Shown here: in pieces, positions 1 to 64,000 of the stretch
Layout of the letters: the number at the start of each line of letters is the position of its first letter
Position numbering within the stretch: the stretch's first letter is position 1
Assembly (NCBI GenBank): GCA_028707125.1
Contig: JAQTUX010000002.1
Span: 433,872-497,871, forward strand
Source: Candidatus Omnitrophota bacterium
GTDB lineage: Bacteria > Omnitrophota > Gorgyraeia > Gygaellales > JAQTUX01
Direction: 5' to 3'
Length of the DNA: 64,000 nucleotides
The notes under the pieces: generated by a model
The model's input: only the letters and a program-made list of their open reading frames with translations
Told to the model about the DNA's origin: nothing
Databases searched by the model: none
Made by a program: the position numbers and the translations under genes

Positions 1-3000
1 TCTGGAAATTGTCAATTATATTGGTAACACTGCTTATATTGCTTTCCAGCTGGCTTAGCGCGTCTACGACGGATTGCATCTCCAGCACGTCTGCCTGATA
101 TCCGGTCTCTGTTATACCCGGGTCGGCTATGCCCAACCGCTGCCTGCGTTCCAGTTCGGTTTGAAGCGCTTCCCTCTTCTCTGCCAGGTCCTCAACCAGC
201 CGGTTCCAGGCCTGTAAAAGGCCGCTGCCGCCTGCCGCCAGCACCACCGGGTCTTCTTCCCAGGAGGCGATCTCAAGGCCAAGCGCGATACGCAACTGCA
301 TCTGAAGCCAGCCAATAGCGCCGATCGCCAGCGGATTGGTTTCAGTGTCGCCTTCCAGCCAGACCCTGTAGTTCTCGCGCACATACTGGAAGAAGATTTT
401 GTAGCGCATATCATCCCAAACGCGCTTGGCATCCTTTATGACCCTGATGCCGCCCATAACCCCCTGTATCCTTGCCGCGTGATACATAGGCACATACTTG
501 CTGAAGAACTCCTTCTGCATCCTGATATATTTGCCGTATTCGTTCTTGATCCTGGTGTATTCTGCCGCCTTTTTGTTCAACTCCTCAAACGAGGCAATGG
601 CCTTCTTGCGGGAAGCGGGGTCGTTGCCGTTCTTGAACTTATCCTCAATGATCTCCTTGACGATCGGTACCGACGGCGGGTTATCCAGATAGGTCTTGTT
701 GCCGTCCTTATCCATCAGCACCCAATTATGTGTCTCGGTCCCTTCGTCATAGGCGTATTCAACGATGGCCGGCAGCACAGCGGGCTTGCCGTCAATGAGC
801 CCGTCGGCGATAAAGCGCATGTCCCTGGTGATCACCGTGCCGGGCTTGAGCGTTATCTTCAGGCCGTTATCAAACTCAACTACCATCGCCTCCCTGATTA
901 TCTCCATATGGAGCTCCATCAACTCTTTGGCGTCGTTGATCAGGTAGATGCCGGGCAGTTCAGGGAATTGTTTGAAGGTAATGACTTTTGCCAGCGGCAC
1001 CTGCATTGTCTGGCCGCCCTTCAGGCGGGCGCCTTTGACCATAAGCGCATCGTAGTCCTCAGGTTTGACGGCCTTACCGCCCAGGCCGTTCCGCATCGCC
1101 CAGTCAATGCGCGCCATATAAAGGGAAGGTATGACCACACTCCCGCTGTAAGGATTGATGTCGGCGTCATATGCCTCGGCAAAGTTTCCGTCCGACTCGA
1201 TCTTATAGAAGCCGTTGTCATAGCGCAGGACGCTGCCTTTGGCCGCTACGCGCATGTCCCCGACGCCGCTATATGCGGTGATCTCCCCCGGAAGGACCTT
1301 GAGCTCGTTGTCCTTGTCATCCTTGTAGGTTAAGGTATCGTTGCCGTTGATCTCGCCCCCGAAATTAAGCATCGCGGTAAGGAAATCATTGAGCCGCTCA
1401 TAATCTATTATGCCGGGTATTATATAGTCACCCAAAGGCAGCCAGGCCTCGCCTGATGTGGTCTCTGTCTCAAAGCCGTACTTTTCTATGGATTCCTTTG
1501 TATTGGGGAAGAATATCCTTAAAGGAGCGGTGGTGGTAAAGCGCTTTTCATTATATTCGCCGTTTTCATTCTTAAGCGGAACATTTAAGTCCTCCCTGAC
1601 TAATCTGCCGATGACGCTCTCTTGCCCTGTTCTCTGATCTATCTCCCGCACCAGATGATAGCGGTAAGTCGGATCGTAATTCAACCTCGCGTCTATCAAT
1701 GACTGTCTCTGCCACTCTGAAGAGAATGGATAGGCGGCATAAGGGCCGGCCTTTTCCCGCGGCATGCCCTCAAATATATGCTTGATCCACTGGTTGGGAT
1801 CAGGCCCTTCGAAAATGAATAACTTATCGCTCTCCAGGTCATCTACTTCCTTAAACCACTTTATGTCTATGCGCGGGTTATACAGGACAGCGGACGTCCC
1901 TGCTTCAAAGATCTTAAATCCGGACGGCTTGACATTTAACTTATGGGGGACCATCACGCCGCCGTAGTGGCGCAGCTTTCCCATTACCGGCATATTCATT
2001 ATATGGGTAATGCTTGAGATGAGCGATATGCCGGAAAGCGGGTTGAACATACCTTTGGCGAATAAGCCGTATAAGATATTTATCACGTTTATGAAATCAT
2101 AGCCCTGGCCGCCCAGGCCGAATCCCAGGAATACGCTCTTTGCCACCCTCAACTGCGCCAGGGCGCCTGCTGCCTGCGTATCCAGGGTCACCATAAAGCT
2201 CACCGGGTCAAAGGTGATCTCCTCGCCGGCCAGGTATCTCTTGTAATTCTCAAGGTATCTCTTGATATTGTCGCGCGTCTCACTGATGCGCTGCTCAAGA
2301 TATGCCAGGGCGCGCGCCTTGCTTTCGTCAATGGCGAATTTGATCCTGAGTTCTCTGGGGTCTTCGGGCGCCTGCCTGCCTTCGTCATTGGCAATGGTCA
2401 GAGGGTTGTCTCCGGACTTCTCAAGGAGGTTCATCACTGTGGAGGCGAGGAAGACCGACGAATCCTCAGGCGTATAAACATCGCCCCAGGCAGGCACGCG
2501 CCTGTCTGTCTGCGTGGCAAAAGGAAGCGTGTCTTCGAAGGCCATCGCGTCCAGGCTCTTGCGGTATTTATCAACAAGGTCGTCCCTGCCTGCCTTCTTA
2601 TAGAACATCATCGCCTCGATCGTACGTTCGGGGCTGCCCAGGTTAAGCGCGTCTTTCTCTTTAAGCTCCTGCTCCAATTCCTTGATCTCATCCGTAAGCG
2701 CGCCTATCTTCCAGGCGATCTCATCCAGCTCTTCTTTTGTCTTCTTCTTGTCCTTCTGCTGCTCCTTGAGACCCTTGATCTGCCGTTCCTTGAAATCCAT
2801 CAGCTCTTTGCGCGACTTGTTATATGAATCAAACAGCCGCTTTCTCTCCTGACGTCCGGCAAACGCGATCAGCGTGACATCTGCCTCTTTGACCCCCTCT
2901 GCCCTGGTCTTGTATTTCGTGCCCACGCTTGCCTCTGTCTCCAATGCCTGCGCGAGCTCCTCATAGGTCAAGCCGATACCTTTCAATTCTTCTCTGGTCA

Positions 3001-6000
3001 TTGCCAGCGCCGGTATTGCCTGGGCATCGGAATAGAATGTCTTGTCTATCTCGTTACGCGTAATGCCGCCGAAGAACCTCTTCTCCTTTTTATCCGCGAA
3101 CAATCCCATTGCCGCGATCACCTGCCGGGCCTTTATCCCAAAGCTGACCCCTGTCTTATCCTCGTATGCCTCGTAGGCCTTTAACAAGGCGATGGCGCGG
3201 CCGTTCTCCTCAGTCGAGACACCGCCTATCAGGCGCGGCTCTATGAAATTGCCCGCCTTATCCATACGCAGGTCATAGCCCTGCTGCAAGAGCACCGGTT
3301 CCCGCGACATATCTACGCCGCCCAATTCCTCTGCCGTAAACATATCCTTTAGATCGCTCAGGCGCAGCGGCCGGCTCATAACGGCGTTGGTGATCTCCTG
3401 CGCCAAGCCAAGGAACGCGTTATCGCCGGTAGCAATGGTATAGGCGAGCATGCTCAGCGCCAGCGCCGAATCCACGCCTGTCCTGGTCCTGTATATCTCT
3501 ATCCTGCCTGTCTGGGCGTTGAAAGCCTCCGGTATACCTCTGAAATACTGTTTCCTGTCTGTCTTTACGTAATTATTCTCGTAGAACTTAAGATAGAAGG
3601 AAAGCACTGCCTTTGCCTCATCCTTCCTGTCTTTATTGAGCAGCCACATCACCAGCACTGCCTGGTCAAAGGTAAACGCCCTGTTTGCCTCAAGCGCAAA
3701 ACCCGGATGGGACACCCACAGCCCTGTCTTTTCCAGCTTGATGATACCGGCCTCGATCGCCTTTATGCTCTCCTCATATACCTCTCCGGTCTCTTTCCAT
3801 ATGGTTGCGGCACCCGCGTGTGACTGGGCGTTCTTGAATGAGACATCCAGCCACTCCTTGAGCGACTTCCAGTCATCCATTACCTCGCGATAGCGTGCCC
3901 TGAAATTCTTCTCAACCATACCGAAATCCATCGCTGTCAGGTCAGCCGCATTCTCAACAATAGCGTTTATGTCCGTATATACCCTGCCCACAAACGCCTC
4001 TTTCCGGGCAGCGTTAAGATCTTCTGACAGCTGCGCGGCGACAAACAGGTCAAGTATCTCTTTATATTTGGCGATAATGCCGTCCCTTCTCTGCGTGATC
4101 AAGCTTAATTCCTGCCTCTCCTGGGCGCCTATACCCTTATCGTTCTTCTTGTCATCAAGCGCCTTCTTGGCCTTTTCAAGCACGGATGGGGCAGGGAGCA
4201 GGGCCTTTAATTCTTTTACCTTGTTTTCAACGGCCTTCTCTATACCGTCTTTGCCCAGGCGCGCCTGAATGTCCTTGTAATTGTCTGACGGCTGCCACAA
4301 ATCATCCGGCCCTATAGCCCTGGCTGCCAGATCGCCTCTTGCCTGCAGTTCTTTCTTGGCATCTTCTACGTTCGCCTTCATCTCATCAATCTTCGATGCT
4401 TCAACCTGCAGGGGCTGGACCTTTTGTTTAGAAACCGCCTCTTTGGATGCCTTAACTAAATAATCCTCTGGATCAACTTCTCTGCCGTTGATGCCGCCTT
4501 TTCTGATCTCAAAATGTAAATGGGTCTGAGGTACATTATAGGCATTGCCTGTTCTGCCCACTGCCCCTAAGACGTCTGTCTGTGTAACCTGCTGTCCTTT
4601 CTTCACCTTAATTGAATCTAAATGAGCGTAAAGCGTATAGTTTTTGTCCTTGTGTTTAATTATCACTGTCTTGCCATAGTCCGTCTTTGAGCCGGCAAAG
4701 ACGACCTCTCCTTCTAACGCAGGATGCACGTCCGTGCCTTTTTCGGCCTCTATATCAATGCCTTGATGTTTATGGTTGTTCCTGCTGCTTACTCTATAAT
4801 CGCCGAATTCACTTACAATGTCTCCTGCAACCGGCCATGTGTAAATATTATTTTCTACTCTCCTGTCTCTCGCTATGGCGCTGAATACGATCAAATGAAG
4901 CGGTATCCTCCATGTCCCACCCGAAATCTGTTTTGTCCGCGGCGCCAGGGCATCATTCAACTCCTCTATTCTGGCGTTAATGCCGGTTGATATGCGCTTT
5001 AATACCGCCTGGTGCGTCTGCCTGCTCCACTCACCGGTCTGCTCAAGGCCCAGGCCCTTCTGCAGCGCCTTGACCTGAGAAGACAAGAGCTCGGTGTAAA
5101 TGGCGTTTGTCTCCTCATTCAGATATTCGCCGTATAACCTGATGCCGTCCAAGCCGTATTCCTTTTCTGAAGAAGAAACCCTCTTGTTCTCTAACCATTT
5201 ACCCACGATCTCCCGTATGCCGATCACCCTCTGGTCTTTCTTATTGCCGTCCACCTTGAATATATCTGAGTCATCGCCCTGCCATTTCAACTCTTCCAGC
5301 CCGGCCTTCTCTTGTTCCAGCACAAGCAGGTCGTTAAGTTTCTTCAGCTTATCCTCGGCCGCTTTTATGCCGGCATCGTTTTTCTGGGAATCGTATTCTA
5401 ATTTAAGTGAATTGATCTCAAGGCGGGCTTGGATCACCCTCTCTCTTAAGTCCTTAAATTCGATGCCGGCCCTATGCAGCAAGGCCTGCTCGGCAAACAG
5501 CCCCTTCCTCTCATCCATCAATGTATTGGCCCTGCCTTCATAAACGGCGGTCAACTCCTCCCGCAGGTTCTTCCAGTCATCTTCGTCAAGGTTCTCGGTC
5601 AGCTTATCGCGGCCGTGTATCCTGTAGAAGATATTAAGCGCCAGCACGGGGGATTTATCTACGGGATAACCCGCTTCCTTAAGTAAGCTCATCAATATAC
5701 TATCGCTGTCGGATGAGGAAGCGCCGTATTTACTGAAATCAATGGCCAGATCATCAAGCGTAATGGCCTCAAGTTCTGCCTTCTTAAGTCCTGCCTTAAT
5801 GCCCTTTATCTCCTCATCGATCGCCTTTATCAGGCCTGCCCTGTCCTGCGCTGACCTGGCGTCAACTTTTTGTCTATCCTCAATTTCCTCTTCAAGGCCG
5901 GCGATCTCTTTCCTGATTTCAAGCAGCCGCAGATTCTCTCCGGCGGCCCTGTTCTCTTTTACCTCTAACGCCTCTTTCTCTTTATTTAAGGCCTCTATCT

Positions 6001-9000
6001 TCTCTTTGTTGATGCCCTGTTTCAACTGCGCCATCTCTTCATCCAGCGCCTCAACCTGCTCGTCGTCTTTGTTCGCTGCCTTAATAAGGGCGTCCCTGTT
6101 TATCTCAAGCAGCCTGATGTCCTCTTCCGCGGTCCTGTATTCATTCGCCTCCAATGCTGCCTTTTCCGCGGCAACTTCCCTCTCTGCCTTTATCCTGCCT
6201 GACTCTGCCTCAATAGCACTCCACTTCTGGACTAACCTTCTGTACGCGCTGTCTTCGCTGCCCTGCGGATCATTCCAATATTTCCACAGGCCGTTGGCAA
6301 CCTCGCGCGCCGCTGAGCGCTCCTTGTAAGTAGGAAGCTCTGATATGGCCTCTTCCTGGCGGCCGCGCGCCTGCTTCTCTAACTCTGAATACCAATATTC
6401 GCCCTGCTGCCTCTCCTGCTCCGCCTTTTGCCTCTCGCTCAGGTCCTCTTTCCCGCCCAGGGTATAATGGATGAACTGCGGTATAGACGCTCCGGCTATG
6501 GTCTGCGGTAGAAGAACGTGCCCCAGGCCGATGGCGCCCGGAGGAACAATGAGTTCTCCGTCCTCGCTGAACTGTCCCGCGCCTTCCAGGCCGTTTGCCA
6601 ACGCCATTGCCTGCTTACCGCCGTAGTCCTTGAACAGAGGATGGTTGCCCATTGCCTGGCCGGCGTCAATGATCAATCCGATCTCAGCCGAGATCAACCA
6701 CATATGCCACAGGCCGATGTAGAAATCCTTGCCCGCCCGCACCAGAGCCATATAATATCCGTTACGATCCTTTGTCTCTATGGCGGACAGGTCGAATAAC
6801 TTCCTGATGCCCTTGTCCCCATAGAATGCCGCGGTGAGGATTATTAACGCGGGCGCGGCAACAACGGTCAAGGCCGCGGCTATGTCAAATCCGGCAAACA
6901 ACACACCCTTCCTGACGGCGCCGGCCGGTATTGACCCGCCTCTTTCTTCATATATCTTAAGGTAACTGTTACGCAGCTGCGGTATTTTCTTCAGGTTAAG
7001 GGAGATGACTATAATCGCCAGCCGGAACATCTCTTCCAGCGTATACTGCAAATGCAGCCCTGTCAGCAAGCGCTTCATCAGCATATTGCCGCCGACTATT
7101 GAAGGCGGATTGGCGATATTCCAGCCGAACAATGCCGCCAGGGGCCCGGCAACATAATCGCCGGCCAGGGCAAGCACAGCCCTGCCGATAATAAACCTGA
7201 CAATTCCGGAAGCAATAGGAAATGCCGCTTTAGCGGTTGTCCTGATGTTCTTCAGGGCATACACGGCCCGGCCTGCCAGGTCTGTGTTGGACACAGCGCC
7301 TACAGCCAGGTATTTGTCCTCCACGAATTCGGCAAACTGAATATTGGTCCAGATATAGTCAAAGAAGAAGTTCCAGAGCACCGATGCCAGATACGGCGAG
7401 ATAACGCCGAATATGGCGCCATAGAGGATGCCCGGAGCGCCTAAATAAGTCCCGCCTACGACAGCGCCGATCGCCGCCAGGGCCTTTATGTAAGCGCGGC
7501 GGTTAAGCACATCGTACGCGAAACTTAAGAAATCCTTCTTAAGCGGCCTATTATATTCTTTTGATTTTAAGAATCTCTGCCAGTCATCTTTGGTGGCGTT
7601 CATCAAGGCAATGATCAGGCAGCCGGAGAATAACAGTTTGGCGGGCTTGCCGCGGGAAAGGCGGCGGATGTCCTGCGCCAACTTGCCGATACCTAACAAT
7701 AACACTATGGAGGGGAACACGTAAGGAAATACACCGGCGATATAGGCGAGAACGGGAATGTTTGAATGAAGTATTGCTGCCGGAAGCGCTGCTTTTGTGG
7801 AGCCGGCGAACAACTGCAGGCCGTAAGAAAGGACGGAGATGCTTGTGATCAAACCAAATGACTCTTTGAGGAATTTGCGCGCCTGAGAAAGGTATCCCCT
7901 GTCAGGGCCCCTGATCCCGCCGTGCTCCACGCGCTGCTGCGTGACGCGCGCTGCCTGCGACAAGAACATTACAGAAGTATAAACGAAAGGAATGGATAAC
8001 AGAAATGCCGCGATACCCACGATTGTCAGAGGATTGGCAAAGGCGTAAAATGCCATTGCCGCCACCGGAATCAGGGCTACAACGCTCATAGCCATTGAAC
8101 CGCCGGCAGTAGCGCTGCCGGGAATGCGCTCAGAAGCGGAGCTGGAGGCCTGCTCCCGGCGCTCAGCATTTACAATACCCAGATCTTTGAATACATCGGC
8201 GGGGATAGTCGGATAGATTGCGCTGCCGCACAATATCCTGAGGAATCTTTCCTTATCCTCTGACGAGATATTCCCGGGAGCGCCTTTATAAAAATCAGGG
8301 CCCTTGATTATGGCGGAATGCAATATATCCTGAGCAGCATAGCACACAACAACATAGAAGCTCTTTACGGCTTTGTTCTGAGGAGACGCCGTATTACGTA
8401 TCATATCCCAGGACGCTTTGACGGCGCACTTCAACAAGGCCTTGCCCGGCTTACTGATCTTCTGCGTATCCTCTGCTTTAAGGTTTGCTTTGACCCAACC
8501 GTTCATAATAAACATATCTAAAAATTCGGAAAATGCCTGCACGGCAAGCGTTAAGTCATTGGGCATCACATAAATGCTGCCGCCTCGCAGCAGAAGCCAG
8601 ACGGCTGAGGCCTTCAACTCCTCGGGAAGACGGCCCTCCCTTATCTCTTGAGGAATCTGTTTCTTCTCTTTATATGCCTCCATATATTGATTGCGGAGAC
8701 GCGCGTACTCTGTGCCTATTGTGATCTCTCTATCGCCGCTCTTGACCCGCTTTGTTGACCTTATAAGACGCTCCTCAACCCAGCTGTAAAATTTGTCCTT
8801 ATCCCTGTTTTTATATAACAGATCCTTCTTTTCCCTTAGCCACGCATTCTCCCAGAGATACTGCTTTACCAGGTTATCTATGTAAGCCGGGCTTAAACCG
8901 GATGACAGTATCGCGGTATTTACCAATTCCCTGACCGTCTTTGAAATCCGAGGGCTCTTCTGCACCGCAATTTCAACGTCTAACATACCATTCAAAAATT

Positions 9001-12000
9001 CAGGAAGAATATGAAATTCGGAATCCGCCCTGTCTTTCTTCTCCCGCCTCAATCCCTCTATATAAACATTTACCACTTTGTCTATATAAAATACCTTTTC
9101 AATAATATTATAGAGATTTGTGGTCTTTAATTCCTTTGACTTGGCATGTATCGCCTGTTTTTGCGCCTCACCTTCAAGGCCGCTTAATTCACACCAGTCC
9201 TTGATCAAGCTGACAAGCACCTTAGATGTGATCCTCGCGACCAATTCCTGTTTATTAAGCGTCCTCTTAGCGGTAAGGAACCCGAATAATCCTCCGCCGT
9301 TGCCGTTCCCTGAAGAGCTTGCCTTTGGATTATTTTCCGCTAACGGCGGGGCAATGCTTATGTTAACCCTGGGCTGATCTTTGGTGCCGTTTTGTATATC
9401 TATATGGATCTGCCGCAGTACATTTAATATCGCGGTTGCCAGATCAACTGTCTGAGAAAACACATCCATGCCGTCCAGGTCCTCAACAATGACCTCTTCC
9501 GGCATATCCAGCTTCCCGGAGGGAGTCAGGAAGGAAAATTCCAATCTGCCTCCGTTGTTTACGGCGGCCCTGGGTACCACTATACCTGCCTTGCCGGACG
9601 CGAAAAGCTCGCGCGCGCCTATGTGATCAAATCCGGGGAACATCGCTTCTATTTGCGCCGCGTGCGATGCTAATAACGGATGCAGCGTTACGCACGAATG
9701 GTCTAAATGCGGATTGTCTCCTATGGTTACCAGTATGGCATCGTTAAAATAATGCTGCATCTGATGTGACTCATAAAGCGCGTCATTTACAAAGGCGAGC
9801 GAGGCCAATTTAGTAATGGTATATTTCTCCTTCTGGTCTATCCTGATCAACGCTTCTGATATGGGATTGCCTTCCCTCCACCTGTTCCTTACCCTTACAT
9901 ACCTGAAACACTCCACCCCGTTGTCTCCCGCGAACATCACACCCATAACGACGAAGTCAAAATCATCAACGGTAACATCAAGCTGCCCTAATGAATGGGC
10001 CAAACCGCTGAATCCCTGGCTTTGCCTGAATGCCTGCAGCAACTCGTCTGTCGTATTCTCTTCCCGGATATTGACTACCGCGGTCCTGTCCGTATTAAGG
10101 CCGACAAAGTGCCTGCCGTTCCTTAAGCTTATAATTAACTCTTTCAGATCTGCTACCTTGGGGCTGTCATTGCTGTCTACCAAAGTATTATCTAAGTCAA
10201 TAGAGAATATCACCGGGATCTGAATGCCCTCCAGGATGCTATTTATCTGTTCGCGCATATCCTTCTGTGATGCCATACCAAGACGCGTGAGAAGCCAATT
10301 AGTAACAGATGAGGAAGATGATTCTCCCTGTCTCTCCTTATAGGCCTGTGTGTATTCCTCCCTGTCCTTTTCGCGTAAGCCGACATACAAGGCAAGCAGG
10401 CCAACCCCGAAATCCGCCCCCTCTGCGTGGTCCATAAACCACTCTGAGATCAGCGTCAGCGCGCGCTCTGTTTCTAAGAGCGCCGGCCCCTGGTCATTCT
10501 TGCCTAAGGCCTGCAGCTTATTCCTGATGACGGCCTTAAGATAAGCCGGCAGGCCCAGCAACGCGCCTTTTTTGAACGACTCCGCGCCTATACTGTGGTC
10601 AACGCCGAATGTCTCAAAATCTATCCGCTCATTCTCCCCGTGGAATTTCATCTTAAATAACACCCAACGTATAAAGTTTACATATGATTCTATCGCGGGG
10701 CCGGTAATGCCGCTGTTAAGAGGCCTGCCGTTCTCTAAAGTAACTATTTCCACCGGGCTATTATCTAATAATTGCTCTAAAGAAGGCATTGCCCTGCGGA
10801 CCGCGTATCTAATGGGATATGTGGTGGTTAAAATACTGAAATGCCTTCCTGCCAGTTCTCCCTCCTGAATCTTCATTTCCTTCTTAAGGGCATAAGACAG
10901 CGCGATCTCGTCGCCTTCCGGCACGTTATGGCCTCTATCGCGAAGGATACCCTCCAGCTTCATTATTTTATTGCGTATTATATCCACTGCGGAAGACGCC
11001 ACGGTCACCCGGTTCCTGCCGTTTTCCTTTGAAGCATACAATGCCTCTTTGTCTGCCTTATACTCTAATGTTGCCCGGTCATTGCCATGTTCCGGAACAG
11101 CGGCAACTCCCAGGCTTATAGTAACGTTAAGGGCCTCGCCTTTATATTCTATCTTGAGGTTCTCAACCGCCGCCCTTATTCTCTCGGCAACTATTTCCGC
11201 GCCTTTGGCATCAGTTTCGGGCAGTATTACCGCCATCTCTTCGCCGCCGTAACGCGCTACGAAATCATTGGGACGTACGGCATTCTGAATAGCCGCGGCC
11301 ACCGCCTTCAGGACTTCATCCCCTGCCTTATGGCCGTGTGTATCATTAAATCTCTTGAAATGGTCTATATCGATCATTATGAGTCCAACAAAATAACCTA
11401 CGCCACGGTGAACGGCGCGTTTGAGCTGCTTATCCAGCTCGGAGTCATACGCCCTCCTATTATTCAGGCCTGTCAAGGCGTCTGTGGATACCAGCCTTTC
11501 CAAGCGTTTTATCTTGTTATTAAGCGCCAAGTAAGTCGCGGCTGCTCCCATGACTATGCCGACTGCCACACCAACCACTACCGCCGAAGAACTTGGCTTT
11601 TCCGGCACAGCCACGCCTGATACGGAGTTTACCTGATCAGGCGTGGTCTGTGTGGTTGCCGTCGATGCGGTAGACAGGGATATGGTTGTTGCGGCTGAGC
11701 TGGACCTTGCCGCGGATGGTGTCTGCGTCTGTGCCTCCGACCTCTTCCCAGGATTCTGCTGTGCCGTTACGGGCGTAGACGCGGCCCGCGCCATCGTCAA
11801 ACACAAGGAAGATGCGGGTCTTTCCGCTGGGTTCCTTTCCCGCTCCGAATACTGTCCTGTCCTTGCTGAAGATGACGAGGTGGTCAAACTGGAACTCTGC
11901 GAAGTTGATCCTGCACATTTTAATGCACCTCCTTCAATTAAATAGCGGGCGCGCTCGGTGGGGGTCAGGCCCCGGAGGTATCGGGCCACCAAAGCAACGC

Positions 12001-15000
12001 CCGCTATTATATTTGCCGCTGTAATCACGAGCCCAGCCACGGGTAGGGTGATCCCTGGCGGCGAACTTGTTCTTTCTAATAATTCAAAGGCATTCCTGGC
12101 CTTTTCTATCCTCTGCTCATCGGTCAATCCTTCTTCTTGCGCCGCGGTCAGATTTACCATTACCGGAGAGACCTCTTCAATGACATGCGGCCTGGTAAAG
12201 TAGGCGTCATCCTGCGCGCCCAGGTAATTTCTGCACCATGCCTGCGTGACCATAGTTATGCGAACAGCATTGATGTACGGAAAGCGCTTATACACGAAAT
12301 CAGTTGCCCTGTAAATATCTTCGGAATTAAGAGGACCGTAGCCCAAATGCGTTGTGCCTTTAAGGCTAGGGTGGGTATGCGCCATTTCCAGGAGGTCTAC
12401 GAACTGCACGCCTTGTTTCTCATACAATTCGGCCAACCACTGCATTATATAATAAACAGGGATCGCGTTTCTTCCGCCTTCAATGAATCTGGTATGTGTC
12501 GCGCCCCCATATACAGCCGTGATCATCGCGACTTCGGTATTCTGGGTATTCCTCCTCTTGTTGCACTCTTTATGAAGAGCCCACAAGCGGACTGCCCTGC
12601 CAACCTCTACCTCTGCCGGTATGATCCTTATAACTGAACGCTGATGAAGTATAAGCTCATCTACATCTGCTCTGCTTATAATAGCTTCTCCGTCAAACGT
12701 AGTGGATTTCCCGTCTTTTCTGATTAATATGGGGTCAAATTCCGGAACTTCGTTATGAGGGACTGTTTTGAACAGCGAACCTGCGTATACACGAATTCCA
12801 CCTGCTGTTTGCTCTGTATTCTGCTCAACAGCGACAGGTGGACTGGTTTCGTAGCGCTCTATTACCGCGGAACTCGCAACAAGAACAGCGTCAGCCGCCC
12901 TTTGTAACTGTTCAACCGGCGGCAGGATCGGCGCTATATAGGCCTTTCCGGTGGTCGCACTGCTGGAACCACTGTTTCCGTTACCGGAACCTGAACTTAC
13001 ACTCTGGGCGCCTTGGCCTCTGCCTGTATTTTCCGCAGGCAGGCCTGATTCATTCGCGTTCTTGCTGTCTGCTACTGCACTTCCTGCACCTCTACGATCA
13101 ATATGTTTGCCCGCTTCTGGCTCGACGACCTGGCTTTGGGCAAAGCCAGCCGCCCCGCTTATCCCGCCTGCTCCGGTAGCGCTTGAGCTTCCGCTCAACA
13201 TGGCGAACATCTGGTCAAGCGGAATACCCATACCCACCGTGGCTGGCATGGGAAGTATTATCGGGCTCTGTAAGATTGTCTGACTTGCGGCCGAACCGGC
13301 TGTATTAGAAGGACTGTTACCTATATTATTGCCGCCTGTGGGCGCCTGAGGCATACCCAACGGTTGCTGCGAGCTGGCAGGCGTGCCTGTTGGTCCATCC
13401 TTGGGCGCCTGTTGGCTATTCTTTCTGGCTTTATCCCTGCCCGCAGAGAAAAATGACTTAAGCATGTACTGAGAACGGACCAGTATATCTGTATTCCCCT
13501 CAACTGTATACCGATACGGATGATCACCTTCAAGCGCAACCAGGGCATTACCTTCCGGAATCTTAAATTCACCTACGATTTCTCCTCCCTTGTACCAATT
13601 CACACCCATATGGCCGACTATTTCCGCGGCTTCATTTGTTCTCAAAACACGGAATTCTCCGCTGTATACTGATGCCCCCTTAGGATATACATCAACGACC
13701 AACGTCTCATGGCCTGTTCCCGGAGTTACATACAGGTACCAATGCGCGTCATTATTTACCAACTCTACTTCCCATGCCGGGTCAAATATCTTTAATAACT
13801 GGCCGAATACAGTGTTGCGGGTCATGCAGGCAGCGCCATCCGGTAAATACATATTAATATGCCCGTATAATGATTCCACGACCTTCTCTAACGCGTCGAT
13901 CCTGGTTATCGCGGTAATATCTTTTTGTTTCTTCAGGTTACTCAACTCACTTTCCGCGATGGCAAGATCATCTTCGGCATGAATGTCTTTAAATTGACTT
14001 ATCGCCTTATCATATAAATCTATCGCGCCAATTATGTCCCCTCTTTCTGCCAACACCCTGGCCTTCTCAACTTTTGCTTCTGCCGTTGAGCTGGAAACAG
14101 GGCCTACGGGCGTAAGGGCGATGCTGCCGTCCTGCTGAAGCGCTATCCTGAAGAAATGCTTTAAATCAGCGGTGCTGGCAAGGGCCTCCGGCGGTTGAAG
14201 CGCGCCGTTAACTATCGCCCCTATTTTCAGCTCTTCTCTGAGTACCAGGGGCTGCCCCTTATAATCGTCTATCGGGGTGCCGACAGGTATTATTTGCACC
14301 GGCCTGATATTCCACGGTTGGATATCCATCTCGCCGTTATTATCCAGGGTTACCTTAAATTCATTGTCTTCTTTATCAGCGGCCATTACCTCTTTTGTCA
14401 CTGATTTTATGCTGCCGTCCTTGCCCTTCAATATATTGATCTCGCCCTGCAGGATAAGCGGATGCTCATCGTCGCTGCTGATATTCTCTCCCTGCTTGCG
14501 GGTTATCTTTAAAGGCATAAATACAGTATGGCCGTCTTTGCCTGTTTCGCTTACAATCCAGGGATCACCCTCATTATCTACAAGGTCTATGGAATCAACG
14601 CCTGTCTTTCTCTCAAAACCGTAAGGAAGATATCCTCCGGCAGCGGGCCTTAACACCTTGCCGTCGTCCAGTTTTATCTCTGCAAGTATTGTTGCCTTAT
14701 CATCGTCAAGGCACAACCAGCCGTTTATCGCCGCTGCCTGCTGCCTGGCCTTTTTCTCTATCTGCGGCTCGGTCAATTTATCCTTATTCTGCTTAGCGTC
14801 ATTAACGGCGTTCAGCGCCTCCCGCGCCATTTCAACGCTCACCACGCCCTTATTAGCCGCGATCTTATCCATCATTTCATCTATTGCGGCTATGCCTGTC
14901 CTGGCTGCCGCGGGAAGGCCTTTAACCGTCGCCGCGATGCCCAATTTCCCAAACCTGCGCATATTCTGCCACAATAAAGGATTGATCCTCAATATACCCG

Positions 15001-18000
15001 CGTCTAACTCTATTATCTGTTCGGCGCCCTCTGCCAGGAACTCAACCCCCGCGGGCAACTGAGCGCCGCTTATGCCTAATTCCTTGAACAGGGCGGGGAT
15101 CAACAACTGCGTCCCTTTCTCAAAGCCCCTGGCCGTAATATCCTTACCGTCAACCTTGAGCGGCTGTTCAGCGATAACAGCGGTGGCCCTTGATATGGCC
15201 CTGCCGTCCAGGAACTGGAAGCCGTCCTCTGTCACCATTATCTGCATGCCCACGCGGAAACCCTCTGCTCCGGGTATTGAGAGGAACGGCTGGAGAGATA
15301 CTATGTCTCCGTTGCGGACGATGCCGGATAATTCAACCCTGTCGTCATAATGACCCATTGGGAAGCTGTGCCTTTCCTCGCTGCCGAATACCTCATGTAT
15401 CTTCTGCCAGAATCCGTAGCGGCTGCCCAGGCCGCGCCTGGAGGCGTTAAGTATCCTTCTCTCCTCCGCCTCCAACCCTTCTAATGCCGCCTCTTTTTCT
15501 TCGTCGCTGAGGCCCAACAGAGGTATTGATTTCTTCTTAAGCCTGATCTGCACCAACGCCTCGCCGCCTGCCATACCGGCAGCAGCCAGGCCCGAAAGGT
15601 CTTCCCAGGTAGGCGTAAAGGGATTCCTGAGATTATCGAGCACTGCCCAGAGCGCGTCATACTGCCTCAAATGCGCGTCTTTCTGAGTATGCGTGAGCCC
15701 GCTCAAACTCTCCTCAAAGCTGTCTCTGTTACCATTACTGTAATCTATCTCTTTAAGCTGTAGTTTAGCGCCTTCGCCCTTGACCACCGCGAAGACATAG
15801 GACTGGTCAACGCGCTCGCCGCCCACATCAACAACCGCGTCTAATCTAAAGGTATCGCCCGCCCTCAAATACCTGTCCGGGCCCTGGTAACCCATGATCG
15901 AGGTATTCCTTCCGGAAGATGCCGATGTATCCCGCTGCACGACTATCGCGGGGGCATCCTCGGCAGCGCTGCTGGAAGAAATCCCGTAGACCTCGTTTAC
16001 AAAGGCGCCTCTTAATTGCGCCCCGGTCATATTATTGTCTTCTGCGAACACGGCAACGACGCTATCCTTTGCCGCGTTGGATACCTCGTATGCCCGGCCT
16101 TGCAGGTCAAGCTGCTCCTGTGTCTTGAACTTAAGGCGGGATAATTCATAGTTGTGGGTAATGCCTATTGCCTGGTCGGCGGAAAGGCCGGCAACCGTCT
16201 CAAACACATTGGTGCCGGGGTCCTGCTTTGCCCTGTGCATCAAGCGCATAAAGTAAAGCGAGATCCTGTCATCTATGCCTGTCATAAGTTCGGACGCCAT
16301 ATTAATATAATCGGCCGCGGAAATGGCGCTTAACGCCTCGGTTATGACTTCGTTAGGATTATGCTCTTTCAGGTCAAGTGAATCAAGGTCCCAATCTTCA
16401 GCAGGATTGCCCATTCTTTGTTCTAACGCGCTAAGGAAAGGACGCGTGTAAGGATTGTTCCTCAAGGCATCCACGCGCGCCTTGTGCAGCTTCCTGGCGT
16501 AATCTACATCGGTATCACCCGGCATTCTGGTGACAGCGGCCTGTCCCAGCACGTTTTTAACTATGGAGTGGTCAAGTTCGTGAATAACATCGTGGATGCC
16601 TGTGGGATTCAACGAGATAGAGACGCTGCCGCCATCGTATCGCCTGGAGAACAGGTCTTGTCCGGCGTCTATCTTTATCGGCCTGGCCTCGTTCGGCTGG
16701 TTCTGCGCGGTTACCATACGGCCCTCATCCCAGAGCGTGCCGTATTCCACAAGCTCATAGGACTGCGTATCCATAAGCTGCCCGGCAGCCGTTGCGCCGC
16801 CGCCTAAATGCTGCGTAAGATAAGTCAGGGCAATGTTTCGGCCGTCTTTATTTACGTTCAGATTCAAAACCGGGATAAGCGCGTTATATACGCTCTTTGT
16901 GTCGTATTCCGCGCTGTTCTCCACGTTTCTTTTTACCTCAGCCAGCTTAACTTCGGCGTCATCCGCGCTCATACCTGTGCCTATAAATTGCTGTTTATAT
17001 GCATCGTGATTGCTTGCCAGGAAATCTAATGCCATCCTGCGGCTGATATATCCCTTATTCCTGCCCAGCAGTTCAAACTCCGCCTTCTGGCTGTAATGAT
17101 GCAGGGCGATCTCATCCAGGCCAACCATCTTCTTCAGCCCCCTGATATTCGTGAGCTGCTTTTCCCTCTTCTTAAGCTCCTTTAGTTTGTCCTTCCTGGT
17201 CTGGGCGTCCATCGCCGAGTTCTTAGCGATCTTGTCCCTTTCCTTAGCGAGCTGCTTCAATTCCACGCTGAACTCAGCGTCCTTAAACTCGCCATCTTCT
17301 TTCTGCAACTGTTCCCTTAATATGCCTCTGAGCTCTCCTGCCTTGCCCAGGCCCAGCCGCGATAAGCTGTACCAGTTCAACTGCAAGAGGCCTTTTCTAA
17401 AGAGACCCATATCCTGCCTGTTCACGCCGGCCAGCTCTTCTTCAAGCGCGCGCACGCCCATAACGCGCCTTGCCTCTGTTTCAAACCACTGCATCCTCTG
17501 CAAATGGCGGCTCTGGCCGCTGGTGAGGTATTGCGCGTAAGAATGCAGCATCTTTGCCTCTGCGTTCTCAAGCTGAGGACGCAAGGCGCGCGCTAGGGCC
17601 GACCTCCAGGTCACTTCATCCTGATAAAGCGAGCCGCCCGGAAGGGTATAGGCCGCTAAATTCCCCACCTCCTGCATAACGCTTCTGCTGAATGTCTCAT
17701 CCCCTGCCAGGCACTCTTCAACAATCGCCTGCGTATTTACCTTAAAAGGCAGGATGTGCTCATCCGCAACGTCTGAATTATACGCGCTGAAACCGTCATT
17801 GCTGATAATGATGACTTTTCTGCCGGTCATCGCCCCTGCTATCATCCTTGCCGCTCCGTCTTCGCCTTTAAGTTTCGCGGCGACAAACAGATTGGCTGCC
17901 TCCGCCCTTATGGGGTTGGTTTCCGTAGAGGCGCGCGCCTGTATCTCGGCGAGTTTCGCGTGCCTGTCTTCAGGCGCCGCTGCCTGATACTCTGCCTCCA

Positions 18001-21000
18001 GCGGCACCATTTCCGCCTGCGCGCCAAAGAACTCCCGCCATTTATTCTCGCTGCCTACTTCAAAAGTGCGGATATAGCCGTTCTCATCCACAATGATCTC
18101 GGTGCCCGCGGGCAGCCCCTCATCGGCGATTGCCTGGAGGGCGTAACGGTCGTTCTTCCAACTATCCCAATTACCGCCGGTCAGGCAATCCTCTGCTGCC
18201 GTCTTCTGAGAATCCATAGAGCCGCTGAAGCTCACGCCTATTACCCTGCTGTTCTGCCGCGACAAGCTCCTCTTCAGCGCCCAGGCGCTCTTGTAAGTAT
18301 TGCCGATGCCCCCTTCAGGGGTAAGGATCTCCTCTAATAACTGGACGTACTGCGCGGGCAAAGGCAGGAAATTAAGCAGCACGATATCTATTGCCGGCTC
18401 ATGCAAGCTCTCCTGCAGGGTGCCGTTGACAACCAGGGTGCCTAACCTCGCTCCCAAAAGCCGCGTCCTCTCCATAAAGCTCAAGGATGACTTGTTTGAC
18501 TGCTCAAAGACCTTCTTAAACGGCGTTTCAAACACCTCCAGGCCCTCTGCCAGCGCCTGGTATTTCGCCCCCATATTGGCGAACTTGATATTGGGGAAGG
18601 AATGGCGCGCCAGAGGGAACAGCAGATTCAGGGCGACGGCGAATGATACGTTGGACTTTTCCAGGTTCTCCCACTGATCTTTTAGAGAAGCATTCTCCAA
18701 TAATTCAGCAAAAGAACCGATCTTTGCCTTGCCGTCCTTCTCGCCGTATAATCCCACTGAATACGACCTGGTGAACATCTCCGCGGCGAATTTGACTATG
18801 TCTGTAAGCTTGTTAAATGAAGGATACCTGTCCAGTATGTCGCTGTAGACCTCTTTGGTGGCCTTGATGCCAAGCAGAGCAGCGTCTCTTTGCGTGATCC
18901 AGAACTGGCCTAATGTCTGAGACAGCAGGCCCTTGGCAAAATTGGTATATTGGGAGGGTATCATAATTTCCTGTGCCACGGCGCCGGTGGCTGTGATGGC
19001 GATATACAACGGCGCGATCACGCTGAGGATATTCCAGGCGCTTCTGGCGGTCACGTCATAGAACAGGCCCTTTGTGGCTGCCAGCCCTGTTCCGCCTATG
19101 CGCTGGGACAAAGAAGGTTTATTAATATCATATCTGCCGAAGGGATGGGCCAGCAGGCTCATCGCCCCCAACGCGGCAATAATCCCGCCGGTTACGCGCA
19201 GCGCCTCTGCCGGAGCCCTGCCCTTTAAGCTCAGGGCGTCAACTACCTTAAGGGCGGTTGTGTTTTCAATACCCAGGCCTTTCAGGTCGGCGCTGTCAAA
19301 GCTGCCCATAGCATACAACAGGCCGCCCGCTCCTATTAATCCCAGATCGCTGAACACCGGATGCTCAACGCCCCTTCTATACCAGCTGCTAAGGCTCTGC
19401 CGCGTGCCCTCCCACATACCTGACACGCCTTCTCTGATCGCGCCTGACTGTACCCGCTCGCCTCTGGCATTTGTATAGAACGCCTTTTCCGGACGGCCCT
19501 TCCTGTACGTCTCCCAGGCGCGGGCGCCGAATCTTGTAACGCTCTTAACCAGCGCGCCTTCAATAAGGGCAGTGGTCAAATCAGCCGGCATACCTTTATA
19601 TTCGCTGAACAGATGTGGCGTTGAGGCGTCTTTCCAGTTAAATCTTTCGGGATGGCGGCTGATCCAATTCTCGGTAAGCGACACCGCGGGGTCAAACACC
19701 GCTTTTTTGGCTCCGTAGACCAGGGCCGCGACTGATACGGTATCTATGGCAAAAGAAGCGATCCTGGGAGTATGCCTGGCTAACATTCCGGCTATGGCGC
19801 CTGCTGCGGCATAAGCAGCCAGATCCAGCGGCTCTGTAATATCATTATTATAAAAACCGTAACCCAGCCCGGCAGCCGCGCCCAACAAACCATAGGTAAG
19901 AGGATAACTTATACCCTTGGATGTATCCCAGGCCCTTTCTGTCCTGATAAAGCTCTCGCCGAAGACCCTGCTCAAACCTGACTTGGGATTGGAAACGACG
20001 GGGCTGAAGCGGATATTCCTGGCTAAAAGCATTCCGCCCAGGCCGCCGATCATCAGGCCGGCGTTGGCAACATAATTGGCGAAGACCGAATCTCCCTGTT
20101 CGCCGCTATGATACAACGCTAAACCGGTTGCCATCATCGCCGCCGGCGTAAGCACTGTGCGCTCTGCCGCGGCCTGGACAATATTGCTCTGCGCTATGGC
20201 GCGCGCAAGATTGGAATTGGCCGCCTTAAAGTATCCTGCCCCGGCAAAATTCCAGATCGCGGCAGCGCCGATGCTGGCAGAGGCCACCTTATCCAGGCCG
20301 TAGGCAACGTAGGCCGACTGGTTTTTGATCGCGCCCCACTTCTGGCTCCAGTCCTCTCCCTGCATAGGCCAGGCAGGGATGCCGATGCTCAAGGCCGTAT
20401 TCAGGCGCGTAAGGTTGGCCGCCTGATTGTAGACGCCGGCGGCAATGTAACCCCACTGCTGCGCGGCGGATAACTCACTGAATAACATGTTGCTGCCGTC
20501 TGCCATCCTCATCAGCCAATCGGTCTTCGTCTTACCGCTGAACAGCGGTCTACTGTAAGTCATTCCCAGAGGAGTATATTCAATGAAGACATTTCTCTCA
20601 GCCAGCAATCTTTCCGGCGCGTTAGTTGCTTTGGTTATCTGCCTGCCGGCATACCTGAAGCCAAGAACGCCCAAGGTGAAGCTGCCTGCCAGACGACCCA
20701 TGTTCGCGGGATTGGCCTTTATCTCTTCGCCTATGCCGGCGGCGATCTGAGGCATTATCGTAGAAAGGGTTAATGCCTGCTTCAGGGTCTCTAAAGGATT
20801 GGAAAACGCGTAAATGGTGTAGCTGTGGCTTGCCGCCTGTAATGCAAGATCAAGCGCTCCCGCGACATAGCCGGGGATGAAGGCGTAATACCCGAATTTT
20901 TCATTCATCGCCTGGTCAAACGCCTTGCGCTCTTTCAGTTTAACCGCGTCTACCCTGCCCTCAAGATTCTCGCCAAAACCCATCCTGCCTGCCGAGGCGA

Positions 21001-24000
21001 TCAACGTCCTGCCCGGGTCCAGCATAATGCCGCTTATCTGCGCTCCCCAGCCCAGGGAATTCACCAGAGGACGATACATCTCATCCTTGGCGATCACGGT
21101 TGAGCCGGCAAGAAAACCAAGTGTGTTTTTAGTCAAGCCGGTCATTTCATCAAAACCCCTGCCTAATGCCTTTGGATAATAAACGGCAAGGTCTTTTGCC
21201 TTTACGGCAAGACCGCGGCCGTAATCTAATCCCTTATATACCCGCAGTAACAGGTTGTGGACTATCTGCGGATTATTTTTTATGGCGGGGATAAGAAAAT
21301 TCAGCGCCTTGCCGCCTGCCCATGACACTCCTGCCAGCGGAAGAGTGACCTGCAGGCCCTTAAGATGCAGGGCTAATTGGCCTGATAAACTGTTCGGCAG
21401 CTTCCAGGCATCTTCTTTGCCGCGGTTCTCTATGCCGTTAAGAATGTATCCCGCGGCCGCATTAAATGTAACTATCTCCGCGATCTTGAATAGCGCCTTG
21501 GCCTCTGCGCTATACTTGCTTACAAGGTCCATTGCCAGCCGAGGAGTGTTGAGCGCGATGACGGTCGCGGCGCCGTAGCCAAGCGACCTTCCGGCTTCAG
21601 ACCAGCTGTCTAAACTCCAATCCTTTTCATAGAGGCCTTTCTCCGCGTAGCCGATAACAGGGGCTGCCAAGGCGTTAAGCGTTATCTGCGGATGCTTCGT
21701 GACAAAACCTGTAAGCTTCGCGGGTATGCCGCGGCCATACCACAGGCCGTTGGCTATGCCGACGGTGGCTGCGCCGTAGGCCCCTATCTTTCCTATGTCA
21801 GATAAACTGTCTATACTCCAGTCATTTCCGAATACGCCATTTTCAATATAGCCAACGACAGGAACGGCTAAGGTGTTAAGCGTTGCCTGCGGGTGCTTGG
21901 TGACAAAACCGGCGACATTCGCGTAGAGCTTCGGCGCCAATTTCATTATGGCCGTTCTCCAGCGATACCCTCCCAAAGCCGGCAGAGTGACCATAAGCCC
22001 TTTAAGCGACAGATCTATAAGATCAGAACTGCTGTTCGGCAGCTGCCAGGCATCATCCTGGCCGCGATTCCATATTCCGTTTACTCCGTATCCGCTGGCG
22101 AGGGTGCCCGCGGCCGCGCCTGTGGTCCAGAGCAGGCCTTTACCGGTTTTGACTAAAACAGGGTATTGGCTTAAGAACCCGAACATCTTACCTGGAATAT
22201 TGCGTCCGGCATACAGCAGGTTGGCTGCCACTACAGTCGCGCCGCCATAAGCGAAGGTCTTGCCGGCGTCAGACCAGCTGTCCATGCTCCAGTCCTTATC
22301 ATACAGGCCCTTTTCCGCGTAACCGACAACAGGGACTGCCAAAAGATTAAGCGACAACTTCGGATGAGCCGCGGCGCTGCCGCTCACCACGCCTATCTTT
22401 GAAATACCCTTGATTATAATGCCGTTCTTATCAAGTATCTGCCGGATTTCGGGAGTATTGATACCTTTTGTAATATTGTGCTGGGCCTTGACTGCCGTGG
22501 CCGTCCTTAAAGCGCTGTCTCCGGTCTTGAAACCGGCTTTATAAGCGGCCTTTAACAACGGCTTTGTAATGGCGTTGGCTGCTTCCTGCACGTTCTCTCC
22601 GCGCATGCCGCCGGCAAAACCAGAAGCAAATTTCATTATGGGCTTTCTTAACAGATACGTCGCCAAAACCGTCAAGGTAATCGGCAGCCCCTTAACAGAC
22701 AGGTCTGCTATATCCGAGATGCTATCCGGCAGGGCCCAGGCGCCATCCTGCCCGTGATTCCATATACCATTCACTGTATAGCCGGCAACAAGATTACCTG
22801 TTGCTACCGCGCTGCTCCAGAGCAGCCCCTTGGCAAGCTTGCCGGAAACATTATATTTTCTGGCGAAGTCCCCTATCATCCCGGGTATGCCGCGGCCATA
22901 CCACAGGCCGTTGGCTATGCCGACGGTGGCTACGCCGTAGGCCCCTATCTTGGCTATGTCAGACAAGCTGTCTATGCTCCAGTCGTTTCCGAATACGCCC
23001 TTTTCCGCGTAGCCGATAACCGGAACGGCCGCGATGTTAAGCAACGGCCGCGAATGGAGGCCGGCCCAGTTCATTACGCCGGCAGACATCCTTCCTACGG
23101 CGCTCGCATTCACCCACTTAATGCCTGCCTTTGCCCAGCTGCCAGCATAACTACCCGCGCCTTTCAATATCTTCCATGTGCCGCCAGCCAGGCCCCTGAC
23201 AGCAGATACGCCTAATCCCTGATATAGATACGTCTCCGCGACAGTGCCCACGCTTTCGCCTATTGTCATCGGCCGGCCCAGGTATTGCGCGCTGTTATAA
23301 TGCCCGTAGCCAAGGAAGGCGCTCGTCCAGAAAGGAACTCCCGGAGCGCTGGTCGCGCTCTTTATCAGATTACCTGTTGCCGTGCTTGCCCTGTATAAGA
23401 AGCCGGCTCTGCCCGTTATCTCCGCTCCCGCAGCCCCCCAACCCAGGAATTTAGCGCCCAAAGAAGTGCCCATCTTGCTGCCGGCGCCCGGGAGCAGGAA
23501 TGTCGCCGCCAGCAAACTATCCTCTCCGAATGATAAAGGCCTGCCCTGATATTGCATAGATGCCCAGTTAGCCGCCACATCTGTGACGGCAGCGGCTGAA
23601 GGGATCATCAATCCCCTCGCGCCGACACCCAGCTTAAGCAACTGGCTGCCGTAATATACTTCAAGAAATGTCTGTCCTGCCTTGCCCCAGTATCCGATAC
23701 CCCTCACCCAGGGATTTTCAGATTGCAATGCGGAATTCATCGGGCTGTATCCTTTTGTCCAGGCATCTTTCCCGTAGGCGCCGACGTAGTAGGCATTATT
23801 GAACCAGTAAGGCGCGGCATCAGAACCATGCAACCTGCCTAACGTCTTATCATAGGCCCATACGATCCCGCCGATGCCATACTCTATGCCGCTCTGCCCA
23901 TACGTCAGGCCGGAGTTCAAGGCGCTGCCTACCGTGTTTATCGCAGCCACTATTTCCTGAGAACCGCCAAGGGTGTATAACTTCACTGATGTGCCGTCGG

Positions 24001-27000
24001 ATTTGCGCAGTTCCCAGAATCTCCAGTTTTCATCCGGCAGGCCTTTTGTATCAATGCCTTTGCCGTCCGCGGTCCTGATCATCCTTCCTATCTCTGCGTC
24101 GCTGTATATGTAAGGCCCGGCGCTTGTCAGCATAAGCAGGTGATTCTCTTCAAGGGCCCCGATTGCCGCGCTGCCCGTATCCGCTACCGGCCTCCAGGCC
24201 CTGCCTAAAGCCCCCCTTGGCCTGCCGCCTTCGTCAAAATACAGCACACCCTGCGCCCGGCCGGTGAGGGGATTGACCTGCGCGCTGCCCGGGGCGATCT
24301 GCCACAAGACATCCAGACCCTTCTTGTCCAAAGCAATATTGACATGACTGCCCGGTTCAACAAGTGAATGGTCAGCGATCGCTTCCTGCGCTCTCGCGAT
24401 GTCCTTCTGCGCGTTAAGCGACATATTGGAAAGGATATCGCCTATAGAAAGCTGCAAGCCATAGGCGTCTTCGGGAATATTGCTTGCAAGGTTACGCAGG
24501 TCTTTCATATCTTCGGGAATACTGTTGATCAATTCCTTTTGTTTCTGCGAAGCGGCATCCTTCTTGCCCGTATTGATATAAGCCAATAACTCCATAAATC
24601 CCTGCTGCACTCCGGGAAGGACCTTATCCAATTTTTCTTTTTTCTGTTCGGCGTATTTCAGGTCACCCTTGAGCTGGGCATTCCCGATCTCTATGGCCCT
24701 GGCCTGGTCCTGTGCCGTGTATTCCCCTTTTACCGGGAAGATGCCGTTTCGGGCCTCCCATTCACTTTGCGCGGTGCGGGCAGAGGCGATGGCCTGCGCG
24801 GATACCTGCTGGCCGCTGATCAGGTCCCAGCCCCTTCCCAAACTGTCTACGATTATGTTCCCGTAATTGTCTGTAACACGCGCCTCTTCCGCGCCATTCT
24901 TCAGTACGATAGCGGGCTTGCCTTCTGTGGCCTTATCATCCACGACCAATAATATGCCGCTGCCGGGCGCGCCCAATTCCCTTGAGACAAAATACTTTTC
25001 ATTATTGACAAAGGTTACCAGGCCCATCCCGTTCTCGCCGGACTCAAGGGAGGTGCCCGCGGGGACCGCCTGATTGAGCGCGGCAAGGTAAGGATCAAGC
25101 GGTATGGAATTGACGAGCGCCTTGCTGAGCGCTGCTATGGCAGTGGGCAGGGCCGTCCCGGACGGAGCCAAGGCCGCCTTTAATTGCGCCGCGAGGGCAA
25201 CGCCGTCGGCGTCTCCGTATAACTTGAATAACTCCTCTGCCTTATTTATGTTCTGCAGAGCGACGTCATTTTTGCCGTTATTGTAATTGTATAAAGCCAG
25301 ATTGTAGAAATTATCAGCCAGGCCTATTACATTCCTGCCGGTATCGTAGGCGTTGTCCGCGCGCGTCTGCGCGTCCGCGTACCTGCCTACCTTAAGATAA
25401 TACTGCGTTAACTGTTCATCAACGATCGCCTGCGGGGCAAATGCCTCGCCTACGATGCTCTTAAGCTTATCCTTATCGCCTGCCGCCAATTCCTTGTATT
25501 TGCCCCAAGTTATCTCCTGGGATTTATCCGGCCCGAACTTTAACACGGCATCCTTGGAATATTCCACGAGATAGGTCAGGTCAGATATCTCAAGGGTGTC
25601 GGTGTTTACTATGAACGCGTGGTCCCACTTGCCGTCCTTGTCCATATCGCCGTATGCCAGGCGCAAAGGTATGCCCAATTTAACGGCTATCGCCGCGCCC
25701 TCGGCGTTAAAGTTAACGCAGGGGCCGAGCATCTCCTGCTTGAGCTTGTCGTTATATTTCATCTCGGTGAAGATGAAGCTTACCAGTTTGCTGTCATTAT
25801 CCACTTCAGCCCTGAGGTTCTCAACATTAAGTTCTCCTCTGGCCTTCAACTCGTCTATCTTGTCATAGACCGGCTTTGATTCCGCCGCGCCTATCCTCTG
25901 TATGGCCGGCTCATTGGCGATCAAAGGAAGCAGGACATCCAGGACCTTGCCTATGACCCTTTCAGGCAGGACAAATTCCGCTTTTAAGGGGCTTTCATCC
26001 AGATTGGTAAATCTGGCTGTGAAGGGGCTGCTCAATTCCGATATGGTTCCGTCCAAACTTATGGACCCGACTCCGGATATGGCATTTCCGTCAACGCCGA
26101 TCCTGTCCTTGACCTCCCATGCATCAACCACTGCTTTTGAAGGAAGGCCTACTCTTGTCATGCCTGTAACCTCTACCTTACCTTCGGCGTTGGTGTAGAG
26201 TTTTGACCCATCCTTTATAACATCAAGATAGGCGTCTATTGTGTCCGCGCCCTCGGCATCCTTGCCTTTACCTATATTATATGTAAGCGCCAGCTCCTCT
26301 GCCCTGTATCCGCCCACGTTCACCGTGCCGTCCTTTGCCTTGAATACGTGCAGGATGAGCTGGCCCAGATCATCCGTGCTCTTCAGATGATGTATACCGG
26401 TGAAATAGGACAATTGCCCGTTCTCGTTAAAATATATGTTTGAGCCGTTGGCAGCCAAGAGGTCTGCGGTAGGAAGCCCTAAAGGACTGACGGCCTTCGC
26501 GTATACAGTGTTATCTCCGGCGTTATTCAACAGCTTGAGCCCCTGCGTATCCTGGGATATGGAGCCGTTCAGCAGGCCGCTGAGGTTGACATTCAACCAC
26601 TGGTCTTTACCCATAAGCATGCCGTTGGCGGTGTCCCTTACCATCTCCACCTCGTGGAAATTGGTCTTGGCCTTATGAAGGGCATCATATTCCGCGTCAA
26701 AGGCCTGCCTCAATTCAGCCGGCTTATCGGCAATACCCGCCCTGGCATCCGCCACATCATTGACGAGCTTGGCAAGCTCTGTCTTCTGGTTCTTTACATG
26801 TTCAAGGTATGCTTCATCCATTTCCTCCACGGACAGATCCTTGTGCTCTGCTTCAAACTTGCTCCTTGCCTCCCTGTCTGATTCAGCGATGTTCTGGAAT
26901 ATGTCCTGCACAACGGCAAGGGTCAGCCTGTCATTTGCCATCTGCGCGGGCGGCAGGAAAGGAGCCAGGCCCTGCGGCTTCAACCTCAACATACCCACCT

Positions 27001-30000
27001 CTGAATCAGGCCCGTATCCGGGTATATCCTTGAAATCCAGGGCAAACGGCACATCCACCGTGCCCGCGTCGCTCATATCGCTATAAGTGCTTGAGCCGGA
27101 GAGTTTCACGCTGTCCTTCACCACGCCGTTATACAACCGCCCGTCCCTGCCCATGACAAACTCTTTGGCGATCGCGTCTACGCGCTGCGCTACGTTGTGA
27201 TAGTTACCCTGCTCATCAATGTAGTCCTCAGACACAAGCAGGCCTTCCGTACCCTGCTTTTCCAGCGATAACCGCCCGGAATATAGATCGATCCTTCCGT
27301 CTTTGAAATACACGGTCTTGTCTTCAGCCACTACTGCGTTCCCTGCCTGTTTGCCCTGAGGGTCAACAAGCCGTATAAGCGCGGCATCGGCTCCGGTGGT
27401 GTTCTTCATAATCAGGCCGGTGGTATCCTGATAAGCGCGCGCGTTGAACTCCGTGGAGAAATCCAGGACGATCCTCTGGCCTGAAGCAACCATGCCGTCA
27501 GGCCCGCTCTGGGGATACAGATAATGGATGTTCCTGCGGTCGGCGTCCGAAACAGGAAGCCCCATGCCATAGACCATATGGTATGTGTCGCTATACGCCG
27601 CGAAGGCGGCATCCTTGTTGGCATTGAATTCCTCGTCGCTGCCAAACATTATTTTATTCATAAGTTGAGGGTGGCTTTCCCACATCCCGCTGAAGACCGC
27701 CTCATCCATGCTCACTGCCCCGGCTGAATTACCGGAATTCAAGCTAAGCAGGTTCATCGCGTTCTGGGCCAGCGCCTTTTTCTTGTCAGGATTCTTCAGT
27801 ATCTCCTCTTTCTCCTGATCGGAAAGATTCCTGAAATTCTCGATCAACTGATTGCGGGACTCTTCTATTCTCTGTTTACCCTCTTCAAACGCCTTCTGCT
27901 GGTCTGACTGCACCAGCTGCTCCGGAGGCGTAAACCTGGAAAGGTCGGAATCAACTAATTCAAGCTTACCCTGGTGTCTTACCGGCTCGCCGTTCTTATT
28001 CAACCGCTCAACCGCGGCTACGGCCGCCGTCCTTAAGAATTTCTGTTCGCTGATATTTTTACCGTCATATATCCTGCGCTCCGGTGAGACCAGAGAATTA
28101 TCAAGGTCAACGTCAAGATAAACCCTTCCGTCAATACCTATATTAAATGTATGCGTGAGTTTCGGCGCGGGAGTGCCGGCGGCAATAAGACCGCCGTCTG
28201 GATCATACGAGATATCGTTTATGTTGTAAACTTCTCCAGGTATTGCCGTGATCGAGCTTTCCGCGTCAGGCCTGAATCCGGCATAGCCGCCCTCCGCGTC
28301 AAAATACAGCTCTTCGCCTGTCTTGTTGGCGATGTGTTTGCCGTTCTCATCAACGATCTTTATGTAATGGGAATTGCCCAGCGTGAGCTTGCTGGTATTC
28401 TGCGATAACTGCGCGCTGAATGGCGTAATCAATGTGGACAACAGCGACTGCCCGCTCACCATGCCGTCTTTCAACGGGCTGAGCTTATGATTATCCTTGA
28501 AGCGTTCGGCATAGGCAACAGCCAATTGCTCCAGTATCTTCTGGCCGTCCTGCTTATCAGGCGCTGACCTGACCTCGCCGGGTATGCCGCTGTCCTCGGC
28601 TATCTTGTTTAACTCTTCTAATTCCGTCGCCGGGCCTTTGGCAGTGCTTTTAGCGGATGCCTCTACATTATCGTAGAACTTCTTAAGGTCGGAGAAGCTG
28701 GTCAGGACCGGCGGGACGTAAGCCATATCGCCCATTTTCTCCAAGAGGATGCTGCCTATCTTTGCTTCACCTATCTGCTGCTCTATCCTCTTGTAGGAAT
28801 CGAACGTGGTTTGGCCTGTCTCGATCTTGCCGTCTTTCTGTGCAGCCCAGTAAAAGTTATTATCGTATAATTCTACGCCTTCGTCGACAGAAACGTATTG
28901 CTGCGCGTCGGGGCCGCTGCCGGAGAACTCAAAGGTAAAGGGCAATCCTTTGACTTTGTATCCGCCGAAGGTAGGCAGCCCATTCGTGGTATAGCTATGG
29001 CCGACGATCCTTCCTTTGGGAGAAAACTCCTCAAACCTGCCTGTGCCGGAGAAGAAACTGCCATTTTCATCAAAATACGCCTCCTGCATAGTGCCGTCGG
29101 CAAGCGTACCCTCGGACATAGCAATACTACCCACATTATGAATCTTGCTGTTATCCTCAACAGTTATTAAAGTAAGGAAATCATCCAGCGGCCCGCTGAT
29201 ACTGGCGTACCTCATATTGCGCTGGTCTAAGGACATTGAGCCGGAGAACAGGGTGCTTAAACTGTCTATTTTTACGCGCTGGCCTATCGCCTTGTTACCT
29301 ATGGCAGTAACGAGGTAATCGCCGGCAGCTGCCTTCTCAACGTCGGCACTTGTGGTGGTAGGCGTGGCCTTGCCTGCCTGCTCAAGTTGGTCCTTAAGCC
29401 CCTGCTCAACGCCGGGCACAACAGAACCGACAACAGGTAGACGGGTCATCTTATCGTCGATGTTTCTTGAAACAAAGGTTAAGTCTCCTTCTTTGATCCC
29501 GTCGCCAGGTTTAACCGAACCGATTGAGGCGGCAACATCGTGCCAACCCTCTGCGTCAAGGTATCTGTCCAACCCTTCTGCCTTCCTGAAGAACGGCCTG
29601 CCTTGATCGCCTTTTTCCCACTCAAGCCGGGCGACCTTTGTCTTGCCCTCTATGCCGTCAACCGGGTCTTTTAAGACAACACTCACCTGTTGGCCGTCAA
29701 AGGCCTTATAACCCTGTATCTTGTAATCAGTGGCGTTGCCATATTTATCGAAGGTAACGCTGTTGGAGCCGCCAAGGTAGTTAAAGCCGTTATATACCCC
29801 GTCCGATCCCTGCTGGATAGCAGGCATAAACGGATGCTGACTGTCAAAACCCTCTAAACTGACCCGCGCGTTGCGAAAAGCCGGAGAAAAATCTATCTGC
29901 CCCAGCGAATAGTTGCCGGTTGTATCTGTAAATGCCAGTTTCGGGTCGTATTCAATGCCCAATTCAGGGCTGCCTTTCGTCACCTCATAAATGGTGTCCC

Positions 30001-33000
30001 TGAACCTCCTTAAGGAATAAAGCCTGTCTGCAAGCTCCGGCAGCTCGCTGCCTCCGGATGAATCTTCCGGCACAACCTGCGGCTGAAGATAGAGCTTGCC
30101 GTTATTGGCGTTATCGTTATCTGTATAAGAAAGCTCCTTGGGCCCAAGCGCAACCCTCCCCTCTGCCTTCTGAATATCTTCCAGAGGATTGCCGGCCGCA
30201 TCGTAGGCGCGCTGATACCTGGTAGCCCTGCCGTCCACTACCTGCTTTCCATACTGCCAGTCCCCTCCTGCTTTTGCAGATGCCACCGTGCCCCAGCCGT
30301 GAGAGCCCTCTTCAGGCACTATCGCGCTGATCAGCCGTTCATTGATATTGCTTCCTGTCAGCCCCGTATTTATCGCCGCGGCCTGCTGTTTATATGCTAC
30401 TGTGGAATACATATCGGGCCTGGTGGAAGGGCTAAGCAGGCCGTTGGATAATACCCTGTTCCCCTTGAGATTCCAATAATCTATGCCGTTTATTCTTATG
30501 GCTGTTTCAAAATCCTCTTCAACAAGGCCTATGCCGCCGCTAAAGGTCAGGTTGTTAGAGCTGACCAGCGTTCCCGGCGTCTCGCTGAGCAGGAAATACG
30601 CCTTGTTTGCCGGCCCGGCTATAATATCAAGTTTGCGGCTGACAAACCTTATAACGCCCTCATCGGACATAAGGCTTAAGTCCGAATCCGACAGGCGCGT
30701 GGATATGGGGAGCATATCCTGCGGCAGGGCTGATGCGCCTATGTCGCCTCCCAGCCCGGACGCGGACGCTGCCTTTGCCTCTATCGTGGCTTCCAGGCAA
30801 TCGCTTTCCTCAAATTGGACCGCTAATTTATCATTGCTGTGCATAACGTCGCGCTCAACACCGGCGCCATCAACAAGCTTCATTGAATCCGCCTGAAGCA
30901 GGTCATTGGATACGAAATACGCGGAAAGCCCGGGGTCCTGCGCTAATTCATCCTGCCCCCGCTTCCTCAGGTCAAATTCTAACGTAGTAACATCCGTCAT
31001 ACGCAGCGTAAAGGGCTCCCTTGCTCTCAGGACATTAAAGGATGTATCCAGCCGCTCAACACCCGCGTCTTTGTGCGTGCTGTAGCCGAAATAAGATATG
31101 GGATTTTTGCTATCGTGCGGCATAAACGGCGTGACAGAATAATCCGCGTTAACGAAGCTCACGGCGTTACCCAATAACATATCACGCTTATCTTCTATCG
31201 CGTTGCCTGACGCGTCTATCTGCGCGATCGTCTGCGTATTCGCATCTTTCAGGTTGCCGGGCAGAGTGTAACCGGCTAAATTACCTGCCGGTGTAGCGGC
31301 AGCAGCGTCAAACGCGGGCGAATGGACCACGGACCCGGGCGCCACCACGAGGCGGATATCCACATCCCTGGTCAATTCGGCTAAATCGCCTGCCTGTCCT
31401 GCCCCCGCAAATGTGGTCTTACCCTCAATAAGGTCCAATCCCGGCGCGTCGTCCCTCTGACGGGCGCTGAATTCAGAGGCGCCTATAAGGCCTGTCAGGC
31501 CGCCCAGCTTCACGTCGGCCTTGCTGCTGATCGCGGTTTCTCCGTTGACATATGCCACGGCATAGGGCTGGCTGCCTGAGAAGCCGACCTGCATCAGGCC
31601 CTCTGCCGGCTTAAGCGACTTCGAACCAACAGAAGTGGTTATGGTTACAGGGACCGGCACCTCCTGTCCGCCCATATACGGCGTCGCGGCCAGGAATGAT
31701 TCTCTCCCTTTCTCGGGGGCGAACCCAACGGCATAAATGCTGTCTTTAATGCCTAACGACTGCGCCAAGCCTTCTGCGCCGCTCTCAAGCATGCGAAAGC
31801 CCTTTGTGATCTCCCGCTCATAGTGGCTTAAATTAGCTTCCTTGACCAACTGCTTCGCCTCTTCAGCGCTGTTGACCGCCTGATTGGCATACACCCGCGC
31901 TCCGTCAATCAAGCCCGTATATGTGCTGAGATTGCCGGTCTGGGTAAAATAATACTGAGCCGGCGACGAAGGCATATTGACCTGCCAGGTCATGGCAGAT
32001 GCGTCAAATCCGGCAGGACGGGTGATCGTGCCTGATACGCCGGAGGCATTGACAAAGTTCAAAGGATGCGCTGTTACATAAGCGTTGAAACTGACGCCCA
32101 AGGCCGAAAGTGTGGTGCCGGAAAATTCCACCGCGCCTGTAATGCCCTGTTTGGCTGAATCAACTACATTGATGCCTGCACGCGCGAAATTTTCTATGAC
32201 CTCGCGCACGCCTTCCTTAAAATCGCCGTATTTCTTCAAGTTAGCGAAAGAAGTCAATCCCGAACCTAAAAGCGCCATGTCCAGGCGGCTGCCGCCTTCA
32301 TAAGCGCTCTGATACATCGCCTGTATAAGCGCGGCCCCTTGCTGCTCATGCAGAGAGGCAGCGGGCTGAGCAGAGCGATCATCCATCATAACCGCGCCGA
32401 TTATATTATTCGCGCCGTCTTTGCTGCGCCACAACGCCTTGACTATATCGGCGTCGGTATTTCCTGCCGAGGCCTCTAATGAAGAAATGTCGGAAGGCAA
32501 AGCGGGGATATCTGAGAGAGGTATCTCTTTCTTGAACTCCTCGCCGGTGGCTGAGAGCGTCCCAGTGATGATAATACCTTTGTTATCCTCTTTAACATTC
32601 CACTCGCTCAACGCGGGAGTAGAGAACTTCCCGGGCAGGATAAAGGATATATCGGCGCCTTTAGCCCCTTTGGCCAGACGGTCAAAATAGGCTCCGACCG
32701 CGGCGCCGCCCTTATTGAACGCCTCGGGCAGGTTTGTTCCGAATAATGTCTGGATGCCTGACTTGATGTCAAAATACAGGTTACTTTCACCCTCTGTTAC
32801 CTTCCATTTCAGGGCATCCCCTTCCTTAAATACCGCGATATTGCCGATCTTGCCTTCCTGCTTATCTCCCAGGACACTCTTTATTATGCCGCGGTCTTCC
32901 AGGCCGAGAATGACATCCCTTGAGCCGTCTTCAGGCCCAAGCGTGATCTTTAAGAGCGAGCCGTCGTCGCTGACGCCTAACTTATGCGGGTTGCCTCCGT

Positions 33001-36000
33001 CAATACTGACCGTGCCCTTTACCGAAGCAGGGTCTATTGTCGCCTTGCCGTTAATATCGTATGCCGCCTCCCAGTAGGCACCCGAAAATTCCATGTTACG
33101 CGTCTTTAGCTTTCCGTCGGTATCCTTTACCTGATAATCCAATGATGTTGAAACCGGCGCCTCGGGGGTGGCGATCATAGGATCAATAAAGGTTATCGCG
33201 CCCTTGTGGGTCTTCACGTAATCCTGCTTGTTATCTACGCGGGACTGGAATTTATATCCCCAGGCGTTCAATGTAGCCCCTTCCTTGAAGTTAACCCTGG
33301 TATTGTCGCGGAAAGTAGTCGAGTAATCGAAACCGGGAGCTGATGTCGAACTCATCAGGGATATCGGATTGAACAGCACATAACCGTCTTTCTGGAAACG
33401 ATGGCTGTTGCCATCAAAATAAAGTATGTTCTCCGCGCTGCCTAAGTTTTTCTCTCCCTTAAGGTCGGTAAAATACGGCTGGGCATCTGTCTGGACCTTT
33501 GGAACGCCGTTAACGGCTAAATTGTCTTCATCGTTAAACTCAATCTGCCTTCTGTCAGCGCCTTCAACGAAGTAACTCTGGGCGATAACCGACTTAAGTT
33601 CATTGGCATTGTTTATTGCCTTACCTGCCTCTACCGGCCGCGCCAGCATCAAATTGTCCGTTGTTGTCTTGAACGGCTCTAATTTCTTAAGTTCAATATC
33701 CTGCGCGTTGCCGTTATTGTCAAACTGTGTCGTAAAATCGGCCTTGATGTCCGCGCTGGCAAACTCTGCCACCTTGCCGTCATTTATCTTAAAGGACAAC
33801 GCGTTCATGGCAAATCTGTCCTCTAAGAGGTTCTTTCCTGAACCGCCCACAAGCCTCTTGGTAAAGGTGGTATCTCCGTTCCATTTGTTTATGCGCTCAA
33901 TGTCAAGGGAAGCTACGGCGTTGCCGGCAACGGCTATCTCGCCTGTGGCATGGTAAAGCGCCTTGAAATTATCTTCGGGCTGGATCCTGAGGGAACCGAA
34001 AGGTATGCCTTCTTTAGGGGCGTTCCTAAAACTAAGATCTATGTTGTTCCTGTGAAGCGTGCCGCTCCAGTCAACGTTCCAGCCGTAGCGCGGGTCATGA
34101 GGCACCTGGACCAGTATGCTCGCTCCGGCAGCCGGGGTGAATTCCGTATTGTCGGCCTTGTAATCTTCAACAGCGGCGTTGCGCACAACCTTACTTAATT
34201 CCGCGGGAATTTCAGTAGTGGCTGTCTGGTTCTTGTTGACCGCCCTCTCCTTTCTTTGCGCCCACTTGTTATCAATCTTTGCCAGATAGCCGGCGGCCTC
34301 ATACTGTTTATCCGGCAAGGCCGATATGGAGACCAATTCGGGAGGCAGCTTGGCGATTATACCGTCTTTTATAAAGGATTGGGGAATATCAACGGCAGGC
34401 ACAGGCACCTCTCCTGTCATATCCAGGGTTAATTCCAAATAAGGCGGCTCGCTGGAATCCTTAAGGCGCATGTCCAGCATTTTAAGTTCGCCGTTTAATT
34501 CAAAGGGGCGCGTGCCTGTGGCCAGGTCATGCTTCTCTTTAAGATATATATCCTTGAAAATATTCTTTCCCTGTTTAACCTCACCCTGGCGGAAATAGCT
34601 GCTTTCAAAACCGCCGTACACTATGCGGTCTGCCGCCTTATTGTAGGCGATGGTAAAATTCTGCCCCGGCAGCTCTCTATGTATATTCTGACCGACCAGT
34701 AAGTTGTTCTTACCGGTTATGTTATCAACGATGCCGATGATACCCTGGGTGAGCACTCTTTCGCCCTCGGGATTGATCACGTATCCTCCCAGATCCCTGC
34801 CATTCTCATAACTATGCTGATGCACGATCTGCTTGCCAAGTATCATCTCATGTCTGAGCCCCTCTGATACATTGATGCCGCCGAAGGGAGTGGTCGGCCC
34901 GATCACGGCGTTAACGCGCATCCTGTTGTCTCTTCCGTTGCCTTCAAATATAGCAAAGTCGCCCTTGCTGTTGGGGATCATATTGATCTTATCGGACTTA
35001 GCTATCGTTTCATAGTCGGCAGGCACGTTGGGCTTATTAGCGGCGCCATAGCTTGCAATGTGGCGCTGAAGATCCCTCACCGCTGCCTGGTGCTCAAAGG
35101 GGTCGGAATATGCCGGGTCAAGTTTTACGATGTCTCCTTTCCAATTACTGTCAAGCGCCGCGGCTTGCAGGGTATTCTTATCAGCCGTGTCCGCGGCAAC
35201 GAAGTTCTGAGGAAGAATGTTCAGATCGCTTACGTGCGCGCCGATGCCGTTACTGAGGACAAAATCGCTGGCGGCCTGGCCTCTCTCATTCCATGTTTCA
35301 ACCCCTAATATCTCACCTGTCTTGATCAACCCGGGTATGGCATTCTTCTTTCCATCTAATGCCTTCCAGCTATACTGGGCGCGGCCCGCGGGCAGGATGT
35401 CTTTGCTTTCTCCGGGAATTATAGTATCAAACATCTTGCTGAAGAAAGACCGCTTGATATCGCTGTCCCGGTTGGGATCTCCATCCAGGAGTTTCCCGTT
35501 CTTGTCAAATAATACGCCGCCGTTGCCGCCGAATGAAAACACCCAGCTGCTGTCCGGCCTGACCAGTTTTTGATCTATCTTGGAAGATATGTTTTCGGGG
35601 ATTATTATTGATTTATCCTCATACTGGAAGCCGCGGTGCTCGGTTATGCCGCCCTTGTGCATTTTTATCGCGCCGGCTATGACCTCTTTGAACGAGCCGT
35701 CCGGGTTGAAAAGCACGGAACCGCTGCTTGGGCCCCAGATACTGTTACCCACAACGCGCCTTACGTTCCCCGCGTCAGACCAGGCCCATTTCTGCTGATC
35801 TATGTCCCAGGCCTTCTGCCGGGACATATCCAAAAGGAAAGAACCGCCTTTATCCGTATCAAAACGGTGGTATATTATCTTTTCAGGCAAGATGCCTGTC
35901 TGGGACAGGCCCGCGTGCAATGTCTGTGTAAGTATGCCGGAAGCCGATGAACTCAAGGTCGTGCCGGTATATTTTGCCCAGCCGCTGAAGGCGTTTGGCA

Positions 36001-38338: not shown

Positions 38339-38346
38339 AGCTTATC

Positions 38347-39243
38347 CTAAAATCCGAACGTCCCTCCCCGCATAAATTGCAACAATATCGGCCCGGCCAC
38401 CATGATCAAAACCATCGGCAGAATGCAAAACAACAAGGGAAACAGCAATTTGATCGGCGCCTTCAGGGCCATCTCTTCCCCGTTCTGAAAACGCCGTATG
38501 CGCATCTCTTCCGACTGTATCTTCAGCGCCTCTCCCATAGGAGAACCCATCCTGTCCGCCTGAAGCAGCGTCCTTGTGAAAGACGACATCTCTACCATGT
38601 TGACCCTGTAAGAAAGGTTCTTCAGCGCCTCCCTCCTTGTGCGGCCCACCTGCGTCTCTCTATACATCATCGCCAGCTCTTCAGTTAGAGGGCATTTCTT
38701 AAAATCCCTGATGACCCTGCCCACCGCGAGCATAAAATCAAGGCCGGCGCCGACGCACAGGTAGAGCAGGTCAATGACAAAAGGCAGGTCTCGTGATATG
38801 GACCTTTGCCTCTTTTGCACCCGGCTCCTTAACCAGAGGTCAGGAAGAATAAACCCGATCGCCAAGCCCGCCGCTATATACAGCGGCCGGTTAAAAAATA
38901 TTATGGAAACAACAATGCCTGCTAACGCGGTTGAGACAAACTTGAAGCTAAGGAACTCCAAAGGATTTAAAGGATATCCCGCCATAAGCAGTTTCCTCTC
39001 CAACCCCTTTAATTTAAGGCGCTTGCTTAACGGCCTGACAACAGGCAGGAACGCGTCAAGAAATTTGCGCAAAGGGTTCCTCTCCCTTTTTTCGGATTCA
39101 AGAGCGGCGATATCCAGGCTTTCCTGTTCATCCTCGGAAAGATACGCCTCTTCTCTTTTGGTAAAAGGAGACGACAGCTCAAAGGCGAGAAGGACTATCG
39201 CCGTAAAAATAAGGCAGTACGCGGATATCAATAATATGCCCAT
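38347..39243 (-). CDS. tadC: Tad pilus inner-membrane platform protein TadC (T2SS-F/GspF-like domain)
   Basis: 298-aa track ORF with 3+ TM segments and a GspF-like core. It lies directly downstream of tadB, and its stop sits 8 nt before the giant-ORF start. Confidence 0.8.
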   Translation of the reverse strand: MGILLISAYCLIFTAIVLLAFELSSPFTKREEAYLSEDEQESLDIAALESEKRERNPLRKFLDAFLPVVRPLSKRLKLKGLERKLLMAGYPLNPLEFLSFKFVSTALAGIVVSIIFFNRPLYIAAGLAIGFILPDLWLRSRVQKRQRSISRDLPFVIDLLYLCVGAGLDFMLAVGRVIRDFKKCPLTEELAMMYRETQVGRTRREALKNLSYRVNMVEMSSFTRTLLQADRMGSPMGEALKIQSEEMRIRRFQNGEEMALKAPIKLLFPLLFCILPMVLIMVAGPILLQFMRGGTFGF

Positions 39244-39244
39244 C

Positions 39245-40093
39245 TCACACCTCTACCTTGCTGAACTTCATAATTAAAAATATACCTATTATATAAAGCG
39301 CGGCGCCCCCGCCTAAAAGCATCTGCCCCATCTGGTCGTTAAGCATTACCTCAAAAAAGGCGTTGTTCATGGTATAGACAAAGAACCCGAAGGCGATCGG
39401 CAGAATACCCATGATCGTGCCTTGGAGCTTCCCCTGGATGCAGAGCGCGTTGACCTTGCCTATAAGCTTGTTCCTTTCCCTTATGGTAGTCACCAACTCA
39501 GAAAACGTGTCGGTAAGGTCTCCGCCGGATTCCCTGGCCACAAGTATCGCCGTATTGATCAGATCAAGCTCATCGATCGGCATCCTCTTCTTAAGATTGT
39601 TCAAGGACTGCTCAAGCGGCATACCCACGCGGTTCTCCCTCACCACCAGCCCGAACTCCTGAGATACGGGCGCGGGCATCTCTTCAACTAATGCCTCAAA
39701 TGCCTGAAGCAAGCTCAGGCCCGCCTTAAGGGAGCCCGAAAGGATCATCAAGGCGTCAACCAGCTGCTGGGAGAACATTTGCCTGCGTATCCTCTCCATC
39801 TGCTTTATAACCAAAGTAGGCACTATGAGCCCGATGAAACCCGCAGCAGCGGCAGCGAGTATATTACGGAAAACCAAATACGCCCCGAACGCCAGGACAA
39901 CGGGTATTAATACATCAAGGACCATGATCTTGTTAATGGGCAGGTTCAAAAACATCCTGTCAAGCTTAGGCGCGTATTGTTCCATGCGCCTCTGGCGCTG
40001 CCTTTCATACAGCTCTACTGCCAGCGGTATGCACTCATTAATAAGCAGCCCCACCGAACCAAAACTCAGGATAAATATGGCGAATTTGATCAT
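39245..40093 (-). CDS. tadB: Tad pilus inner-membrane platform protein TadB (T2SS-F-like)
   Basis: 282-aa track ORF with a GspF-like domain and TM segments at both ends. There is a 1-nt gap to tadC. Confidence 0.8.
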   Translation of the reverse strand: MIKFAIFILSFGSVGLLINECIPLAVELYERQRQRRMEQYAPKLDRMFLNLPINKIMVLDVLIPVVLAFGAYLVFRNILAAAAAGFIGLIVPTLVIKQMERIRRQMFSQQLVDALMILSGSLKAGLSLLQAFEALVEEMPAPVSQEFGLVVRENRVGMPLEQSLNNLKKRMPIDELDLINTAILVARESGGDLTDTFSELVTTIRERNKLIGKVNALCIQGKLQGTIMGILPIAFGFFVYTMNNAFFEVMLNDQMGQMLLGGGAALYIIGIFLIMKFSKVEV

Positions 40094-40452
40094 TCCTGCT
40101 CCTCTTGTCCGTCTTCCGGTTGTGTCGCGCTTACGTATTCTCCGTGCAACCTGTCGTAATCCTCAACCTCTGTAAATTTGTTGCTATGCATTAGTTCCGA
40201 AGATGCTTCATCCGGCCCGTCTACGTTTACAGCGTTGCCATATAACCCACTTAGAACTTCGCTGCTGATCGGTTCAGAGGCCCCAGGGTCGGTTGTCACT
40301 TCATACTGCCAGCCGAAACCGATCGCGTCTGCGGCAGTCCGCCACCTTCCCTGCATAGCGCGCTTAAGGTAGACCTGCATGGTCATGACCGCCGCGACCA
40401 TCACGATCACCAACACGCAATACTCAATCGCACTGATACCTTGGTTTTTCAT
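40090..40452 (-). CDS. Flp/TadE-type class III prepilin-like protein (MKNQG/ISAIEY…)
   Basis: Carries the G/XXXXEY prepilin-peptidase motif followed by a hydrophobic helix and 'MQVYLKRAMQGR', which is shared with the paralog array. Confidence 0.65.
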   Translation of the reverse strand: MKNQGISAIEYCVLVIVMVAAVMTMQVYLKRAMQGRWRTAADAIGFGWQYEVTTDPGASEPISSEVLSGLYGNAVNVDGPDEASSELMHSNKFTEVEDYDRLHGEYVSATQPEDGQEEQE

Positions 40453-43228
40453 AGTTCGCGTCCACCATTCTTGCCAGGTCGTTCGCCCGCCAGTAATGAT
40501 AGGCGTATGAGCGCGACCTTATGCCCTTGCCTAAAAGCCGCAGCGCCTCTATTTCGCTTAACCTGTTATCCGGGGTTATCCGCCCCAAGTCAACAGCGTC
40601 GCCGTATCTGGAATTCCAGAAACCTATGGCGTTCTTCGGCTCATCAAACCTCTGCACTTCAACCGATACCTTGCCTTCTTTATTCCTGAGATAGACGCAC
40701 CTCTTTAATCCGCCCCATTTCTTCTTCGCCTGCAGATACGGCACCTTGAACGGATACACGGTGACGTTTATAACGTGTATGCCCGCTTTGTCATCCCAGG
40801 CATACAGGGCGTTGGGAGTAAGATTCCATTTATCCTGCAACGCCTCTACCTCACCGTTGAACAACTCAATATCATCCCTGAACTGCTGGATCGCCTTTAT
40901 AAAAGCGGTCATACTTCCATCCTGCCCCTGCTGCAACCTTGAAGGCCTGTCGGATGCGGGGTCAACGTCTTTATCGTATATTTCTTCGTTGATCTCATCT
41001 ATTATTGCCTCTTTGATCACCTTGTCCGCGTCCCAGTTCCCATACCTGAAAATCCCATAGTAATTTTGATTTTGGATTGAATCAGGCAATGCATCCCTCA
41101 TCGCGTCCCTTATTCCTGTTAACTTCAACTCCCATGCCTCTAATGACTGCAGCCACCCTTTCTCAACAACCGGTGTCTCACCTTCAAGCAATTCGCCCTC
41201 TCCGGTGCACCAGTTATCAGGAACCCAGCTTATCTCGTCATACCAGTTGTCATAATTAATCTCTGCTGAGCTTTGGTTAGGGTGGCCGGCAAGCGGCTTA
41301 TATCTAGTTCCTATTTCGGGTTCAAGCCGTGCGATTTCACCTTCCGCCAGGCCTTCGGGAATATCAAGCAAATCATACAATTGGCTCTGCCACATTCCAA
41401 AAGTCGCCAGCAGGTCCTTATCGCTGATCGTCATCTGCCCCTGGACAGGCCGGTAATCCCTCTGGAGACGGCCATTAACATATTGATAACCCCAGAAATA
41501 CCTGTAGCCGTAGCCGGCCGGTATATATGCGCCGCCAAAGAATGACTGCATATAGTCCTCAAATGCCTCGGCACCCCATTTTAACAAATCAACCTGGTCA
41601 ACCTTATTGTATTCGCTGCCGCTGTCAGAGCGGTATTTTGCATCAAAATCTATCCAGGTCGCTGTCTCGTCCTCATCGATAAGCTGCGCTCGCAAAACAG
41701 ACAGGATTGCCGAAAGATCGCTGCCGAACACCGCCGACATCGCGCCCTGTTCCAGGTCTAAACCTATATTTAAACGCACTTCTGTCTGGCTTACCTGCTC
41801 AGCCCAACCGTTTTCTGTCAATTTTCTGGAAATGCTGTCCCACTCAAGCCCGGCCTGCTCAACTAGATCTCGTGTAACTATCCCCGCGTCGGGATAAAGT
41901 TCGCTGAAGGCGCGCTCTTCCGTCGCGTTACCGGGCACATAAAACGGAAGGGTTTCTCCCGTAAGAACCAGATTATTTGCCGGTAGAGTAATATTAAAGT
42001 CGTAGGAATGATAATAAGTATAGCTGCCTCTGGAGCTGCCCCACTGCCAGCTCCAGACAGGCGCGTTGATATCTCTTGCCAGCTCTTGCATATACCGCCA
42101 AATATCACTGCTGCTGACAGTAATTGTATCGGCGTGGTCCCTGAACAACACGCGCAATAATTCGTTAAGTTTTATATCCGTATCGTTAAATGTTTCTATC
42201 AAATCGCTTCTATAGATGCTGGAACTTATATTCTGATATGAATACTTGCCGCCGGACCTGTCATAACCATAGAATTCCAGGTGATCGCTTATGCGGAAAT
42301 TTCTTAACACAAATAATTTGGCAAGAAGACGTTTGATATTTGCTTCATCCGCCGCCTCTCCAGCAATATCAGGCCACTCCTCTTCATACAGGACCTGATA
42401 TTGCCCGTCTTCATCCCGCTCCAGTTCTATCCTGAAGGAATTCTGCATGAATTTCTGCTCAGCGTCCCAAAACGCCTTCATCTTAAGCTTAAATTGCGCG
42501 ATCTTGGCCTCTAAATCCTTATTATAGCCGTCCACGTTCTTCAGCCGCTCCACATACCATCTGGAAAACCGGCCGATCTTATCGCCTTTAATACCAAGGG
42601 GTTTCTCCCTGATATCGCGGCGGCGCTCTCTGCATACCGGCTCTTGGCCGGGATTAGGAGCGTCATAATAATAACAGCCCACCTCGCCGTCCTCATCCAG
42701 GTCAAACTCATCAGCCACCTTAACCGGGTCATCAACTATCTTGAACAGGGCGGTCTGTATCGCCCCTTCCCTGAATTTCATCTGCTCGGTCATCTTGGCA
42801 AACTGCCGGTTTACAGCCCGGACCATTGCCGGCTCGATCAGAATTGCCTGTGCCGCGACTCCTATGGTCGCTAAAACCGCTCCTACCTGGGCGCCGGTAA
42901 GCGCCGCGCCTGTTAAACCTAAAAAGCCGCCGAATCCAACAGCCATGAGAAAGGCCGCAGCCACTATTGAAAAGAAGAAGCCCCAGTTGAACTTGCACTT
43001 ATGGTCTCTGTCGCCTATAAATTTATGAGAAAGATAATGGGCAAAACTGCCCAGGTTATTGGCTAAATTAAATGACGCGGCGTCTGCCGCCTGCTCTACG
43101 GAAAGCTTCCTCTGTGAAAGGTGGCCTATATTGATCGCCACGGCAGCAAACAGTATCAGCGCCGCCAATAAAAGCGTTATCAGCGTGGCGATCTGGCCCA
43201 TCTTCTTTCTTTTGCCGCAGAGCATCAT
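40424..43228 (-). CDS. TadG-like large pilus-associated protein (N-terminal Tad/TadG membrane-anchor motif)
   Basis: 934 aa. The N-terminal TM segment is followed by 'HLSQRKLSVEQAADAASFNLANN', resembling the TadG N-terminal domain. The remainder is unassigned. Confidence 0.55.
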   Translation of the reverse strand: MMLCGKRKKMGQIATLITLLLAALILFAAVAINIGHLSQRKLSVEQAADAASFNLANNLGSFAHYLSHKFIGDRDHKCKFNWGFFFSIVAAAFLMAVGFGGFLGLTGAALTGAQVGAVLATIGVAAQAILIEPAMVRAVNRQFAKMTEQMKFREGAIQTALFKIVDDPVKVADEFDLDEDGEVGCYYYDAPNPGQEPVCRERRRDIREKPLGIKGDKIGRFSRWYVERLKNVDGYNKDLEAKIAQFKLKMKAFWDAEQKFMQNSFRIELERDEDGQYQVLYEEEWPDIAGEAADEANIKRLLAKLFVLRNFRISDHLEFYGYDRSGGKYSYQNISSSIYRSDLIETFNDTDIKLNELLRVLFRDHADTITVSSSDIWRYMQELARDINAPVWSWQWGSSRGSYTYYHSYDFNITLPANNLVLTGETLPFYVPGNATEERAFSELYPDAGIVTRDLVEQAGLEWDSISRKLTENGWAEQVSQTEVRLNIGLDLEQGAMSAVFGSDLSAILSVLRAQLIDEDETATWIDFDAKYRSDSGSEYNKVDQVDLLKWGAEAFEDYMQSFFGGAYIPAGYGYRYFWGYQYVNGRLQRDYRPVQGQMTISDKDLLATFGMWQSQLYDLLDIPEGLAEGEIARLEPEIGTRYKPLAGHPNQSSAEINYDNWYDEISWVPDNWCTGEGELLEGETPVVEKGWLQSLEAWELKLTGIRDAMRDALPDSIQNQNYYGIFRYGNWDADKVIKEAIIDEINEEIYDKDVDPASDRPSRLQQGQDGSMTAFIKAIQQFRDDIELFNGEVEALQDKWNLTPNALYAWDDKAGIHVINVTVYPFKVPYLQAKKKWGGLKRCVYLRNKEGKVSVEVQRFDEPKNAIGFWNSRYGDAVDLGRITPDNRLSEIEALRLLGKGIRSRSYAYHYWRANDLARMVDANYEKPRYQCD

Positions 43229-43256
43229 TTTATCTCACCTTCCATCTTTATGATCC

Positions 43257-43604
43257 TTAATCCCTGTGTAACGCGGGATTTTCCCGGTCAAAAACATAAA
43301 GCGGCTTTGCTGTATAAAATCCTGTTGACCAGGGGTATAATCTCTGGCGCCTTGTACCTCTCCCTAATTCTTCATCATCTCTTTTCTCGTTCTCTACTGT
43401 CGTCATGTTAAAAATCCTGCCCGACTGATAGTCGGTATGCCTGTATTTGAAATTATTGCTAAACCAGAGCAGGATATTGAACGTCCCCAAAAGCAGAACC
43501 ACAAAGGCGATAAAGGCAACCGTTGATTCTATGGTTACCTGCCCCGTACCTTTACCACGGACCTTCAACCTTATGCCCTGTTGCCCATCCCTTATCTTTA
43601 TCAT
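43257..43604 (-). CDS. TadE-like pseudopilin (…GKGTGQVTIESTVAFIAFVVLLLG…); start probably at internal Met ~43604
   Basis: Class III signal-peptide-like N-terminus. The track ORF 43257..43643 overlaps the upstream gene, so the likely true start is the internal Met. Confidence 0.45.
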   Translation of the reverse strand: MIKIRDGQQGIRLKVRGKGTGQVTIESTVAFIAFVVLLLGTFNILLWFSNNFKYRHTDYQSGRIFNMTTVENEKRDDEELGRGTRRQRLYPWSTGFYTAKPLYVFDRENPALHRD

Positions 43605-44859
43605 AACGTTTCTCCGTAAACACAAGTAATCCAAAACCCTCATTGCCCTCTATATTATCGTTGGCATTGTTTCTCGCCTCTCTCAACTTTAAGTCCAGAT
43701 TACTGGGGGTAACATTATTAGTTGCCCAAAGCACTTGAAAGAAAATCATCAAGTGGCTGAGGTACTCTGGATCGGCGATGACAGCCGCCTGATAATCGCT
43801 TACCAAAACAATAAATGCTTTAACGTTGGAAAAATCGCCTTCTCCGGTATTGGTTTCAGCTATATCTATGCTTGGATTCTCTGTAAATGTGTCCGGGGAT
43901 ATATTATGAAGCCCAAGGGGATAGATAAAATGTTCTTTCCCGTTTATCTTTACCAGGTTATTTACCAAGGCAAGCGTTTCATGTTTTAATATAAATGAAC
44001 CGCTGTTTATATTCCTTTGTATCCAATAAGAATTATATCTTTCCGGCTCATTTTTGGAATCTTGCCAGACCTCACCTTCCTGGCTGTCTATAACCCTTAT
44101 ATAATCAACCACCTCGCGGCTGCCCATGCCGCTTCCCTCTCTCCTGTTCTCTACGCTCAACACGCTTTCCTCTTCGCCGTCGCCGTCCAGGTCAAGGCTG
44201 TCGCCTTTAGAAATCTTGTCTACGGCAACATCTTCCCACTCCCAGCTTCTAAGGCGGTCGCCATTTTCAGCAACCCAACGCATCTGTCTGACATTTACGC
44301 GCGAATCCACGGCGTTGTCTTTATCCTCAAAGAACACCGGTTTACCGTCGGCGTTCTTTTTGGGGTCAATATCTTTTCTCTTCCTGGGCATAGCCGACAA
44401 AACAGTCCCTTCCGGCGACTCTAAATGTCCGTCCCTTACATATATCGTCCGGAACCCCGCGGTTGTAAAGGTGTATCTTTTATCGCCGAAATCATAAATT
44501 ACCCTGGGCAAGTCCTCTTGTTTGTCCCAGGTAATGTTGTAAAACAACTTCTGCGTCCAGACGGCAGAATTGAACTGCACAAAAGGCGTACGCTCCGCGT
44601 ATCCGCTCAAACCCAGGGGGTTGCCCGGGTCAGGAACCGGCAGCTGCGTGAATCTGGCGTAGGTTATGGTCCTCGCGTCATTCCGGGCATCGTATGCCTC
44701 TTTATACGACTGCCTGAATACCTGCATAGACAGGCCATGGTTATAGTTAAGCGTCGTCCCGTATTTAACAAAAAACCCTATCACCAGAAACAGCGCCGTG
44801 CCGAATAACGCCAGCTCTGTCAAGGCCTGCCCGGATTTTTTAATTACCGAAATACTCAT
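43552..44859 (-). CDS. Long (435 aa) TadE/TadF-like pseudopilin (…KSGQALTELALFGTALFLVIG…)
   Basis: N-terminal G-Q-x-x-x-E-(L/F) followed by a hydrophobic helix. It is unusually long for TadE/F. Confidence 0.55.
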   Translation of the reverse strand: MSISVIKKSGQALTELALFGTALFLVIGFFVKYGTTLNYNHGLSMQVFRQSYKEAYDARNDARTITYARFTQLPVPDPGNPLGLSGYAERTPFVQFNSAVWTQKLFYNITWDKQEDLPRVIYDFGDKRYTFTTAGFRTIYVRDGHLESPEGTVLSAMPRKRKDIDPKKNADGKPVFFEDKDNAVDSRVNVRQMRWVAENGDRLRSWEWEDVAVDKISKGDSLDLDGDGEEESVLSVENRREGSGMGSREVVDYIRVIDSQEGEVWQDSKNEPERYNSYWIQRNINSGSFILKHETLALVNNLVKINGKEHFIYPLGLHNISPDTFTENPSIDIAETNTGEGDFSNVKAFIVLVSDYQAAVIADPEYLSHLMIFFQVLWATNNVTPSNLDLKLREARNNANDNIEGNEGFGLLVFTEKRYDKDKGWATGHKVEGPW

Positions 44860-45178
44860 ATTTGGATTGCCTCACCTTCTCATCTCCTTTGCGCAATGTT
44901 ACGCTGCTAACCTGCTCTGTAGTGCTTCTATTGCGACCATCCGCCTGGTTCCGCGGATTAATAATACTTGATACAGACACCGAGCCGGTTTCCAGATACG
45001 TATACATACCGGAGTAAGTGTTCCCCGGAGAATACTGCTGGCCTATGTCGTCCGCGGCAAGCCGCATCCTGCCCTGGATCGCGCGCTTAACATAGGTCTG
45101 CATGGCGATCAAGGCGCCGACAATAACGATCACCAGCACGCATATCTCTAACGAGGACTGGCCTGATCTACGCATCAT
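44840..45178 (-). CDS. Flp/TadE-type prepilin-like paralog (…MMRRSGQSSLEICVLVIVIVGALIAMQTYVKRAIQGR…)
   Basis: Track ORF 44840..45217. The likely start is the internal Met. G/QSSLE + hydrophobic helix + conserved 'AMQTYVKRAIQGR'. C-terminal 'KYEYFGN'. Confidence 0.6.
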   Translation of the reverse strand: MMRRSGQSSLEICVLVIVIVGALIAMQTYVKRAIQGRMRLAADDIGQQYSPGNTYSGMYTYLETGSVSVSSIINPRNQADGRNRSTTEQVSSVTLRKGDEKVRQSKYEYFGN

Positions 45179-45188
45179 CTTTCCTTCC

Positions 45189-45650
45189 TTATTCAACCGG
45201 CTGAGTTGCCTCAGCATAAGATTTTGTCCACGTTACTTCTCCGCCTATCGGCTCTGCGCCATCCGGAAGATCGGAATGATCCGAAGGGCCAATCTCCAGC
45301 ACGGTAGCGAATTCCTCATTTACAGCCGGACTGTCAACGCCGTATTGCTCATCTTTTTCGTTGCCGGCCATGAATTCGGTATCTTTAGTGTTGCTTAAAC
45401 TATACGACTCTGCGGCCGATCTTGATATCTCACCCAGCATCAGGTCACGCTCAGGGACGTACTGGTCACGCTCAATATCAAACTCGGGGCCTAATTTTAA
45501 AATACTATTAGCCGAGTTAGCTATGCCGCCCTGGATCGCGCGCTTGACATAGGTCTGCATAGCCACAAGCGCTGCCCCCACAAGAGCGAATACGATAGCG
45601 TATTCGCTCAAGCTCTGGGCTTTAGTCCTCCTGATAGAACCTCCGGCCAT
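45189..45650 (-). CDS. Flp/TadE-type prepilin-like paralog (A/QSLSEYAIV variant)
   Basis: 153 aa with the same N-terminal architecture and an acidic C-terminal extension. Confidence 0.55.
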   Translation of the reverse strand: MAGGSIRRTKAQSLSEYAIVFALVGAALVAMQTYVKRAIQGGIANSANSILKLGPEFDIERDQYVPERDLMLGEISRSAAESYSLSNTKDTEFMAGNEKDEQYGVDSPAVNEEFATVLEIGPSDHSDLPDGAEPIGGEVTWTKSYAEATQPVE

Positions 45651-45692
45651 AGCTGAACACTCCCTGTGAAGTTAAAACTGCCATAAAACACT

Positions 45693-46169
45693 TTAATTGC
45701 TAACGGCCTGTATCCATCGATTATGACTATCAATGGTCACATTACTCGTTGGGCTCGAGGCCTCAGGTATCGTGTCTTCGTCTGAAACAAAACCACCGTA
45801 ATCCGTTGTTGCCGGCTCCGGCTCTTCGTCGCTATCCGGATCCTGTCCCCAGAACTCATGTTTTTGCTTGGCAACGATCTCCCATCCTTTACGGTTCTGC
45901 TGCTGCGTATCGATCTGTGAACCTGACCGTTCAAATTCTCCACCACTCAATTGCACCCAGTCCCTGCTAACTGTGTAAGAATCGGTCTGATGAGCGCTCT
46001 TGGTATAGCCCGGTGAATACTGCTCGCCCATATCATCGGAAGCGCTTCTCAGACGGCCCTGGTAGCCGCGCTTGATGAACGTCTGCATGGCTATGAGGGC
46101 GCCGATGATGACTACTATAAGTATGGCGAATTCCAACGTGGATTGGCCTTTGTTCTCTTTAATAAACAT
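45693..46169 (-). CDS. Flp/TadE-type prepilin-like paralog (MFIKENKG/QSTLEFAIL…)
   Basis: Track ORF 45693..46283. The likely start is the internal Met at ~46169 with an AAGGAGGTGA RBS. The N-terminal half is identical to the next paralog. Confidence 0.6.
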   Translation of the reverse strand: MFIKENKGQSTLEFAILIVVIIGALIAMQTFIKRGYQGRLRSASDDMGEQYSPGYTKSAHQTDSYTVSRDWVQLSGGEFERSGSQIDTQQQNRKGWEIVAKQKHEFWGQDPDSDEEPEPATTDYGGFVSDEDTIPEASSPTSNVTIDSHNRWIQAVSN

Positions 46170-46193
46170 TTCTTCTATCACCTCCTTACTATT
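46008..46193. repeat. 186-bp perfect direct repeat, copy 1 (pilin paralog 5' end + RBS)
   Basis: Identical to 46526-46710 by eye ('cccggtgaatactgctcgcccatatcatcggaagcgcttctcag…cctccttactatt'). Confidence 0.8.
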
Positions 46194-46686
46194 GAGGAAT
46201 TGGCGACGTCTCTGCAGTAGCCAAATTCGTATTGAATTCTGTTGAATATCTACCACTATGCACGGCTGCCTGATCTGCGGCACTCACGCCTTCTAACGCG
46301 TCGGGTGTCTCTCCGCCAGTAATCGTGTGTTTCCGACCTTCGTTTATCTCTTCCGGAACTTCACCCCAGAATTCAAAATTTGACTTTGCCACTGACTCCT
46401 TATTGATCCTGTCTTGATGCTGGTTCTTTATCTCGGAAATAGAAATTATTTTGTTATTAGCGTCGGCCTTTACCCTCTCCTCGTTATGCGCAAAACTTAT
46501 ATTATACTCATCGGATTGCGTGTATCCCGGTGAATACTGCTCGCCCATATCATCGGAAGCGCTTCTCAGACGGCCCTGGTAGCCGCGCTTGATGAACGTC
46601 TGCATGGCTATGAGGGCGCCGATGATGACTACTATAAGTATGGCGAATTCCAACGTGGATTGGCCTTTGTTCTCTTTAATAAACAT
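46189..46686 (-). CDS. Flp/TadE-type prepilin-like paralog (MFIKENKG/QSTLEFAIL…)
   Basis: Track ORF 46189..46716. Internal Met start with the same RBS. Its 5' 186 bp is a perfect copy of the downstream paralog. Confidence 0.6.
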   Translation of the reverse strand: MFIKENKGQSTLEFAILIVVIIGALIAMQTFIKRGYQGRLRSASDDMGEQYSPGYTQSDEYNISFAHNEERVKADANNKIISISEIKNQHQDRINKESVAKSNFEFWGEVPEEINEGRKHTITGGETPDALEGVSAADQAAVHSGRYSTEFNTNLATAETSPIPQ

Positions 46687-46710
46687 TTCTTCTATCACCT
46701 CCTTACTATT
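46526..46710. repeat. 186-bp perfect direct repeat, copy 2
   Basis: See copy 1. Confidence 0.8.
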
Positions 46711-47083
46711 GGTCAACCGGAGCGTGGAATTTCTGCGCCCCCTTTCTCGCTATCTCCTCTCTGTTAATATTTCTCTCAACCTCGCCGCCTTCCTTTACTT
46801 TAGTATCTACCTCGTCGGCTCTACCGGTAGCAAACCTTGATTCAAGATAATACGGCTCATATTGCCCTGTCTGAAAACTCAATTCTGTGGTATTGCCAAC
46901 ATCGGTAAGCGTTATTCCCGTCTCTGTTCCGGCTATTGTCGGCTGAAGCTGCGTAGATTGCTCTATCCTGCCCTGCAGGCCTCTTTTTACGTATGTCTGC
47001 ATGGCGATCGCGGCAGCTACTACCAGCCCGATAAGAACCGCGTATTCCGCGGTATTCTGCCCCTCTCTATTCCGTAGTAACAT
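46706..47083 (-). CDS. Flp/TadE-type prepilin-like paralog (MLLRNREG/QNTAEYAVL…)
   Basis: 125 aa. RBS GGGGGTG 7 nt upstream. Confidence 0.65.
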   Translation of the reverse strand: MLLRNREGQNTAEYAVLIGLVVAAAIAMQTYVKRGLQGRIEQSTQLQPTIAGTETGITLTDVGNTTELSFQTGQYEPYYLESRFATGRADEVDTKVKEGGEVERNINREEIARKGAQKFHAPVDQ

Positions 47084-47120
47084 TTATTTTCACCCCCTTT
47101 AAGCGAATGAATGACTCTGA

Positions 47121-47582
47121 CTATGTGCCGTTAATGGTCCGATTAGCTGTTGCCCCGGGTTTTTCCTGCGTCTGGTATCCTATTCTCTTTGTCTTAGTGT
47201 CGGATTCAGCGCGTAAAACAGCGCCTCCCAGACCTACATGTTCATGTTCAGGCGTTCTGCTGGCGCTTACGAAATCCGAACGAAGATATTCTGGTTCATA
47301 CTGATGCCCGCTTGCGAACAGGTTCTCAGCACCGATAAAAGGCACCGTAGCATTTATGGTCGTATTTGTCGTTGTCGTATTGTTTACGGGATTGGTCGTC
47401 CGCAATACACCCGCAAGACTAAAAGTGCTTACTGTATGCGGCCTTGCGTCTACCGCGTCTTTCACCTTCCCTTGTATGCTTCTCTTAACCAATGTCTGCA
47501 TGCCAATCGCGGCAGCTACTACCAGCCCTATCAGGACGGCGTATTCCGCGGTATTCTGCCCCTTTCTATTCCGTAGTAACAT
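47121..47582 (-). CDS. Flp/TadE-type prepilin-like paralog (MLLRNRKG/QNTAEYAVL…), Thr/Asn-rich C-terminus
   Basis: 153 aa. The N-terminus and 5' leader are near-identical to 46706..47083. Confidence 0.65.
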   Translation of the reverse strand: MLLRNRKGQNTAEYAVLIGLVVAAAIGMQTLVKRSIQGKVKDAVDARPHTVSTFSLAGVLRTTNPVNNTTTTNTTINATVPFIGAENLFASGHQYEPEYLRSDFVSASRTPEHEHVGLGGAVLRAESDTKTKRIGYQTQEKPGATANRTINGT

Positions 47583-47619
47583 TTATTTTCACCCCCTTTA
47601 AGCGAATGAATGACTCTGA

Positions 47620-47847
47620 CTATGTAGTGCCGTTTACTGTTGGCCTTTCTCCTTCTAAAGGCGTATATGTTGCCCTGTAGCTCTCGGTCTTGTCTTGCAT
47701 TTCTCCCGCAACATGCGCTACACCCAACTCAAGATGCTTCTTCATAAGAGCGCTGATGACCACTACCGCAGCCACAATGGCTGTGAATACTATCACGTAT
47801 TCCATTATTGACTGGCCCTTCTTCGCGTTGAACTTCATTTCTTTCAC
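47620..47847 (-). CDS. Short Flp-type prepilin (MKEMKFNAKKG/QSIMEYVIVF…)
   Basis: 75 aa, classic Flp size and motif. Confidence 0.65.
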   Translation of the reverse strand: MKEMKFNAKKGQSIMEYVIVFTAIVAAVVVISALMKKHLELGVAHVAGEMQDKTESYRATYTPLEGERPTVNGTT

Positions 47848-47896
47848 CTCCTTCTTTTAACAAAAAATCCCGGCAAAATTACCGGGATAAATCCTG

Positions 47897-48061
47897 TCAG
47901 GTATTCAGCGGCTCGGCGTTGATCTGATTCTCCAATGCCTTCAGATTCGCCTGCACAGCCCGCTGCACATAAACGCGCATAGCCACAAACGCGCTGACCA
48001 CAATAATTATTAAGACAGCATACTCAAGTGAGGCCTGACCCCTATGCCATCTATTTACCAT
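47897..48061 (-). CDS. Short Flp-type prepilin (MVNRWHRG/QASLEYAVL…); start at internal Met
   Basis: Track ORF 47897..48175 overlaps the upstream gene. The internal Met gives a 54-aa prepilin. Confidence 0.5.
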   Translation of the reverse strand: MVNRWHRGQASLEYAVLIIIVVSAFVAMRVYVQRAVQANLKALENQINAEPLNT

Positions 48062-48063
48062 CG

Positions 48064-48282
48064 CTACCTCCGGATTGACTCTGCTATGCCGCTGAAAAAA
48101 CCTCTCAATCCAAACGCGCTTTCGCTTTTCAAGTAAGCCGCGAACATCACAAAGGTCACCACCGCGAAGGCACAAAAGATCAAAAAATATTCTACTGTTG
48201 CTTGGCCTTTTTTAATTCTTAAGCACTTTGTAAAAGTTTTGTTTAAGTGCCTAATAAAAAAACCGAAAGTTTCTTTCATCAT
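48064..48282 (-). CDS. Flp-type prepilin-like ORF (…RIKKG/QATVEYFLIF…) with uncertain start
   Basis: Has the G/XXXXEY motif, but its first 10 codons coincide with a hairpin + T-run terminator-like structure. Confidence 0.45.
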   Translation of the reverse strand: MMKETFGFFIRHLNKTFTKCLRIKKGQATVEYFLIFCAFAVVTFVMFAAYLKSESAFGLRGFFSGIAESIRR

Positions 48283-48300
48283 TTCCTTTCGGCTTTCGGT
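48250..48300 (-). terminator. Hairpin (CCGAAAG…CTTTCGG / GAAAG-AAA-CTTTC) followed by T7 run on minus strand
   Basis: The minus strand reads '…ccgaaagccgaaaggaaatgatgaaagaaactttcggtttttttatt'. It lies ~170 nt downstream of the 532-aa gene stop and inside the first codons of pilin ORF 48064..48282. Confidence 0.4.
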
Positions 48301-48466
48301 AGCCCGGCCTACCTTGATAACAATGTTGTCAAGGTACCGTGGCTTTGCGCATCCCGGCTTACGCCGGGAATTGCCCTTTTCGCTGCCGTTCTACTTGCAC
48401 TTAAAATATACCATATATACTACTATATGTCAAGCGCAAAACTGCCTGAAATTGAAAGCGGTTACA

Positions 48467-50065
48467 TTATTGTGAGAACCAGAAACGGCGGCCGGTTTTA
48501 TCAACGCTATTTAGTTCGTTGGCGCGCTTAGAAAGATAGGCAATATCGTTGGTATGGCCTTGCGGCTGGAATTTGATGAGGTTGTATTTATCCTGTTGGA
48601 TCGATCTGCCGCGTAGTTTGAAAACCCGCTCCGTTATATCGTTTAAGGCAATCTTATCATAACCTATTGGCAATAAATGTGTTGCGCAATACTTTATCAG
48701 GCCCCAGCGCCAGGCCTTAAGCACGCTCTCAAAGGATAGCGCCTCAGGTATGTATCCCCTCTCCCCCTGCTTGCGCGTTTCCTCCGTCGAGAAAACATTC
48801 TTCAGGCCGAATGAGAAAAACTCGATCCTCTTGTTGAAATCATCCAGAGCATCCTTGAAATCAGGCCATTTGTTTAAATACGCCCGGGCAACGTCCTCTT
48901 TGCTTAACGACTCTTTATCCATATCTGTCAGCAACACAAGATAATACCTGTCCCGCGAGGCCTTCTTAATGAAAATGGCCCTTAACGTAACTAATTGATT
49001 TAGCTTATGTTGCGTGAATTGAGCCGTCCCTTCCGACAATACGATCTCCTCAAGATCGGGTCCTGGCCGGAAAAAAGACCCTTCTTTTTTATCCTCTAAG
49101 GCGATTTCGGAGGCGTATTGCCCTTCAGGCAGCCCTATTATAAAGTCGGTTTTAAGGCGCGGTATCTCGCAGGCGCTGCTTATCTCCTCTCTGCCAGAGG
49201 TGAAGAACGATATGTTTTTAACGTAGAGATGCGAGGGGAACTTACAGCAGCCGATGAAATCAAGCAGGCCTTGCGGCATCTTGCTCGCTAAGGGGGCGAT
49301 AAAGATAACAAACGGCTCTGTCTTGTTTATGAAGGTATTTTTTATATAAATCTCTGTATTGTAATATGTTGCGTAAAAATCTGACGGGATATTACCATAA
49401 GGCCAGATCGTCCTCGCGCTTGCGTCAATATATATTGAAGAGTCGTCTGATAACACAAATTTCAAATACTGCACCTCTCGGATACGCGGCATAAGCTCTT
49501 TGTATAACCTGAAATTGATTGCTGTATTATATTGCAATTGTTCAAGATAAGATACCAACCCCCCATAATCTATGCCGGCTCCTGTAAGGCGCTCAAACGT
49601 CTCTTTTATATAACTATTTGATTCGTAATCGTTTACGTCACCAAATAGGGAGATGTACAATAAAGTTTCCACGAGCGCCCTGATGTTTCCAGGGGCATTT
49701 TCGGCAGTGGTTTCTTGCAATAAATTCGTTATATAATCAACCCCTCCCAAAGTGTTTTCAATTGCCTTGAGCAAATATAGGCCCATATTCAATTCGCCTT
49801 CTTGAGGGAGTTTTGGGGGCTCCGGTTTTATCTCTGGCCTTATCTCAGGAAGGGGCGGCACAGGCGCCCCCTTCCTGCGCCTGCCAACAGGGCTGCTTAG
49901 ATTTAATTGTTTGATTATATTATTTACTGTGGACTTTGATATTGTCTTATTGAATCTCTGAGAAAGCGTAGCGGATATTTTCCTCGCGCTCAGGCCGGGG
50001 TTTTGCTTCTTAAGATCAGAAATGCTCTGTTTGAGCTCTTCAGTTACTTTGTAGATAACGCCCAT
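48467..50065 (-). CDS. Hypothetical 532-aa protein with N-terminal HTH-like segment
   Basis: Track ORF. The N-terminal '…LSARKISATLSQRFNKTISKSTVNNIIKQ…' resembles a helix-turn-helix, followed by a Pro/Lys-rich linker and a large unassigned domain. Confidence 0.55.
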   Translation of the reverse strand: MGVIYKVTEELKQSISDLKKQNPGLSARKISATLSQRFNKTISKSTVNNIIKQLNLSSPVGRRRKGAPVPPLPEIRPEIKPEPPKLPQEGELNMGLYLLKAIENTLGGVDYITNLLQETTAENAPGNIRALVETLLYISLFGDVNDYESNSYIKETFERLTGAGIDYGGLVSYLEQLQYNTAINFRLYKELMPRIREVQYLKFVLSDDSSIYIDASARTIWPYGNIPSDFYATYYNTEIYIKNTFINKTEPFVIFIAPLASKMPQGLLDFIGCCKFPSHLYVKNISFFTSGREEISSACEIPRLKTDFIIGLPEGQYASEIALEDKKEGSFFRPGPDLEEIVLSEGTAQFTQHKLNQLVTLRAIFIKKASRDRYYLVLLTDMDKESLSKEDVARAYLNKWPDFKDALDDFNKRIEFFSFGLKNVFSTEETRKQGERGYIPEALSFESVLKAWRWGLIKYCATHLLPIGYDKIALNDITERVFKLRGRSIQQDKYNLIKFQPQGHTNDIAYLSKRANELNSVDKTGRRFWFSQ

Positions 50066-50077
50066 TTAGTCAGCTCA

Positions 50078-50180
50078 AAAATGTCCAATCTAATCTTTAA
50101 GTCAGATTGGACATTTATGCCTCCACATCAAGTATAATACAAGAGTTAACTAAAGTCAAGTTAATTCAGATTGGACAATT
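50078..50180 (-). promoter_or_regulatory. Sigma70-like promoter (-35 TTGACT / 17 nt / -10 TATACT on minus strand) with palindromic operator ATGTCCAATCT-N12-AGATTGGACAT and a third half-site
   Basis: Plus-strand IR arms sit at 50081-50091 and 50104-50114, and the third half-site 'cagattggacaa' at 50167-50178. The -35 is the revcomp of 50154-50159 and the -10 the revcomp of 50131-50136. The element sits between the DUF192 stop and the start of the HTH-protein gene. Confidence 0.5.
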
Positions 50181-50190
50181 ATAGGAGAGT

Positions 50191-50532
50191 TTACTGAAAG
50201 GTAATGACATCCCCTGTTTCAGTGCGGGTCTGGCGAGCAGTTCCGGAAGGAAGTTCTATGCAGTAATAAGCCCCAAGATAAATGCCAGAAAGGCGCCAGG
50301 GCTGGAGATCATGCAAAACCTTGATAACCCTGCCCTGCCTTGTGGTAAAGACAGCGTCAATGCTGAATTTCATAAAAAAGGTGTGAATGGAGGTGCAGGC
50401 GGCTATGACCAGGCCCTCTCCCTGATGAAGGGACGTCTTTCCCAAAAGCCCCTTCATGCGCGAAACCAGGGTATCGGCTAAGGCGGCGTTTTCTGCCAGA
50501 ACCGTGCCCTTACCCTGGTTGATTATTTTCAT
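50191..50532 (-). CDS. DUF192-family protein (commonly encoded in tad loci)
   Basis: 113-aa track ORF whose sequence pattern (…GLLGK…GEGLVI…CTSIHTFFMKFSIDAVF…) is typical of DUF192/COG1430. Confidence 0.7.
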   Translation of the reverse strand: MKIINQGKGTVLAENAALADTLVSRMKGLLGKTSLHQGEGLVIAACTSIHTFFMKFSIDAVFTTRQGRVIKVLHDLQPWRLSGIYLGAYYCIELPSGTARQTRTETGDVITFQ

Positions 50533-52691
50533 TACTGCTTGAAGAGGTTATCAGGGACTTCAACACCGTGGGACTTTATTTCCTCTATAAATGAAGGGAT
50601 ATATCCTGTGGGGATGTAGGTGCCGGTGATCCTTCCGTCCTTATCAAGCCCTGTCTGCTTGAATGTAAAAATGTCCGCCATATCAATATGCACGTCGTCC
50701 TTCATGCCGGTGATCTCGGTGATCTGCATGATCTTCCGGGAGCCGTCAGAAAGCCGCGCCGTATGCACGATTATATCAACTGCCGAGGCGATCATTTCGC
50801 GTATGGCGCGGATAGGCAGTTCTGCCCCGGACATCAGTATCATTGAATCAAGCCGGGAAAGGACATCGTGAGTGGAATTGGCGTGTATGGTGGTAAGCGA
50901 ACCGTCGTGGCCTGTGTTCATTGCCTGAAGCATATCCAGGGATTCCGGGCCGCGGCATTCGCCTATTATTACCCTATCAGGCCTCATTCTCAGGGTATTC
51001 CTGAAAAGCTCCCGTATGCTGATGCCGCCCTTGCCTTCTATATTGGGCGGCCTTGACTCAAGCCGCCCCCAATGCTCCTGGCGAAGCTTCAACTCTGCCG
51101 CGTCTTCAATGGTTATGATCCTCTCATTCTCCGGTATAAACTCGGAGAGCACATTCAAAACCGTGGTCTTGCCTGAGCCGGTTCCGCCGGACACTATCAG
51201 ATTCTTACGCACGATCACGCATATCTTTAAGAAATCCTTCATCTGTTCGCTTAAGGTGCCGAACCTCAGCAGATCATTGATATTGAACCTCTCTACGCCG
51301 AATTTCCTTATGGTAAGCATTGGCCCGGTAAGGGAAAGCGGCGGGATGATCGCGTTCACGCGGGAGCCGTCAGGAAGGCGCGCGTCCACCATGGGAGTGG
51401 ACTCGTCAATATGCCTGCCGAGAGGGGCGATTATCCTCTCAATGATCTGCCGGACCTGATCGTCCGAAAGAAACCTCTTGCTGGTCAATTCTATCCTGCC
51501 GCGCCTTTCTATATAGATCTGGTCCTTATTATTGACCATTATGTCGGTTATGTCTGGATCGCTGATAAGGTCTTCCAGCGGCCCTAACCCCAGCGCTTCA
51601 TCCGTGATCTCTTTTATAAGCCGCTTTCTAACCTCAAAACTGGAGAGGAATGCTCCGGTCTCGGCAGCCAGGGCGTTTGACACGGCCTTCTCGGTCTTCT
51701 CCTTTATCTGGCTCACCTTATTCGGATCGATCGTATTCAGATCAAGCCGTTTCAGATCCAATTCTTCTATGATACGCTGGTGCACCCTTTTCTTAAGGAT
51801 GATGACTTCGTCCCTCTCGGACTCTACTCTTTCCGCCAGGCGCAGCGGCTCAGCCAACCCCAGGCGCCGCCAGAAATCTCCTTCCTTGGCCAAAACAGAT
51901 TCTCTTGCCCTCTCCAGCGCCACCTCCTGGTGTTCAATGTACAGGTCCGCCTTCTCAACAAGGACCTTGCCCAGGCCCTTGATCACATTGCTTACCTTTG
52001 AGCGCGGGGCGTCAATTACGATGGGGACCCTTCTGTTCACGGAATAACCCACTGCCTTGCCTTCCGAGGGGATCTTGGCCAGTATCTCACAGGGAAGCGC
52101 TGCCCTTACCTCCTGCCAGGTAACACCCCCCACGCTCTCTGAACGGTTGAGGAGAAGCTTTACCATTTTCAGGGGGAAGTGCAGCGATTGCAGAACATCC
52201 AATGACCACTTGGTCTGATACACGGAAAGTATGTCGGGGGTAACCACCAGGAGGACAAGGTTTGACTGATTAAAGGCATAAAACAGCATCTCAGAAAAAC
52301 CCTTACCCACATCCATAATAACGTAGTCATATTCCTTATTGAGCATCGCGAAGACGTCGCTTATGTATTTTTCCTCAAGGTGCACGCTCTGGCGGGGGCG
52401 GGAGACCGCGGCAAGGAAATCAATTTTCAGATCGGGGAGTTTCAGCATAAACTCCCTTATAGACGCCACCGGCGGCTGTTTCTTAAGGCCGACTATCGCG
52501 TCAAGAAAGTTATACGACGGGCTTATGTTAAGCATGCGCGCCATATCTCCCGGCGCCTGAGTATCCAGGTCAAGCAGGGCGACCTTCTTGCCCTGGTCTT
52601 TTGCTATGCTTACGGCAAGATTGGCGGCGATAAGGGTTTTCCCTACCCCACCCTTAGTGGAGAAAATCGCGATTGTCTTAGCGGAAGGCAT
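50532..52691 (-). CDS. tadA: Fused TadZ/CpaE-like ParA-type ATPase domain + TadA/CpaF secretion ATPase (719 aa)
   Basis: The N-terminus 'IAIFSTKGGVGKTLIAANLAV' is a deviant Walker A of the MinD/ParA/CpaE type. The C-terminus 'IVSGGTGSGKTTVLN…' is a CpaF/VirB11-type Walker A, followed by the His-box region. Confidence 0.8.
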   Translation of the reverse strand: MPSAKTIAIFSTKGGVGKTLIAANLAVSIAKDQGKKVALLDLDTQAPGDMARMLNISPSYNFLDAIVGLKKQPPVASIREFMLKLPDLKIDFLAAVSRPRQSVHLEEKYISDVFAMLNKEYDYVIMDVGKGFSEMLFYAFNQSNLVLLVVTPDILSVYQTKWSLDVLQSLHFPLKMVKLLLNRSESVGGVTWQEVRAALPCEILAKIPSEGKAVGYSVNRRVPIVIDAPRSKVSNVIKGLGKVLVEKADLYIEHQEVALERARESVLAKEGDFWRRLGLAEPLRLAERVESERDEVIILKKRVHQRIIEELDLKRLDLNTIDPNKVSQIKEKTEKAVSNALAAETGAFLSSFEVRKRLIKEITDEALGLGPLEDLISDPDITDIMVNNKDQIYIERRGRIELTSKRFLSDDQVRQIIERIIAPLGRHIDESTPMVDARLPDGSRVNAIIPPLSLTGPMLTIRKFGVERFNINDLLRFGTLSEQMKDFLKICVIVRKNLIVSGGTGSGKTTVLNVLSEFIPENERIITIEDAAELKLRQEHWGRLESRPPNIEGKGGISIRELFRNTLRMRPDRVIIGECRGPESLDMLQAMNTGHDGSLTTIHANSTHDVLSRLDSMILMSGAELPIRAIREMIASAVDIIVHTARLSDGSRKIMQITEITGMKDDVHIDMADIFTFKQTGLDKDGRITGTYIPTGYIPSFIEEIKSHGVEVPDNLFKQ

Positions 52692-52700
52692 AGTTATTCT

Positions 52701-54311
52701 TCAGCGTCTTTTATAAACAATGGGGACGTCAACCCAGAGTTCTCCATCCTGGATCTGGGGCGGAAACGGAGGATAGGGGGACTGCGCTTTGGCAACGGAG
52801 ATCGAGGCGTCATCAATGATCTTGTAGCCGGATGACTCGGTTAATTTTATATCCCCGAGCCGGCCGTTACGCAGGATGCGAAGGCTTAATTTCACTACCC
52901 CTTCCCATCCCGCGTCGCGGGCAACCTTAGGATAATACACTGACCTGGATATCTTGGTCTGCACTGCCTTGACGTATTTGTACACATTTTCGTTGCCCAG
53001 AAAATATGAAGGAGAGACGATATCCGCCTCAAATGAGGCATCGCTCCTCTGCCGGGACATCCCCCCCTTGCGCAGGGAAAGATTGCCGATGTCCTCTTCC
53101 TTTATAACGTGAGGGGTAAGAGTGATCACCAGCTCCGTCTGGTTATTGGTAAAACTTTTTGACCTGAACAGAGCGCCTAAAACCGGCACATCTCCCAGGG
53201 CAGGCCACTTAGTCAAGGTATCGCTGTCTTTATTCTTAATTAAACCCGCCAGAAATACGGTCTGTCCGTCCTTAAGATATAGTTCGCTCTCCGCCTTGCG
53301 CGTGTCAAAGCCGGGTATGTTGATACCGCCTGCCGTTACTGAATTAGCGGTATTTATCTCGCTTACCTCCATTGTCAGCTGGGTAATGATCGCCTCGCTT
53401 TTTGTGTAAGTAGGCTTGATCTTCAAAGAGATACCTATATCCCTGTATTCCACATTAGTGGTAAAATTCTCTCCCAGCGTGCTGGTAGTGACAATGGGCA
53501 CCTCTCCGCCGACAAGGAACTCCGCCTCTTTACCGCTTAAACATACGAGTTTTGGCCGGGAAAGCACCCTGCCCTTGCCGCGCTTGATATACATGTTCAA
53601 TGCCGCGGTCACGTCTGTGCGGGTAAGGTAGCCGATCCTGAATGCCTCCGCCACCCTGTGGCTGAGCGGCTCTGTGGCTATGCCTTCAAAGGGGTTTTCC
53701 GTTACGGTTGTAAGCGGCTGGAGCGTCCAGCCGACGCCCAGATTATCGGCGTCGTCTATAGTCAACTCCAGGATCTGGACGTCTATCTCAATAGAGGTCT
53801 TTGACTCCTCGGTAATAACCGTGTTTACTACATATTGTTTCAAATCGCCCAATACGTAGTCAAGCTTCTCTTTTTCCGCTTCATTCACTACCTGTCCGCT
53901 CAGAAATACCTTCCTCTCATCCTCGTTTATCTTTGTCTGAACTTCGGAAAAACCCGTATCCGCGAGGACCCGCTTGATCCGCGCGTTAACCTGGTCCAGA
54001 TCCACGCTGAATACCTTCAGGCGGAAGGAGTGCTCGCCGAATTTATCCCAGTAAACAAAGGTGGTGGTGCCGTCCGCCTTAGCGTTCACTACTATATCTG
54101 TTTCAGTAACCTCGGCGACATCCGCCACAGCGGGATTACCGATCACCACCCGTGTCGGCTCTTGCGCTTCAAAATGCCTGACCTCATTCACCATCAGCAT
54201 TATCTCTTCAACGCCTTCTATCTCCCCTATATCAAACAATGCCGACGCGGGAGCGGGATGCGACAGTGCCAGTAAACCAACCAGGATAGGAACTAACAGC
54301 GCTTTTCTCAT
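52701..54311 (-). CDS. cpaC: CpaC/RcpA-type secretin with C-terminal TonB_C-like domain
   Basis: Signal peptide. Secretin core '…LVCLSGKEAEFLVGGEVPIVTTS…ISLKIKP…VFLAGLI…'. C-terminal 'YPKVARDAGWEGVVKLSLRILRNGRLGDIKLTESSGYKIIDDASISVAKAQ…PFP' resembles the TonB C-terminal domain. Confidence 0.8.
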   Translation of the reverse strand: MRKALLVPILVGLLALSHPAPASALFDIGEIEGVEEIMLMVNEVRHFEAQEPTRVVIGNPAVADVAEVTETDIVVNAKADGTTTFVYWDKFGEHSFRLKVFSVDLDQVNARIKRVLADTGFSEVQTKINEDERKVFLSGQVVNEAEKEKLDYVLGDLKQYVVNTVITEESKTSIEIDVQILELTIDDADNLGVGWTLQPLTTVTENPFEGIATEPLSHRVAEAFRIGYLTRTDVTAALNMYIKRGKGRVLSRPKLVCLSGKEAEFLVGGEVPIVTTSTLGENFTTNVEYRDIGISLKIKPTYTKSEAIITQLTMEVSEINTANSVTAGGINIPGFDTRKAESELYLKDGQTVFLAGLIKNKDSDTLTKWPALGDVPVLGALFRSKSFTNNQTELVITLTPHVIKEEDIGNLSLRKGGMSRQRSDASFEADIVSPSYFLGNENVYKYVKAVQTKISRSVYYPKVARDAGWEGVVKLSLRILRNGRLGDIKLTESSGYKIIDDASISVAKAQSPYPPFPPQIQDGELWVDVPIVYKRR

Positions 54312-55201
54312 TGCTCTCCCTTTCCGCCTGTCAGCGAAACGGTTTCCTTGCTAAGCCCTCTATATATCTCCACTTGCCTTGCCTGCGCCGGAGCCGTAGC
54401 TGCCTCCTGCGCCTTCTGGATCAACTCGGGATAGATATGCTGTAAGACCATATCCCAGCTTGCGGGCGGGGCCTTGGTAACCTTACTGTCCGCGGGCGAA
54501 CGCAATGACAGCCGGATCTTTCCCTGTTCATGCACAAAAGAGATCAGCGTGGCCTCTTCGGGGCTGACCGCTAGCGTTATAGGCGGGTTTGCCTGGGCGC
54601 TTGAACTCTCGCCGCGGGAGGTCTGCCCCCCTACCGCTAAAATAAGTATATTCTGGAACATCGTCATTGTGGTATTCTGGACGACCTGGTTGCCGTCAGG
54701 GCCGCGCATAGGTATGGGCACGTCTCCCAGCACATCTACATAGTCACCCGGCCGTATCATTCCGCCTACCGCGGCAATATTATCTATTATCAAAGTTATG
54801 GCGCGTTTTCCAGCCGGTGTCTTCATTGCCAGGGTAGTCTCATCTCCCGGCAGTTTGATCTTATTGCTCAGAATATGCTCGCCGCTGGATATATCCAGAG
54901 AGGCGATCTTGCCGATCGCGGCTCCCGTGTGGGTTAATGCCCTGGGCTGTATGGCTGACTTGGGAACCGATTCTACCTTAACGTCCCTCTCTTCTAAAAC
55001 CGTGCCGACGGAAATATCGCGCGCGGCAACAACGACATTAGAGTAATCTTCTTTCTGCGCCCGAGCCATACTCTTTAACCCCTCTTCTTTTTGCTTTATA
55101 TAAGTATTAATAAGCAAAACGGCAAGCGCGCCCGCGATTATGGCTATGGCCAGAGGCATATGTTTCTTGATACCGGAAACGCCAAGGGAGGGGATCGGCA
55201 T
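54308..55201 (-). CDS. cpaB: CpaB/RcpC Flp pilus assembly protein (SAF domain)
   Basis: 297 aa with an N-terminal TM segment and a SAF-like region. It overlaps the secretin start by 4 nt. Confidence 0.75.
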   Translation of the reverse strand: MPIPSLGVSGIKKHMPLAIAIIAGALAVLLINTYIKQKEEGLKSMARAQKEDYSNVVVAARDISVGTVLEERDVKVESVPKSAIQPRALTHTGAAIGKIASLDISSGEHILSNKIKLPGDETTLAMKTPAGKRAITLIIDNIAAVGGMIRPGDYVDVLGDVPIPMRGPDGNQVVQNTTMTMFQNILILAVGGQTSRGESSSAQANPPITLAVSPEEATLISFVHEQGKIRLSLRSPADSKVTKAPPASWDMVLQHIYPELIQKAQEAATAPAQARQVEIYRGLSKETVSLTGGKGEQ

Positions 55202-55206
55202 AAATA

Positions 55207-56127
55207 TTACTCCACCTTATCTTCGTACACTTCTATTTTGGACTTACTGGAAAGACCGCCTATCAATTCTTCGATCTTCTGTTGCTGCTTGAGGAACCTC
55301 AGGCCGTTCTTAATATCATCCCACATCTGCGCCAGCGAGCGCGTCTGTCCGCCTTTCTTCTCTTCTAATTTAATAATGTAGTAGCCGTCAGGGCCTTTAA
55401 AAATACTGCTGGTCTTGCCCTGCTCAAGCGTGGGCGAAAAAGCGACATCCTCAAACTCTTTGAATTTCTGGCCCGCGGCCACAAACCCTATATCTCCGCC
55501 GTTCGCGGCTGAAGAGTCCTTGGAAGAGTTTCTGGCTACCGTCGCGAAATCAACCCCCTGGAGCAGCTGGATCAAGGCCTGCTTCGCCTCATCTTCCCCC
55601 GCCGTGACGATTATCCTGAAACGCCTCTGCTCGGGCTCGCGCAGCTGCTCTTTGAACCTGTTATAGTACTCCTCTATCTCCTGCGAGGTCACGTCTATAT
55701 TGGCCGTCTCTTCCCTGACCAGCTCGGCGACCACGAGGTTCTGCTTCAATTTATTCAGCGCCACCTCTACCTCGGGGTTATCGTCAAGGTTTCTGGCCAT
55801 ACCCTCCTGATAGAGAAGCTCCCTTCTAACCAGTTCATTCCTGAGATAATCCAGTTTTTTATCCCGCGTATCTATCTTAAGCTCTGGCCTGTCCGCGGGG
55901 ACCAGGTTGTTGTAACCCGCAACCTCCTGATTTAAGTCCTCCAAGGTCACGAATGAATCGTTGACCTTGGCCGCGATGGTACCCTGGGGCTTAGCCGCCT
56001 TCGCTTCTGTTGTCTTTTTTTCTGCCCCGGCCTGCTTTTTTAAAAAGGGGATCTGGTCGCATCCCCACAACATAGCTGCTGATAAGATCACGAAAGAAAG
56101 AAAAACATGACTGCCCCTGCCCTTCAT
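55207..56127 (-). CDS. Parvulin-type peptidyl-prolyl cis-trans isomerase (SurA/PrsA-like), probable lipoprotein
   Basis: Signal peptide ending …AAMLWGC (atypical lipobox). A SurA-like chaperone N-region is followed by a PpiC domain ('…GGDIGFVAAGQ…FSP…GKTSSIFKGPDGYYIIKLEEK'). RBS GGAGGT 6 nt upstream. Confidence 0.7.
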   Translation of the reverse strand: MKGRGSHVFLSFVILSAAMLWGCDQIPFLKKQAGAEKKTTEAKAAKPQGTIAAKVNDSFVTLEDLNQEVAGYNNLVPADRPELKIDTRDKKLDYLRNELVRRELLYQEGMARNLDDNPEVEVALNKLKQNLVVAELVREETANIDVTSQEIEEYYNRFKEQLREPEQRRFRIIVTAGEDEAKQALIQLLQGVDFATVARNSSKDSSAANGGDIGFVAAGQKFKEFEDVAFSPTLEQGKTSSIFKGPDGYYIIKLEEKKGGQTRSLAQMWDDIKNGLRFLKQQQKIEELIGGLSSKSKIEVYEDKVE

Positions 56128-56313
56128 ATGATTACCTCCCCGTAAAAAGAAAAAGCCAGCCGGTAATTTTTACCGCGGTGCTGGCCGTCCTCATAAACAA
56201 TATCCTTTCTCATATCTTGTTTATATTCTATAACATAAATATAATAAGAGTGCAAGAAAAATTTTAATATAAATAAAAAACTTTTAAGAAGAGAAATATG
56301 GTATATAATCTTA
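56128..56313. promoter_or_regulatory. AT-rich divergent intergenic region with promoter-like elements for the minus-strand tad operon and the plus-strand glycosyltransferase cluster
   Basis: 186-bp AT-rich spacer between divergent genes containing several TATAAT/TATATA matches (e.g. 'ggtatataat' ~56,290). Confidence 0.4.
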
Positions 56314-58308
56314 GTGAAAATGGCTGACAGGTCTAAGTTCATAAAAAACACTGAGTTCGCGTTAGGGGCAGCCGCCCTTGCCTTTCTCTTCGCTCTTTTA
56401 TACCTGAATATGCTCATCCAGTCGCGCGATCCGGATATCTGGCTGCATCTTAAGACCGGAGAATATATTGTCCAGAACCGGGCTGTGCCGCAAGAAGACA
56501 TATTCTCCTCTACGGTATCCGGAAAAGAATGGATCGACCATTCCTGGCTTGTGCAGGTGATCTTCTATTCGGTATTTCATCTGTCGGGAATAAACAGCGT
56601 TGCCTCTCTCTGCGCCGTCATAGTCCTGCTTGCCTTTCTTTTCCTCTTTCTAAGCACCTACGAGCAGCGCGAGTATTTGGTCTTAAGCGTACTCATGCTG
56701 ACAATAACGCTCCTGGCCTCGCTTATAAGGTTCAACCTGAAACCGGAAAACTTCTCCCTTCTGTTTTTTGCTATTTATCTATACATATTAAGGAAGCATC
56801 CGCATAATAAAATCGTCTTCATCCTGCCCCTGATACAGGTTATCTGGGCAAACTGCCACGGATTCTTTATATTGGGCCCTCTTTTATTGTTGATATTTAT
56901 CGTCGCGGAAAAGACAAAACGACATCTGTGGCCGGTCTTCCTGCTGGCCTGCGCCGCGTCTTTCCTGACCCCATACGGTTATAAAGGGGTGCTGTATCCC
57001 TTCACCATAATATTAGGATCCACAGGAAAGATCGGCATATTTTATAAACATATAATCGAGCTTCTGCCCACCTGGCAATTAGGCCCGCGGGCGTTCCTGC
57101 CGTATCTTGCTTTGATCATAATCTCTCTATTCTCATTTTTACTAAATCATAAAAAACTTAATCCCGCCTATATTATAATCTGGCTGTCGCTTTTGGGCAT
57201 ATCGCTCAGGATCAACCGGAATGTCATCTTCTTCAACTTCGCGGCCTGCCTATTCACCGTGGATAATATCAGGGCATTTTGGGAAAAGGAAGGCCCTAAA
57301 TTCTCCCGGGGCATTCCGGGCAAAGCCATCTCTGCATCTAAATATATCCTGATCATCTTTACAGCCGGCTGGCTGCTGCAAAAGAACGCGGCCATATTAA
57401 ATAATAACCCGTATTATTATATCTCCGCAAGGGACTGCCCTGATAAAGCGGCTGAGTTCATCCTGAAAGAAGGCCTGCCGGAAAATATATTCAACGTCTT
57501 CAACCACGGTTCCTATTTTATCTATAAACTGTTCCCGCGGGAAAGGGTCTTTATTGACGGAAGGACCGAATTATACGGCGGAGGGTTCTTTGAGGACTAC
57601 CAGAAAATACTTAATATCAATGAGCCGGCGATAAATAACCTGCTTGAGCGATACAAGATAAATACGGTCATATTAAGCGACAACTTGCCTACGGTATCCG
57701 GCCTGATGGCATACCTCTATCGCAGGCCGGACTGGGCCCTGGTCTATTTTGATGAAGACGCGCTGATATTCTTAAGAAATAACGAACGAAACAAAGCGCT
57801 TATCAGCCGGCTGAAAGTTGATTTAAATAACCGGCCGGTTACAAAGACGGGCCTCTCCGCTACGCACGCAAGATTTGCCTGGATGTTTTATTATCTGGGC
57901 CTTAAGGAACAGGCAATAAACGAGGCCAAAGAGGCATTAAAAATATGGGAGAGGTCTGCGGATGCCTATAATGTCCTGGGCAGGATCTATACCGCGCAAA
58001 AGCGCTACGCAGAGGCATTGGAAAATCTGCGCCTTGCCCGCGCCTATGCTCCGTCTAATATGGAAACCCTCATCGGCCTTGGCGATCTTTATATGGAAAA
58101 AAGAGAGTATGCCGAGGCGATACGGATATACAAAAAACTGGTTGATCTCTACCCTTATAAATCTGAACCACATTATCTGTTAGGAAAGGGTTACCACGCG
58201 GCAAATAACCTGAAGGCGGCTATCAAATCCCTGAAGAAGGCAGTCGGATTAAATCCCTACAAGGATAAATATCATAAAGAACTTGTACGGGTCTATAATA
58301 AAGGATAG
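56314..58308 (+). CDS. Polytopic membrane GT-C-like glycosyltransferase (PMT/ArnT-like architecture) with C-terminal TPR repeats
   Basis: 664 aa (GTG start at 56314 or ATG at 56320). About 11 TM helices with extracytoplasmic loops, then >=3 TPR repeats. Family assignment is by architecture only. Confidence 0.5.
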   Translation: MKMADRSKFIKNTEFALGAAALAFLFALLYLNMLIQSRDPDIWLHLKTGEYIVQNRAVPQEDIFSSTVSGKEWIDHSWLVQVIFYSVFHLSGINSVASLCAVIVLLAFLFLFLSTYEQREYLVLSVLMLTITLLASLIRFNLKPENFSLLFFAIYLYILRKHPHNKIVFILPLIQVIWANCHGFFILGPLLLLIFIVAEKTKRHLWPVFLLACAASFLTPYGYKGVLYPFTIILGSTGKIGIFYKHIIELLPTWQLGPRAFLPYLALIIISLFSFLLNHKKLNPAYIIIWLSLLGISLRINRNVIFFNFAACLFTVDNIRAFWEKEGPKFSRGIPGKAISASKYILIIFTAGWLLQKNAAILNNNPYYYISARDCPDKAAEFILKEGLPENIFNVFNHGSYFIYKLFPRERVFIDGRTELYGGGFFEDYQKILNINEPAINNLLERYKINTVILSDNLPTVSGLMAYLYRRPDWALVYFDEDALIFLRNNERNKALISRLKVDLNNRPVTKTGLSATHARFAWMFYYLGLKEQAINEAKEALKIWERSADAYNVLGRIYTAQKRYAEALENLRLARAYAPSNMETLIGLGDLYMEKREYAEAIRIYKKLVDLYPYKSEPHYLLGKGYHAANNLKAAIKSLKKAVGLNPYKDKYHKELVRVYNKG

Positions 58309-58311
58309 GAT

Positions 58312-59073
58312 ATGCTGGAAGGGAAAAAGATTATCGTAGTTCTACCGGCATTTAACGCATCCGGGACGCTAAAGAAGACATACGAGGACATCCCCGAAGG
58401 CATTGTAGATCAAGTCCTATTAATAGACGACTATAGCTCCGATAATACCGTAGAAATCGCCAGGAAGTTAGGCATTGAGGTCTTTGTCCACGAAAAAAAC
58501 AAAGGGTACGGAGCTAACCAGAAAACCTGCTATAAGGAGGCATTAAGAAAAGGGGCGGATATTATAATTATGCTGCACCCTGATTACCAATATCCCCCGC
58601 GGCTCATAACTGCCATGGCAGGGCTTATATGTTCGGGGATATTTGATATCGTGCTCGGCTCAAGGATACTGGGCGGAACGGCCCTTAAGGGCGGCATGCC
58701 GTTATACAAATATGTTGCTAATAGGACGGGGACATTCATAGAGAATCTCATGTTAGGGCAAAAGTTATCCGAATACCATACCGGCTACAGGGCCTTTGCC
58801 AAAGAGGTACTGCTGAACCTTCCCCTGCTTGAGAATTCCGATGATTTTGTGTTTGATAACCAGATCATCGCCCAATCCGTTTATTTCGGCTACCGCATCG
58901 GAGAAATAACCGCCCCTTCCCGATATACAAATGAATCTTCATCTATCTCTTGCATAAGAGGCATAAAATATGGTATAGAGGTAATGATAACTGCCTTGAA
59001 ATTCCTGCTGCAGAAACATTCTGTGGCTAAGTTCCGTATTTTTAATAAAGATGGGGGGAAGCTCCTGCAATAA
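58312..59073 (+). CDS. GT2-family glycosyltransferase, polyprenol-phosphate sugar synthase (Dpm1/GtrB-like)
   Basis: 'IVVLPAFNASGTL…LLIDDYSSDNT…' DxD-containing GT-A fold with a C-terminal amphipathic tail. There is a 4-nt gap after the GT-C gene. Confidence 0.75.
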   Translation: MLEGKKIIVVLPAFNASGTLKKTYEDIPEGIVDQVLLIDDYSSDNTVEIARKLGIEVFVHEKNKGYGANQKTCYKEALRKGADIIIMLHPDYQYPPRLITAMAGLICSGIFDIVLGSRILGGTALKGGMPLYKYVANRTGTFIENLMLGQKLSEYHTGYRAFAKEVLLNLPLLENSDDFVFDNQIIAQSVYFGYRIGEITAPSRYTNESSSISCIRGIKYGIEVMITALKFLLQKHSVAKFRIFNKDGGKLLQ

Positions 59074-59205
59074 CATAACGGCCAGGCCCTGCCTTCTGAT
59101 ATGTTTCCTCGTGCTGATCGCTTCCTAATATGGCTGAATATCATAAGGAACTGGGACGGGTTTACGAAATAACCCTCGATCCCGGTATGGCCACCGAGAA
59201 ATCCG

Positions 59206-61557
59206 ATGACGCACCAACCCGCTAATCAGATCTCAAGACTCTTCTATTCCGGCATATTTATTCTTAGTTTTTGTCTGTTAGCACTGGAAATCCTGCTAAC
59301 CAGAATTCTCAGCGTAATATTCTGGTATCATTTTGCATTCTTAGTGATATCGGTTGCTATGTTCGGAATGACAACCGGCGCTCTTATTATATATCTTATT
59401 CCAAAGGCCTTCTCGCCTCATTTAACCCAAAAACATATAGCGCTTTATGCCTATCTCGGTTCTTTCGCTGTTGCCATAAGCCTGCTGTCTTTATTTTACC
59501 TGCCGGCGCTATTTGCCTTGCTAAATGCCTCCGGCATGCTTCTGCCGGTATTGTATATTTTGCTATCCCTGCCGTTTATAGCTATTGGCATATGCCTATC
59601 TTTGGGCCTTACAAGATTTCCCGAACATACGGGAAAGATCTACAGCATAAATCTTATTGGCTCTGCCCTGGGTTGTATCGGCATAATCTTTATCTTAAAT
59701 ACCCTCAACGCGCCTTCGGCCGTATTATTCATCGCCTTCCTCTCAGTATTAGCGGCCCTGCTATTTGCTTTTAGCGCGGGGATGGGTAGAATATTCAAGC
59801 TTTTATGTATCTTCACACTCCTGTCGGCATATGCCCTTTGCCTAAGAAATGAGTATTATAATCATATAAGGCCTCTATGGGTAAAGGGTGAAATACGCGA
59901 GAGGCCGCCCTTATACAGCAAATGGAACTTCTTCTCCTACATAACTGTTGATACACCATCAAGAAAACCTTTTGGCTGGGGATTCAGCTCAAAAATATCC
60001 TCAGCTGAAATTAATACGCAGGAGTTAATGCTGCTTATCGATGAGGGTGCCGGAACGGTCTTGACCAAGTTCAATAAACTCTCGGATTTAGAATATCTTA
60101 AATTGGACGTCTCTGCCATAGCATACTATCTGGGCCACAATGAAGATGTGCTTGTATTGGGCTCCGGAGGGGGAAGAGATCTATTGACCGCCGCGCTCTT
60201 TGGGGCAAAAAAGGTCGTGGGGGTAGAAATAAACAAAGATATAAATGAAACCGCTTTTAATAAACTTAAAGATTTTTCGGGAAAGATAAACGATTGTGGC
60301 CAAATACAATTAGCAGTGGATGAAGGTAGAAGTTACGTCTCAAGGTCTAAAGAAAAATACGATATTATACAGGCCTCCTTAGTCGATTCTTTCGCGGCTT
60401 TCGCGAATGGGGCTTTTGCCCTCACGGAAAACGGCCTCTACACGAAAGAGGCATGGGTTATTTTCCTGGAACATTTAAAGGAGAAAGGTATTTTAACGTT
60501 TTCCAGATGGTACGACATGAACAATCCTTCAGAAATATACAGGTTGATCTCGTTGGCAAGAACTGCCTTGCAGGAAATAGGCATAAAAGACCCGAGGCAA
60601 AATATTGTCCTAGTCCGCTACCTGTGGCCCGGAAGCAACTTGGGTGTGGGAACGATCCTGGTAGGAAAAAATCCTTTCTCGGATTCAGAGTTGGCGACTT
60701 TGGAGAATATAACCGATGATTTAGAATTTGAACTGGTTTTATCATCGAAGGTATCTAAGGACAGCAATTTTATTTCCATCCTGGAAGGCGCTCCCTATCT
60801 CTTTTTAAACATCAGCCCCCCCACGGACAACAAGCCGTTTTTCTTTTATTTCGCTGAGTTCCGCGACCTTTTTTCAAAGAATATATCTGATCAAGGAATA
60901 ATCGTCCTAAGAAAGACCTTCTTCAGTATATTAATCTTTGGGACAATCTTTATTTTGATACCGTTGATATGCAGACCGCGCCATAAAGAAAACAACCCGG
61001 TATCTGTAAATATGTTGGTCTATTTTGCTTCGATTGGTTTGGGGTTTATGCTGATTGAAATACCTTTAATGCAAAGATTGGGGATATTCCTGGGACAGCC
61101 CATTTATGGATTGACCATTGTTTTATGCTCTTTACTCTTTTCTTGCGGCATAGGCAGTTATTTAACAAAATATTGCAAAAGTAACGCTAAAAAGATATTG
61201 CCGTTTTTGGTATTATTACTAGTTACTTCTATTTTACTGAATTTATTACCCTTGGTCATTAAACTGGCTACTCCCGCCCCTATACCTATAAAAATAATCT
61301 TATCTCTTTCGGCTGTAATTCTAATCGGTTTGTTTATGGGCATGCCTTTCCCCATAGGGATGGCAAATGCCGGAGGAGAGGATGCGTCGCGCGTACTTTA
61401 CTGGGGAGTAAACGGTTTTACTTCTGTTTGCGGTTCTGCCCTGGCTGCGGTTATATTGATCAATTTCGGTTTCCAAAAAGCCCTTATAGCAGGCGCTATA
61501 TGTTATCTAATAGCCCTCTTATCGCTATTGCCTACTTTAAAAAAATCCGCCGCTTAA
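59206..61557 (+). CDS. Membrane protein with spermidine-synthase-like (Rossmann methyltransferase-fold) domain flanked by multi-TM regions
   Basis: 783 aa. The N-terminal ~7 TM segment is followed by the central motif 'VLVLGSGGGRDLLTAALFGAKKVVGVEINKDI' and a C-terminal multi-TM region. Confidence 0.55.
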   Translation: MTHQPANQISRLFYSGIFILSFCLLALEILLTRILSVIFWYHFAFLVISVAMFGMTTGALIIYLIPKAFSPHLTQKHIALYAYLGSFAVAISLLSLFYLPALFALLNASGMLLPVLYILLSLPFIAIGICLSLGLTRFPEHTGKIYSINLIGSALGCIGIIFILNTLNAPSAVLFIAFLSVLAALLFAFSAGMGRIFKLLCIFTLLSAYALCLRNEYYNHIRPLWVKGEIRERPPLYSKWNFFSYITVDTPSRKPFGWGFSSKISSAEINTQELMLLIDEGAGTVLTKFNKLSDLEYLKLDVSAIAYYLGHNEDVLVLGSGGGRDLLTAALFGAKKVVGVEINKDINETAFNKLKDFSGKINDCGQIQLAVDEGRSYVSRSKEKYDIIQASLVDSFAAFANGAFALTENGLYTKEAWVIFLEHLKEKGILTFSRWYDMNNPSEIYRLISLARTALQEIGIKDPRQNIVLVRYLWPGSNLGVGTILVGKNPFSDSELATLENITDDLEFELVLSSKVSKDSNFISILEGAPYLFLNISPPTDNKPFFFYFAEFRDLFSKNISDQGIIVLRKTFFSILIFGTIFILIPLICRPRHKENNPVSVNMLVYFASIGLGFMLIEIPLMQRLGIFLGQPIYGLTIVLCSLLFSCGIGSYLTKYCKSNAKKILPFLVLLLVTSILLNLLPLVIKLATPAPIPIKIILSLSAVILIGLFMGMPFPIGMANAGGEDASRVLYWGVNGFTSVCGSALAAVILINFGFQKALIAGAICYLIALLSLLPTLKKSAA

Positions 61558-61561
61558 ATAA

Positions 61562-61636
61562 TAGCCCCAACCGGATTTGAACCGGTGTTTAAAGGCTGAG
61601 AACCTTCCGTCCTGGACCAGGCTAGACGATGGGGCC
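61562..61636 (-). tRNA. tRNA-Glu (anticodon CUC)
   Basis: Minus-strand sequence GGCCCCATCGTCTAGCCTGGTCCAGGACGGAAGGTTCTCAGCCTTTAAACACCGGTTCAAATCCGGTTGGGGCTA folds as a cloverleaf. The D-arm is almost identical to E. coli tRNA-Glu. The anticodon loop is TTCTCAG and the T-loop GGTTCAAATCC. No CCA is encoded. Confidence 0.8.
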
Positions 61637-61656
61637 AAGAGGCCAAAGTTTTTATT

Positions 61657-61684
61657 ATTTTAACAGACGCGACTACTTAGTCAA
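61657..61684 (-). promoter_or_regulatory. Sigma70-like promoter for tRNA-Glu (-35 TTGACT, 16-nt spacer, -10 TAAAAT)
   Basis: Revcomp of 61679-61684 = TTGACT and revcomp of 61657-61662 = TAAAAT. The tRNA 5' end is ~20 nt downstream. Confidence 0.4.
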
Positions 61685-61701
61685 TATAAAATAAGAGGGC
61701 G

Positions 61702-64000
61702 CTACTTGCGGATCTTGATCAGGCCTGACTCTTTCCAGCCGGAATCATCGCCATTTTTGTCAATTGCCCGCAGGAATACTTTTTTACGTATGTTGCGGCC
61801 GCCATTGTTCACAAACCGCAAAGATAATACCATTTGCAACATCCTGCCGGACTCTTTCATCTCCCCTAATGCACCAGCCCAGTTAATTAAAAGTATCTCT
61901 CCTGAAGAATACAATCTCTTCTCTGATACATTATATCTAAGTTGGGCCCCTGAGTTGCCCTGAGGGCTATCTCCGATAAACAGATACACATCCTGCAGGT
62001 CCTGCCAGCCGGCATTATCAAGATAAGTGGCTGTAAGCGTCAAGTCTTCTCCTGAGCGAACCATCTCCCAGTCAGGAGAAAGCCCTCCTATGCGCGGCAC
62101 AGAGCGCACAAACTCAGACCTTGCGGAAACTGTAACGCTGATGGGCTCTTGGGAAACATCGGATTCGTTATAAAAGGTTATGGTGCCGGCATTCAAAGTG
62201 GAGGAAAGCTGTTTTCTATCAATCGAAATTTTAACCGGAGCTGATGCCTGAGAGAATACTTGGATACGATTATTGCCTGCATCACTGATATACATATTAC
62301 CTAAAGTGTCGACGGCTATATCATTTGGTTGCTTGAATTCCCCTTCCCACGTTCCCCACCTTCCAAAATAAAATAATGAATTGCCATCTTGGTCAAATTT
62401 ATAAATTTCGCCGTTATCAAGCACCAAATAAACAAAACTATGTGAATCACAGGCAATTCCCGTTATATCTATGTTATTTTCCCATGGTTTAATCCTGTCG
62501 TTTAATTGGTCAAGCGTCCAATTGTCAATCAAATCTCCATCCTGATTTAATACTGCGAGACCAAAATAGCGATCGTTGGAGTGGCCGCGGTTATAAGCAG
62601 CGTAAATGATATCTTGGGAGGTTATAGCTATCGCATAAGGCCTAGTGAACATATCCCATTCCTCTATAACGTCGCCCTTTGAGTCATATTTAATGAGAAA
62701 CTCGCCAGACTCTGGATCAGAGATATACATATTATTCTCGGAATCGATAGCAATATTTTCTACTCGGCCGTCTTGACCGTGAAACTGATTATTTAAAACT
62801 ATCTCTTTGATCAAATTACCTTCGTTATCAAACTTGAATACATTCCGAAAATAAGGAATATATATATTATTCTCTAAATCCAAAGTTATATCATCGCTTA
62901 TTACTGATGGAATAGCCACAGACCATTCCTTGACTTTGACAAGCCCGCCTTTTATACCAAATTTTTGGATAAGCAAATCTTCTGCAGACGTGTTCTGTGC
63001 GGACCCGATGTAAATATTGCCCTTTTTATCAACATCTAACCATAACGGACCATTATAAAATATATCCCCTGACTGCTTATTATAACTTCCCCACTCAGCA
63101 ATAATCCTGCCTTGAGAATTAAACTTAAGGATTTTTGTATTGAGCTCATCAGGTGTTGAATACGGACACATATATATATTACCATCTTCGTCTATTGCCA
63201 CATCTCCTGTATAATGCAAGTGAAAATCTATATAATTGCCTGAGAAATCGACAATGTTCCAACCGGAAGAAGACTGAATAAGGCGGCCTTCAGTGTCAAA
63301 CTTACCTAAGAATCGTTTGTGCTCATGACCTATATAAATTACATCTTTAGAATCTATGGCAAAAACTTCGCCATATTGATAATCGCTGCTATTATGATTG
63401 GGATTGCTGGTTTCAAATCCCCATCGCTTCATATAATTTCCGTCTGAATCAAATTTCCAAATTCTCATATAATGATTATCGGCTATGTATATATAATCTC
63501 CAGAATCAATAACTATGCCTATAGGCTGGCCATAATAGCCTAATGTCGCACGAAAACTCCCCCAGCGTTTAATATAATTTCCATTTTTACCAAATTTATG
63601 CACGCAAAAGTTCTCATAATCAGTTACGTAGATATTATCTTGAGAATCAACAGCTATATCATATGGCTTCCAACTGGATCCGGGCTTAAAACTTGTAATA
63701 AAATTGCCGTTTCTATTAAATTTTTTAATCCTTGCTTGATCATTATAATAATAGTTATAATCAGTCACTACATAGAAATTATTCTCGGAATCAAAAGCAA
63801 TATGATGAGGATAATAAACATAGCTGTTACTTGATGGATTGTCATTCCCTACTTCAAGTATAAATTCACCATATTTGTTAAACTTTTTTATGCGCTTATG
63901 ATAAGTATCAACCACATAGATATATCCCTCGTGATCGACTCCAATACTGTGCGGATGGCTGAAATACCATGGATTCGGCAACTTTGGCCACATATTGGAA
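61702..64000 (-). CDS. NHL-repeat beta-propeller protein (>=763 aa; N-terminus may extend beyond window end)
   Basis: Repeated '…YIYV(A/T)D..N.RI.KF…G…' NHL-like blades, e.g. 'GNNRIQVF'. The track ORF runs 61702..63993. Confidence 0.7.
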   Translation of the reverse strand, partial: SNMWPKLPNPWYFSHPHSIGVDHEGYIYVVDTYHKRIKKFNKYGEFILEVGNDNPSSNSYVYYPHHIAFDSENNFYVVTDYNYYYNDQARIKKFNRNGNFITSFKPGSSWKPYDIAVDSQDNIYVTDYENFCVHKFGKNGNYIKRWGSFRATLGYYGQPIGIVIDSGDYIYIADNHYMRIWKFDSDGNYMKRWGFETSNPNHNSSDYQYGEVFAIDSKDVIYIGHEHKRFLGKFDTEGRLIQSSSGWNIVDFSGNYIDFHLHYTGDVAIDEDGNIYMCPYSTPDELNTKILKFNSQGRIIAEWGSYNKQSGDIFYNGPLWLDVDKKGNIYIGSAQNTSAEDLLIQKFGIKGGLVKVKEWSVAIPSVISDDITLDLENNIYIPYFRNVFKFDNEGNLIKEIVLNNQFHGQDGRVENIAIDSENNMYISDPESGEFLIKYDSKGDVIEEWDMFTRPYAIAITSQDIIYAAYNRGHSNDRYFGLAVLNQDGDLIDNWTLDQLNDRIKPWENNIDITGIACDSHSFVYLVLDNGEIYKFDQDGNSLFYFGRWGTWEGEFKQPNDIAVDTLGNMYISDAGNNRIQVFSQASAPVKISIDRKQLSSTLNAGTITFYNESDVSQEPISVTVSARSEFVRSVPRIGGLSPDWEMVRSGEDLTLTATYLDNAGWQDLQDVYLFIGDSPQGNSGAQLRYNVSEKRLYSSGEILLINWAGALGEMKESGRMLQMVLSLRFVNNGGRNIRKKVFLRAIDKNGDDSGWKESGLIKIRK

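Follow-up and report, generated by a model that had tools for sequence, protein, structure and literature searches.

The 5´ part of a giant Omnitrophota gene, at least 12,779 codons long, follows a Tad/T2SS-like operon

The giant proteins of the Omnitrophota rank with the largest polypeptides predicted anywhere in biology, and what they do is essentially unknown. Of the complete genomes of this phylum, 93.8% encode proteins of at least 10,000 amino acids, and the catalogue of such proteins now has 5,761 entries; the threshold for a giant protein has been set at this size (Nielsen & Lui 2026, bioRxiv 10.64898/2026.06.07.730766) or at more than 30,000 amino acids (West-Roberts et al. 2023, bioRxiv 10.1101/2023.11.21.568195). 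West-Roberts et al. described Omnitrophota giants that start with a signal peptide and a C39 domain and are preceded by a T2SS/Tad-like locus, and Nielsen & Lui reported a "PF03412 architecture cluster" of giant proteins. Divergent SecA_DEAD or SecA preprotein-binding domains have been reported in most, but not all, full-length Omnitrophota giants, and small PilZ genes have been found immediately downstream. Velamenicoccus archaeovorus expresses a giant protein of 39,678 amino acids and a Tad complex when attached to its prey, and attachment to larger cells raises the abundance of its giant-ORF peptides three-fold over that in free cells.

We analysed a stretch of 64,000 nucleotides (the window) and found that a six-frame scan yields a stop-free run of 38,340 nucleotides in frame 0 of the minus strand (2..38341); the next longest open run in any frame of the window is 2,808 nucleotides. 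Translation of the run gives 12,780 codons without a single stop. The first ATG, at 38338, is codon 2 of the run, with an AGGA about 7 nucleotides upstream of it, and the stop codon of tadC is located 9 nucleotides upstream of this ATG. Since the frame leaves the window at position 2, its length is only a lower bound, and the protein has at least 12,779 amino acids. A first-pass annotation had reported a stop-free minus-strand frame of more than 38.3 kb truncated by the window, and its coordinates, start codon and frame were all correct. The rarity it ascribed to proteins of at least 10,000 amino acids is true for bacteria overall but overstated here, as such proteins are common in the Omnitrophota. 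In each 3-kb tile the giant frame contains no stops, whereas the two other frames of the same strand contain 44-88 each, and with about 0.06 stops per codon, a frame would stay open over this length by chance with a probability of about e^-790. The order GC1>GC2<GC3 was observed in all 13 tiles (GC3 0.52-0.69), thus the frame looks coding from end to end, and the GC3 of the whole gene (0.62) is within the range of the Tad genes (0.57-0.66). The 38-kb frame is the start of a real gene, the product of which, covered here over its first 12,779 residues, is a giant protein threaded through the membrane.

The giant gene is the last gene of a Tad/T2SS-like operon (Table 1). Homologues of gspD, gspE, gspF and rcpC and a gene for a Rotamase_2 PPIase are all encoded on its strand between 38347 and 56127; the secretin has a TonB_C tail, and the small pilin-like genes (40090..47582) carry class III signal peptides. 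The gene order of the operon, including that of the pilin-like genes, is conserved in related loci, and the order of its upstream half agrees with the one described by West-Roberts et al.

Table 1. Features of the giant gene and of the operon upstream, in window coordinates.
Feature	Position	Strand	Residues	Evidence
Giant ORF	2..38338	-	at least 12,779 codons, 3´ end beyond the window	no in-frame stop; coding signature in 13/13 tiles
TadC (38347-39243) and TadB (39245-40093)	38347..40093	-		T2SSF, 3e-13 and 1e-16
TadG-like protein, Flp-like, TadE-like and other small pilin-like genes	40090..47582	-	934 (TadG-like)	weak Tad, TadE, Flp_Fap and Class_IIIsignal matches
HTH protein, DUF192, TadZ/CpaE-TadA/CpaF fusion ATPase, secretin, RcpC/CpaB, Rotamase_2 PPIase	48467..56127	-	532 (HTH protein)	profile matches
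Signal peptide or signal anchor (MFIDWRKKIWIKAVALLVVAVFLPEQVSWA, followed by VEY)	38249..38338	-	1-30	hydropathy peak 1.91; K/R: 4 before, 1 after
Peptidase C39-like cysteine peptidase (C131, H217, D233)	37574..38026	-	~105-255	PF03412, E 5e-9, 36.5 bits (cut-off 22)
Sole internal repeat block	21320..23092	-	5,083-5,673	3-4 diverged copies, 41-61% amino acid identity; self-BLASTP E down to 7e-64
Transmembrane pair	18974..19204	-	6,379-6,455	hydropathy 1.69 and 1.97
Possible divergent M24 "pita-bread" fold, unconfirmed	15230..16093	-	7,416-7,703	PF00557, E 0.0036, 17.5 bits (cut-off 23)
Transmembrane pair just before GGDEF	11528..12040	-	8,767-8,785 and 8,919-8,937	hydropathy 2.30 and 2.17
GGDEF diguanylate cyclase	11009..11488	-	8,951-9,110	1e-47, 162 bits; WspR/PleD 6e-38; TIGR00254 7e-50
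HAD motif-I-like FSIDLDNTLV, motif only	10169..10222	-	9,377-9,386	match to motif I
Conserved polytopic membrane module	6329..8125	-	~10,072-10,670	6-9 hydrophobic helices; homologues in other ORFs
Helix-rich charged linker, probably coiled coil	5189..6451	-	~10,630-11,050	41-42% EKRDQ; composition and sequence only
Probable PG_binding_1	5006..5125	-	11,072-11,111	E 5e-4, 20.6 bits (cut-off 23)
Peptidase M23 (LytM-type)	4469..4771	-	11,190-11,290	7e-29 to 1e-29; PF01551, 103 bits (cut-off 28.7)
Unannotated Cys-free tail, runs on past the window	2..4468	-	11,291-12,779	no family matches

The best protein matches of the giant protein are C39-domain proteins of Candidatus Omnitrophota/Omnitrophica. 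A profile of the N-terminal 273 amino acids identified at least 112 tblastn-confirmed loci in GTDB genomes, and the 80 loci listed are nearly all from Omnitrophota. In 76 of 80 fetched loci the homologous ORF stays open to the end of the DNA retrieved (up to 3,611 amino acids), and of the 65 related loci for which 2.5 kb or more of upstream DNA was available, 50 have a TadC homologue ahead of the ORF on the same strand. The N-terminal module is 30-41% identical to the related loci and at most 41% to any GTDB representative; the remainder is essentially unique, with homologues of interior segments (2,851-3,300, 5,700-6,750 and 10,146-10,670) in other large Omnitrophota ORFs. Together with the identity of TadZ/A (66-70%) and TadC (up to 63%) to Omnitrophota loci, these matches support an Omnitrophota origin of the window, which contains no rRNA or ribosomal-protein marker.

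Judged by its sequence, the giant protein is a member of the catalogued class of pilus-linked Omnitrophota giant proteins and not a new kind. Like the C39-headed giants linked to T2SS/Tad loci, it has more than 10,000 codons, a signal peptide followed by C39, many transmembrane helices, a GGDEF domain, a possible HAD-like sequence and mostly unannotatable, poorly conserved sequence. Like them, it directly follows an operon with Rotamase_2, RcpC, secretin, GspE-like ATPase, TadB/TadC and pilins with class III signals. Unlike most of them, it has no SecA_DEAD domain (PF07517 was absent from the window even at E<=1) and no P-loop in its first 12,779 amino acids, which contain no Walker A motif; the SecA_DEAD domain could be located beyond the window. 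The glycosyltransferase, methyltransferase, NUDIX, HEAT and dockerin content of the named subtypes was also not found in these residues. The "Dockerin-type" subtype was rejected, with neither PF00404 nor PF18884 detected and almost no repeats present. Conversely, PG_binding_1 and an intact M23 domain are found here but are not mentioned in the main texts of the two studies cited above.

The giant protein of V. archaeovorus LiM, the "Archaeovorin" type sequence, comes from the same phylum and is likewise an envelope giant with multiple transmembrane helices, with a Tad complex in the genome. GGDEF and peptidase domains are shared, and the role proposed for it is attachment to and lysis of the host cell. 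The likeness is one of shared domains. Of the content that defines an "Archaeovorin" (GT, GH, methyltransferase, peptidase, NUDIX, HEAT), only the peptidases (C39, M23) were detected in the part of the protein inside the window, along with GGDEF. In addition, the prey of V. archaeovorus is an archaeon, whereas the M23/PG_binding_1 pair points to bacterial murein. The suggestion in the first-pass annotation of an Omnitrophota-like, envelope-anchored protein attacking cell walls agrees with the homologues and with the literature.

An N-terminal secretion anchor, a cysteine peptidase signature, a c-di-GMP synthase, a polytopic membrane domain, a coiled coil and an M23 peptidoglycan hydrolase had likewise been proposed from a first reading of the DNA, and all of them were recovered here, the coiled coil as a helix-rich, charged stretch. 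The first is suggested by the hydropathy of residues 1-30 and by the homologues, which keep FLPEQVAQA before VEY and thereby an AxA-like site for signal peptidase. The C39 alignment covers positions 46-126 of the 133 profile positions of PF03412; the catalytic Cys precedes the aligned part, and its assignment follows from conservation in homologues. C131, H217 and D233 are invariant in the six sequences aligned, and the Cys/His/Asp catalytic residues of a C39 peptidase are, on this alignment, present. Peptidases of the C39 type serve in processing and cleave behind double-glycine leaders.

Most of the protein is without recognisable families, with over 95% of its 12,779 residues outside any match. 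Structure prediction was uninformative (pLDDT 32 and 51), with no match in the fold search, and profile searches of the giant protein did not detect NRPS-PKS modules (A/C/KS/AT). Three elements of the first-pass annotation were upheld only in part. The "repetitive beta-rich segments" correspond to one diverged block, the copies of which are 61-87% identical at the DNA level, and to Gly-rich segments (400-800 and 4,800-5,600), but self-BLASTP showed the protein to be overwhelmingly non-repetitive. The HExxH motif is present once (HELDH at residue 7253; 0.14 expected by chance), but the profile searches revealed no zincin or other metallopeptidase family around it. For HAD, FSIDLDNTLV is a good match to motif I (DLDNT at residue 9381), but only this motif was found, 2.2 chance occurrences of DxDxT would be expected in the giant protein, and residues 9,340-9,680 gave no Pfam, NCBIfam or PDB match. 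The sub-threshold match to PF00557 spans positions 6-207 of the 208 in the profile, and Xaa-Pro dipeptidases match the same region (E 0.04-0.13).

The GGDEF domain contains the GTP- and metal-binding motifs DALTGLxNRR and DxDHFKxxND, and its signature is GGEEM, with Met in place of the final Phe of GG[DE]EF. The I-site RPND is located five residues before GGEEM, which is the canonical spacing. The diguanylate cyclase is probably active and product-inhibitable. It resembles membrane-bound cyclases of the WspR/PleD type in the full-length domain, the GTP/metal motifs, the I-site and the directly preceding transmembrane helix, but differs in the GGEEM signature, in having no recognisable sensor domain and in its location inside a giant chain. 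The second helix of the pair preceding the domain is followed by four K/R.

The C-terminal part of the sequence starts with the polytopic membrane module, where hydropathy is high from residue ~10,072 to ~10,560 and the motifs PYLxSVLWNFF and FHMWLISxEIGLV are found. Homologues were detected in seven other ORFs (P0006, P0007, P0008, P0013, P0032, P0066 and P0077; E 5e-60 to 3e-28). In P0006, P0007 and P0008 the module is followed by SLT or lysozyme domains, and in one homologue a thioredoxin takes the place of the hydrolase. The structure model of the module is all-helical at low confidence; homology to FtsX was not detected, there was no Pfam match, and the fold search was uninformative. The charged stretch between module and M23, judged by composition and sequence, is probably the coiled coil proposed earlier. 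Two modest points appear to be new here, namely that a conserved polytopic membrane module precedes exchangeable cell-wall hydrolases, and that the cysteines are distributed in a way that hints at the layout of the chain described below.

All M23 motifs are intact: H11191-QGI-D11195 (HQGID), the His of YAHL (residue ~11,241) and H11273-L-H11275 (HLH). The nearest relatives are DipM, Pgp3, ShyA, MepM, EnvC and NlpD, that is the murein DD-endopeptidase/LytM group, and the peptide cross-links of a bacterial cell wall are a possible substrate of the domain. The order of membrane module, long charged helical stretch, PG-binding domain and M23 resembles that of LytM systems with coiled-coil or membrane partners (ShyA, MepM, DipM, EnvC-FtsX, Pgp3), with which the M23 motifs are shared (1e-29); those are, however, stand-alone proteins of 250-650 amino acids, whereas M23 makes up 1% of the giant polypeptide. 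Its target could also be the wall of the producing cell itself; peptidoglycan is present in Omnitrophota, and the archaeon on which the sole cultured relative preys lacks murein. The tail following M23 has no relatives in the JGI metagenomes.

Cysteines are unevenly distributed: 4 in 6,351 amino acids are followed by 14 in 3,616 and then by none in 2,219 (P ~1e-5). By a crude method, 12 windows of the whole protein reach a Kyte-Doolittle value of at least 1.6, two of them overlapping, which gives about 11 helices in four clusters, and clusters are located at the boundaries between Cys-poor and Cys-richer parts. The Cys distribution tentatively suggests an outside/inside/outside layout; if the strong hydrophobic peaks are simply counted, the helix parity would place GGDEF outside.

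We consider it likely that the window contains the 5´ 38.3 kb of a genuine Omnitrophota giant gene at the end of a Tad/T2SS-like operon, that the protein belongs to the giant class with signal peptide and C39, and that it would work as follows. It is encoded by one uninterrupted frame, 9 nucleotides after tadC and with the codon usage common to the operon. The N-terminal signal and its AxA-like site would lead to Sec export of the N-terminus across the inner membrane, which would place C39 and about 6,350 Cys-poor residues outside the cytoplasm. Hydropathy, domain types and Cys distribution suggest that the chain re-enters via the helices near residues 6,380-6,455; the Cys-richer residues ~6,460-10,070, carrying the diguanylate cyclase and the HAD-like and M24-like sequences, would then be cytoplasmic. 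A second exit may take place through the conserved membrane module, and outside, the charged helical stalk would bear the PG-binding domain and M23, the zinc and catalytic residues of which are intact. From the literature on relatives, protein and Tad pilus together could form a surface attachment and wall-digestion apparatus acting on a host or prey, and c-di-GMP from the protein's own GGDEF domain would link it to PilZ-type effectors. More tentatively, and in our view doubtful as yet, one chain might be threaded out-in-out of the inner membrane and thereby link an exported surface region of 6,000 residues, a cytoplasmic c-di-GMP synthase and an exported M23 head on a conserved module not described before, which carries SLT or lysozyme heads in other giant ORFs.

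It might also be that no prey is attacked and that the protein is an inner-membrane-anchored envelope scaffold, the M23/PG-binding end of which would act in remodelling the peptidoglycan of the producing cell, for example in division or where the wall must be opened for the Tad apparatus or the giant protein itself, while GGDEF would control the Tad pilus encoded next to it. Among known M23 proteins, those most similar are indeed enzymes or regulators acting on the own wall, and membrane module, coiled-coil-like stalk and LytM domain recall the control of autolysins by FtsX-EnvC-type systems. Furthermore, the Omnitrophota have kept a complete peptidoglycan pathway, dedicated wall-opening enzymes are common in secretion and pilus machines, and the thioredoxin found after the module in one homologue argues against a purely lytic cassette. 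We nevertheless regard this role as rather unlikely: a self-directed hydrolase leaves the 12,779 or more residues unexplained, including the ~6,350 exported ones, host-dependent lifestyles in Omnitrophota go along with giant ORFs and Tad loci, the giant-ORF peptides of V. archaeovorus increase in attached cells, and M23 here keeps every catalytic residue, unlike EnvC, NlpD and DipM.

A polyprotein, compatible with either role, would be cut by C39 or other proteases into many smaller secreted, membrane and cytoplasmic proteins with separate actions, and a functional protein of giant size would then never be present. C39 domains are known as processing peptidases, the catalytic triad is invariant across homologues, and a GGDEF domain of cytoplasmic type and an M23 domain of periplasmic type are easily reconciled as separate products. 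In addition, in the locus with the closest TadC (L083, 63% identity) the region matching the giant ORF was called as a string of ORFs of 400-2,800 amino acids and not as one ORF, and West-Roberts et al. raised the same possibility. Against this stands that no cleavage sites were identified and that the transmembrane clusters are located exactly between Cys-poor and Cys-rich parts, as expected of one threaded chain. Moreover, a C39 domain outside the cytoplasm could not reach the cytoplasmic parts. We regard processing of this kind as unlikely.

Very improbable is an artefact instead of a translated gene, be it a metagenomic assembly that is chimeric or collapsed or a relic without function, even though the organism is uncultivated, most of the giant protein has no homologues and the interior (1-34600) gave no match in any independent assembly or collection searched. 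Neither a chimera nor a relic would hold 12,780 codons open while the other frames close about every 16 codons, and the codon-position GC pattern is uniform. The only repeats in 1-38400 are the diverged ones at 21.3-23.1 kb; tandem repeats and high-identity direct repeats were not found there, so that repeat-driven mis-assembly is unlikely. The junction of tadC and the giant gene at the 5´ end is spanned by two independent Logan assemblies, SRR22315508 (100% identical over 34601-46038) and SRR22315506 (99.2% identical over 37974-39730), the same architecture is found in 76 of the 80 relatives, and interior segments have their homologues in other large Omnitrophota ORFs. A repeat-built adhesin or RTX-type toxin like the Chlorobium chlorochromatii giants, LapA, SiiE or MARTX, exported by a type I system with C39 in the apparatus, would fit the very large size, the N-terminal C39-like domain and the Gly-rich segments, but is just as hard to credit, since the protein has no tandem repeats, one small diverged block and no Ig-like, cadherin, RTX, dockerin or TSP3 matches in profile searches, Tad genes instead of an ABC transporter, MFP or TolC are its neighbours, and neither multiple transmembrane clusters nor a GGDEF domain of cytoplasmic type can belong to a T1SS substrate that is secreted as a whole.

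The overall picture of the Omnitrophota giants, published between 2022 and 2026, is unchanged by this locus. What it contributes is a clean ORF without repeats, at least 12,779 codons long, the M23 and PG-binding end of which is more direct sequence evidence for wall cutting than most catalogued giants offer. This end suggests that the target is bacterial or is the wall of the producing cell, whereas the prey of the cultured relative is archaeal. The cassette of membrane module and hydrolase and the Cys-based compartment map provide testable handles on how such a protein is inserted and what it does. If the more tentative out-in-out reading is true, the protein would represent a modular trans-membrane "muralytic cassette" that couples cytoplasmic signalling to wall attack on bacterial, not archaeal, hosts.

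A six-frame scan of the window found 38,340 nucleotides without a stop codon on the minus strand (2..38341), and the second-longest open run in all frames was 2,808 nucleotides. Translation yielded 12,780 codons and zero stops, confirming the single stop-free minus-strand frame that the first-pass annotation had described. The first ATG is at 38338, nine nucleotides past the stop of the preceding gene, and AGGA is present about 7 nucleotides upstream. Since the ORF runs off the window, 12,779 amino acids is a minimum length. No 3-kb tile contained an in-frame stop, compared with 44–88 in each of the other two same-strand frames, and GC1>GC2<GC3 was seen in 13 of 13 tiles (GC3 0.52–0.69). Thus, the frame is coding throughout and not merely open.

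It is very unlikely that this frame is an assembly artefact. One independent Logan assembly is 100% identical to window 34601–46038 and a second, likewise independent, is 99.2% identical to 37974–39730, both backing the 5´ end of the giant ORF; no independent assembly was found over window 1–34600. A repeat search revealed neither tandem repeats nor high-identity direct repeats in the region of the ORF.

Searches with the full in-window length of the giant protein against Pfam, NCBIfam, PHROGs and PDB sequences recognised only four domains: Peptidase_C39, GGDEF, PG_binding_1 and Peptidase_M23 (Table). NCBIfam and PHROGs added no families, and the PDB sequence search with three tiles returned nothing besides GGDEF and M23. 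The M23 domain carries its catalytic residues (HQGID, the His of the YAHL motif and HLH), and the GGDEF domain has the GTP/metal motifs, a GGEEM signature and an I-site RxxD (RPND) at the canonical five-residue spacing. A sub-threshold signal at amino acids 7,416–7,703 points to a possible M24-like fold. Two further motifs had been put forward in the first-pass annotation. HExxH occurs a single time (0.14 expected by chance) and no zincin domain was found around it, so it was dropped as a zincin; the HAD motif I is a good match (FSIDLDNTLV, amino acid 9381) but stands alone, and HAD was dropped as a domain because family and PDB searches gave no support. A weak match to the lambda tape-measure protein (E 0.023) was also dropped, PHROGs giving no support. 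Neither a SecA_DEAD match nor a Walker A motif was found anywhere in the in-window protein, and its last 400 in-window amino acids had no relatives in JGI metagenomes. At the DNA level, an exact 50-mer taken from window 1–50 had no match in GTDB genomes or JGI metagenomes.

Features of the giant protein, its operon and the right flank (E, E-value; empty cells, no value given)
Feature	Window position	Strand	Amino acids	Details
Peptidase_C39			~105–255	E 5e-9
Repeat block, sole internal	21320–23092	−	5,083–5,673	3–4 copies, unit ~75–230 aa
GGDEF			8,951–9,110	E 1e-47
PG_binding_1			11,072–11,111	E 5e-4, slightly under cut-off
Peptidase_M23			11,190–11,290	E 1e-29
Helix clusters			9–27; 6,379–6,455; 8,767–8,937; 10,072–10,560 (about 6–9 helices)	by hydropathy
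Operon order, first half		−		Rotamase_2 PPIase, RcpC/CpaB, secretin with TonB_C tail, TadZ-TadA fusion ATPase
Operon order, middle		−		DUF192, 532-aa HTH protein, several small pilin-like genes (Flp, TadE, class III signal)
Operon order, last part before giant ORF		−		435-aa protein, 934-aa TadG-like, Flp-like, TadB, TadC
Tad/T2SS secretin	52701–54311	−		Secretin 7e-46 and T2SS-T3SS_pil_N; C-terminal TonB_C 5.5e-16
TadZ-TadA fusion, 719 aa	50532–52691	−	5–174; 367–647	TadZ/CpaE ParA/MinD-like; TadA/CpaF T2SSE
532-aa HTH protein	48467–50065	−		local GC low, 0.44
Right flank	56314–64000			TPR protein, GT2 glycosyltransferase, 783-aa spermidine-synthase-like protein; 763-aa NHL-repeat beta-propeller protein
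tRNA-Glu(CTC), right flank	61561–61637

The protein is essentially non-repetitive. Its only repeat block is diverged (copies 41–61% identical in amino acids, 61–87% in DNA), lies in a Gly-rich, beta-strand-prone part of the protein and matches no known family. Since repeat searches and Pfam scans argued against a repeat adhesin, an RTX toxin or an NRPS, these were dropped, and a classical repeat adhesin is highly improbable.

The N-terminus, MFIDWRKKIWIKAVALLVVAVFLPEQVSWA/VEY, looks like a Sec signal, and the homologues keep FLPEQVAQA/VEY at this position, an AxA-like cleavage site (slash). In the C39 domain that follows, residues C131, H217 and D233 are invariant across homologues. Processing of the product by C39 into smaller proteins is a possibility to which we give a low probability; it would be compatible with the other readings.

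Hydropathy revealed four helix clusters, and the distribution of cysteines follows them. Amino acids 28–6,378 contain four cysteines including the C39 nucleophile, 6,456–10,071 contain 14, the last membrane-helix cluster one and 10,561–12,779 none. Altogether 15 of 19 cysteines are located in amino acids 6,456–10,240, which is 30% of the length (P about 1e-5), and the boundaries of cysteine density coincide with the transmembrane clusters. The cysteine-richer middle contains the cytoplasmic-type GGDEF domain and possibly also the HAD-like and M24-like parts, and the cysteine-free tail contains the wall-directed domains. Cysteine distribution, cluster boundaries and domain types together support a protein that would be threaded outside/inside/outside, although the strong hydropathy peaks, if counted literally, misplace GGDEF, and crude hydropathy leaves the helix parity unfixed. 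Published studies rated transmembrane predictions for Omnitrophota giant proteins as unreliable.

The last helix cluster is joined to the PG-binding and M23 pair by a helix-rich stretch (amino acids ~10,600–11,050) with 41–42% charged residues. An exhaustive HMMER search with amino acids 10,092–11,291 yielded more than 13,000 M23 relatives and seven homologues of the polytopic membrane module itself (rescored E 5e-60 to 3e-28), which is marked by two conserved motifs, PYLxSVLWNFF and FHMWLISxEIGLV. Word-indexed searches found no match with amino acids 10,001–11,300 and a single one, the module homologue P0032, with the membrane-module profile; the word-indexed prefilter misses relatives that are recovered by exhaustive HMMER and a DNA-pattern scan. 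SLT and/or lysozyme domains follow within 70–400 amino acids of the module in three of the seven homologues and thioredoxin follows in one, whereas in the giant protein here PG_binding_1 and M23 occupy this place. Judged by what follows it, the module thus seems to serve as a platform in the membrane on which exported heads, most of them wall-cutting, are mounted. Structure prediction for the module with seven homologues reached a pLDDT of 51 and Foldseek against the PDB gave no match at E<=0.001; amino acids 27–900 with five homologues reached a pLDDT of 32.

All seven module homologues are located on short contigs, and the five that have a source name are all annotated as partial. The source names include Omnitrophota and 'Pacearchaeota', the latter probably mis-binned. 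Two fragmentary module homologues annotated as Candidatus Pacearchaeota archaeon, P0007 (NCBI MCK5617074.1) and P0008 (MCK5605442.1), contain SLT or lysozyme domains and fill contigs of 5.3 kb and 3.8 kb; they are probably mis-binned fragments of bacterial (Omnitrophota-like) giant genes.

The giant ORF is the final gene of a minus-strand operon that begins at ~56.1 kb, and its GC3 (0.62) is in line with that of the operon (0.57–0.66). Fusion to TonB_C is unusual among secretins of the RcpA/GspD type, and its presence in the operon's secretin suggests peptidoglycan anchoring or energy coupling. The TadZ-TadA fusion is 66–70% identical to partial copies in two related loci (L057 and L079) and is directly followed by the DUF192 gene (50191–50532). 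The 532-aa protein gave only weak family matches of the transposase-type HTH (HTH_Tnp_Tc3_2; IS481/IS630/IS3 N-termini). In at least 10 related Omnitrophota loci, homologues with 23–42% identity hold the same slot, with the ATPase/DUF192 genes on one side and the pilin genes on the other; an inserted transposase or IS was therefore dropped, and the protein is a conserved part of the operon that may be a regulator. The right flank has a GC of 0.38–0.46 and a GC3 of 0.38–0.56, compared with a GC of about 0.50–0.55 for the Tad operon and the giant gene. Given this composition step at ~56 kb, the Tad-plus-giant block could be a unit that was acquired or that evolves separately.

The N-terminal 1,500 amino acids had five protein matches, and the two with a source name both carry the annotation C39-domain protein of Candidatus Omnitrophota. 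With a profile of amino acids 1–273, 112 tblastn-confirmed loci were detected among GTDB species representatives (identity at most 41%); their titles name Omnitrophota nearly throughout, with a minority labelled as Planctomycetales, Ignavibacteriae or Deltaproteobacteria MAGs. Among the 80 loci that were fetched, 76 have a homologous ORF, up to 3,611 amino acids, that leaves the fetched DNA or the contig without a stop. The four others (L015, L033, L056 and L071) end 381, 2,139, 2,761 and 958 amino acids past the match, respectively, so the N-terminal module is also found at the start of ordinary-sized proteins or of interrupted genes. Of the 65 loci with enough upstream DNA, 50 have TadC upstream of the ORF and on its strand, and the full Tad operon order recurs. 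Past amino acid ~400 the protein resembles other giants in patches (2,851–3,300, 5,700–6,750 and 10,146–10,670), which fits the reported mosaic, fast-diverging character of Omnitrophota giant proteins.

Among the relatives, TadC is most similar (63% identity) in locus L083 (ENA ERZ1286166 contig_28, 2.16 Mb; region 10001–25631), in which TadB and TadC have the same lengths as in the window (282 and 298 amino acids). Here the C39-headed ORF has 1,876 amino acids, and behind it lie ORFs of 491, 653, 46, 1,079, 389 and 2,758+ amino acids, several of which overlap by 20–35 nucleotides; the last one has a weak Peptidase_M15_2 match. This string could be a naturally split version or a giant gene broken by indel or frameshift errors.

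Giant genes of this kind have been described before. Of 116 Velamenicoccia species representative genomes, 77 were reported to contain ORFs >20 kb, alongside Tad complexes, and a 39,678-amino-acid protein of V. archaeovorus is cited in the same study (Seymour et al. 2023, PMC10066038). The 46 Omnitrophota genes >90 kb reported later have a universal N-terminal C39 near a signal peptide, many transmembrane helices and usually SecA_DEAD; GGDEF and HAD occur in the 'Archaeovorin' type. A secretion locus (gspD/E/F, rcpC, Rotamase_2 PPIase) precedes them and PilZ genes follow (West-Roberts et al. 2023, bioRxiv 10.1101/2023.11.21.568195). Among 5,761 catalogued proteins of at least 10,000 amino acids, the C39 group forms one of the two largest architecture clusters; such proteins occur in 93.8% of complete Omnitrophota genomes, and 13 of the 14 largest giants have secretion or pilus genes next to them (Nielsen & Lui 2026, bioRxiv 10.64898/2026.06.07.730766). 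The window agrees with the C39-headed Omnitrophota giants on every testable feature except SecA_DEAD, which is not universal among them and may here lie downstream of the window. The protein does not fall under the 'Dockerin-type' definition. M23 is not mentioned in the main texts of West-Roberts et al. 2023 and Nielsen & Lui 2026.

The best-supported reading is a Sec-targeted envelope protein that would be threaded repeatedly through the membrane and co-expressed with the Tad pilus. It would display a surface region of very large size together with an active murein endopeptidase, and on the cytoplasmic side it would produce c-di-GMP. Bacterial murein is the target suggested by the M23 type and the PG-binding domain, and by analogy with relatives the protein may serve attachment to a host cell and opening of the host wall. 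The main rival is remodelling of the cell's own wall, or an envelope scaffold for its own secretion apparatus; we regard this rival as the less likely one, though somewhat more probable than C39 processing. The reading as a wall-attacking, membrane-anchored giant in the first-pass annotation was largely correct but oversold. The protein is unique in sequence, but its kind is already known and now well catalogued. Its interest lies in the sheer length of the ORF, in an end that is clearly muralytic, in the cassette built on the membrane module and in the topology map drawn from the cysteines.

Follow-up and report, generated by a model that had tools for sequence, protein, structure and literature searches.

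Giant proteins of Omnitrophota have been proposed for prey adhesion and prey-wall digestion, and the domain evidence gathered to date is mainly carbohydrate-related, most of each protein being without annotation. The locus considered here raises the question of which cell wall, that of the producer or that of another cell, would be the substrate of an M23/LytM peptidase domain lying about 11,200 residues into such a protein. The window, that is, the whole stretch of 64,000 nucleotides that was analysed, belongs to an Omnitrophota genome: five proteins neighbouring the giant one are identical to entries of an NCBI Candidatus Omnitrophota MAG and carry locus tags PHR44_.

The giant gene and its neighbourhood

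The minus strand runs without stop from 38341 to 2 in a single frame of 12,780 codons (ORF scan); residues are numbered here with p1 as the codon preceding the Met. The architecture of the protein and the adjoining operon are as follows:

2..38338, minus strand: giant ORF, at least 12,779 aa from the ATG at 38338, with the C-terminus past the left edge of the window
37517..38338, minus strand: N-terminal module, a signal peptide or anchor (p10-32) followed by a C39-like Cys/His peptidase (PF03412, E 5e-9)
11009..11488, minus strand: GGDEF diguanylate-cyclase domain (p8952-9111; PF00990, E 7.5e-45)
6668..8119, minus strand: 5-9 candidate TM helices (p10075-10558; Kyte-Doolittle and Hessa-scale scans), the final membrane passage before the M23 domain
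5282..6424, minus strand: charged, heptad-like helical stalk of coiled-coil type (p10640-11020), between the last TM cluster and M23
4322..4429, minus strand: charged helix after M23 (p11305-11340; AF2 helix at local residues 276-295, heptad scan)
2..4321, minus strand: orphan region of 1,440 aa 3' of M23, without predicted TM helix
38347..56127, minus strand, the same as the giant gene: Tad/T2SS-like operon upstream of it (Pfam, pilin N-termini, NCBI names)

The initial annotation had described a protein of more than 12,000 aa with membrane-spanning and coiled-coil regions, and this description holds: the length follows from the stop-free frame, several transmembrane clusters were found along the protein by the two hydrophobicity scans, and charged heptad-like stretches flank M23. 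In the upstream one, the stalk, the E/K/Q/R/L/A fraction is 0.55-0.60, the heptad scan is positive and there is a weak match to SMC_prok_B (E 3.9e-4). Self-blastp revealed no internal repeats, and the Gly content of the protein is 9.2%. The C39-like module is 35-40% identical to five Omnitrophota C39 proteins, with Cys p132 and His p213/p218 invariant; its region gave no match when compared with the PDB by sequence. The GGDEF domain has GGEEM together with an RxxD I-site and comes immediately after a TM helix (p8920-8938); it should be on the cytoplasmic side. By the positive-inside rule and hydrophobicity, the number of candidate TM helices from GGDEF to M23 is 5-9, and since their parity is ambiguous, the periplasmic or external location of M23 is one that we infer. 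The orphan region matched nothing in a 5.8-billion-protein database, the PDB, Pfam (E<=5), NCBIfam or PHROGs, and a single-sequence AF2 model of p11500-12080 is of low confidence (pLDDT 41.9). Separate expression of M23 from an internal promoter was considered and rejected, since neither a sigma-70-like site on the coding strand nor a terminator was found.

The ATG of the giant gene lies 8 nt past the stop of a TadC-like gene, the last one of the operon, and from this gene order we propose that the giant protein is co-transcribed with the Tad/T2SS-like pilus-secretin apparatus. Besides at least 8 pilin-like ORFs with class-III signal peptides and an uncharacterised protein of 934 aa, the operon encodes a PPIase, RcpC/CpaB, a secretin with TonB_C, a ParA/CpaE-CpaF (T2SSE) fusion ATPase, DUF192 and two T2SSF (TadB/C-like) proteins; TPR, GT2 and NHL genes are also among the neighbours in the window. 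Giant genes beside Tad/T2SS operons have already been described in Omnitrophota (West-Roberts et al. 2023, bioRxiv 10.1101/2023.11.21.568195; Seymour et al. 2023, PMC10066038), and the literature, in which a giant protein is 3-fold up in attached cells, connects the giant proteins of Omnitrophota, as well as Tad complexes, with predation or parasitism and with wall degradation.

The protein under study resembles the known Omnitrophota giant proteins in its signal peptide and N-terminal C39 peptidase (or S8 in West-Roberts 2023), its GGDEF domain, many TM helices and few annotated domains, and in the adjoining T2SS/Tad-like locus with class-III-signal pilins; it is also like the PF03412 architecture cluster of bioRxiv 10.64898/2026.06.07.730766. 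The 'Archaeovorin' set of West-Roberts 2023 (n=46) has genes of more than 90 kb, compared with 38.3 kb in our window, and small PilZ genes immediately 3', where the corresponding region lies outside the window. Unlike the 'Archaeovorins', our protein has no glycosyltransferase, methyltransferase, glycoside hydrolase, NUDIX or SecA domains in its 12,780 in-window residues, all of which were tiled with Pfam (E<=0.01), while the C-terminal part beyond the window could differ; the same tiling of these residues gave no dockerin and no TSP3 repeats. The main texts of West-Roberts 2023, Seymour 2023 and bioRxiv 10.64898/2026.06.07.730766 make no mention of an M23 domain in Omnitrophota giant proteins, and literature searches turned up no other report of one. 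Being absent from these published domain lists, M23 is evidently not generally needed to make a giant protein.

The M23 domain, its active site and its relatives

The domain and the residues discussed below are located as follows:

4445..4834, minus strand: M23/LytM peptidase domain (p11170-11299), its structural extent set by AF2 pLDDT >90
4754..4768, minus strand: HxxxD motif HQGID (p11192-11196), aligning with LytM His210 and Asp214
4622..4624, minus strand: His p11240 in YAHLD, the second catalytic His, aligning with LytM His260
4514..4522, minus strand: HxH motif in HLHFE, with catalytic His p11274 and Zn-ligand His p11276, aligning with LytM His291 and His293
5006..5125, minus strand: possible PG_binding_1-like segment (p11073-11112; PF01471, E 3.6e-4 to 4.5e-4)
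4871..4906, minus strand: short hydrophobic stretch, IPLHLIVFSAIA, abutting the M23 core on its upstream side

Judged from the sequence, the match to the M23 family is far above chance level. Pfam Peptidase_M23 (PF01551) is matched over profile positions 2-96 of 96 (p11191-11291, window 4469-4771) with E 1e-29 and a score of 103 bits, the gathering cut-off being 28.7. In the PDB, phmmer found 39 M23 chains at E<=1e-3, with DipM (7qrl, 9e-22) ranking first. In the predicted structure the core has a pLDDT of ~96-98, and Foldseek superposes it on 4bh5, 2b13, 6smk and 9gy1 with TMt (the target-normalised TM-score) 0.78-0.86 and rmsd ~2.0-2.7 A, EnvC, LytM and EnpA domains being among the matches. 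The initial annotation had thus rightly recognised a canonical M23/LytM domain inside the giant protein; its span of 4450-4900 is essentially that of the structural domain, the PF01551 search that it proposed returned the strong match given above, and the beta-sheet pattern that it had noted around the motifs corresponds to a confident predicted fold that matches solved LytM domains.

The M23 family is defined by an H(x)nD motif that provides two Zn ligands, and roles are described for the second catalytic His and for an oxyanion-stabilising Tyr in loop 1, LytM Tyr204 (PMC9662197); the HxH motif comprises a catalytic His and the third Zn ligand, the second catalytic His lying some 30 residues before it. 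Both zinc-binding motifs of the initial annotation, HQGID and HLHFE, are present in frame, and the catalytic His and Asp align residue for residue with a LytM reference sequence that we validated against 2b44/1qwy: all 5 active-site residues of LytM (His210, Asp214, His260, His291, His293) are kept. The predicted Zn ligands of the first motif are His p11192 (codon 4766-4768) and Asp p11196 (codon 4754-4756), and the codons of His p11274 and His p11276 are 4520-4522 and 4514-4516. Tyr204 has no unambiguous counterpart: it aligns with a Ser, and the gapped loop contains a Tyr (GDYRV) a few residues upstream. The domain is apparently catalytically competent, and since the five residues are retained, it should not be a degenerate LytM factor. 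Such degenerate forms do occur among its relatives: the active-site residues are missing in DipM, the best PDB match, by the phmmer alignment, and the corresponding positions are degenerate in an NlpD-like protein of Omnitrophota (P0006) and in an EnvC-like protein (P0038).

The nearest relatives of the domain are small housekeeping proteins of the NlpD/DipM/EnvC/MepM type, with at most 55% identity. A search of 5.8 billion proteins with the M23 segment returned small M23 proteins only, none above 48% identity, and exhaustive phmmer on 1.84 billion representatives (query p10480-11600) matched through the M23 core only, with the flanks unmatched and proteins with 2-5 tandem M23 domains in the top ranks. 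The closest homologues include a FlgJ-like protein that combines PF10135 and PF01551 (P0004, 43% identity), and the same Rod-binding and M23 architecture is found in P0135. PHROG tape-measure, internal-protein and endolysin families also match, the matches being confined to the M23 core. The best match of all (P0001) was considered as a possible fragment of a giant gene and rejected, as it is a standalone protein of 174 aa in a housekeeping context. Protein-pattern scans with the last 400 in-window residues (genome and metagenome contigs) and with the M23 domain (genome contigs) gave no match, and no orthologue of the M23-bearing segment was found in protein or contig databases. It should be noted that a neighbouring gene is present in only two short Logan contigs and that the giant protein was never among its own matches; because the searched databases seem not to contain it, the failure to find giant M23 homologues is weak evidence that none exist.

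Around the domain, a PG_binding_1 segment is possible about 80 aa upstream: its sequence match is statistically suggestive at 21 bits, under the cut-off of 23, and AF2 gives it no support, rendering it as long helices with pLDDT 58-66. The pairing of PG_binding_1 with M23 occurs elsewhere, in the protein P0097. No second wall-active domain was found near M23 in Pfam (E<=5), NCBIfam, PHROGs or the PDB, and Pfam gave no Rod-binding, SLT or CHAP partner. The block encoding M23 is a local GC3 low, with 69 GC3 codons observed against 88 expected and 3.2% of windows equally low, which is compatible with capture of a standalone M23 gene. The hydrophobic stretch IPLHLIVFSAIA stands at the beginning of this dip and, as standalone M23 homologues consist of a signal peptide and then M23, it may be the relic signal peptide of the captured gene.

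The wall on which the domain would act

The initial annotation had weighed a target wall against that of the producer, and these stay the two leading readings. The one that we favour, at slightly below an even chance, is that the enzyme acts on the wall of a bacterium attached as host or prey. The M23 module, maybe paired with a small peptidoglycan-binding helix bundle, would ride the long charged stalk, both in a presumably extracytoplasmic segment of a membrane-rooted giant protein. His p11192, Asp p11196 and His p11276 would coordinate Zn2+, and water activated by His p11274 and His p11240 would allow the enzyme to cut bacterial peptidoglycan at a peptide bond of its cross-links or stem peptides; to judge by the relatives, this bond would most probably be D-Ala-mDAP, cut in DD-endopeptidase fashion. 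Since the enzyme is tethered, cutting would be local at the contact point and not diffusible. M23 would then serve as the payload domain in a protein for attack or attachment on contact, in a way comparable to the M23 of phage tape-measure and ejection proteins.

Several observations touch on this proposal. The published link of Omnitrophota to predation and parasitism, together with the Tad-adjacent position of the giant gene, speaks for a host or prey target, and the silence of the published domain lists on M23 and the low GC3 speak for payload status. Against such a target, a tethered M23 has to cross its own wall and outer membrane, or needs proteolytic release, to reach another cell; its nearest relatives are housekeeping periplasmic LytM proteins (DipM, NlpD, EnvC, ActS, FlgJ-like) and not secreted bacteriolytic M23 enzymes; and V. 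archaeovorus, the one cultured relative, attacks an archaeon without peptidoglycan. The ambiguous parity of the TM helices, the ambiguous alignment of Tyr204 and the lack of orthologues in the searched databases also count against the proposal.

A close rival is remodelling of the producer's own wall, which we consider a serious possibility though on balance doubtful. Here an active M23 would stay periplasmic on its stalk and open local gaps in the sacculus, letting the extracytoplasmic parts of the giant protein, the Tad-like pilus-secretin machine or both pass through the peptidoglycan, much as FlgJ-type Rod-binding-M23 proteins, PrgK or VirB1 do at other envelope-spanning machines. Because M23 is tethered to a polytopic membrane protein, the producer's wall is its nearest substrate, and a complete peptidoglycan synthesis pathway is retained in Omnitrophota according to the literature. 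The housekeeping character of the closest relatives, with the two Rod-binding and M23 proteins among them, argues in the same direction, as does the operon shared with a secretin machine; moreover, the combination of coiled coil and LytM recalls EnvC, and EnvC-FtsX (8tzl, 6tpi) and the LytM domain of PrgK (8s0u) are among the fold matches. This rival is weakened by the fact that M23 is not reported as recurrent in Omnitrophota giant proteins, by the lack of a recognisable autoinhibitory or regulatory partner and by the block composition, which hints at recent capture of an accessory module.

The other explanations carry little weight. Among M23 enzymes, BLP and LasA also cleave proteins. These two M23A enzymes are classed by their broad specificity (PMC9662197), and one may think of a domain that cleaves Gly-rich protein bonds instead of peptidoglycan, aiding the C39 peptidase in cutting a giant polyprotein or attacking host surface proteins; West-Roberts et al. 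2023 propose that giant proteins are cleaved post-translationally by embedded peptidases (bioRxiv 10.1101/2023.11.21.568195), and the Gly content is in line with this idea. It is nevertheless improbable, as the domain groups with M23B LytM-type peptidoglycan enzymes and not with M23A, a PG_binding_1-like signal adjoins it and cleavage sites are not in evidence. Still less credit can be given to a non-catalytic module that binds or activates amidases or other autolysins in the manner of DipM, EnvC and NlpD: the best sequence and fold matches are indeed LytM domains of DipM and EnvC, and coiled coils flank the domain as in EnvC, but the Zn-binding and catalytic residues lost in DipM, P0006 and P0038 are all kept here (5/5). 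Equally far-fetched is a recently captured M23 fragment that is inert, being cytoplasmic or otherwise without substrate, and contributes nothing. The low GC3, the relic-like hydrophobic stretch and the ambiguous helix parity would suit such a fragment, whereas the nearly complete profile match, the intact active site and the confident fold argue for purifying selection, and the block is in frame and undisrupted within a 38-kb ORF.

Returning to the host or prey wall, its elements can be joined in a more specific reading, which taken as a whole we hold to be unlikely: a membrane-rooted, c-di-GMP-linked and Tad-coupled attack tether whose M23 stems from a captured standalone lipoprotein gene and is taken through the outer membrane of the producer to cut the peptidoglycan of a bacterium attached as host. 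If this were true, the protein would be a cellular counterpart to the M23 of phage tape-measure and ejection proteins, some giant-gene Omnitrophota would parasitise bacteria rather than archaea, and payload enzyme domains would be swapped among giant genes to suit host wall chemistry. Whichever of the two walls is concerned, the identity of M23 as an enzyme is secure, its active site is intact and its class of substrate, the peptide cross-links of bacterial peptidoglycan, is known. This argues that, in this Omnitrophota lineage at least, the wall acted on is bacterial, whether its own or a host's, and not an archaeal envelope. A fragment of ~150-300 aa, which is expressible, offers a direct handle on the wall-degradation hypothesis, and the GC3 island hints at how giant genes acquire modules. 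The gain is incremental and usable, and current views are not overturned.

Comparison with other M23 systems

The Gram-negative LytM proteins (MEROPS M23B) share Pfam family and fold with our domain and are the closest to it in sequence. Domain-level matches in NCBIfam range from DipM (95 bits) down to MepM (48 bits), and no NCBIfam whole-protein cut-off is reached. HxxxD, the middle His and HxH are kept as in MepM and ShyA, which together with Csd3 and Pgp3 are the active DD-endopeptidases of this group, unlike in the degenerate activators DipM, NlpD, EnvC and ActS. These relatives are proteins of 170-520 aa with LysM, coiled-coil or signal-peptide N-termini, whereas here the domain is internal, beginning ~11,170 residues into the chain.

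In phage tape-measure, internal and ejection proteins (PHROGs 4070, 10030, 167, 1067) M23 is likewise set within a long, largely helical, extended protein that crosses the envelope, and two phage ejection proteins with embedded M23, 9k2v (cyanophage A4 pre-ejectosome) and 9m7n (Gp16), are among the PDB matches. Our protein differs from them in its chromosomal Tad-like operon context, with no phage structural genes among the neighbours in the window, and in being membrane-rooted with TM clusters and ~10x longer. FlgJ-type Rod-binding and M23 proteins and the LytM domain of the conjugation protein PrgK use M23 for the local gap of an envelope-spanning structure; unlike in the FlgJ type, no Rod-binding, SLT or CHAP partner was detected here, and the adjoining machine is a Tad-like pilus with secretin, for which, to our knowledge, no dedicated M23 has been described.

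Lysostaphin, LytM, LasA and the beta-lytic protease of Lysobacter have the catalytic motifs and the fold in common with our domain, which is 25-32% identical to LytM and lysostaphin. Secreted M23 enzymes, with which producers lyse other bacteria (PMC9662197), are small, free and often equipped with SH3b targeting domains, while the one described here is tethered and nearer to the Gram-negative housekeeping LytM domains. Among the Omnitrophota giant proteins themselves, this M23 domain is not a new kind of system: it fits, and slightly sharpens, the published idea of wall attack.

The M23 domain and its active site

The giant protein is encoded by a single stop-free frame of 12,780 codons on the minus strand (38341 to 2, with an ATG at 38338 and open at the left window edge), in agreement with the more than 12,000 aa proposed in the initial annotation. 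Codon p starts at window position 38341-3(p-1), the methionine being p2. The two zinc-binding signatures previously read as those of an M23/LytM peptidoglycan endopeptidase were found in frame (HQGID at p11192-11196 and HLHFE at p11274-11278), as was a YAHLD motif at p11238-11242. The Pfam profile Peptidase_M23 (PF01551) matched p11191-11291 with an E-value of 1e-29 (103 bits, against a gathering score of 28.7) over its whole length, positions 2-96 of 96, and phmmer against PDB sequences returned 39 M23 chains, including DipM, ShyA, Csd3, EnvC, LytM, lysostaphin and zoocin A. From an alignment of 83 sequences, AlphaFold2 modelled p11040-11340 with a pLDDT of about 96-98 over p11170-11299; superposition of this model on LytM domains of known structure gave target-normalised TM-scores of 0.78-0.86, at an rmsd of about 2-2.7 A. 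Since the confident fold spans p11170-11299, the domain was delimited as follows, the interval first proposed (4450-4900) being essentially right:

Window 4445-4834 (p11170-11299), minus strand: M23 domain, from the confident AlphaFold2 core and superposition

The top single matches of the domain in PDB and NCBIfam are DipM, EnvC and NlpD. All three are activators without catalytic function, their metal-binding and catalytic residues having been lost, as can be seen in the DipM alignment; such losses also occur in two proteins retrieved by database search, the Omnitrophota NlpD-like P0006 and the EnvC-like P0038. We aligned the domain with LytM, whose catalytic-domain reference sequence had been checked against 2b44/1qwy, and the expected metal-binding and catalytic residues were all in place: His210, Asp214, His260, His291 and His293 of LytM correspond to identical residues in the giant protein (five of five retained). 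This intact active site contradicts the reading of the domain as a non-catalytic LytM factor, which we consider very unlikely. The loop-1 tyrosine (LytM Tyr204), a secondary residue, could not be given a confident counterpart in the alignment. The accepted criteria for the M23 family are H(x)nD, HxH and an upstream His (PMC9662197); since all three are present, the domain should bind zinc and is predicted to be an active enzyme.

The best matches in a database of 5.8 billion proteins are small (172-523 aa), have M23 either by itself or next to LysM, coiled-coil or Rod-binding domains, and align over the M23 core alone with at most 48% identity; the top one, 174 aa long, is a standalone protein surrounded by housekeeping genes. 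When the domain and its surroundings (1,121 residues) were used as query in an exhaustive phmmer search, 89,915 matches were returned; the best 150 are similar only within p11150-11310, and the leading matches carry several tandem M23 domains per protein. No orthologue of the arrangement was found in the databases searched. The giant protein itself was never returned as a match, suggesting that giant proteins are probably under-represented in these databases.

Architecture of the giant protein and its operon

Pfam tiling of the whole in-window giant protein gave only four matches.

Pfam matches in the giant protein
p177-255, minus strand: Peptidase_C39 (E 5e-9)
p8952-9111 (window 11009-11488), minus strand: GGDEF (E 7.5e-45)
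p11073-11112, minus strand: PG_binding_1, sub-threshold (E about 4e-4, 21 bits against a cut-off of 23)
p11191-11291, minus strand: Peptidase_M23 (E 1e-29)

The PG_binding_1 signal was not reproduced structurally in the AlphaFold2 model of p11040-11340. The protein begins with a signal peptide or anchor, and for the N-terminal 270 aa or so (window 37517-38338, p2-275; signal peptide and C39-like module) six homologues were matched, all four with a named source being from Omnitrophota; the five C39-like homologues aligned are 35-40% identical, with invariant Cys p132 and His p213/p218. Only this C39-like module, the M23 domain and the GGDEF domain have detectable homologues. In the GGDEF domain the signature reads GGEEM instead of GGEEF, an RxxD I-site (RPND) precedes it by five residues, and a TM helix whose exit is positively charged lies immediately N-terminal to the domain.

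Candidates were located for both the membrane-spanning and the coiled-coil regions ascribed to the protein in the initial annotation. Hydrophobicity scans gave candidate TM helices at p6380, p6438, p8768 and p8920 and a cluster at p10075-10558, with 5-9 candidates in the interval from GGDEF to M23 and either parity possible; topology prediction is equally unreliable for Omnitrophota giant proteins (West-Roberts et al.). Between the cluster and the M23 domain, p10640-11020 is a highly charged, heptad-like helical stalk with a weak SMC match, and a shorter charged helix lies C-terminal to the domain. Self blastp detected no internal repeats across the 12,780 in-window residues, of which 19 are cysteines, none past p10241. 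From p11340 to the window edge (1,441 residues) no match was found in the 5.8 billion proteins, Pfam, NCBIfam, PHROGs or PDB, and AF2, run on a single sequence from the segment downstream of M23, reached a pLDDT of only 41.9.

The genes upstream of the giant gene are tightly packed on the same strand, 8 nt separating the stop of a TadC-like gene from the giant ATG.

Genes of the Tad/T2SS-like operon upstream of the giant gene
Upstream operon, minus strand: PPIase
Upstream operon, minus strand: RcpC/CpaB
Window 52701-54311, minus strand: secretin with C-terminal TonB_C domain
Window 50532-52691, minus strand: fusion of ParA/CpaE-like (AAA_31/CbiA) protein and CpaF-type T2SSE ATPase, 719 aa
Upstream operon, minus strand: DUF192
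Window 48467-50065, minus strand: transposase-like ORF, 532 aa (weak HTH_Tnp_Tc3_2 and HTH_32 matches)
Window 40090-40452 and 43257-48175, minus strand: family of at least eight pilin-like paralogues whose N-termini resemble class-III signal peptides
Upstream operon, minus strand: unknown protein, 934 aa
Upstream operon, minus strand: two T2SSF (TadB/C-like) proteins

The pilin-like ORFs share near-identical N-termini (...GQ[ST]xxE[FY]A[VI]L...MQT[YF][VI]KR...), and these small paralogues are the predicted pilin family of the locus. Five neighbouring proteins are present in NCBI by exact sequence, including MDD4910615.1, MDD4910618.1, MDD4910631.1 and MDD4910632.1 (locus tags PHR44_); the entries belong to a 510,045-bp contig of a Candidatus Omnitrophota/Omnitrophica MAG. 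G+C is lower (0.44) around the transposase-like ORF. Within window 61561-63993, a tRNA-Glu(CTC) (61561-61637) is adjoined by a 763-aa NHL/beta-propeller repeat protein, and G+C in this region drops to 0.38, compared with about 0.52 over the rest of the window.

Origin of the M23 domain and the wall it would cut

The block encoding the M23 domain (window 4442-4894, p11150-11300) has a third-position GC of 0.44-0.50 against 0.62-0.72 in its flanks, with 69 GC3 codons where 88 are expected from the amino-acid content; 3.2% of windows of equal size are as low. Just upstream of it lies a 12-aa hydrophobic stretch, IPLHLIVFSAIA (window 4871-4906), with the look of a relic signal peptide. The dip and this stretch in combination suggest, without proving it, that a standalone M23 gene, perhaps one for a lipoprotein, was captured into the giant gene. 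A much stronger synonymous GC3 dip occurs at window 12410-14023 (p8107-8644; 255 GC3 codons where 332 are expected, z -7.2), a region without a recognisable domain that may be a further inserted module.

The giant membrane protein contains a confident LytM fold with an intact M23 active site, and its operon, in an Omnitrophota genome, also encodes a Tad-like machine that includes a secretin. The domain would be placed extracytoplasmically, where it would bind zinc and cut peptidoglycan peptide bonds, most likely cross-links of the D-Ala-mDAP type, since its relatives are Gram-negative LytM proteins; being tethered on a long helical stalk, it should act locally. The M23 observation is real, and its initial interpretation, lysis or remodelling of a cell wall, is supported.

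We give slightly less than an even chance to our leading choice of target, an attached bacterial host or prey cell whose wall would be cut. This reading is favoured by the published biology of Omnitrophota giant proteins, by the sporadic, payload-like nature of the M23 domain, by the possibly foreign composition of its block and by the precedent of phage tape-measure and ejection proteins, in which M23 is likewise embedded in long envelope-crossing proteins. A close rival, which we hold possible without thinking it probable, is that the producer opens its own sacculus locally to let the giant protein or the pilus machine through: an inner-membrane tether holds the enzyme, its closest relatives are housekeeping and FlgJ-like proteins, and EnvC-like and PrgK-like architectures occur among the fold matches. 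That the domain is a protein-directed or self-processing protease seems to us improbable, and that it is an inert relic, highly improbable. Both wall-cutting readings, host or prey and own, imply bacterial peptidoglycan, which deserves attention because the cultured relative preys on an archaeon. The main value of the M23 domain is as an experimentally tractable handle on the wall-degradation hypothesis for giant proteins.

Relation to published Omnitrophota giant proteins

Archaeovorins, by their authors' definition, consistently contain glycosyltransferase, methyltransferase, glycoside hydrolase, NUDIX and SecA-like domains. Pfam tiling found none of these in the 12,780 visible residues; we therefore class the protein with the Omnitrophota giant proteins that have a C39 N-terminus rather than with demonstrated Archaeovorins. 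An M23/LytM domain is not mentioned in the main texts consulted, in one supplement or in the literature retrieved by further searches. [quoted passage not shown] The giant protein studied here has the same arrangement of domains and neighbouring genes, and our finding is an additional domain within an already described system, the giant envelope proteins of Omnitrophota that have been linked to wall degradation.

Follow-up and report, generated by a model that had tools for sequence, protein, structure and literature searches.

Giant open reading frames (ORFs) of Omnitrophota have been described with 42 transmembrane (TM) helices (Seymour et al., 2023, PMC10066038), and a 2026 preprint reports up to 331 TM helices in such proteins (bioRxiv 10.64898/2026.06.07.730766). 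Besides numerous transmembrane regions they contain GGDEF and HAD_2 domains and a C39 domain at the N-terminus, and their genes are found near type II secretion-like loci (West-Roberts et al., 2023, bioRxiv 10.1101/2023.11.21.568195). Cleavage of giant proteins by C39 was already proposed in the latter study. "Most" members of the Archaeovorin-type group of giants contain a divergent SecA_DEAD/SecA preprotein-binding domain. In the studies of Omnitrophota giant proteins TM regions were deliberately excluded from structure prediction.

The window analyzed here, a stretch of 64,000 nucleotides from a Candidatus Omnitrophota bacterium, contains a gene that resembles the Archaeovorin-type giants in several respects. 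A single ORF, set in an Omnitrophota context, encodes more than 12,000 aa, its product begins with a signal-like segment followed by C39, many TM helices alternate with enzyme domains (GGDEF, HAD), and cell-wall-degrading domains are present. The gene also lies directly downstream of a Tad/type II secretion-like cluster, which consists of RcpC, a secretin, a T2SSE ATPase and two T2SSF genes. Relatives of the neighboring Tad-type ATPase are 58–65% identical to it; about three quarters of them are labeled Omnitrophota/Omnitrophica and the rest are mostly TPA bins labeled uncultured Planctomycetales/Planctomycetia. The muralytic domains differ from those of the described giants, being M23 and PG_binding_1 here, whereas those papers mention SLT and not M23. 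In the visible 12,779 aa, Pfam detected no SecA_DEAD, HEAT, GT5 or dockerin domain, and no SecA_DEAD/SecA preprotein-binding domain was found in aa 1–12,780 at E 0.01 or better; the C-terminal remainder lies beyond the window.

The region singled out by the first-pass annotation is an internal segment of an ordinary new member of the multi-TM, multi-enzyme class of Omnitrophota giants, which is already known (West-Roberts et al., 2023). Its topology had been called undescribed for giant genes, which is wrong because published Omnitrophota giants carry 42 to 331 TM helices, and the giant-adhesin premise behind that claim does not suit this protein class. It contains a membrane module of ~550 aa, uncharacterized so far because the earlier structure predictions did not cover TM regions.

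The giant reading frame and its domains

The giant ORF (1–38338, minus strand) starts with an ATG at 38338, encodes at least 12,779 aa within the window and exits at the left window edge; residue n has its high window coordinate at 38344 − 3n. In a stop scan, minus-strand frame 0 was free of stop codons from 38341 to position 1, while in every other frame each type of stop codon occurs 3–30 times per 2 kb. With 38 kb free of stops and Pfam domain matches at E 1e-29 to 1e-48, the giant frame is a real gene. The flagged coordinates correspond to residues 9363–10600. Along the protein, two single TM helices are followed by GGDEF, a HAD-like module, a helical linker, about ten hydrophobic helices, a coiled coil, PG_binding_1 and M23. 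Pfam, hydropathy and the sequence itself agree with the order from GGDEF through HAD, the TM cluster and the coiled coil to M23 that had been given before.

A C39 peptidase domain with readable Cys and His motifs (Pfam, E 6.6e-9) is located at the N-terminus behind the signal-like segment. The two single TM helices that had been noted near 11.6–12.0 kb were recovered at 11984–12040 (minus strand, aa 8768–8786, Kyte-Doolittle (KD) score 2.30) and 11528–11584 (minus strand, aa 8920–8938, KD 2.17), the second being followed by the K/R-rich sequence NNKIKRLERL. Next comes a GGDEF diguanylate cyclase domain at 11009–11488 (minus strand, aa 8952–9111; PF00990, E 1.9e-48). Its signature reads GGEEM and an RxxD I-site is found 5 residues upstream, by which the cyclase is apparently active.

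Downstream of the membrane module, an E/K/A/L-rich stretch at 5162–6433 (minus strand, aa ~10637–11060) holds no Pfam domain and is predicted, as read from its sequence, to form a coiled-coil stalk. It is followed by a PG_binding_1-like repeat at 5006–5125 (minus strand, aa ~11073–11112; PF01471, E 5.5e-4, with 20.5 bits below the Pfam cut-off of 23) and by a Peptidase M23 domain at 4469–4771 (minus strand, aa 11191–11291; PF01551, E 1.6e-29). Both M23 motifs are intact, HxxxD as HQGID at 11192 and HxH as HLH at 11274, and with these zinc ligands kept the peptidase is likely active.

A divergent HAD-like module and an unconserved linker

The DxDxT motif VIFSIDLDNTL, previously pointed out as HAD-like, is present at 10181–10213 (minus strand, aa 9377–9387). 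A bare DxDxT[LIVM] is not significant alone, with one occurrence against 0.47 expected per shuffled protein. We nevertheless take the motif as real because all four HAD motifs are conserved in homologs. The module around it, at 9362–10246 (minus strand, aa ~9366–9660), matches eight homologs with E-values from 1e-12 to 1e-26. In the alignment, the motif I residues D9382, D9384, T9386 and L9387 are invariant in 9/9 sequences, as are K9511 of motif III and D9542 of motif IV (in GDNPHLD), and T9417 of motif II is T or S in all nine. Motifs I–IV occur in the expected order along the module.

Profile searches of Pfam and NCBIfam with the window sequence and the homologs gave no HAD profile at its curated cut-off. 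In the Pfam check that had been proposed, the top profile match of the window module was S6PP, which falls below threshold (13.5 bits versus a cut-off of 20.3, E 0.054). S6PP recurs among the sub-threshold Pfam matches in 4/9 members, together with Hydrolase_3, DUF2608, DUF705 and Acid_phosphat_B. In NCBIfam, the sub-threshold matches included HAD-SF-IIB (TIGR01484, E 0.0023, the best of any homolog), Cof and a YcsE-related family. A PDB profile search yielded only two matches, phosphomannomutase 7myv and the Cof-like 2pq0, aligned over motifs I–II. Most of these weak matches, and the most recurrent ones, are HAD families; unrelated families (FilR1_middle, Cob_adeno_trans and others) turned up once each. 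In the AF2 model (pLDDT 76, pTM 0.78) strands run up to motifs I, II and IV. Motifs II and III are separated, in model and alignment alike, by an insert of ~90 residues. Foldseek of this model against the PDB gave nothing at E 1e-3 or better, and HAD proteins (IMP-nucleotidase, PMM) appeared only at E 0.03–0.3.

The closest likeness is to HAD subfamily IIB, which includes Cof-type phosphatases, sucrose-6-phosphate phosphatase and eukaryotic-type phosphomannomutase. DLDNTL in motif I compares with DxDGTL, T followed by D/H-R in motif II with TGR, and GDxxxLD in motif IV with GDxxND; motif III has its Lys, and the insert sits at the position of the C2 cap. Unlike subfamily IIB, the module family has extra invariant DFDF and DHS/GHS motifs and is either embedded in giant proteins or provided with signal-peptide-like N-termini. 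We infer from the retained motifs that the module is probably a divergent, catalytically competent phospho-hydrolase of the HAD type (IIB-like). Relatives are found in Omnitrophota, Auribacterota and Elusimicrobiota. The stand-alone HAD-like homologs P0007, P0008 and P0017 have signal-peptide-like starts, which suggest that this HAD family is able to function in an extracytoplasmic setting and count against the reading preferred below.

The HAD-like module is followed by a helix-rich linker at 8132–9274 (minus strand, aa ~9690–10070). The linker has no Pfam match even at E 10, and none of 29 homologs aligns there.

The conserved membrane module and its topology

A Kyte-Doolittle scan of the whole protein with a 19-residue window gave 16 peaks of at least 1.6. 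Eleven of these are inside aa 10083–10505, within ~420 aa (window ~6.8–8.1 kb), where several overlap and represent about six distinct helices; hydropathy also marks six isolated TM peaks besides this cluster. When the scan is combined with AF2 helices, about ten hydrophobic helices are seen in aa 10083–10563 and a weak eleventh at 10598–10622, several of them being only moderately hydrophobic (KD 1.1–1.4). This confirms the polytopic membrane domain that had been predicted. The same cluster of hydrophobic peaks is present in every homolog examined; it is far beyond chance and conserved.

As delimited by hydropathy, homologs, alignment and AF2, the module occupies 6434–8095 on the minus strand (aa 10083–10636). 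Its segments, all on this strand, are TM1 (8033–8095), TM2 (7961–8029), TM3 (7799–7861), TM4 (7685–7756), TM5 (7439–7492), TM6 (7361–7435, with VLWNFFF), TM7 (7130–7219, with the invariant R10387), TM8 (6989–7042), TM9 (6824–6907, possibly re-entrant, with a central conserved P10497) and TM10 (6653–6718, with WHMWLISAEIG and the invariant E10553), followed by a conserved tail (6434–6652, LEG...G..G...LGG).

We found about 20–21 relatives of the membrane module among 1.84 billion representatives, with E down to 3e-44. Every one is a large protein or a fragment thereof at a contig end, and a stand-alone gene copy of the module was absent among the homologs found. Three homologs have an informative taxon label: two are annotated Omnitrophota (P0023, P0027) and one, on a 5.3-kb contig, is binned as Candidatus Pacearchaeota archaeon (P0002). 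Homologs of both the HAD and the TM module occur in independent metagenomes at E 1e-20 to 1e-44. The module alignment has 16 invariant columns, including R10387 and E10553 inside helices, and the family consensus, VLWNFF...R...WHMWxIxAEIG...LEG...LGG, has so far been seen in large proteins, of which those with a taxon label are mostly from Omnitrophota. AF2 models the module with moderate confidence (pLDDT 66.7, pTM 0.64) as a compact bundle made up of helices only, the TM9 helix being broken at its conserved Pro. Pfam gave no match for any of 16 module sequences (to E 1) or for the window module (to E 10), and a PDB sequence search with the module gave none either. By these and the profile searches above, the HAD-like and membrane domains are families missing from the domain databases.

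The loops of the module alternate in charge. K+R-rich loops are L2-3 (7), L4-5 (15), L6-7 (5–9), L8-9 (6–14) and L9-10 (5–7), and K+R-poor ones are L3-4 (1), L5-6 (0), L7-8 (1–2) and the stretch after TM10 (2); the alternation is kept as medians over 16 homologs. This distribution favors an N-in/C-out topology, with which GGDEF and HAD would be cytoplasmic and M23 outside, and domain logic agrees. Domains of cytoplasmic type precede the module (GGDEF in this protein and P0025, HATPase_c in P0013), and those downstream are of extracytoplasmic type (M23 and PG_binding_1 here, SLT in P0001, P0002 and P0029), with further GH24-like motifs in P0001 and P0003, LysM-like in P0026 and M28 in P0020. 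Cell-wall domains are found downstream in only 5–6 of the ~17 homologs with downstream sequence, and HEAT repeats, thioredoxin or Hint occur among the rest. The parity of crossings hinges on TM9 being re-entrant or, alternatively, on the weak eleventh segment crossing the membrane too; if TM9 spans together with exactly one of TM10 and TM11, M23 is placed in the cytoplasm. If helices are counted from the N-terminal signal peptide using strong peaks only, GGDEF falls outside, and a cytoplasmic GGDEF needs the borderline TM segment at aa 289–307 to span too.

Possible roles and comparison with known systems

The best reading, which we hold with a probability of roughly 0.6, is that a HAD hydrolase and an unconserved linker precede a conserved membrane junction or anchor that holds an external M23 stalk. 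An inner-membrane anchor ahead of the M23 portion was also among the initial suggestions. The HAD hydrolase would share its side of the membrane, presumably the cytoplasmic one, with the GGDEF cyclase. The helical linker is followed by the membrane module, in which nine helices would be membrane-spanning and one hairpin, kinked at a proline, would be re-entrant. The chain would enter the module from the cytoplasm and leave it outside, which would make the module a topological junction as well as an anchor. It would bring the chain back through the inner membrane while holding the long coiled-coil stalk, and this stalk would present the peptidoglycan-binding repeat and the active M23 endopeptidase at the outer face. 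Several relatives carry an SLT or lysozyme-like domain in the downstream position. Although a single helix suffices for anchoring, the 16 invariant columns, R10387 and E10553 among them, suggest an added role. By analogy with FtsX-EnvC, the most plausible one would be coupling of the cytoplasmic c-di-GMP/phosphatase modules to control of the external hydrolase. The data show the domains with their order and conservation and the lack of known relatives, and from these the topology, the catalytic competence and the role in anchoring and coupling are inferred.

The same invariant residues exceed an anchor's need and could instead belong to a module that is itself a transporter, flippase or channel, acting on sugar phosphates, muropeptides or lipid-linked glycans. 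It could also be the conduit through which the 2,000+ aa downstream are exported, as the downstream domains lack a separate signal peptide. Ten or so helices are a typical transporter size and the AF2 bundle is compact, but the module shows no significant similarity in sequence or structure to known transporter and flippase folds (MFS, MOP/MATE, ABC, SEDS and others). The Foldseek comparison with the PDB that had been called for gave a best E of 0.18 at a TM-score of ~0.1, and hhalign found no internal duplication or inverted repeat (probability 0.3%). The empty Pfam and PDB sequence searches, the lack of stand-alone copies and the absence of any adjoining ATPase or binding-protein partner in our analysis also argue against transport. 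We consider it unlikely, and the transporter-like character assigned at first is unsupported.

It is still less probable that the module mainly serves as a processing and release platform, where the N-terminal C39 would cut at the semi-conserved terminal LGG and release from the membrane the coiled coil together with its M23 domain, or with SLT or lysozyme in the case of relatives. C39 is present in the same protein, its action on giants has been proposed (West-Roberts et al., 2023), and the module ends in ..IH..LGG(K/T).D. This motif departs, however, from the canonical spacing of double-glycine leaders (hydrophobic −4 and −7, acidic −8), and GG, found in 10/16 homologs, is not invariant. Finally, the view that the hydrophobic stretches and DxDxT are incidental (a soluble helical domain plus a chance motif, or else an artefact of assembly or annotation) could draw on the chance expectation of DxDxT, the modest hydropathy of several helices and the failure of both modules to attain a curated threshold, but is effectively refuted by the single stop-free frame, the homologs in independent metagenomes, the four conserved HAD motifs, the clustering of the strongest hydropathy peaks and the conserved positive-inside periodicity.

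Phage tape-measure and tail-lysin proteins such as T5 Pb2 combine a coiled coil and TM segments with M23 or SLT. The giant protein is similar to them in its long helical region, its membrane-inserting segments and a muralytic domain, which in such a combination serves to breach a target cell wall. A search of 50,697 phage genomes gave no sequence match, and a viral structure library returned non-significant matches only (best E 0.14, TM-score ~0.1).

As a functional analogy only, the junction and anchor reading resembles FtsEX-EnvC and FtsEX-PcsB, in which a polytopic membrane part is combined with a long coiled coil, an external peptidoglycan hydrolase (M23/LytM or other) and regulatory input from the cytoplasmic side. 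The module has about ten helices, whereas FtsX has four; Pfam gave no FtsX match for the window module (to E 10) or the 16 module sequences (to E 1), and no FtsE-like ATPase was seen. With FtsX-type regulators the protein has in common no more than a coiled coil joined to M23. In contrast to FtsEX-EnvC, one polypeptide holds everything here, and its M23 domain retains the catalytic residues that the M23 domain of EnvC lacks. Going further, we tentatively suggest, with low confidence, that the module may represent an unrecognized polytopic family that acts as an active junction, exporting, anchoring and regulating M23, SLT or lysozyme-like warheads, with possible C39 release at LGG. If this holds true, the membrane module would be a cis-encoded analogue of FtsEX-EnvC serving predation.

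Reading frame, domain order and genomic setting

The giant protein was located by counting stop codons in all frames. Minus frame 0 has none between 38,341 and 1, and in every other frame each type of stop occurs 3–30 times per 2 kb. The earliest ATG lies at 38,338, which gives at least 12,779 visible residues, and residue n converts to window position 38344−3n. Thus, the stretch 6540–10250, where a first-pass annotation had placed a polytopic membrane domain and a HAD motif, corresponds to residues ∼9363–10600. A bacterial-code ORF list (table 11) for positions 1–38,000 held no ORF longer than 300 aa, and no giant frame was seen on the plus strand. The list misses the giant frame because this runs along the minus strand and is cut off by the left edge of the window.

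A Kyte-Doolittle scan of the whole protein gave 16 peaks of at least 1.6. Two overlapping peaks come from the N-terminal signal-like segment, two lie at residues 6380–6456, and those at 8768–8786 and 8920–8938 are the two single TM helices previously noted near 11.6–12.0 kb. Residues 10083–10505 contain eleven peaks, several of which overlap, representing about six distinct helices; a finer hydropathy profile together with the helices of an AlphaFold2 (AF2) model yielded about ten hydrophobic helices in residues 10083–10563 and a weak eleventh. Pfam detected GGDEF at residues 8952–9111 (window 11009–11488, minus strand; E 2e-48), Peptidase_M23 at residues 11191–11291 (minus strand; E 2e-29) and a sub-threshold PG_binding_1 at residues ∼11073–11112 (minus strand), with no domain in residues 9301–10700. 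The annotated order of single TM helices, GGDEF, HAD motif, TM cluster and M23 is correct, and hydropathy, motif and homologs agree on a polytopic domain with a HAD motif between GGDEF and the coiled coil. Blastp within the protein revealed no internal duplication. The loop between the two single helices (11585–11983, minus strand; aa 8787–8919) is Ser/Thr/Ala-rich and of low complexity, and opens with four arginines, which does not fit a plain positive-inside interpretation of the hairpin.

The GGDEF signature reads GGEEM (F to M), which the simple regex GG[DE]EF overlooks. A degenerate receptor, considered when this regex failed, was rejected on account of the GGEEM signature, a canonical RxxD I-site five residues upstream and the presence of the metal-binding aspartates.

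Upstream on the same strand lies a Tad/Flp-type pilus or type II secretion-like cluster (38347–56127), comprising a PPIase (55207–56127), RcpC/CpaB (54308–55201), a secretin fused to a C-terminal TonB_C (52701–54311), a fused ParA/MinD-like and T2SSE ATPase (50532–52691) and two T2SSF proteins (38347–40093), all on the minus strand; the giant gene follows directly downstream. Two large ORFs in the cluster (40424–43228 and 43552–44859) have no Pfam match. A 532-aa ORF within it (48467–50065, minus strand) shows HTH_Tnp_Tc3_2 and HTH_32, each below cut-off, and a local GC dip to 0.444, and may be a mobile-element insertion. Relatives of the ATPase are 58–65% identical, and about three quarters of the returned loci are labelled Candidatus Omnitrophota or Omnitrophica, and most of the remainder come from third-party bins that bear the label uncultured Planctomycetales or Planctomycetia. 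The 80 Omnitrophota loci around the ATPase are too short to include homologous giant-gene N-termini. At the right end of the window (56000–64000) GC drops from ∼0.52 to 0.38–0.45, and a TPR protein, a GT2 glycosyltransferase, a spermine-synthase-like protein of 783 aa and an NHL-repeat beta-propeller protein are encoded.

The HAD-like module

As a word-index homology search with the membrane (TM) module, and then with its alignment, gave no match, an exhaustive HMMER search was required. Residues 9371–10570 were compared with 1.84 billion representatives and gave 29 matches, eight of which span residues ∼9372–9676 (E 1e-12 to 1e-26). The motif VIFSIDLDNTL occupies residues 9377–9387; DxDxT[LIVM] by itself is not significant, with 0.47 occurrences expected per shuffled protein. 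In an alignment of nine sequences the invariant positions are D9382, D9384, T9386 and L9387 of motif I, G9414, K9511 of motif III, motif IV D9542, H9548 and the DFDF motif. At motif II all nine carry T or S.

The suggested Pfam check returned weak matches to HAD families, none of which passed its curated cut-off. HAD families make up the majority of the weak matches and are the only ones to recur across members (S6PP in four of nine; also Hydrolase_3, DUF2608, DUF705 and Acid_phosphat_B), and unrelated families (FilR1_middle, Cob_adeno_trans and a few others) appear once each. NCBIfam gave HAD-SF-IIB (E 0.0023) along with Cof-type and YcsE-related matches. The HAD profile matched only two PDB sequences, a phosphomannomutase and a Cof-like protein, each aligned over motifs I–II; the single HAD sequence matched none. 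In the AF2 model (pLDDT 76, pTM 0.78) strands terminate at the motifs and a ∼90-residue insert separates motifs II and III; Foldseek found nothing significant for it in the PDB. From this pattern of residues and weak matches we conclude that the module probably represents a divergent, IIB-like family of the HAD superfamily with its catalytic residues kept.

Large proteins from Omnitrophota and Elusimicrobiota contain relatives of the HAD-like module. The small relatives P0007, P0008 (locus L001, 1254–2579) and P0017 (L003/L004; Candidatus Auribacterota) carry stand-alone or N-terminal copies that begin with signal-peptide-like sequences. P0008 adjoins a PfkB sugar kinase, and its IMG name, cob(I)alamin adenosyltransferase, probably stems from a spurious weak Pfam match. 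At E 10, Pfam had no match for the GGDEF–HAD spacer, the linker or the TM module. The stretches on either side of the HAD-like module, 10247–11008 (minus strand; aa 9112–9365) and 8132–9274 (minus strand; aa 9690–10070), have no detectable homolog, not even among the 29 HMMER relatives, and seem to be either lineage-specific filler or rapidly evolving linkers.

Conservation and predicted topology of the membrane module

Most of the HMMER matches, about 21 of 29, span residues ∼10130–10636, with E down to 3e-44, and every one of these is a very large protein or a contig-end fragment. Scanning genome and metagenome contigs with back-translated patterns of the TM module yielded no relatives. Three of the homologs have informative source labels: P0023 and P0027 are annotated as Omnitrophota, the latter sharing its WGS prefix with an Omnitrophota MAG that also holds an ATPase relative, and P0002, on a 5.3-kb contig, is from a Candidatus Pacearchaeota archaeon bin. 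P0009 (locus L086), an Omnitrophota-project protein, has two module copies in one polypeptide (residues 140–607 and 1520–2016). In P0009, P0018 and P0021 a module copy is immediately preceded by an Rce1-like CAAX intramembrane protease domain.

An alignment of 16 sequences contains 16 invariant columns, mostly in the C-terminal half. Conserved are VLWNFF at the end of TM6, P10375, F10383 and R10387 in TM7, WHMWxIxAEIG including E10553 in TM10, and at the C-terminus an LEG...G....G tail ending in a semi-conserved LGG. No Pfam family was matched consistently by the members, the profile had no match among PDB sequences, and hhalign found no internal repeat. AF2 predicts an all-helical bundle (pLDDT 66.7, pTM 0.64), for which Foldseek gave no significant match in the PDB or BFVD. 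A phage origin was rejected, as tblastn against phage genomes gave no match. The TM module is a real and conserved membrane domain, and is unclassified because the Pfam, PDB, Foldseek, repeat and phage tests were all negative.

The K+R content of the loops alternates, with the same pattern in the median over 16 homologs. Loops L2–3 (7), L4–5 (15), L6–7 (5–9), L8–9 (6–14) and L9–10 (5–7) are rich, and L3–4 (1), L5–6 (0), L7–8 (1–2) and the acidic segment after TM10 (2) are poor. TM9, 28 residues long, is thus flanked by two rich loops; its central proline is nearly invariant, and the AF2 helix breaks there. The simplest consistent model would have TM1–8 and TM10 span the membrane, TM9 re-enter from the cytoplasmic side, and the module lie N-in/C-out. 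This agrees with the flanking chemistry, since GGDEF requires GTP and M23, which retains its HxxxD and HxH motifs, has to reach peptidoglycan. The K/R-rich sequence directly after the helix at 8920–8938 likewise points to an inward GGDEF side. Among the homologs, cytoplasm-type domains precede the module (GGDEF in P0025, HATPase_c in P0013), and domains of extracytoplasmic type follow it: SLT (P0001, P0002, P0029), a GH24-like motif (P0001, P0003), a LysM-like motif (P0026) and an M28 motif (P0020). The stand-alone HAD homologs bearing signal peptides argue that the HAD family can be extracytoplasmic, and counting TM helices from the N-terminal signal peptide puts GGDEF inside only if a borderline TM at residues 289–307 spans.

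Proposed role and comparison with known systems

We propose that the module joins and anchors the chain at the membrane. Coming from a signalling and enzyme segment in the cytoplasm (GGDEF and HAD), the chain would recross the inner membrane through the module, and beyond it a coiled-coil stalk of ∼400 residues would carry the peptidoglycan-binding repeat and the M23 endopeptidase, predicted to be active. Because the intramembrane Arg and Glu and the external tail are conserved, the role suggested goes beyond passive anchoring.

The module had earlier been called transporter-like on account of its many helices. This label finds no support, with no Pfam, PDB or Foldseek match and no internal repeat, and a genuine transporter or conduit seems unlikely. 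Nor did any evidence emerge for the integral-membrane enzyme core that the first-pass annotation had suggested. Still more doubtful is a release platform cleaved by C39 at the terminal LGG. The N-terminal Peptidase_C39 (aa ∼100–260, window ∼37560–38040, minus strand), which accompanies the signal-like segment, keeps its Cys-like PITCAADVLYEL and His-like QHFVLVTY motifs. The module ends (aa ∼10627–10636, window 6434–6463, minus strand) in a semi-conserved '..IH..LGG(K/T).D', with GG in 10 of 16 homologs, which could be a double-glycine processing site freeing the M23 portion. That the flagged region, an open frame with homologs, is an artefact or chance is effectively excluded.

Omnitrophota giants with an N-terminal C39, numerous TM regions, GGDEF, HAD_2 and adjacent type II secretion-like genes have been published (bioRxiv 10.1101/2023.11.21.568195), as have a Velamenicoccus protein of 39,678 aa with 42 TM helices (PMC10066038) and a giant protein with up to 331 (bioRxiv 10.64898/2026.06.07.730766). 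C39, many TMs, GGDEF, HAD and secretion-like neighbours are common to these giants and the protein studied here, and the gene belongs to this already described class of giant, multi-TM, multi-enzyme Omnitrophota proteins. The first-pass annotation, whose observation holds and whose interpretation is supported in part, was therefore mistaken in calling such a topology undescribed for giant genes, and the soluble, rod-like adhesins that it set against this protein are not an apt comparison. The new elements are modest. They are two unannotated domain families, the HAD-like one and the ten-helix membrane module, neither of them present in Pfam or NCBIfam, and a recurring arrangement with the module ahead of a cell-wall hydrolase.

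Giant Omnitrophota proteins are thought to power predation on other microbes, and their path through the membrane and the placement of their enzyme domains are an acknowledged problem because published topology predictions conflict. The window provides a small and conserved system for testing this, with a defined membrane module between domains located by chemistry (GGDEF, which uses GTP, versus M23, which cleaves peptidoglycan), and the module is a good experimental handle: its topology would calibrate calls for the whole protein class and show whether muralytic domains face outward. Tested for membership of an FtsX-type family, the module did not match; the closest analogy for the proposed arrangement is nevertheless FtsEX-EnvC/PcsB, whose membrane component governs a hydrolase attached to a coiled coil.

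Follow-up and report, generated by a model that had tools for sequence, protein, structure and literature searches.

A 64,000-nucleotide stretch of DNA from a Candidatus Omnitrophota bacterium (the ‘window’) carries on its minus strand a giant stop-free reading frame that harbors, between two transmembrane (TM) helices and in another frame, a small gene with its own Shine-Dalgarno (SD) sequence and a conserved RNA hairpin ahead of it. On the comparative evidence, this arrangement is quite probably one continuous giant gene with an embedded cassette (hairpin, SD and a 93-codon ORF, about 410 nucleotides in all), of which both frames would be translated. The features concerned are the following.

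38341 down to 2, minus strand: giant stop-free frame, 12,780 codons
12058-11975, minus strand: first TM helix (TM1), PGITLPVAGLVITAANIIAGVALVARYL, giant frame
11939..12008, minus strand: sense-strand RNA hairpin, ~70 nt, ending ~7 nt before the SD
11597..11974, minus strand: giant-frame spacer from TM1 to TM2, ~126 aa, rich in S/T/A/R
11932-11927, minus strand: SD sequence GGAGGT, read as Gly-Gly in the giant frame
11918..11637 including TGA, minus strand: nested small gene, 93 aa, in frame +2 (= -1) relative to the giant frame
11596-11519, minus strand: second TM helix (TM2), SSAVVVGVAVGIVMGAAATYLAL, giant frame
11488-11009, minus strand: GGDEF domain, giant frame, Pfam PF00990

The giant frame and the small gene within it

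The 3' end of the giant frame lies beyond the window’s left edge, and its length is therefore at least 12,780 codons. The encoded protein starts with a signal anchor and contains a Peptidase_C39 domain (aa 177-255), a Peptidase_M23 domain (aa ~11191-11291) and TM-like segments at aa 10-32, 8762-8789, 8916-8941 and 10079-10509. Directly upstream come two TadB/C-like T2SSF genes and a Tad locus, the genes on that side being T2SSF twice, a T2SSE/CpaE fusion, a secretin, RcpC and Rotamase_2. Judged by its size (the type being taken as above 7,000 aa), its N-terminal anchor and C39 domain, its TM segments and its upstream locus, the giant gene is assigned to the Omnitrophota ‘Archaeovorin’ type, for which the paper by West-Roberts et al. 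(bioRxiv 10.1101/2023.11.21.568195) gives an N-terminal signal, C39, many TM segments, an internal GGDEF, peptidoglycan-degrading domains and, as in the window, an upstream T2SS/Tad-like locus with a Rotamase_2 PPIase. Small pilZ genes directly 3' of the giant gene are a further mark of the type, at a place that here falls outside the window.

A preliminary description of this DNA had listed a TM helix, a low-complexity spacer, a second TM helix and a GGDEF domain, and each element was found in its place, on the minus strand; the spacer is junk-like and the GGDEF domain complete. The PF00990 match (E 9.1e-48) is full-length, covering positions 2-161 of the 161 in the profile, and the domain is a predicted cyclase: it contains RPNDFVARYGGEEM, with M in place of F and GGEE intact, the metal-binding Asp motif IDIDHFKRFND is present, and RPND (the RxxD inhibitory site) stands five residues ahead of GGEEM. 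Under a simple positive-inside rule, the topologies of TM1 and of TM2 (followed by the positively charged NNKIKRLERL) conflict for one chain, which could reflect either processing or unreliable TM calls.

About 93 of the spacer codons are dual-coded with the small gene, whose ORF and start signals are also present as first described: the SD, an 8-nt spacer (GCATTAAA) and an ATG at 11918-11916, with an in-frame TGA just 5' at 11936-11934. The length of the small ORF is by itself not beyond chance, the giant ORF containing seven ORFs of 70 aa or more in other frames of its own strand, whereas its codon signal, its homologs and its recurrence are. A codon-usage scan of all 12,780 codons found a single place at which another frame outscores the giant one, namely aa 8795-8900 (window 11641-11956), where the score falls to -24 against a mean of +34 (sd 10).

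The 93-aa product has homologs along its full length (E 3e-25 to 5e-17); homologs measure 88-99 aa, with identities of 44-63%. The search returned 191 cluster representatives at E<=1e-3, and among the 150 of these that were listed, nearly all are full-length, at ~76-110 aa. Conservation begins exactly at the Met and includes the positions FDH, RxFL, YxRNG, WE and IPVYRI. The AF2 model is confident (pLDDT 83.5, pTM 0.74), and the product, a member of an unannotated family of ~90-aa proteins, is predicted to be folded, with a beta-sheet plus helix. An earlier proposal that the small protein might be PilZ-like or otherwise related to c-di-GMP gained no support. A profile search of the 93-aa ORF for PilZ gave no match; the window protein has no Pfam match at E<=0.01, 66 family members have none in Pfam or NCBIfam, and PilZ is absent even among the 25 Pfam families listed for those 66 members at E<=1. 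Neither PilZ motif (RxxxR and [D/N]xSxxG) occurs in the small-protein sequence, nor does the protein show the six-stranded PilZ beta-barrel. Furthermore, the small gene has no conserved link to GGDEF, which in just four other loci comes as near as 6 kb or less to the cassette and is adjacent in none.

Recurrence, selection and the upstream hairpin

The copies compared were those of the window, of 15 loci (L001-L015) and of 41 metagenome contigs (L016-L056), mostly from Omnitrophota and not wholly independent, as a contig may in some cases be present both as a metagenome locus and as a MAG locus (L046 = L015). In every copy the small gene has the same relative frame and sits inside a long open host frame, mostly of more than 4,000 codons and open past both locus ends. 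The comparison of orthologous loci proposed at the outset thus returned the nested layout, with no host-frame stop, in every close relative examined.

The start signals are equally constant. GGAGGTG is invariant among 32 aligned loci, with AGAGGTG in one related locus; GGAGG occurs in 47 of 49 unique upstream regions, the remaining two having AGAGG, and its distance to the ATG is 5 nt in 44 loci and 8 nt in three. All copies of the small gene keep the SD followed by ATG. In the small frame, 39 of 49 loci have a stop at most 110 nt 5' of the ATG, and 18 have one at most 30 nt away.

Across the small gene, the host frame (relative +1) contains no stop in any copy, while relative frame +2 contains 1-15. 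When small-gene codons were resampled synonymously, 2.6-7.0 host-frame stops were expected per gene and none was observed in 16 of 16 (P(0) per gene 0 to 0.039); the other frame fits expectation. Divergence at the three codon positions of the small frame is 0.32/0.25/0.57, and identity at the amino-acid level reaches 0.60 for the small frame, compared with 0.33 for the host frame and 0.31 for the third. By these measures, purifying selection acts on the small-gene frame only, and the host frame simply stays open: the spacer’s openness is conserved and its amino-acid sequence is not. With its own start signals, purifying selection and a host frame open beyond chance, the small ORF is, on comparative grounds, a nested gene, and the recurrence of the same layout in ~55 environmental assemblies unrelated to one another indicates a real one rather than an assembly error.

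The hairpin, which was not among the observations of the preliminary description, consists of a long interrupted stem, an ACCUCC apical loop and a CUGACCCC 3' bulge. Its 5' arm also encodes the last ~11 codons of TM1, and its giant-frame reading ends in NIIAGVALVARYLRGLTPTERARYL. A covariance-model search returned 70 matches, all 70 on the small gene’s strand. Of the cells, 88.7% are paired, where shuffles give 69.6% and slid partners 45-55%; compensatory double-sided changes occur in 21 of 21 pairs and the covariation score is 0.52 versus 0.21, the alignment having been fitted to 10 of these pairs. There are 118 GU pairs and only 35 AC pairs. A search of Rfam gave no family match (a single miRNA match, at E 6.8, is at chance level). 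On this comparative evidence, the hairpin is a conserved cis-acting structured RNA on the transcribed strand.

Of 47 loci, 27 contain CCTCC 5' of the SD (background 4%), and the loop sequence ACCUCC is complementary to GGAGGT. As the SD does not vary, covariation cannot lend support to a pairing between the two, and because ACCUCC lies in the loop and the SD outside the hairpin, such a pairing would need a long-range contact or an alternative fold. In the distant relative L058, where the small gene is free-standing, the hairpin is without CCUCC.

Origin, read-through and rival explanations

In two distant family members (L058/L059 and the P0158 contig), the small gene stands as an ORF of its own between two large genes, the downstream one beginning with a signal peptide. 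In L058/L059 the hairpin likewise lies upstream and the Gly-Gly is encoded by the upstream gene, whose product in L058 ends only three residues later. These free-standing relatives suggest an ancient fusion, in which the large genes of an operon ‘A-small-B’ may have been joined through the small gene’s +1 frame. At the same time, homologous flanks between loci are rare (upstream, 41 out of 741 pairs; downstream, 16 out of 820), several loci have more than one cassette copy as well as hairpin-only or degenerate copies, and L013 has two copies with 87% nucleotide identity over ~407 nt, exactly the hairpin plus small gene, amid unrelated flanks. The rarity of flank homology and the cassette-only duplication in L013 put mobility or gene conversion on an equal footing with a single ancient fusion as the origin.

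Of 53 loci, 6 have an SD with a host-frame start codon after the small ORF (background 16%), and 13 have no host-frame start codon there at all. With no start signal downstream of the small ORF, the part that follows, GGDEF domain included, must come via read-through. A continuous giant protein with an internal GGDEF domain and an overlapping small gene, one of two alternatives originally put forward, is supported by this absence, by selection and by the avoidance of stops.

A different and rather unlikely view is that the giant ORF is not one protein, and that the cassette marks a boundary at which transcript or polyprotein is cut, the hairpin being an RNA-processing or ribosome-release site; in one version, the C39 peptidase would cleave after the SD-encoded Gly-Gly and the parts would then act as separate proteins. 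At the cassette, a TM-ended module does meet a module that starts like a signal anchor, and the two are encoded separately in the free-standing relatives, the downstream gene beginning with a signal peptide; a Peptidase_C39 domain lies at the N-terminus of the giant protein, cleavage has been raised as an open question in published work, and cutting the chain would remove the positive-inside conflict between TM1 and TM2. The Gly-Gly is always present at the SD, and many loci have hydrophobic residues at -4 and -7; however, its invariance is forced by the GGAGG of the SD, E at -8 and L at -12 of the double-glycine leader consensus (LSxxELxxIxGG) are not conserved, and the early end of the L058 upstream protein likewise speaks against this view. 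The missing downstream start signal and the selection for an open frame contradict a cut in the RNA; post-translational cleavage is compatible with read-through and is not its rival. It is less likely still that the cassette is a semi-autonomous or mobile element, spread or gene-converted within and between giant genes and served by the small protein, its intrinsically open +1 frame allowing in-frame insertion to spare the host. Such an element would account for a conserved island amid non-homologous flanks, for the multiple, hairpin-only and degenerate copies and for the exact extent of the L013 duplication; but no family member has transposase or recombinase similarity in Pfam or NCBIfam, the cassette has one hairpin rather than a pair of ends, and members of the family have been seen solely next to or within large genes, free-standing operon versions included. 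Giant proteins are, moreover, poorly conserved in general, and divergent flanks need no mobility.

SD-like sequences are able to stimulate ribosomal frameshifting, and the small ORF lies in the -1 frame close to a very stable structure, so that a programmed -1 frameshift, stimulated by the hairpin and giving a truncated or fused product, could be imagined. The positions of the small-frame stops (in the window, the TGA at 11936-11934) largely refute this reading, conservation of the protein only from its Met onward also opposes it, and inspection of the upstream alignments by eye showed no conserved slippery heptamer; it is very improbable. Scarcely any probability attaches to an assembly or sequencing artefact, in which compensating indels or a lost stop would have falsely joined genes in the window. 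Homopolymers (GGGG, CCCCC) are indeed present at ~11960-11975, and both other frames are stopped at TTTAATTGA, but the same layout and relative frame occur in ~55 separately assembled loci from many samples, and stops are avoided by codon choice. The artificial fusion entertained earlier was rejected because of this recurrence; an evolutionary fusion, the other half of that proposal, stands as a plausible history in the light of the two free-standing relatives.

Known systems and a proposed role for the cassette

Several known systems resemble parts of this arrangement. The comS gene of Bacillus subtilis (46 aa, conserved in a narrow clade) lies out-of-frame and on the same strand within srfAB and has its own start; as here, a small gene is found in another frame of a huge gene whose own frame remains open. 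The present family differs in encoding folded proteins of ~90 aa with ~45-60% identity across many Omnitrophota, in having a conserved structured RNA and, in some cases, several copies per host gene, and in overlapping a non-conserved spacer instead of an enzyme domain. Fully embedded genes are also known from phages (Rz/Rz1 spanins of lambda, whose products cooperate, and E within D of phiX174); those belong to compact genomes in which both frames are constrained as protein, whereas in the present case a cellular gene longer than 38 kb is the host and only one frame is so constrained. In the MS2 coat/replicase or lysis genes, hairpins that sequester an SD give translational coupling. The cassette similarly has, before an internal start, a stable structure with an anti-SD-like element that ribosomes translating the giant frame would melt, although its ACCUCC belongs to the loop and its SD lies outside the hairpin; the pairing is a candidate. 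The out-of-frame nested sORFs of E. coli, such as gndA within gnd (PMC11230408), are same-strand alternative-frame ORFs in annotated genes that standard gene callers miss; they are below 50 aa and narrowly conserved, whereas the present gene is about twice as long, belongs to a deep family and has strong comparative statistics.

The preliminary description had called both of its alternatives unusual. For the GGDEF part this no longer applies, since GGDEF domains inside Omnitrophota giant proteins are already published (bioRxiv 10.1101/2023.11.21.568195). That paper and a 2026 complete-genome survey treat the giant ORF as purely single-coding; the terms ‘nested’ and ‘small ORF’ are absent from both, and ‘overlapping’ and ‘embedded’ have other senses in the passages displayed. 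The nested cassette is apparently undescribed.

In the proposed mechanism, ribosomes arriving from upstream would, as selection for an open frame suggests, read straight on in the giant frame through the spacer, the second TM helix and the GGDEF domain, while others would start at the internal SD-ATG and produce a small, folded and probably cytoplasmic protein, as the conserved SD and ATG and the purifying selection in the small frame imply. Tentatively, the hairpin may gate or insulate the internal start by means of its SD-complementary loop, and gating might in turn tie synthesis of the small protein to the passage of giant-frame ribosomes. Since the unit of hairpin, SD and small gene is, when free-standing, flanked by two large secreted or membrane proteins, the small protein may most readily be pictured, again tentatively, as a partner dedicated to the giant protein or to its membrane-anchored modules, acting in their handling, assembly or regulation.

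Layout of the small gene and its giant host

The giant frame of the window runs stop-free through 12,780 codons, and its product combines a signal-anchor-like N-terminus, a Peptidase_C39 match (aa 177-255) and a weak TPR match with a complete GGDEF domain, a weak PG_binding_1 match and a Peptidase_M23 domain. The last two come after some six TM-like segments clustered at aa 10079-10509, and are consistent with a peptidoglycan-degrading extracellular module. The giant gene is directly preceded by two T2SSF (TadB/C-like) genes and a CpaE/CpaF-like ATPase, in a set that further holds a secretin fused to TonB_C, RcpC/CpaB and a Rotamase_2 PPIase. Passages of an earlier study (bioRxiv 10.1101/2023.11.21.568195) describe the same type of locus for the Omnitrophota 'Archaeovorin' giant genes, and note GGDEF domains inside many such proteins; the internal GGDEF domain is therefore real, but already known.

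All of the elements that the preliminary description had listed around the internal GGDEF domain (two TM helices, the spacer, the GGDEF domain itself, and an out-of-frame 93-aa ORF with its upstream TGA, GGAGGT, 8-nt spacer and ATG) are present, on the minus strand. They are given here with the other features of the giant frame.

Features of the giant frame and the nested gene in the window
38341 down to 2, minus strand: giant stop-free frame, 12,780 codons, leaving the window at its left end
12058-11975, minus strand: TM1, predicted TM helix, giant frame
12008-11939, minus strand: long, interrupted RNA hairpin, ~70 nt, directly upstream of the Shine-Dalgarno sequence (SD)
11936-11934, minus strand: TGA, small frame, preceding the ATG
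11932-11927, minus strand: GGAGGT (SD), with an 8-nt spacer to the ATG
11918..11637, minus strand: small ORF, 93 aa plus stop
Between TM1 and TM2, minus strand: S/T/A/R-rich spacer of ~126 aa, giant frame
11596-11519, minus strand: TM2, predicted TM helix, giant frame
11488-11009, minus strand: GGDEF domain (E 9e-48; RPND...GGEEM)
Giant aa ~11073-11112, minus strand: PG_binding_1, weak match
4468-4768 (giant aa ~11191-11291), minus strand: Peptidase_M23, C-terminal part of the giant protein

The length of the small ORF is unremarkable in itself, since seven alternative-frame ORFs of at least 70 aa lie on the same strand inside the giant ORF. When a codon model trained on the giant ORF was slid along all of its codons, the giant frame scored best everywhere except at aa 8795-8900 (window 11641-11956), where the frame of the small ORF was ahead by 24 log units, against a usual giant-frame margin of +34 ± 10. 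The scan gave no coding signal in the frame of another same-strand alternative-frame ORF (13321-13572, minus strand; 83 aa, GTG start, SD-like GGAGG upstream).

Several further features of the surrounding DNA were recorded. The Tad locus contains two unusual fusions, a 719-aa protein joining a CpaE/ParA-like AAA_31 domain to a T2SSE (CpaF-like) ATPase (50535-52691, minus strand) and a secretin with a C-terminal TonB_C domain (52704-54311, minus strand), as well as a 532-aa ORF with weak matches to the transposase-type HTH families HTH_Tnp_Tc3_2 and HTH_32 (48470-50065, minus strand). At the right end of the window (56000-64000) G+C falls from ~0.52 to 0.35-0.45, and in the same region (56314-61557) genes turn to the plus strand.

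A conserved protein family under dual coding

The small ORF codes for a genuine protein that is conserved. An initial search returned five relatives of 89-99 aa (48-57% identity over ~95% of the query, E 3e-25 to 5e-17), and an exhaustive HMMER search with an alignment of these first relatives returned 191 cluster representatives at E<=1e-3; among the 150 matches listed, nearly all are ~76-110 aa long and cover most of the profile. The conserved positions are FDH, RxFL, YxRNG, WE and IPVYRI, and an AlphaFold2 model, although built from only six sequences, is confident (pLDDT 83.5, pTM 0.74), with a predicted fold of five strands, a helix (residues 62-76) and a last strand. No Pfam or NCBIfam family matched consistently among 66 family members, and a search of PDB sequences found no relative. 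Residues ~21-65 of the profile do match 7-10 stretches in each of four large FG-GAP/VCBS repeat proteins (P0059, P0065, P0076 and P0083); the match was taken as motif-level similarity rather than homology, and may reflect a shared beta-hairpin motif only. Database members lie almost entirely on short contigs of ~0.5-1.4 kb, and the gene has probably been hidden from annotation because gene callers drop ORFs nested in a longer ORF.

The nested arrangement was compared across the contigs of the five relatives (L001-L005), 10 loci of GTDB genomes (L006-L015, mostly Omnitrophota MAGs or a SAG, with a few short contigs binned elsewhere) and 41 metagenome loci (L016-L056). Every copy, including second copies within a locus, occupies the same relative frame and is crossed by a stop-free host frame (relative +1), which commonly exceeds 4,000 codons and leaves the fetched DNA at both ends, whereas the third frame contains 1-15 stops across the small gene. 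The possibility that separate genes had been joined artificially during assembly is refuted by the recurrence of this layout, in the same relative frame, at some 55 loci; the stop codon that such an artifact should reveal in relatives is absent from the host frame of all copies. When synonymous codons were resampled according to local codon usage, 2.6-7.0 host-frame stops were expected per gene and none were found in any of 16 genes (P(0) per gene, 0 to 0.039), while the stop count of the other alternative frame agreed with expectation. Between copies, substitutions at small-frame codon positions 1, 2 and 3 amount to 0.32, 0.25 and 0.57, and the copies share amino-acid identities of 0.60 (small frame), 0.33 (host frame) and 0.31 (noncoding third frame). 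Stop avoidance, substitution pattern and identities together indicate, at the level of sequence comparison, that the small frame is under purifying selection for its protein and that the host frame is selected only for openness.

The physico-chemical nature of the spacer is unconserved: the host translation of the dual-coded stretch is S/T/A-rich in the window and strongly hydrophobic and TM-like in AT-richer genomes (as at L013:10001-10291). One metagenomic copy (L056:868-1034) is broken into two fragments that lie in different frames, through either decay of the copy or a sequencing indel.

RNA hairpin and inferred translation of the two frames

In nearly all loci the hairpin lies directly upstream of the SD; in the window its region folds with an MFE of -46 kcal/mol (121-nt piece). 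A covariance model built from 32 loci found 70 instances, all on the strand of the small gene and a few of them hairpin-only copies, and no Rfam family matched. In the 32-locus alignment, which had been fitted to 10 of the 21 pairs scored, 88.7% of cells are paired; column shuffles give 69.6% and slid partners 45-55%. Compensatory double changes occur at all 21 pairs (283 compensatory cells versus 94 in shuffles), and the covariation score of 0.52 (shuffled, 0.21) was reached in none of 500 shuffles. An excess of G-U pairs (118) over A-C mismatches (35) points to an RNA of the sense strand. The almost invariant apical loop, ACCUCC, is complementary to the SD (-8.7 kcal/mol), and 27 of 47 loci have CCTCC upstream of the SD, versus 4% of random windows; the CUGACCCC bulge is likewise conserved. 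The giant-frame motif AAIVV...YLRxLTP...ALITTI-GG is largely the translation of this RNA, and the 5' arm of the hairpin forms the C-terminal third of the segment originally described as TM1.

Among 49 unique regions upstream of the small gene, 47 carry GGAGG (5 nt before the ATG in 44 loci, 8 nt in 3) and two carry AGAGG; spacings of 6 or 7 nt are absent, so that the host frame always reads GGA-GGT as Gly-Gly. Protein conservation starts precisely at the small-gene Met. In 39 of 49 loci the 110 nt preceding the ATG contain a small-frame stop (18 of these loci have one in the last 30 nt; in the window it is the TGA at 11936-11934), which excludes that the small protein is made by extending the giant protein through a -1 frameshift. 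A new start for the downstream module, whether separate or by termination-reinitiation, was likewise rejected: no conserved host-frame start signal follows the small-ORF stop, an SD with a start codon being found in 6 of 53 loci versus 16% of random windows, and 13 loci lack any host-frame start codon from -30 to +90 nt around that stop. The downstream part (in the window, TM2, the GGDEF domain and ~3,700 further residues) could thus only be made by read-through from upstream, a requirement that would explain why the host frame is kept open. A scan of the window detected no sigma-70 promoter or terminator at the cassette (the ~410-nt unit of hairpin, SD and small gene); a conserved TGACC...TACAAC was discarded as a -35/-10 pair, as the distance between its two parts ranges from 16 to 21 nt and C usually occupies the last -10 position.

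An overlapping gene within a giant ORF translated by read-through is therefore the part of the preliminary interpretation that stands. Its suggestion of a PilZ-like, c-di-GMP-related product is not supported: Pfam, NCBIfam and PDB-sequence searches gave no PilZ signal of any kind, and only four other loci have a GGDEF domain within 6 kb of the cassette, never adjacent to it, so that a functional link suggested by adjacency in the window alone was abandoned. We tentatively regard the small protein as a cytoplasmic partner dedicated to the membrane-anchored modules of the giant protein. The hairpin, through its anti-SD loop, would gate internal initiation, and the small protein would be made when and where a ribosome traverses the giant frame. 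As a side idea, the invariant Gly-Gly is a putative C39 cleavage site; cleavage there would resolve a conflict with the positive-inside rule between TM1 and TM2 (as predicted by Kyte-Doolittle analysis), but the SD itself imposes the Gly-Gly, and agreement with the leader consensus is partial.

Possible origin of the cassette and possible growth of giant genes

Two distant members, P0072 (contigs L058 and L059) and P0158, at 27-31% identity to the window protein, are free-standing; another distant member, P0166 (L060), is again nested. For both free-standing members the large upstream gene stops 8 nt past the ATG of the small gene, whose own stop is followed 16 nt later by a second large gene. 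In L058/L059 the SD is read as K-G-G by the upstream gene, which ends soon after, and the downstream gene, equipped with an SD and ATG of its own, begins with a signal peptide. Stops crowd both of the small gene's alternative frames there, and the SD-ATG spacer measures 4 nt (nested copies, 5 or 8 nt). Several giant genes contain more than one cassette, as intact second copies, degenerate copies or hairpin-only copies, always on the same strand and, where a small ORF is kept, in the same frame.

Free-standing small gene (P0072) and extra cassette copies
L058:2160-2600: free-standing small gene region
L059:240-680: free-standing small gene region
L013:8468-8557, 12038-12319, 13121-13213, 14363-14450: extra cassette copies
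L009:3659-3895: extra cassette copy
L014:6856-7086: extra cassette copy
L037:5737-5821, 8137-8472: extra cassette copies

The simplest history is that of an operon, A-small-B, in which A and B became fused via the +1 frame of the small gene. The evolutionary fusion raised in the preliminary description is accordingly plausible, given free-standing relatives between two large genes, but a single event is opposed by the flanks: 400-aa flanking segments are seldom homologous between loci, and in L013 a ~407-nt unit, corresponding exactly to hairpin and small gene, has been duplicated at 87% identity between unrelated flanks. These same two observations make gene conversion or mobility of the cassette a live alternative to one ancestral fusion.

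Nested same-strand genes are known as a kind (comS in srfAB, Rz/Rz1, gene E in D of phiX174). To our knowledge, long and deeply conserved examples are very rare in cellular genomes, and most claims lack comparative support; the present case draws support from ~90 codons in some 55 loci, a host frame that avoids stops, a nested frame under purifying selection and a covarying RNA. What is new is the protein family, its unusual length and deep conservation, the coupled covarying RNA element, and the site within giant genes, which are the largest bacterial genes that we know of. Term searches of two papers on these genes (bioRxiv 10.1101/2023.11.21.568195 and the complete-genome survey 10.64898/2026.06.07.730766) found neither 'nested' nor 'small ORF', while 'overlapping' and 'embedded', in passages of both, carry other senses; a full-text literature search returned no pairing of Omnitrophota with nested- or overlapping-gene terms among the matches listed.

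Passages of the former paper ask whether a giant product works as one sequence or several, and where its boundaries lie (bioRxiv 10.1101/2023.11.21.568195). The cassette is located between module-like segments of the giant protein, and, together with its unfused relatives, this position could offer concrete junction points and a growth route by gene fusion. A broader proposal, which we consider unlikely at present, is that the cassette serves generally as a junction module in the giant genes of Omnitrophota, uniting welded operon genes, an internal control point and a cis-acting small protein. It would mark the site where once-separate operon genes became one ORF; the hairpin's anti-SD loop would make small-protein synthesis depend on the giant-frame ribosome; and the product would target, in cis, the membrane-anchored module as it emerges, with insertion, cleavage after Gly-Gly and hand-over to a Tad-like secretion machine as examples. 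Fusion at cassettes would be a route by which giant genes could grow, and the broader proposal, if true, would explain both the origin of 40-250 kb genes and the partitioning of their products.

Follow-up and report, generated by a model that had tools for sequence, protein, structure and literature searches.

Members of the Omnitrophota encode giant proteins that carry an N-terminal C39 peptidase and whose genes lie beside Tad/T2SS-like genes (West-Roberts et al. 2023, 10.1101/2023.11.21.568195), and the same group of Omnitrophota C39 proteins encoded next to Tad/T2SS genes is treated by Nielsen & Lui 2026 (10.64898/2026.06.07.730766). Repeats in such giant genes are reported to stem mostly from ancient duplications that no longer exist as tandems at the nucleotide level (10.64898/2026.06.07.730766). 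Here we analyze a repeat block inside a giant gene of this kind that is found in a stretch of DNA of 64,000 nucleotides, in the following termed the window. With a probability of roughly 0.7, we regard this block as an old, lineage-specific internal duplication in an Omnitrophota Tad-associated C39 giant gene, comprising seven units of two alternating kinds.

The giant gene and its Tad-like locus

The block is embedded in the following context:

1..38338, minus strand: visible part of the giant gene, with its ATG at 38338 and its C-terminus past the left edge of the window
38347..56127, minus strand: Tad-like pilus/secretion operon directly upstream of the giant gene, outside the repeat

The giant frame is free of stops for 12,780 codons, from 38341 to 1 on the minus strand, and is still open at the edge, and the open-frame scan gives a visible protein of >12,780 aa. 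The N-terminus begins with RKK and a hydrophobic anchor at aa 10-32 according to hydropathy, and is followed by a Peptidase_C39 domain (PF03412, aa 177-255, E 1.9e-08, above the gathering score). Pfam further places a GGDEF domain at ~aa 8952-9111, a weak PG_binding_1 match at ~aa 11073-11112 and a Peptidase_M23 domain at ~aa 11191-11291. No match to SecA_DEAD (PF07517) was obtained for the visible 12,780 aa; the rest of the protein extends beyond the window. Hydropathy scales give ~9-11 transmembrane (TM) candidates (at ~aa 6380, 6438, 8768, 8922 and 10083-10505), the parity of which conflicts with the position of the GGDEF domain: the block would be outside when reckoned from the N-terminal anchor, but inside when TM parity is counted back from GGDEF.

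The operon encodes a PPIase, RcpC/CpaB, a secretin with a TonB_C fusion, a TadZ-TadA fusion, DUF192, a transposase-like HTH ORF, small ORFs, a TadG-like protein, TadB and TadC, and the giant ATG is found 8 nt past the tadC stop. The best 80 relatives of TadZ-TadA come almost all from Omnitrophota MAGs (58-65% identity). When the giant protein was compared by tblastn with 80 related Tad loci, only generic GGDEF and M23 matches were obtained, and none of the loci contains an open frame of at least 1,500 aa inside 10 kb. The N-terminus matches Omnitrophota/Omnitrophica C39 proteins with E-values of 8e-36 to 5e-25, and one of these relatives is encoded in a syntenic TadG-TadB-TadC locus, L081, in which the alignment to the giant protein is limited to the first ~270 aa. 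Because of the C39, GGDEF and M23 domains, the upstream Tad operon, and the Omnitrophota neighbours and relatives, the host can be classed as a typical giant gene of the Omnitrophota, C39 type and associated with a Tad operon, in accordance with the two published accounts (10.1101/2023.11.21.568195; 10.64898/2026.06.07.730766). In another part of the locus, 11.4 kb of the window are matched with 100% identity by an independent Logan contig, and the same organism was found solely in short Logan contigs. There is also a 99.2%-identical sister strain in SRR22315506, the contig of which stops short of the repeat block.

The repeat block and its likely origin

The block is composed of four A units (~69-75 aa, VPVIGYAEKG..DWSxDSxSD) and three B units (~80 aa, GLLW..NGIWNxGQDxAWxLP), with A motifs starting at aa 5106, 5336, 5493 and 5563, and B motifs at aa 5191, 5421 and 5635. 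Both motifs had been quoted in an earlier note on this DNA, and they are indeed present in the minus-strand frame of 12,780 stop-free codons; the span given there (21300-23100) is close to the block as delimited here:

21257..23056, minus strand: whole repeat block, aa 5096-5695, order A1-B1-linker-A2-B2-A3-A4-B3
22832..23056, minus strand: A1, aa 5096-5170, HSRPLLNIAAVPVIGYAEKGVFGNDWSIDSLSDIAKIGAYGVATVGIANGLWYGRGIP..., HMM i-E 1.2e-43
22592..22831, minus strand: B1, aa 5171-5250, KGLLWSSAVATGNLVAGYTVNGIWNHGQDGAWALPDSISDIADLSVKGLPITLTVLATYLL..., HMM i-E 6.7e-45
22367..22591, minus strand: linker B1-A2, aa 5251-5325, 75 aa, unique, with no counterpart elsewhere in the block
22142..22366, minus strand: A2, aa 5326-5400, 'GLYDKDWSMDSWSDAG' subtype
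21896..22141, minus strand: B2, aa 5401-5482, nearest relative of B3
21689..21895, minus strand: A3, aa 5483-5551, an A unit without a following B unit, mosaic
21494..21688, minus strand: A4, aa 5552-5616, 'GLYEKDWSLDSWSEAG' subtype, second helix shortened by a 7-aa deletion
21257..21493, minus strand: B3, aa 5617-5695, most diverged B unit (NGIENRGKEDAWKLP)

With 1.8 kb or 600 of the 12,780 visible residues (4.7%), the block is the sole internal repeat in the visible 38 kb at both the DNA and the protein level. Its self-similarity is far above chance, as the off-diagonal blastn matches score 202, 106, 105, 79, 63.5 and 55 bits, whereas 100 codon shuffles reached a maximum of 25.6 bits; the A/B unit HMM domain E-values range from 1e-34 to 1e-46. 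A comparison of the region with itself, as the earlier note had proposed, thus reveals off-diagonal matches, but no regular periodicity. The offsets between copies are irregular (201, 471, 642, 672, 690, 1161 and 1362 nt), and TRF detected no long-period array, even with a maximum period of 2000, which contradicts the assumed tandem period of ~570 bp. Of the postulated ~3.5 copies of a ~190-aa unit, the two sub-motifs hold, but the unit size does not, since the repeat unit lengths are ~230, 157, 69 and 144 aa. The comparison of A with B units merely hints at a relationship between the two kinds (hhalign E 0.014 over 29 columns; HMM i-E 0.098).

The copies are far from the near-identical array that had been perceived. 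At the DNA level, whole units are 49-65% identical for most pairs and 78% for A1/A3, and the best local match is again A1/A3 with 87.2% over 164 nt. In terms of amino acids, A1 and A3 are 71% identical over the whole unit and 76-80% in local alignments, and A2 and A4 are 54% identical over the whole unit and 61% locally. A4 is the nearest A-type match of A2 in local alignments (78.5% DNA identity over 135 nt, 61% aa identity over 56 aa), and the whole-unit identities of A2 to A3 and to A4 are similar. B2 and B3 share 44% of their residues, compared to 34% for B1 and B3. The dS values are 0.9-2.0 or saturated for every pair but A1/A3 (0.54), and dN/dS between copies is 0.22-0.50. With mostly saturated synonymous sites and dN/dS of 0.2-0.5, the copies are therefore old and under purifying selection.

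The pair A1/A3 deviates from this general picture by one patch of high identity:

22882..23000, minus strand: A1 side of the 119-nt patch, including the 50-nt exact tract 22882-22931
21721..21839, minus strand: A3 side of the 119-nt patch, including the 50-nt exact tract 21721-21770

In this patch, 111 of the 119 bases are identical (93.3%), and the ~95% identity that had been noted between some copies applies to this core only and not elsewhere. Taken by 30 columns, A1/A3 identity is 37, 57, 63, 90, 87, 97, 100 and 50, and A2/A4 have 63 and 40 in the columns where A1/A3 have 97 and 100. Past one edge of the patch, on the A3 side, identity drops abruptly to 14/30 and then to 6/30. An identical run as long as the 50-nt tract was reached in 0 of 20,000 permutations; the two tracts are 1161 nt apart and in frame (387 codons), and the longest exact match after them has 19 nt. 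From these alignments, the patch can be read as the trace of a gene conversion. A3 is a mosaic: its core is like that of A1, 1161 nt distant, and the sequence that precedes it, the end of B2, resembles the sequence preceding A4 (GFVTKHPQxTLNxLA). Between A3 and A4, a B unit is absent. The mosaic A3 and this missing B unit are marks of past intragenic recombination, and in this respect the interpretation given in the earlier note is partly supported. A diversity-generating retroelement target was also considered and rejected, as the ORF scan revealed no RT domain and the A1/A3 mismatches (C/T, G/A, CC/GA, T/C) are not adenine-specific.

The old internal duplication that we favour may have proceeded as follows. 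An ancestral A-B-A'-B' super-unit would have been duplicated, giving the pairs A1~A3, A2~A4 and B2~B3, and afterwards a B unit together with the linker would have been lost between A3 and A4. Alternatively, A3 could have arisen as a 201-nt tandem copy of A4. A later, short gene conversion would then have made the cores of A1 and A3 alike. The block is probably not a contingency-type hypervariable tract, and the assembled copy number is probably correct. Its modest value lies in documenting, in a dated and internally controlled form, how duplication, deletion and gene conversion acted within a giant gene.

Possible function and alternative readings of the block

As part of the reading favoured here, a function can tentatively be suggested for the units. 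In the unit alignment, the invariant columns cluster in the loop (A: PVxGYxExG....DWSxDSxS; B: GY..NGI.N.G...AW.LP.S.S), and each unit might adopt a helix-loop-helix arrangement, as a weak secondary-structure prediction and the sequence pattern tentatively suggest; the block is predicted to be helical with low confidence. AlphaFold2 gave a pLDDT of 48 for one A-B unit with a four-row alignment and of 35 for the whole block as a single sequence, and both models are too poor to be used for a fold search. As the invariant residues sit in loops, the array seems somewhat more likely to serve binding or packing, as a small multivalent module in a part of the protein outside the membrane, than to act as a spacer. 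The loop-centred conservation marks a small orphan module, which may be a binding site, in an otherwise unannotated stretch of 6,000 residues.

Searches for relatives of this module uncovered none. Neither the block nor aa 4500-6300 had a match when 5.8 billion proteins were searched with a word index, and an exhaustive profile search of 1.84 billion representatives returned two, both of which were discarded as unrelated, highly repetitive proteins that sum many weak stretches. Nucleotide-level pattern scans detected the A motifs neither in GTDB genomes nor in JGI metagenomes, and the B motifs not in JGI metagenomes. No Pfam model matched the A/B units at E <= 10, and NCBIfam, PHROGs and PDB sequences gave nothing usable for the module; the idea of a tape-measure-like element, which was checked against PHROGs, likewise yielded nothing usable. 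However, in the protein-library search a query with the N-terminus missed a cut product of 1,246 aa that is identical to it and lies on a Logan contig. It therefore seems that protein libraries lack cut fragments of giant genes, and the empty library searches are thus weaker evidence than they look. A far-reaching interpretation would be that the units constitute an undescribed family of helix-loop-helix binding repeats, whose conserved aromatic and acidic loops recognize a cation or a cell-wall glycan of prey, and that the 50-nt tract drives in-frame deletions and duplications of 387 codons. We consider this combination a long shot; if it were true, there would be populations of episymbiont giant-protein variants that differ in the number of their binding units.

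It is similarly doubtful that the Gly/Ala/Trp-rich helices are membrane-inserting hairpins, either as transmembrane segments of the giant protein or as a module for insertion into prey membranes. In the block, the residues G (12.3%), A (13.0%) and W (2.8%) are over-represented, E and R are under-represented, small-xxx-small helices occur (for example GAYGVATVGIANG), and 11.3% of its 19-residue windows reach a Kyte-Doolittle value of at least 0.8, compared to 6.3% protein-wide. Moreover, the topology conflict would disappear if TM segments in odd number had escaped recognition before aa 6380, and the many TM helices in published giant proteins (10.64898/2026.06.07.730766) would fit as well. However, no window of the block attains a Kyte-Doolittle value of 1.6, its lowest 19-residue Hessa-scale sum is +5.6, whereas strong TM candidates elsewhere have 0.1-2.9, and even at E <= 10 the block matches neither a glycine-zipper nor a TM family of Pfam. 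By these values, the helices of the block thus appear too polar for translocon-inserted transmembrane helices.

A recombination-prone, length-variable stalk, in which the number of units shifts between strains by slipped-strand or unequal recombination, is also improbable. It is true that the 50-nt exact tract and the 93% identical 119-nt patch connect A1 and A3 in frame, and that past rearrangements have left their trace in the mosaic A3 and the absent B unit. Nevertheless, there are just seven small units without any regular period and none of them near-identical, most copies show only 49-65% DNA identity with saturated dS and dN/dS of 0.2-0.5, the units account for 4.7% of the visible protein, no exact match beyond the 50-nt tract is longer than 19 nt, and the low-confidence prediction for the block is helical. 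A length-variable stalk thus finds no support, and high-frequency slippage is likewise not supported, the copies being diverged, irregularly spaced, under purifying selection and mostly saturated in dS. The single 50-nt exact tract is the only substrate for homologous recombination in the block. A tract of this length suffices for RecA-dependent recombination, and it is possible that it causes a rare in-frame deletion or duplication of 1161 nt and hence some population heterogeneity.

The least probable explanation is an assembly artefact, in which copies of a 1161-nt super-unit were collapsed through the 50-nt tract or the patch is a chimera of reads from both copies: such an exact repeat is longer than common k-mer sizes and would form a de Bruijn loop whose number of traversals is fixed only by coverage or spanning reads, and the organism is seen only in short Logan contigs, but the frame is open through the whole block and 38 kb, each unit differs from the others and keeps the register of the reading frame, the two 50-nt tracts have unlike flanks, and the independent Logan contig agrees fully with the window elsewhere in the locus. 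As ordinary reads can tell all copies apart, an assembly collapse, which the earlier note had feared, is not indicated, and hidden extra 1161-nt super-units could be conceived only via a loop through the 50-nt tract. Within the visible 38 kb, the block is the one place that is open to rare in-frame recombination or to mis-assembly from short reads, and it is therefore the place to check in assembly validation.

Comparison with known systems

With its tandem units of a short helix, an acidic/Ser loop and a helix, the block recalls EF-hands and the F-hands of dockerins. Read from the alignment, the A loop D-W-S-x-D-S-x-S-D would have D/S/D/D at positions 1, 3, 5 and 9 in an EF-hand-like manner. 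Membership in these families was rejected, as position 12 is K or R instead of a Glu/Asp ligand and no Pfam model matches at E <= 10, and the likeness thus appears to be a resemblance only.

Arrays of the Rib/alpha-C, Bap and SiiE/BIg type are arranged head-to-tail with a fixed period, and their DNA identity usually exceeds 95% over whole units. The block has in common with these stalks that in-frame units occur in a very large, putatively surface-associated protein, and that one pair of copies (A1/A3) has a DNA patch of high identity. In contrast to such adhesin stalks, the spacing in the block is irregular, identities are 49-87%, synonymous sites are saturated, and the units are predicted to be helical rather than beta-rich.

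A third comparison is that with the Omnitrophota C39 giants. One difference is that SecA_DEAD, dockerin or TSP3 repeats are absent from the visible 12,780 aa, the C-terminal part being outside the window; a SecA DEAD-like domain occurs in most, but not all, of these giants. The A/B unit also differs from the published Pfam-based repeat classes in that it matches no Pfam family and would go uncounted. The Tandem-repeat-scaffold class is defined by one Pfam family that is dominant by copy number (Nielsen & Lui 2026), and the block falls outside of it, since there is no Pfam match at E <= 10 and only 600 of the 12,780 residues are involved. The giant protein has in common with this group that it has >10,000 aa, an N-terminal anchor followed by Peptidase_C39, Omnitrophota neighbours, a peptidoglycan-directed domain (M23 with a weak PG_binding_1), a start directly after tadB/tadC, and a sequence that is unique beyond the N-terminus, and that its internal repeat has lost most of its similarity at the nucleotide level. 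The candidate TM clusters from hydropathy may be a further common feature. The repeat as such matters little; it adds one case to what is already on record for giant genes of the Omnitrophota, where duplications inside the gene are kept as protein architecture while their nucleotide similarity decays.

Structure of the repeat block

The interval in which the earlier note described near-identical tandem repeats of about 570 bp (window 21300-23100) corresponds to about aa 5080-5680 of the giant protein, whose open frame runs on the minus strand from window 38341 to 1 and exits at the left edge, with 12,780 codons and no stop. Both motifs quoted there exist in this protein: the A motif, [VP]P[VI][VI]GY[AI]E[KN]G followed by DWSxDSxS[DE], occurs four times (starts at aa 5106, 5336, 5493 and 5563), and the B motif, NGI[WE]N[HR]G[QK][DE]xAWxLP, three times (aa 5191, 5421 and 5635). 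Alignment places them as follows.

Units of the repeat block (minus strand)
aa 5096-5170, unit A1
aa 5171-5250, unit B1
aa 5251-5325, unique linker
aa 5326-5400, unit A2
aa 5401-5482, unit B2
aa 5483-5551, unit A3
aa 5552-5616, unit A4
aa 5617-5695, unit B3
window 21257-23056, whole block, from the alignment of the units

Searches with HMMs made from the A and B copies return just these seven units (i-E 1e-34 to 1e-46) and no further one elsewhere in the visible giant protein. At the DNA level, off-diagonal blastn matches score 202, 106, 105, 79, 63.5 and 55 bits, whereas 100 codon shuffles of the block reach a maximum of 25.6 bits, and the similarity therefore exceeds chance. Outside the block, neither other DNA self-matches (blastn, 38.3 kb of visible giant gene) nor other internal protein repeats with E < 1e-5 (visible giant protein) were detected. 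An antisense ORF of 153 aa in the region of the block (window 22754-23215, plus strand) is most likely a shadow ORF of the giant frame.

The existence of the repeat is thus statistically firm, although its copies are old, diverged and irregularly arranged. Match offsets are 201, 642, 672, 690, 1161 and 1362 nt, successive A units are spaced by 690, 471 and 201 nt, and TRF, with standard settings or a maximum period of 2000, reports no long-period array; a period of about 570 bp does not exist. Nor are the copies near-identical: over whole units, most pairs agree at 49-65% of DNA positions and A1/A3 at 78%, and the best local match reaches 87.2% over 164 nt. An identity of about 95% between some copies had been noted as well; this is approached in a 119-nt core shared by A1 (window 22882-23000) and A3 (21721-21839), where 111 of 119 bases agree, including an exact tract of 50 nt, and does not apply anywhere else.

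History and stability of the block

Nei-Gojobori estimates of dS are 0.9-2.0 or saturated for all pairs except A1/A3 (0.54), and dN/dS is 0.22-0.50 throughout, which indicates that the duplications are old and the copies under purifying selection. By similarity, A1 pairs with A3, A2 with A4, and B2 with B3.

Amino acid identity between units (whole unit; local alignment)
A1-A3: 71%; 76-80%
A2-A4: 54%; 61%
B2-B3: 44%; 62%
B1-B3: 34%; 41%

This pairing would fit a history in which an A-B-A'-B' super-unit was duplicated and a B unit together with the linker was then lost between A3 and A4; the missing stretch would be about 163 aa, the A1-A3 offset (387 aa) minus the A2-A4 offset (224 aa). Alternatively, A3 could have arisen from A4 by tandem copying of 201 nt, as the 15 residues preceding both are nearly alike (GFVTKHPQ[AI]TLN[TA]LA).

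Neither history of A3 accounts by itself for the A1/A3 core, which calls for a later event. A1/A3 identity per 30 columns runs 37, 57, 63, 90, 87, 97, 100 and 50, while A2/A4 identity is 63 and 40 in the exact columns where A1/A3 reaches 97 and 100. A 50-nt identical run arose in none of 20,000 permutations of the A1/A3 mismatch positions, and at one edge of the core identity drops from 30/30 through 14/30 to 6/30. From this profile, the permutations and the edge, we infer a later short gene conversion that made the two cores alike.

The proposal that such repeats are unstable, and possibly form a stalk, finds no support in the sequence. Apart from the 50-nt A1/A3 tract there is no long exact match, the next reaching 19 nt. 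RecA-dependent recombination becomes inefficient below about 25-30 bp of identity; the 50-nt tract exceeds this length, and A1 and A3 could therefore recombine on rare occasions, which would delete or duplicate 1161 nt in frame (387 codons). Instability through this tract is a low-frequency possibility and not that of a slippage-prone array. Ordinary reads tell all units apart easily, and formally the assembly could go wrong in one way, by a de Bruijn loop through the same tract. Rare recombination or such a mis-assembly is all that is left of the proposal, as a narrow possibility. Public runs lend themselves to checks of copy number: an independent Logan contig from SRR22315508 matches window 34601-46038 at 100% identity and stops short of the block, placing the organism in this run, and one from SRR22315506, compared with window 37974-39730 outside the block, is 99.2% identical (14 mismatches in 1757 nt), which reveals a sister strain.

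Nature of the repeated module

No usable named family was found for the module in Pfam (E <= 10), NCBIfam, PHROGs or PDB sequences. Nor did relatives turn up in a word-indexed protein search with the block or aa 4500-6300 as query, among 1.84 billion representatives searched exhaustively with a profile, or in GTDB genomes and JGI metagenomes scanned for the motifs at the nucleotide level. Two profile-search matches were rejected as unrelated repetitive proteins. An N-terminal protein search missed the window's own cut product, present on a Logan contig, and internal giant-gene fragments are thus probably under-represented in protein libraries.

AlphaFold2 models of one unit (pLDDT 48) and of the block (35) are mainly helical and unusable. 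The block has a net basic composition, with much G, A and W and little E and R. The A invariants (P12, V13, G15, Y16, E18, G20, D25, W26, S27, D29, S30, S32) gather in and around a loop, as do those of B, and a weak core is common to both (GY..G..(D)W..DS.SD; hhalign E 0.014, HMM i-E 0.098), which suggests that the basic unit may be a single helix-loop-helix of about 75 aa in seven copies. It is unlikely that these helices are ordinary transmembrane helices, since no 19-residue window of the block reaches a Kyte-Doolittle value of at least 1.6, and the lowest Hessa-scale sum is +5.6, compared with 0.1-2.9 for clear TM candidates elsewhere in the giant protein (the scale values reportedly stem from Hessa et al. 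in 2005). Quite tentatively, the module could be a small helical repeat whose conserved aromatic and acidic loops serve as putative repeated binding or packing sites.

The giant gene, its operon and known giant genes

Features of the giant gene and its surroundings (domains from Pfam)
giant protein aa 177-255, minus strand, Peptidase_C39
giant protein about aa 8952-9111, minus strand, GGDEF (E 9e-48)
giant protein about aa 11191-11291, minus strand, Peptidase_M23 (E 8e-29)
giant protein, minus strand, weak match to PG_binding_1
window 38347-56127, minus strand, complete Tad-like operon directly upstream of the giant gene
window 50532-52691, minus strand, fusion of TadZ (ParA/MinD-like) and TadA/CpaF ATPase
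window 52701-54311, minus strand, secretin fused to a C-terminal TonB_C domain
window 56000-64000, TPR protein, GT2 glycosyltransferase, spermine-synthase-like 783-aa protein
window 61702-63993, NHL-repeat beta-propeller protein

The first ATG of the giant gene (window 38338) lies 8 nt past the tadC stop, which an AGGA overlaps. The same strand carries, upstream of this ATG, TadB, a TadG-like protein, small ORFs, a transposase-like HTH ORF, DUF192, the TadZ-TadA fusion, the secretin, RcpC/CpaB and a PPIase. The HTH ORF (532 aa, window 48467-50065, minus strand) has a weak transposase-type HTH at its N-terminus, which scores below the Pfam cut-offs, and lies inside the Tad operon in surroundings of lower GC (0.44); it may be a mobile-element remnant. 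GC is 0.38-0.45 in window 56000-64000, compared with about 0.52 in the giant gene.

For most of its length, homologues of the giant protein are undetectable. It carries several TM clusters plus an N-terminal anchor (RKK and a hydrophobic stretch), from which the positive-inside rule predicts aa 33-6380 to be outside; together with the four strong TM candidates (aa 6380, 6438, 8768 and 8922), this would also place the GGDEF domain outside the cytoplasm, which is implausible. Within aa 1-9111 (window about 11000-38338), either one TM segment was missed or one was falsely predicted.

Proteins of 80 loci, nearly all in Omnitrophota MAGs, share 58-65% identity with the TadZ-TadA fusion. The N-terminal 1,499 aa of the giant protein match five C39 proteins (26-34% identity), two of them named Omnitrophota or Omnitrophica and one in a syntenic TadG-TadB-TadC locus (ENA ERZ1286166 contig_28, 2.15 Mb, 10001-25631). 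There, ORFs of 491, 653, 46, 1079, 389 and 2758 aa stand back to back after the C39 protein (1876 aa), the last exceeding the fetched locus; this has the appearance of a giant gene broken up by frameshifts, which may be long-read errors.

Published Omnitrophota giant genes combine an N-terminal C39 domain, many TM helices, T2SS/Tad neighbours and cell-wall-directed domains (10.1101/2023.11.21.568195). According to a 2026 survey, 80% of the sequence clusters of proteins of at least 10,000 aa are singletons, the largest architecture cluster is defined by Peptidase C39, and internal repeats as a rule go back to ancient duplications that have ceased to be tandems at the nucleotide level (10.64898/2026.06.07.730766). 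The block, made of an unnamed module, is unremarkable for this known kind of gene, and the gene itself, a typical Omnitrophota giant gene, agrees with those published (10.1101/2023.11.21.568195; 10.64898/2026.06.07.730766).
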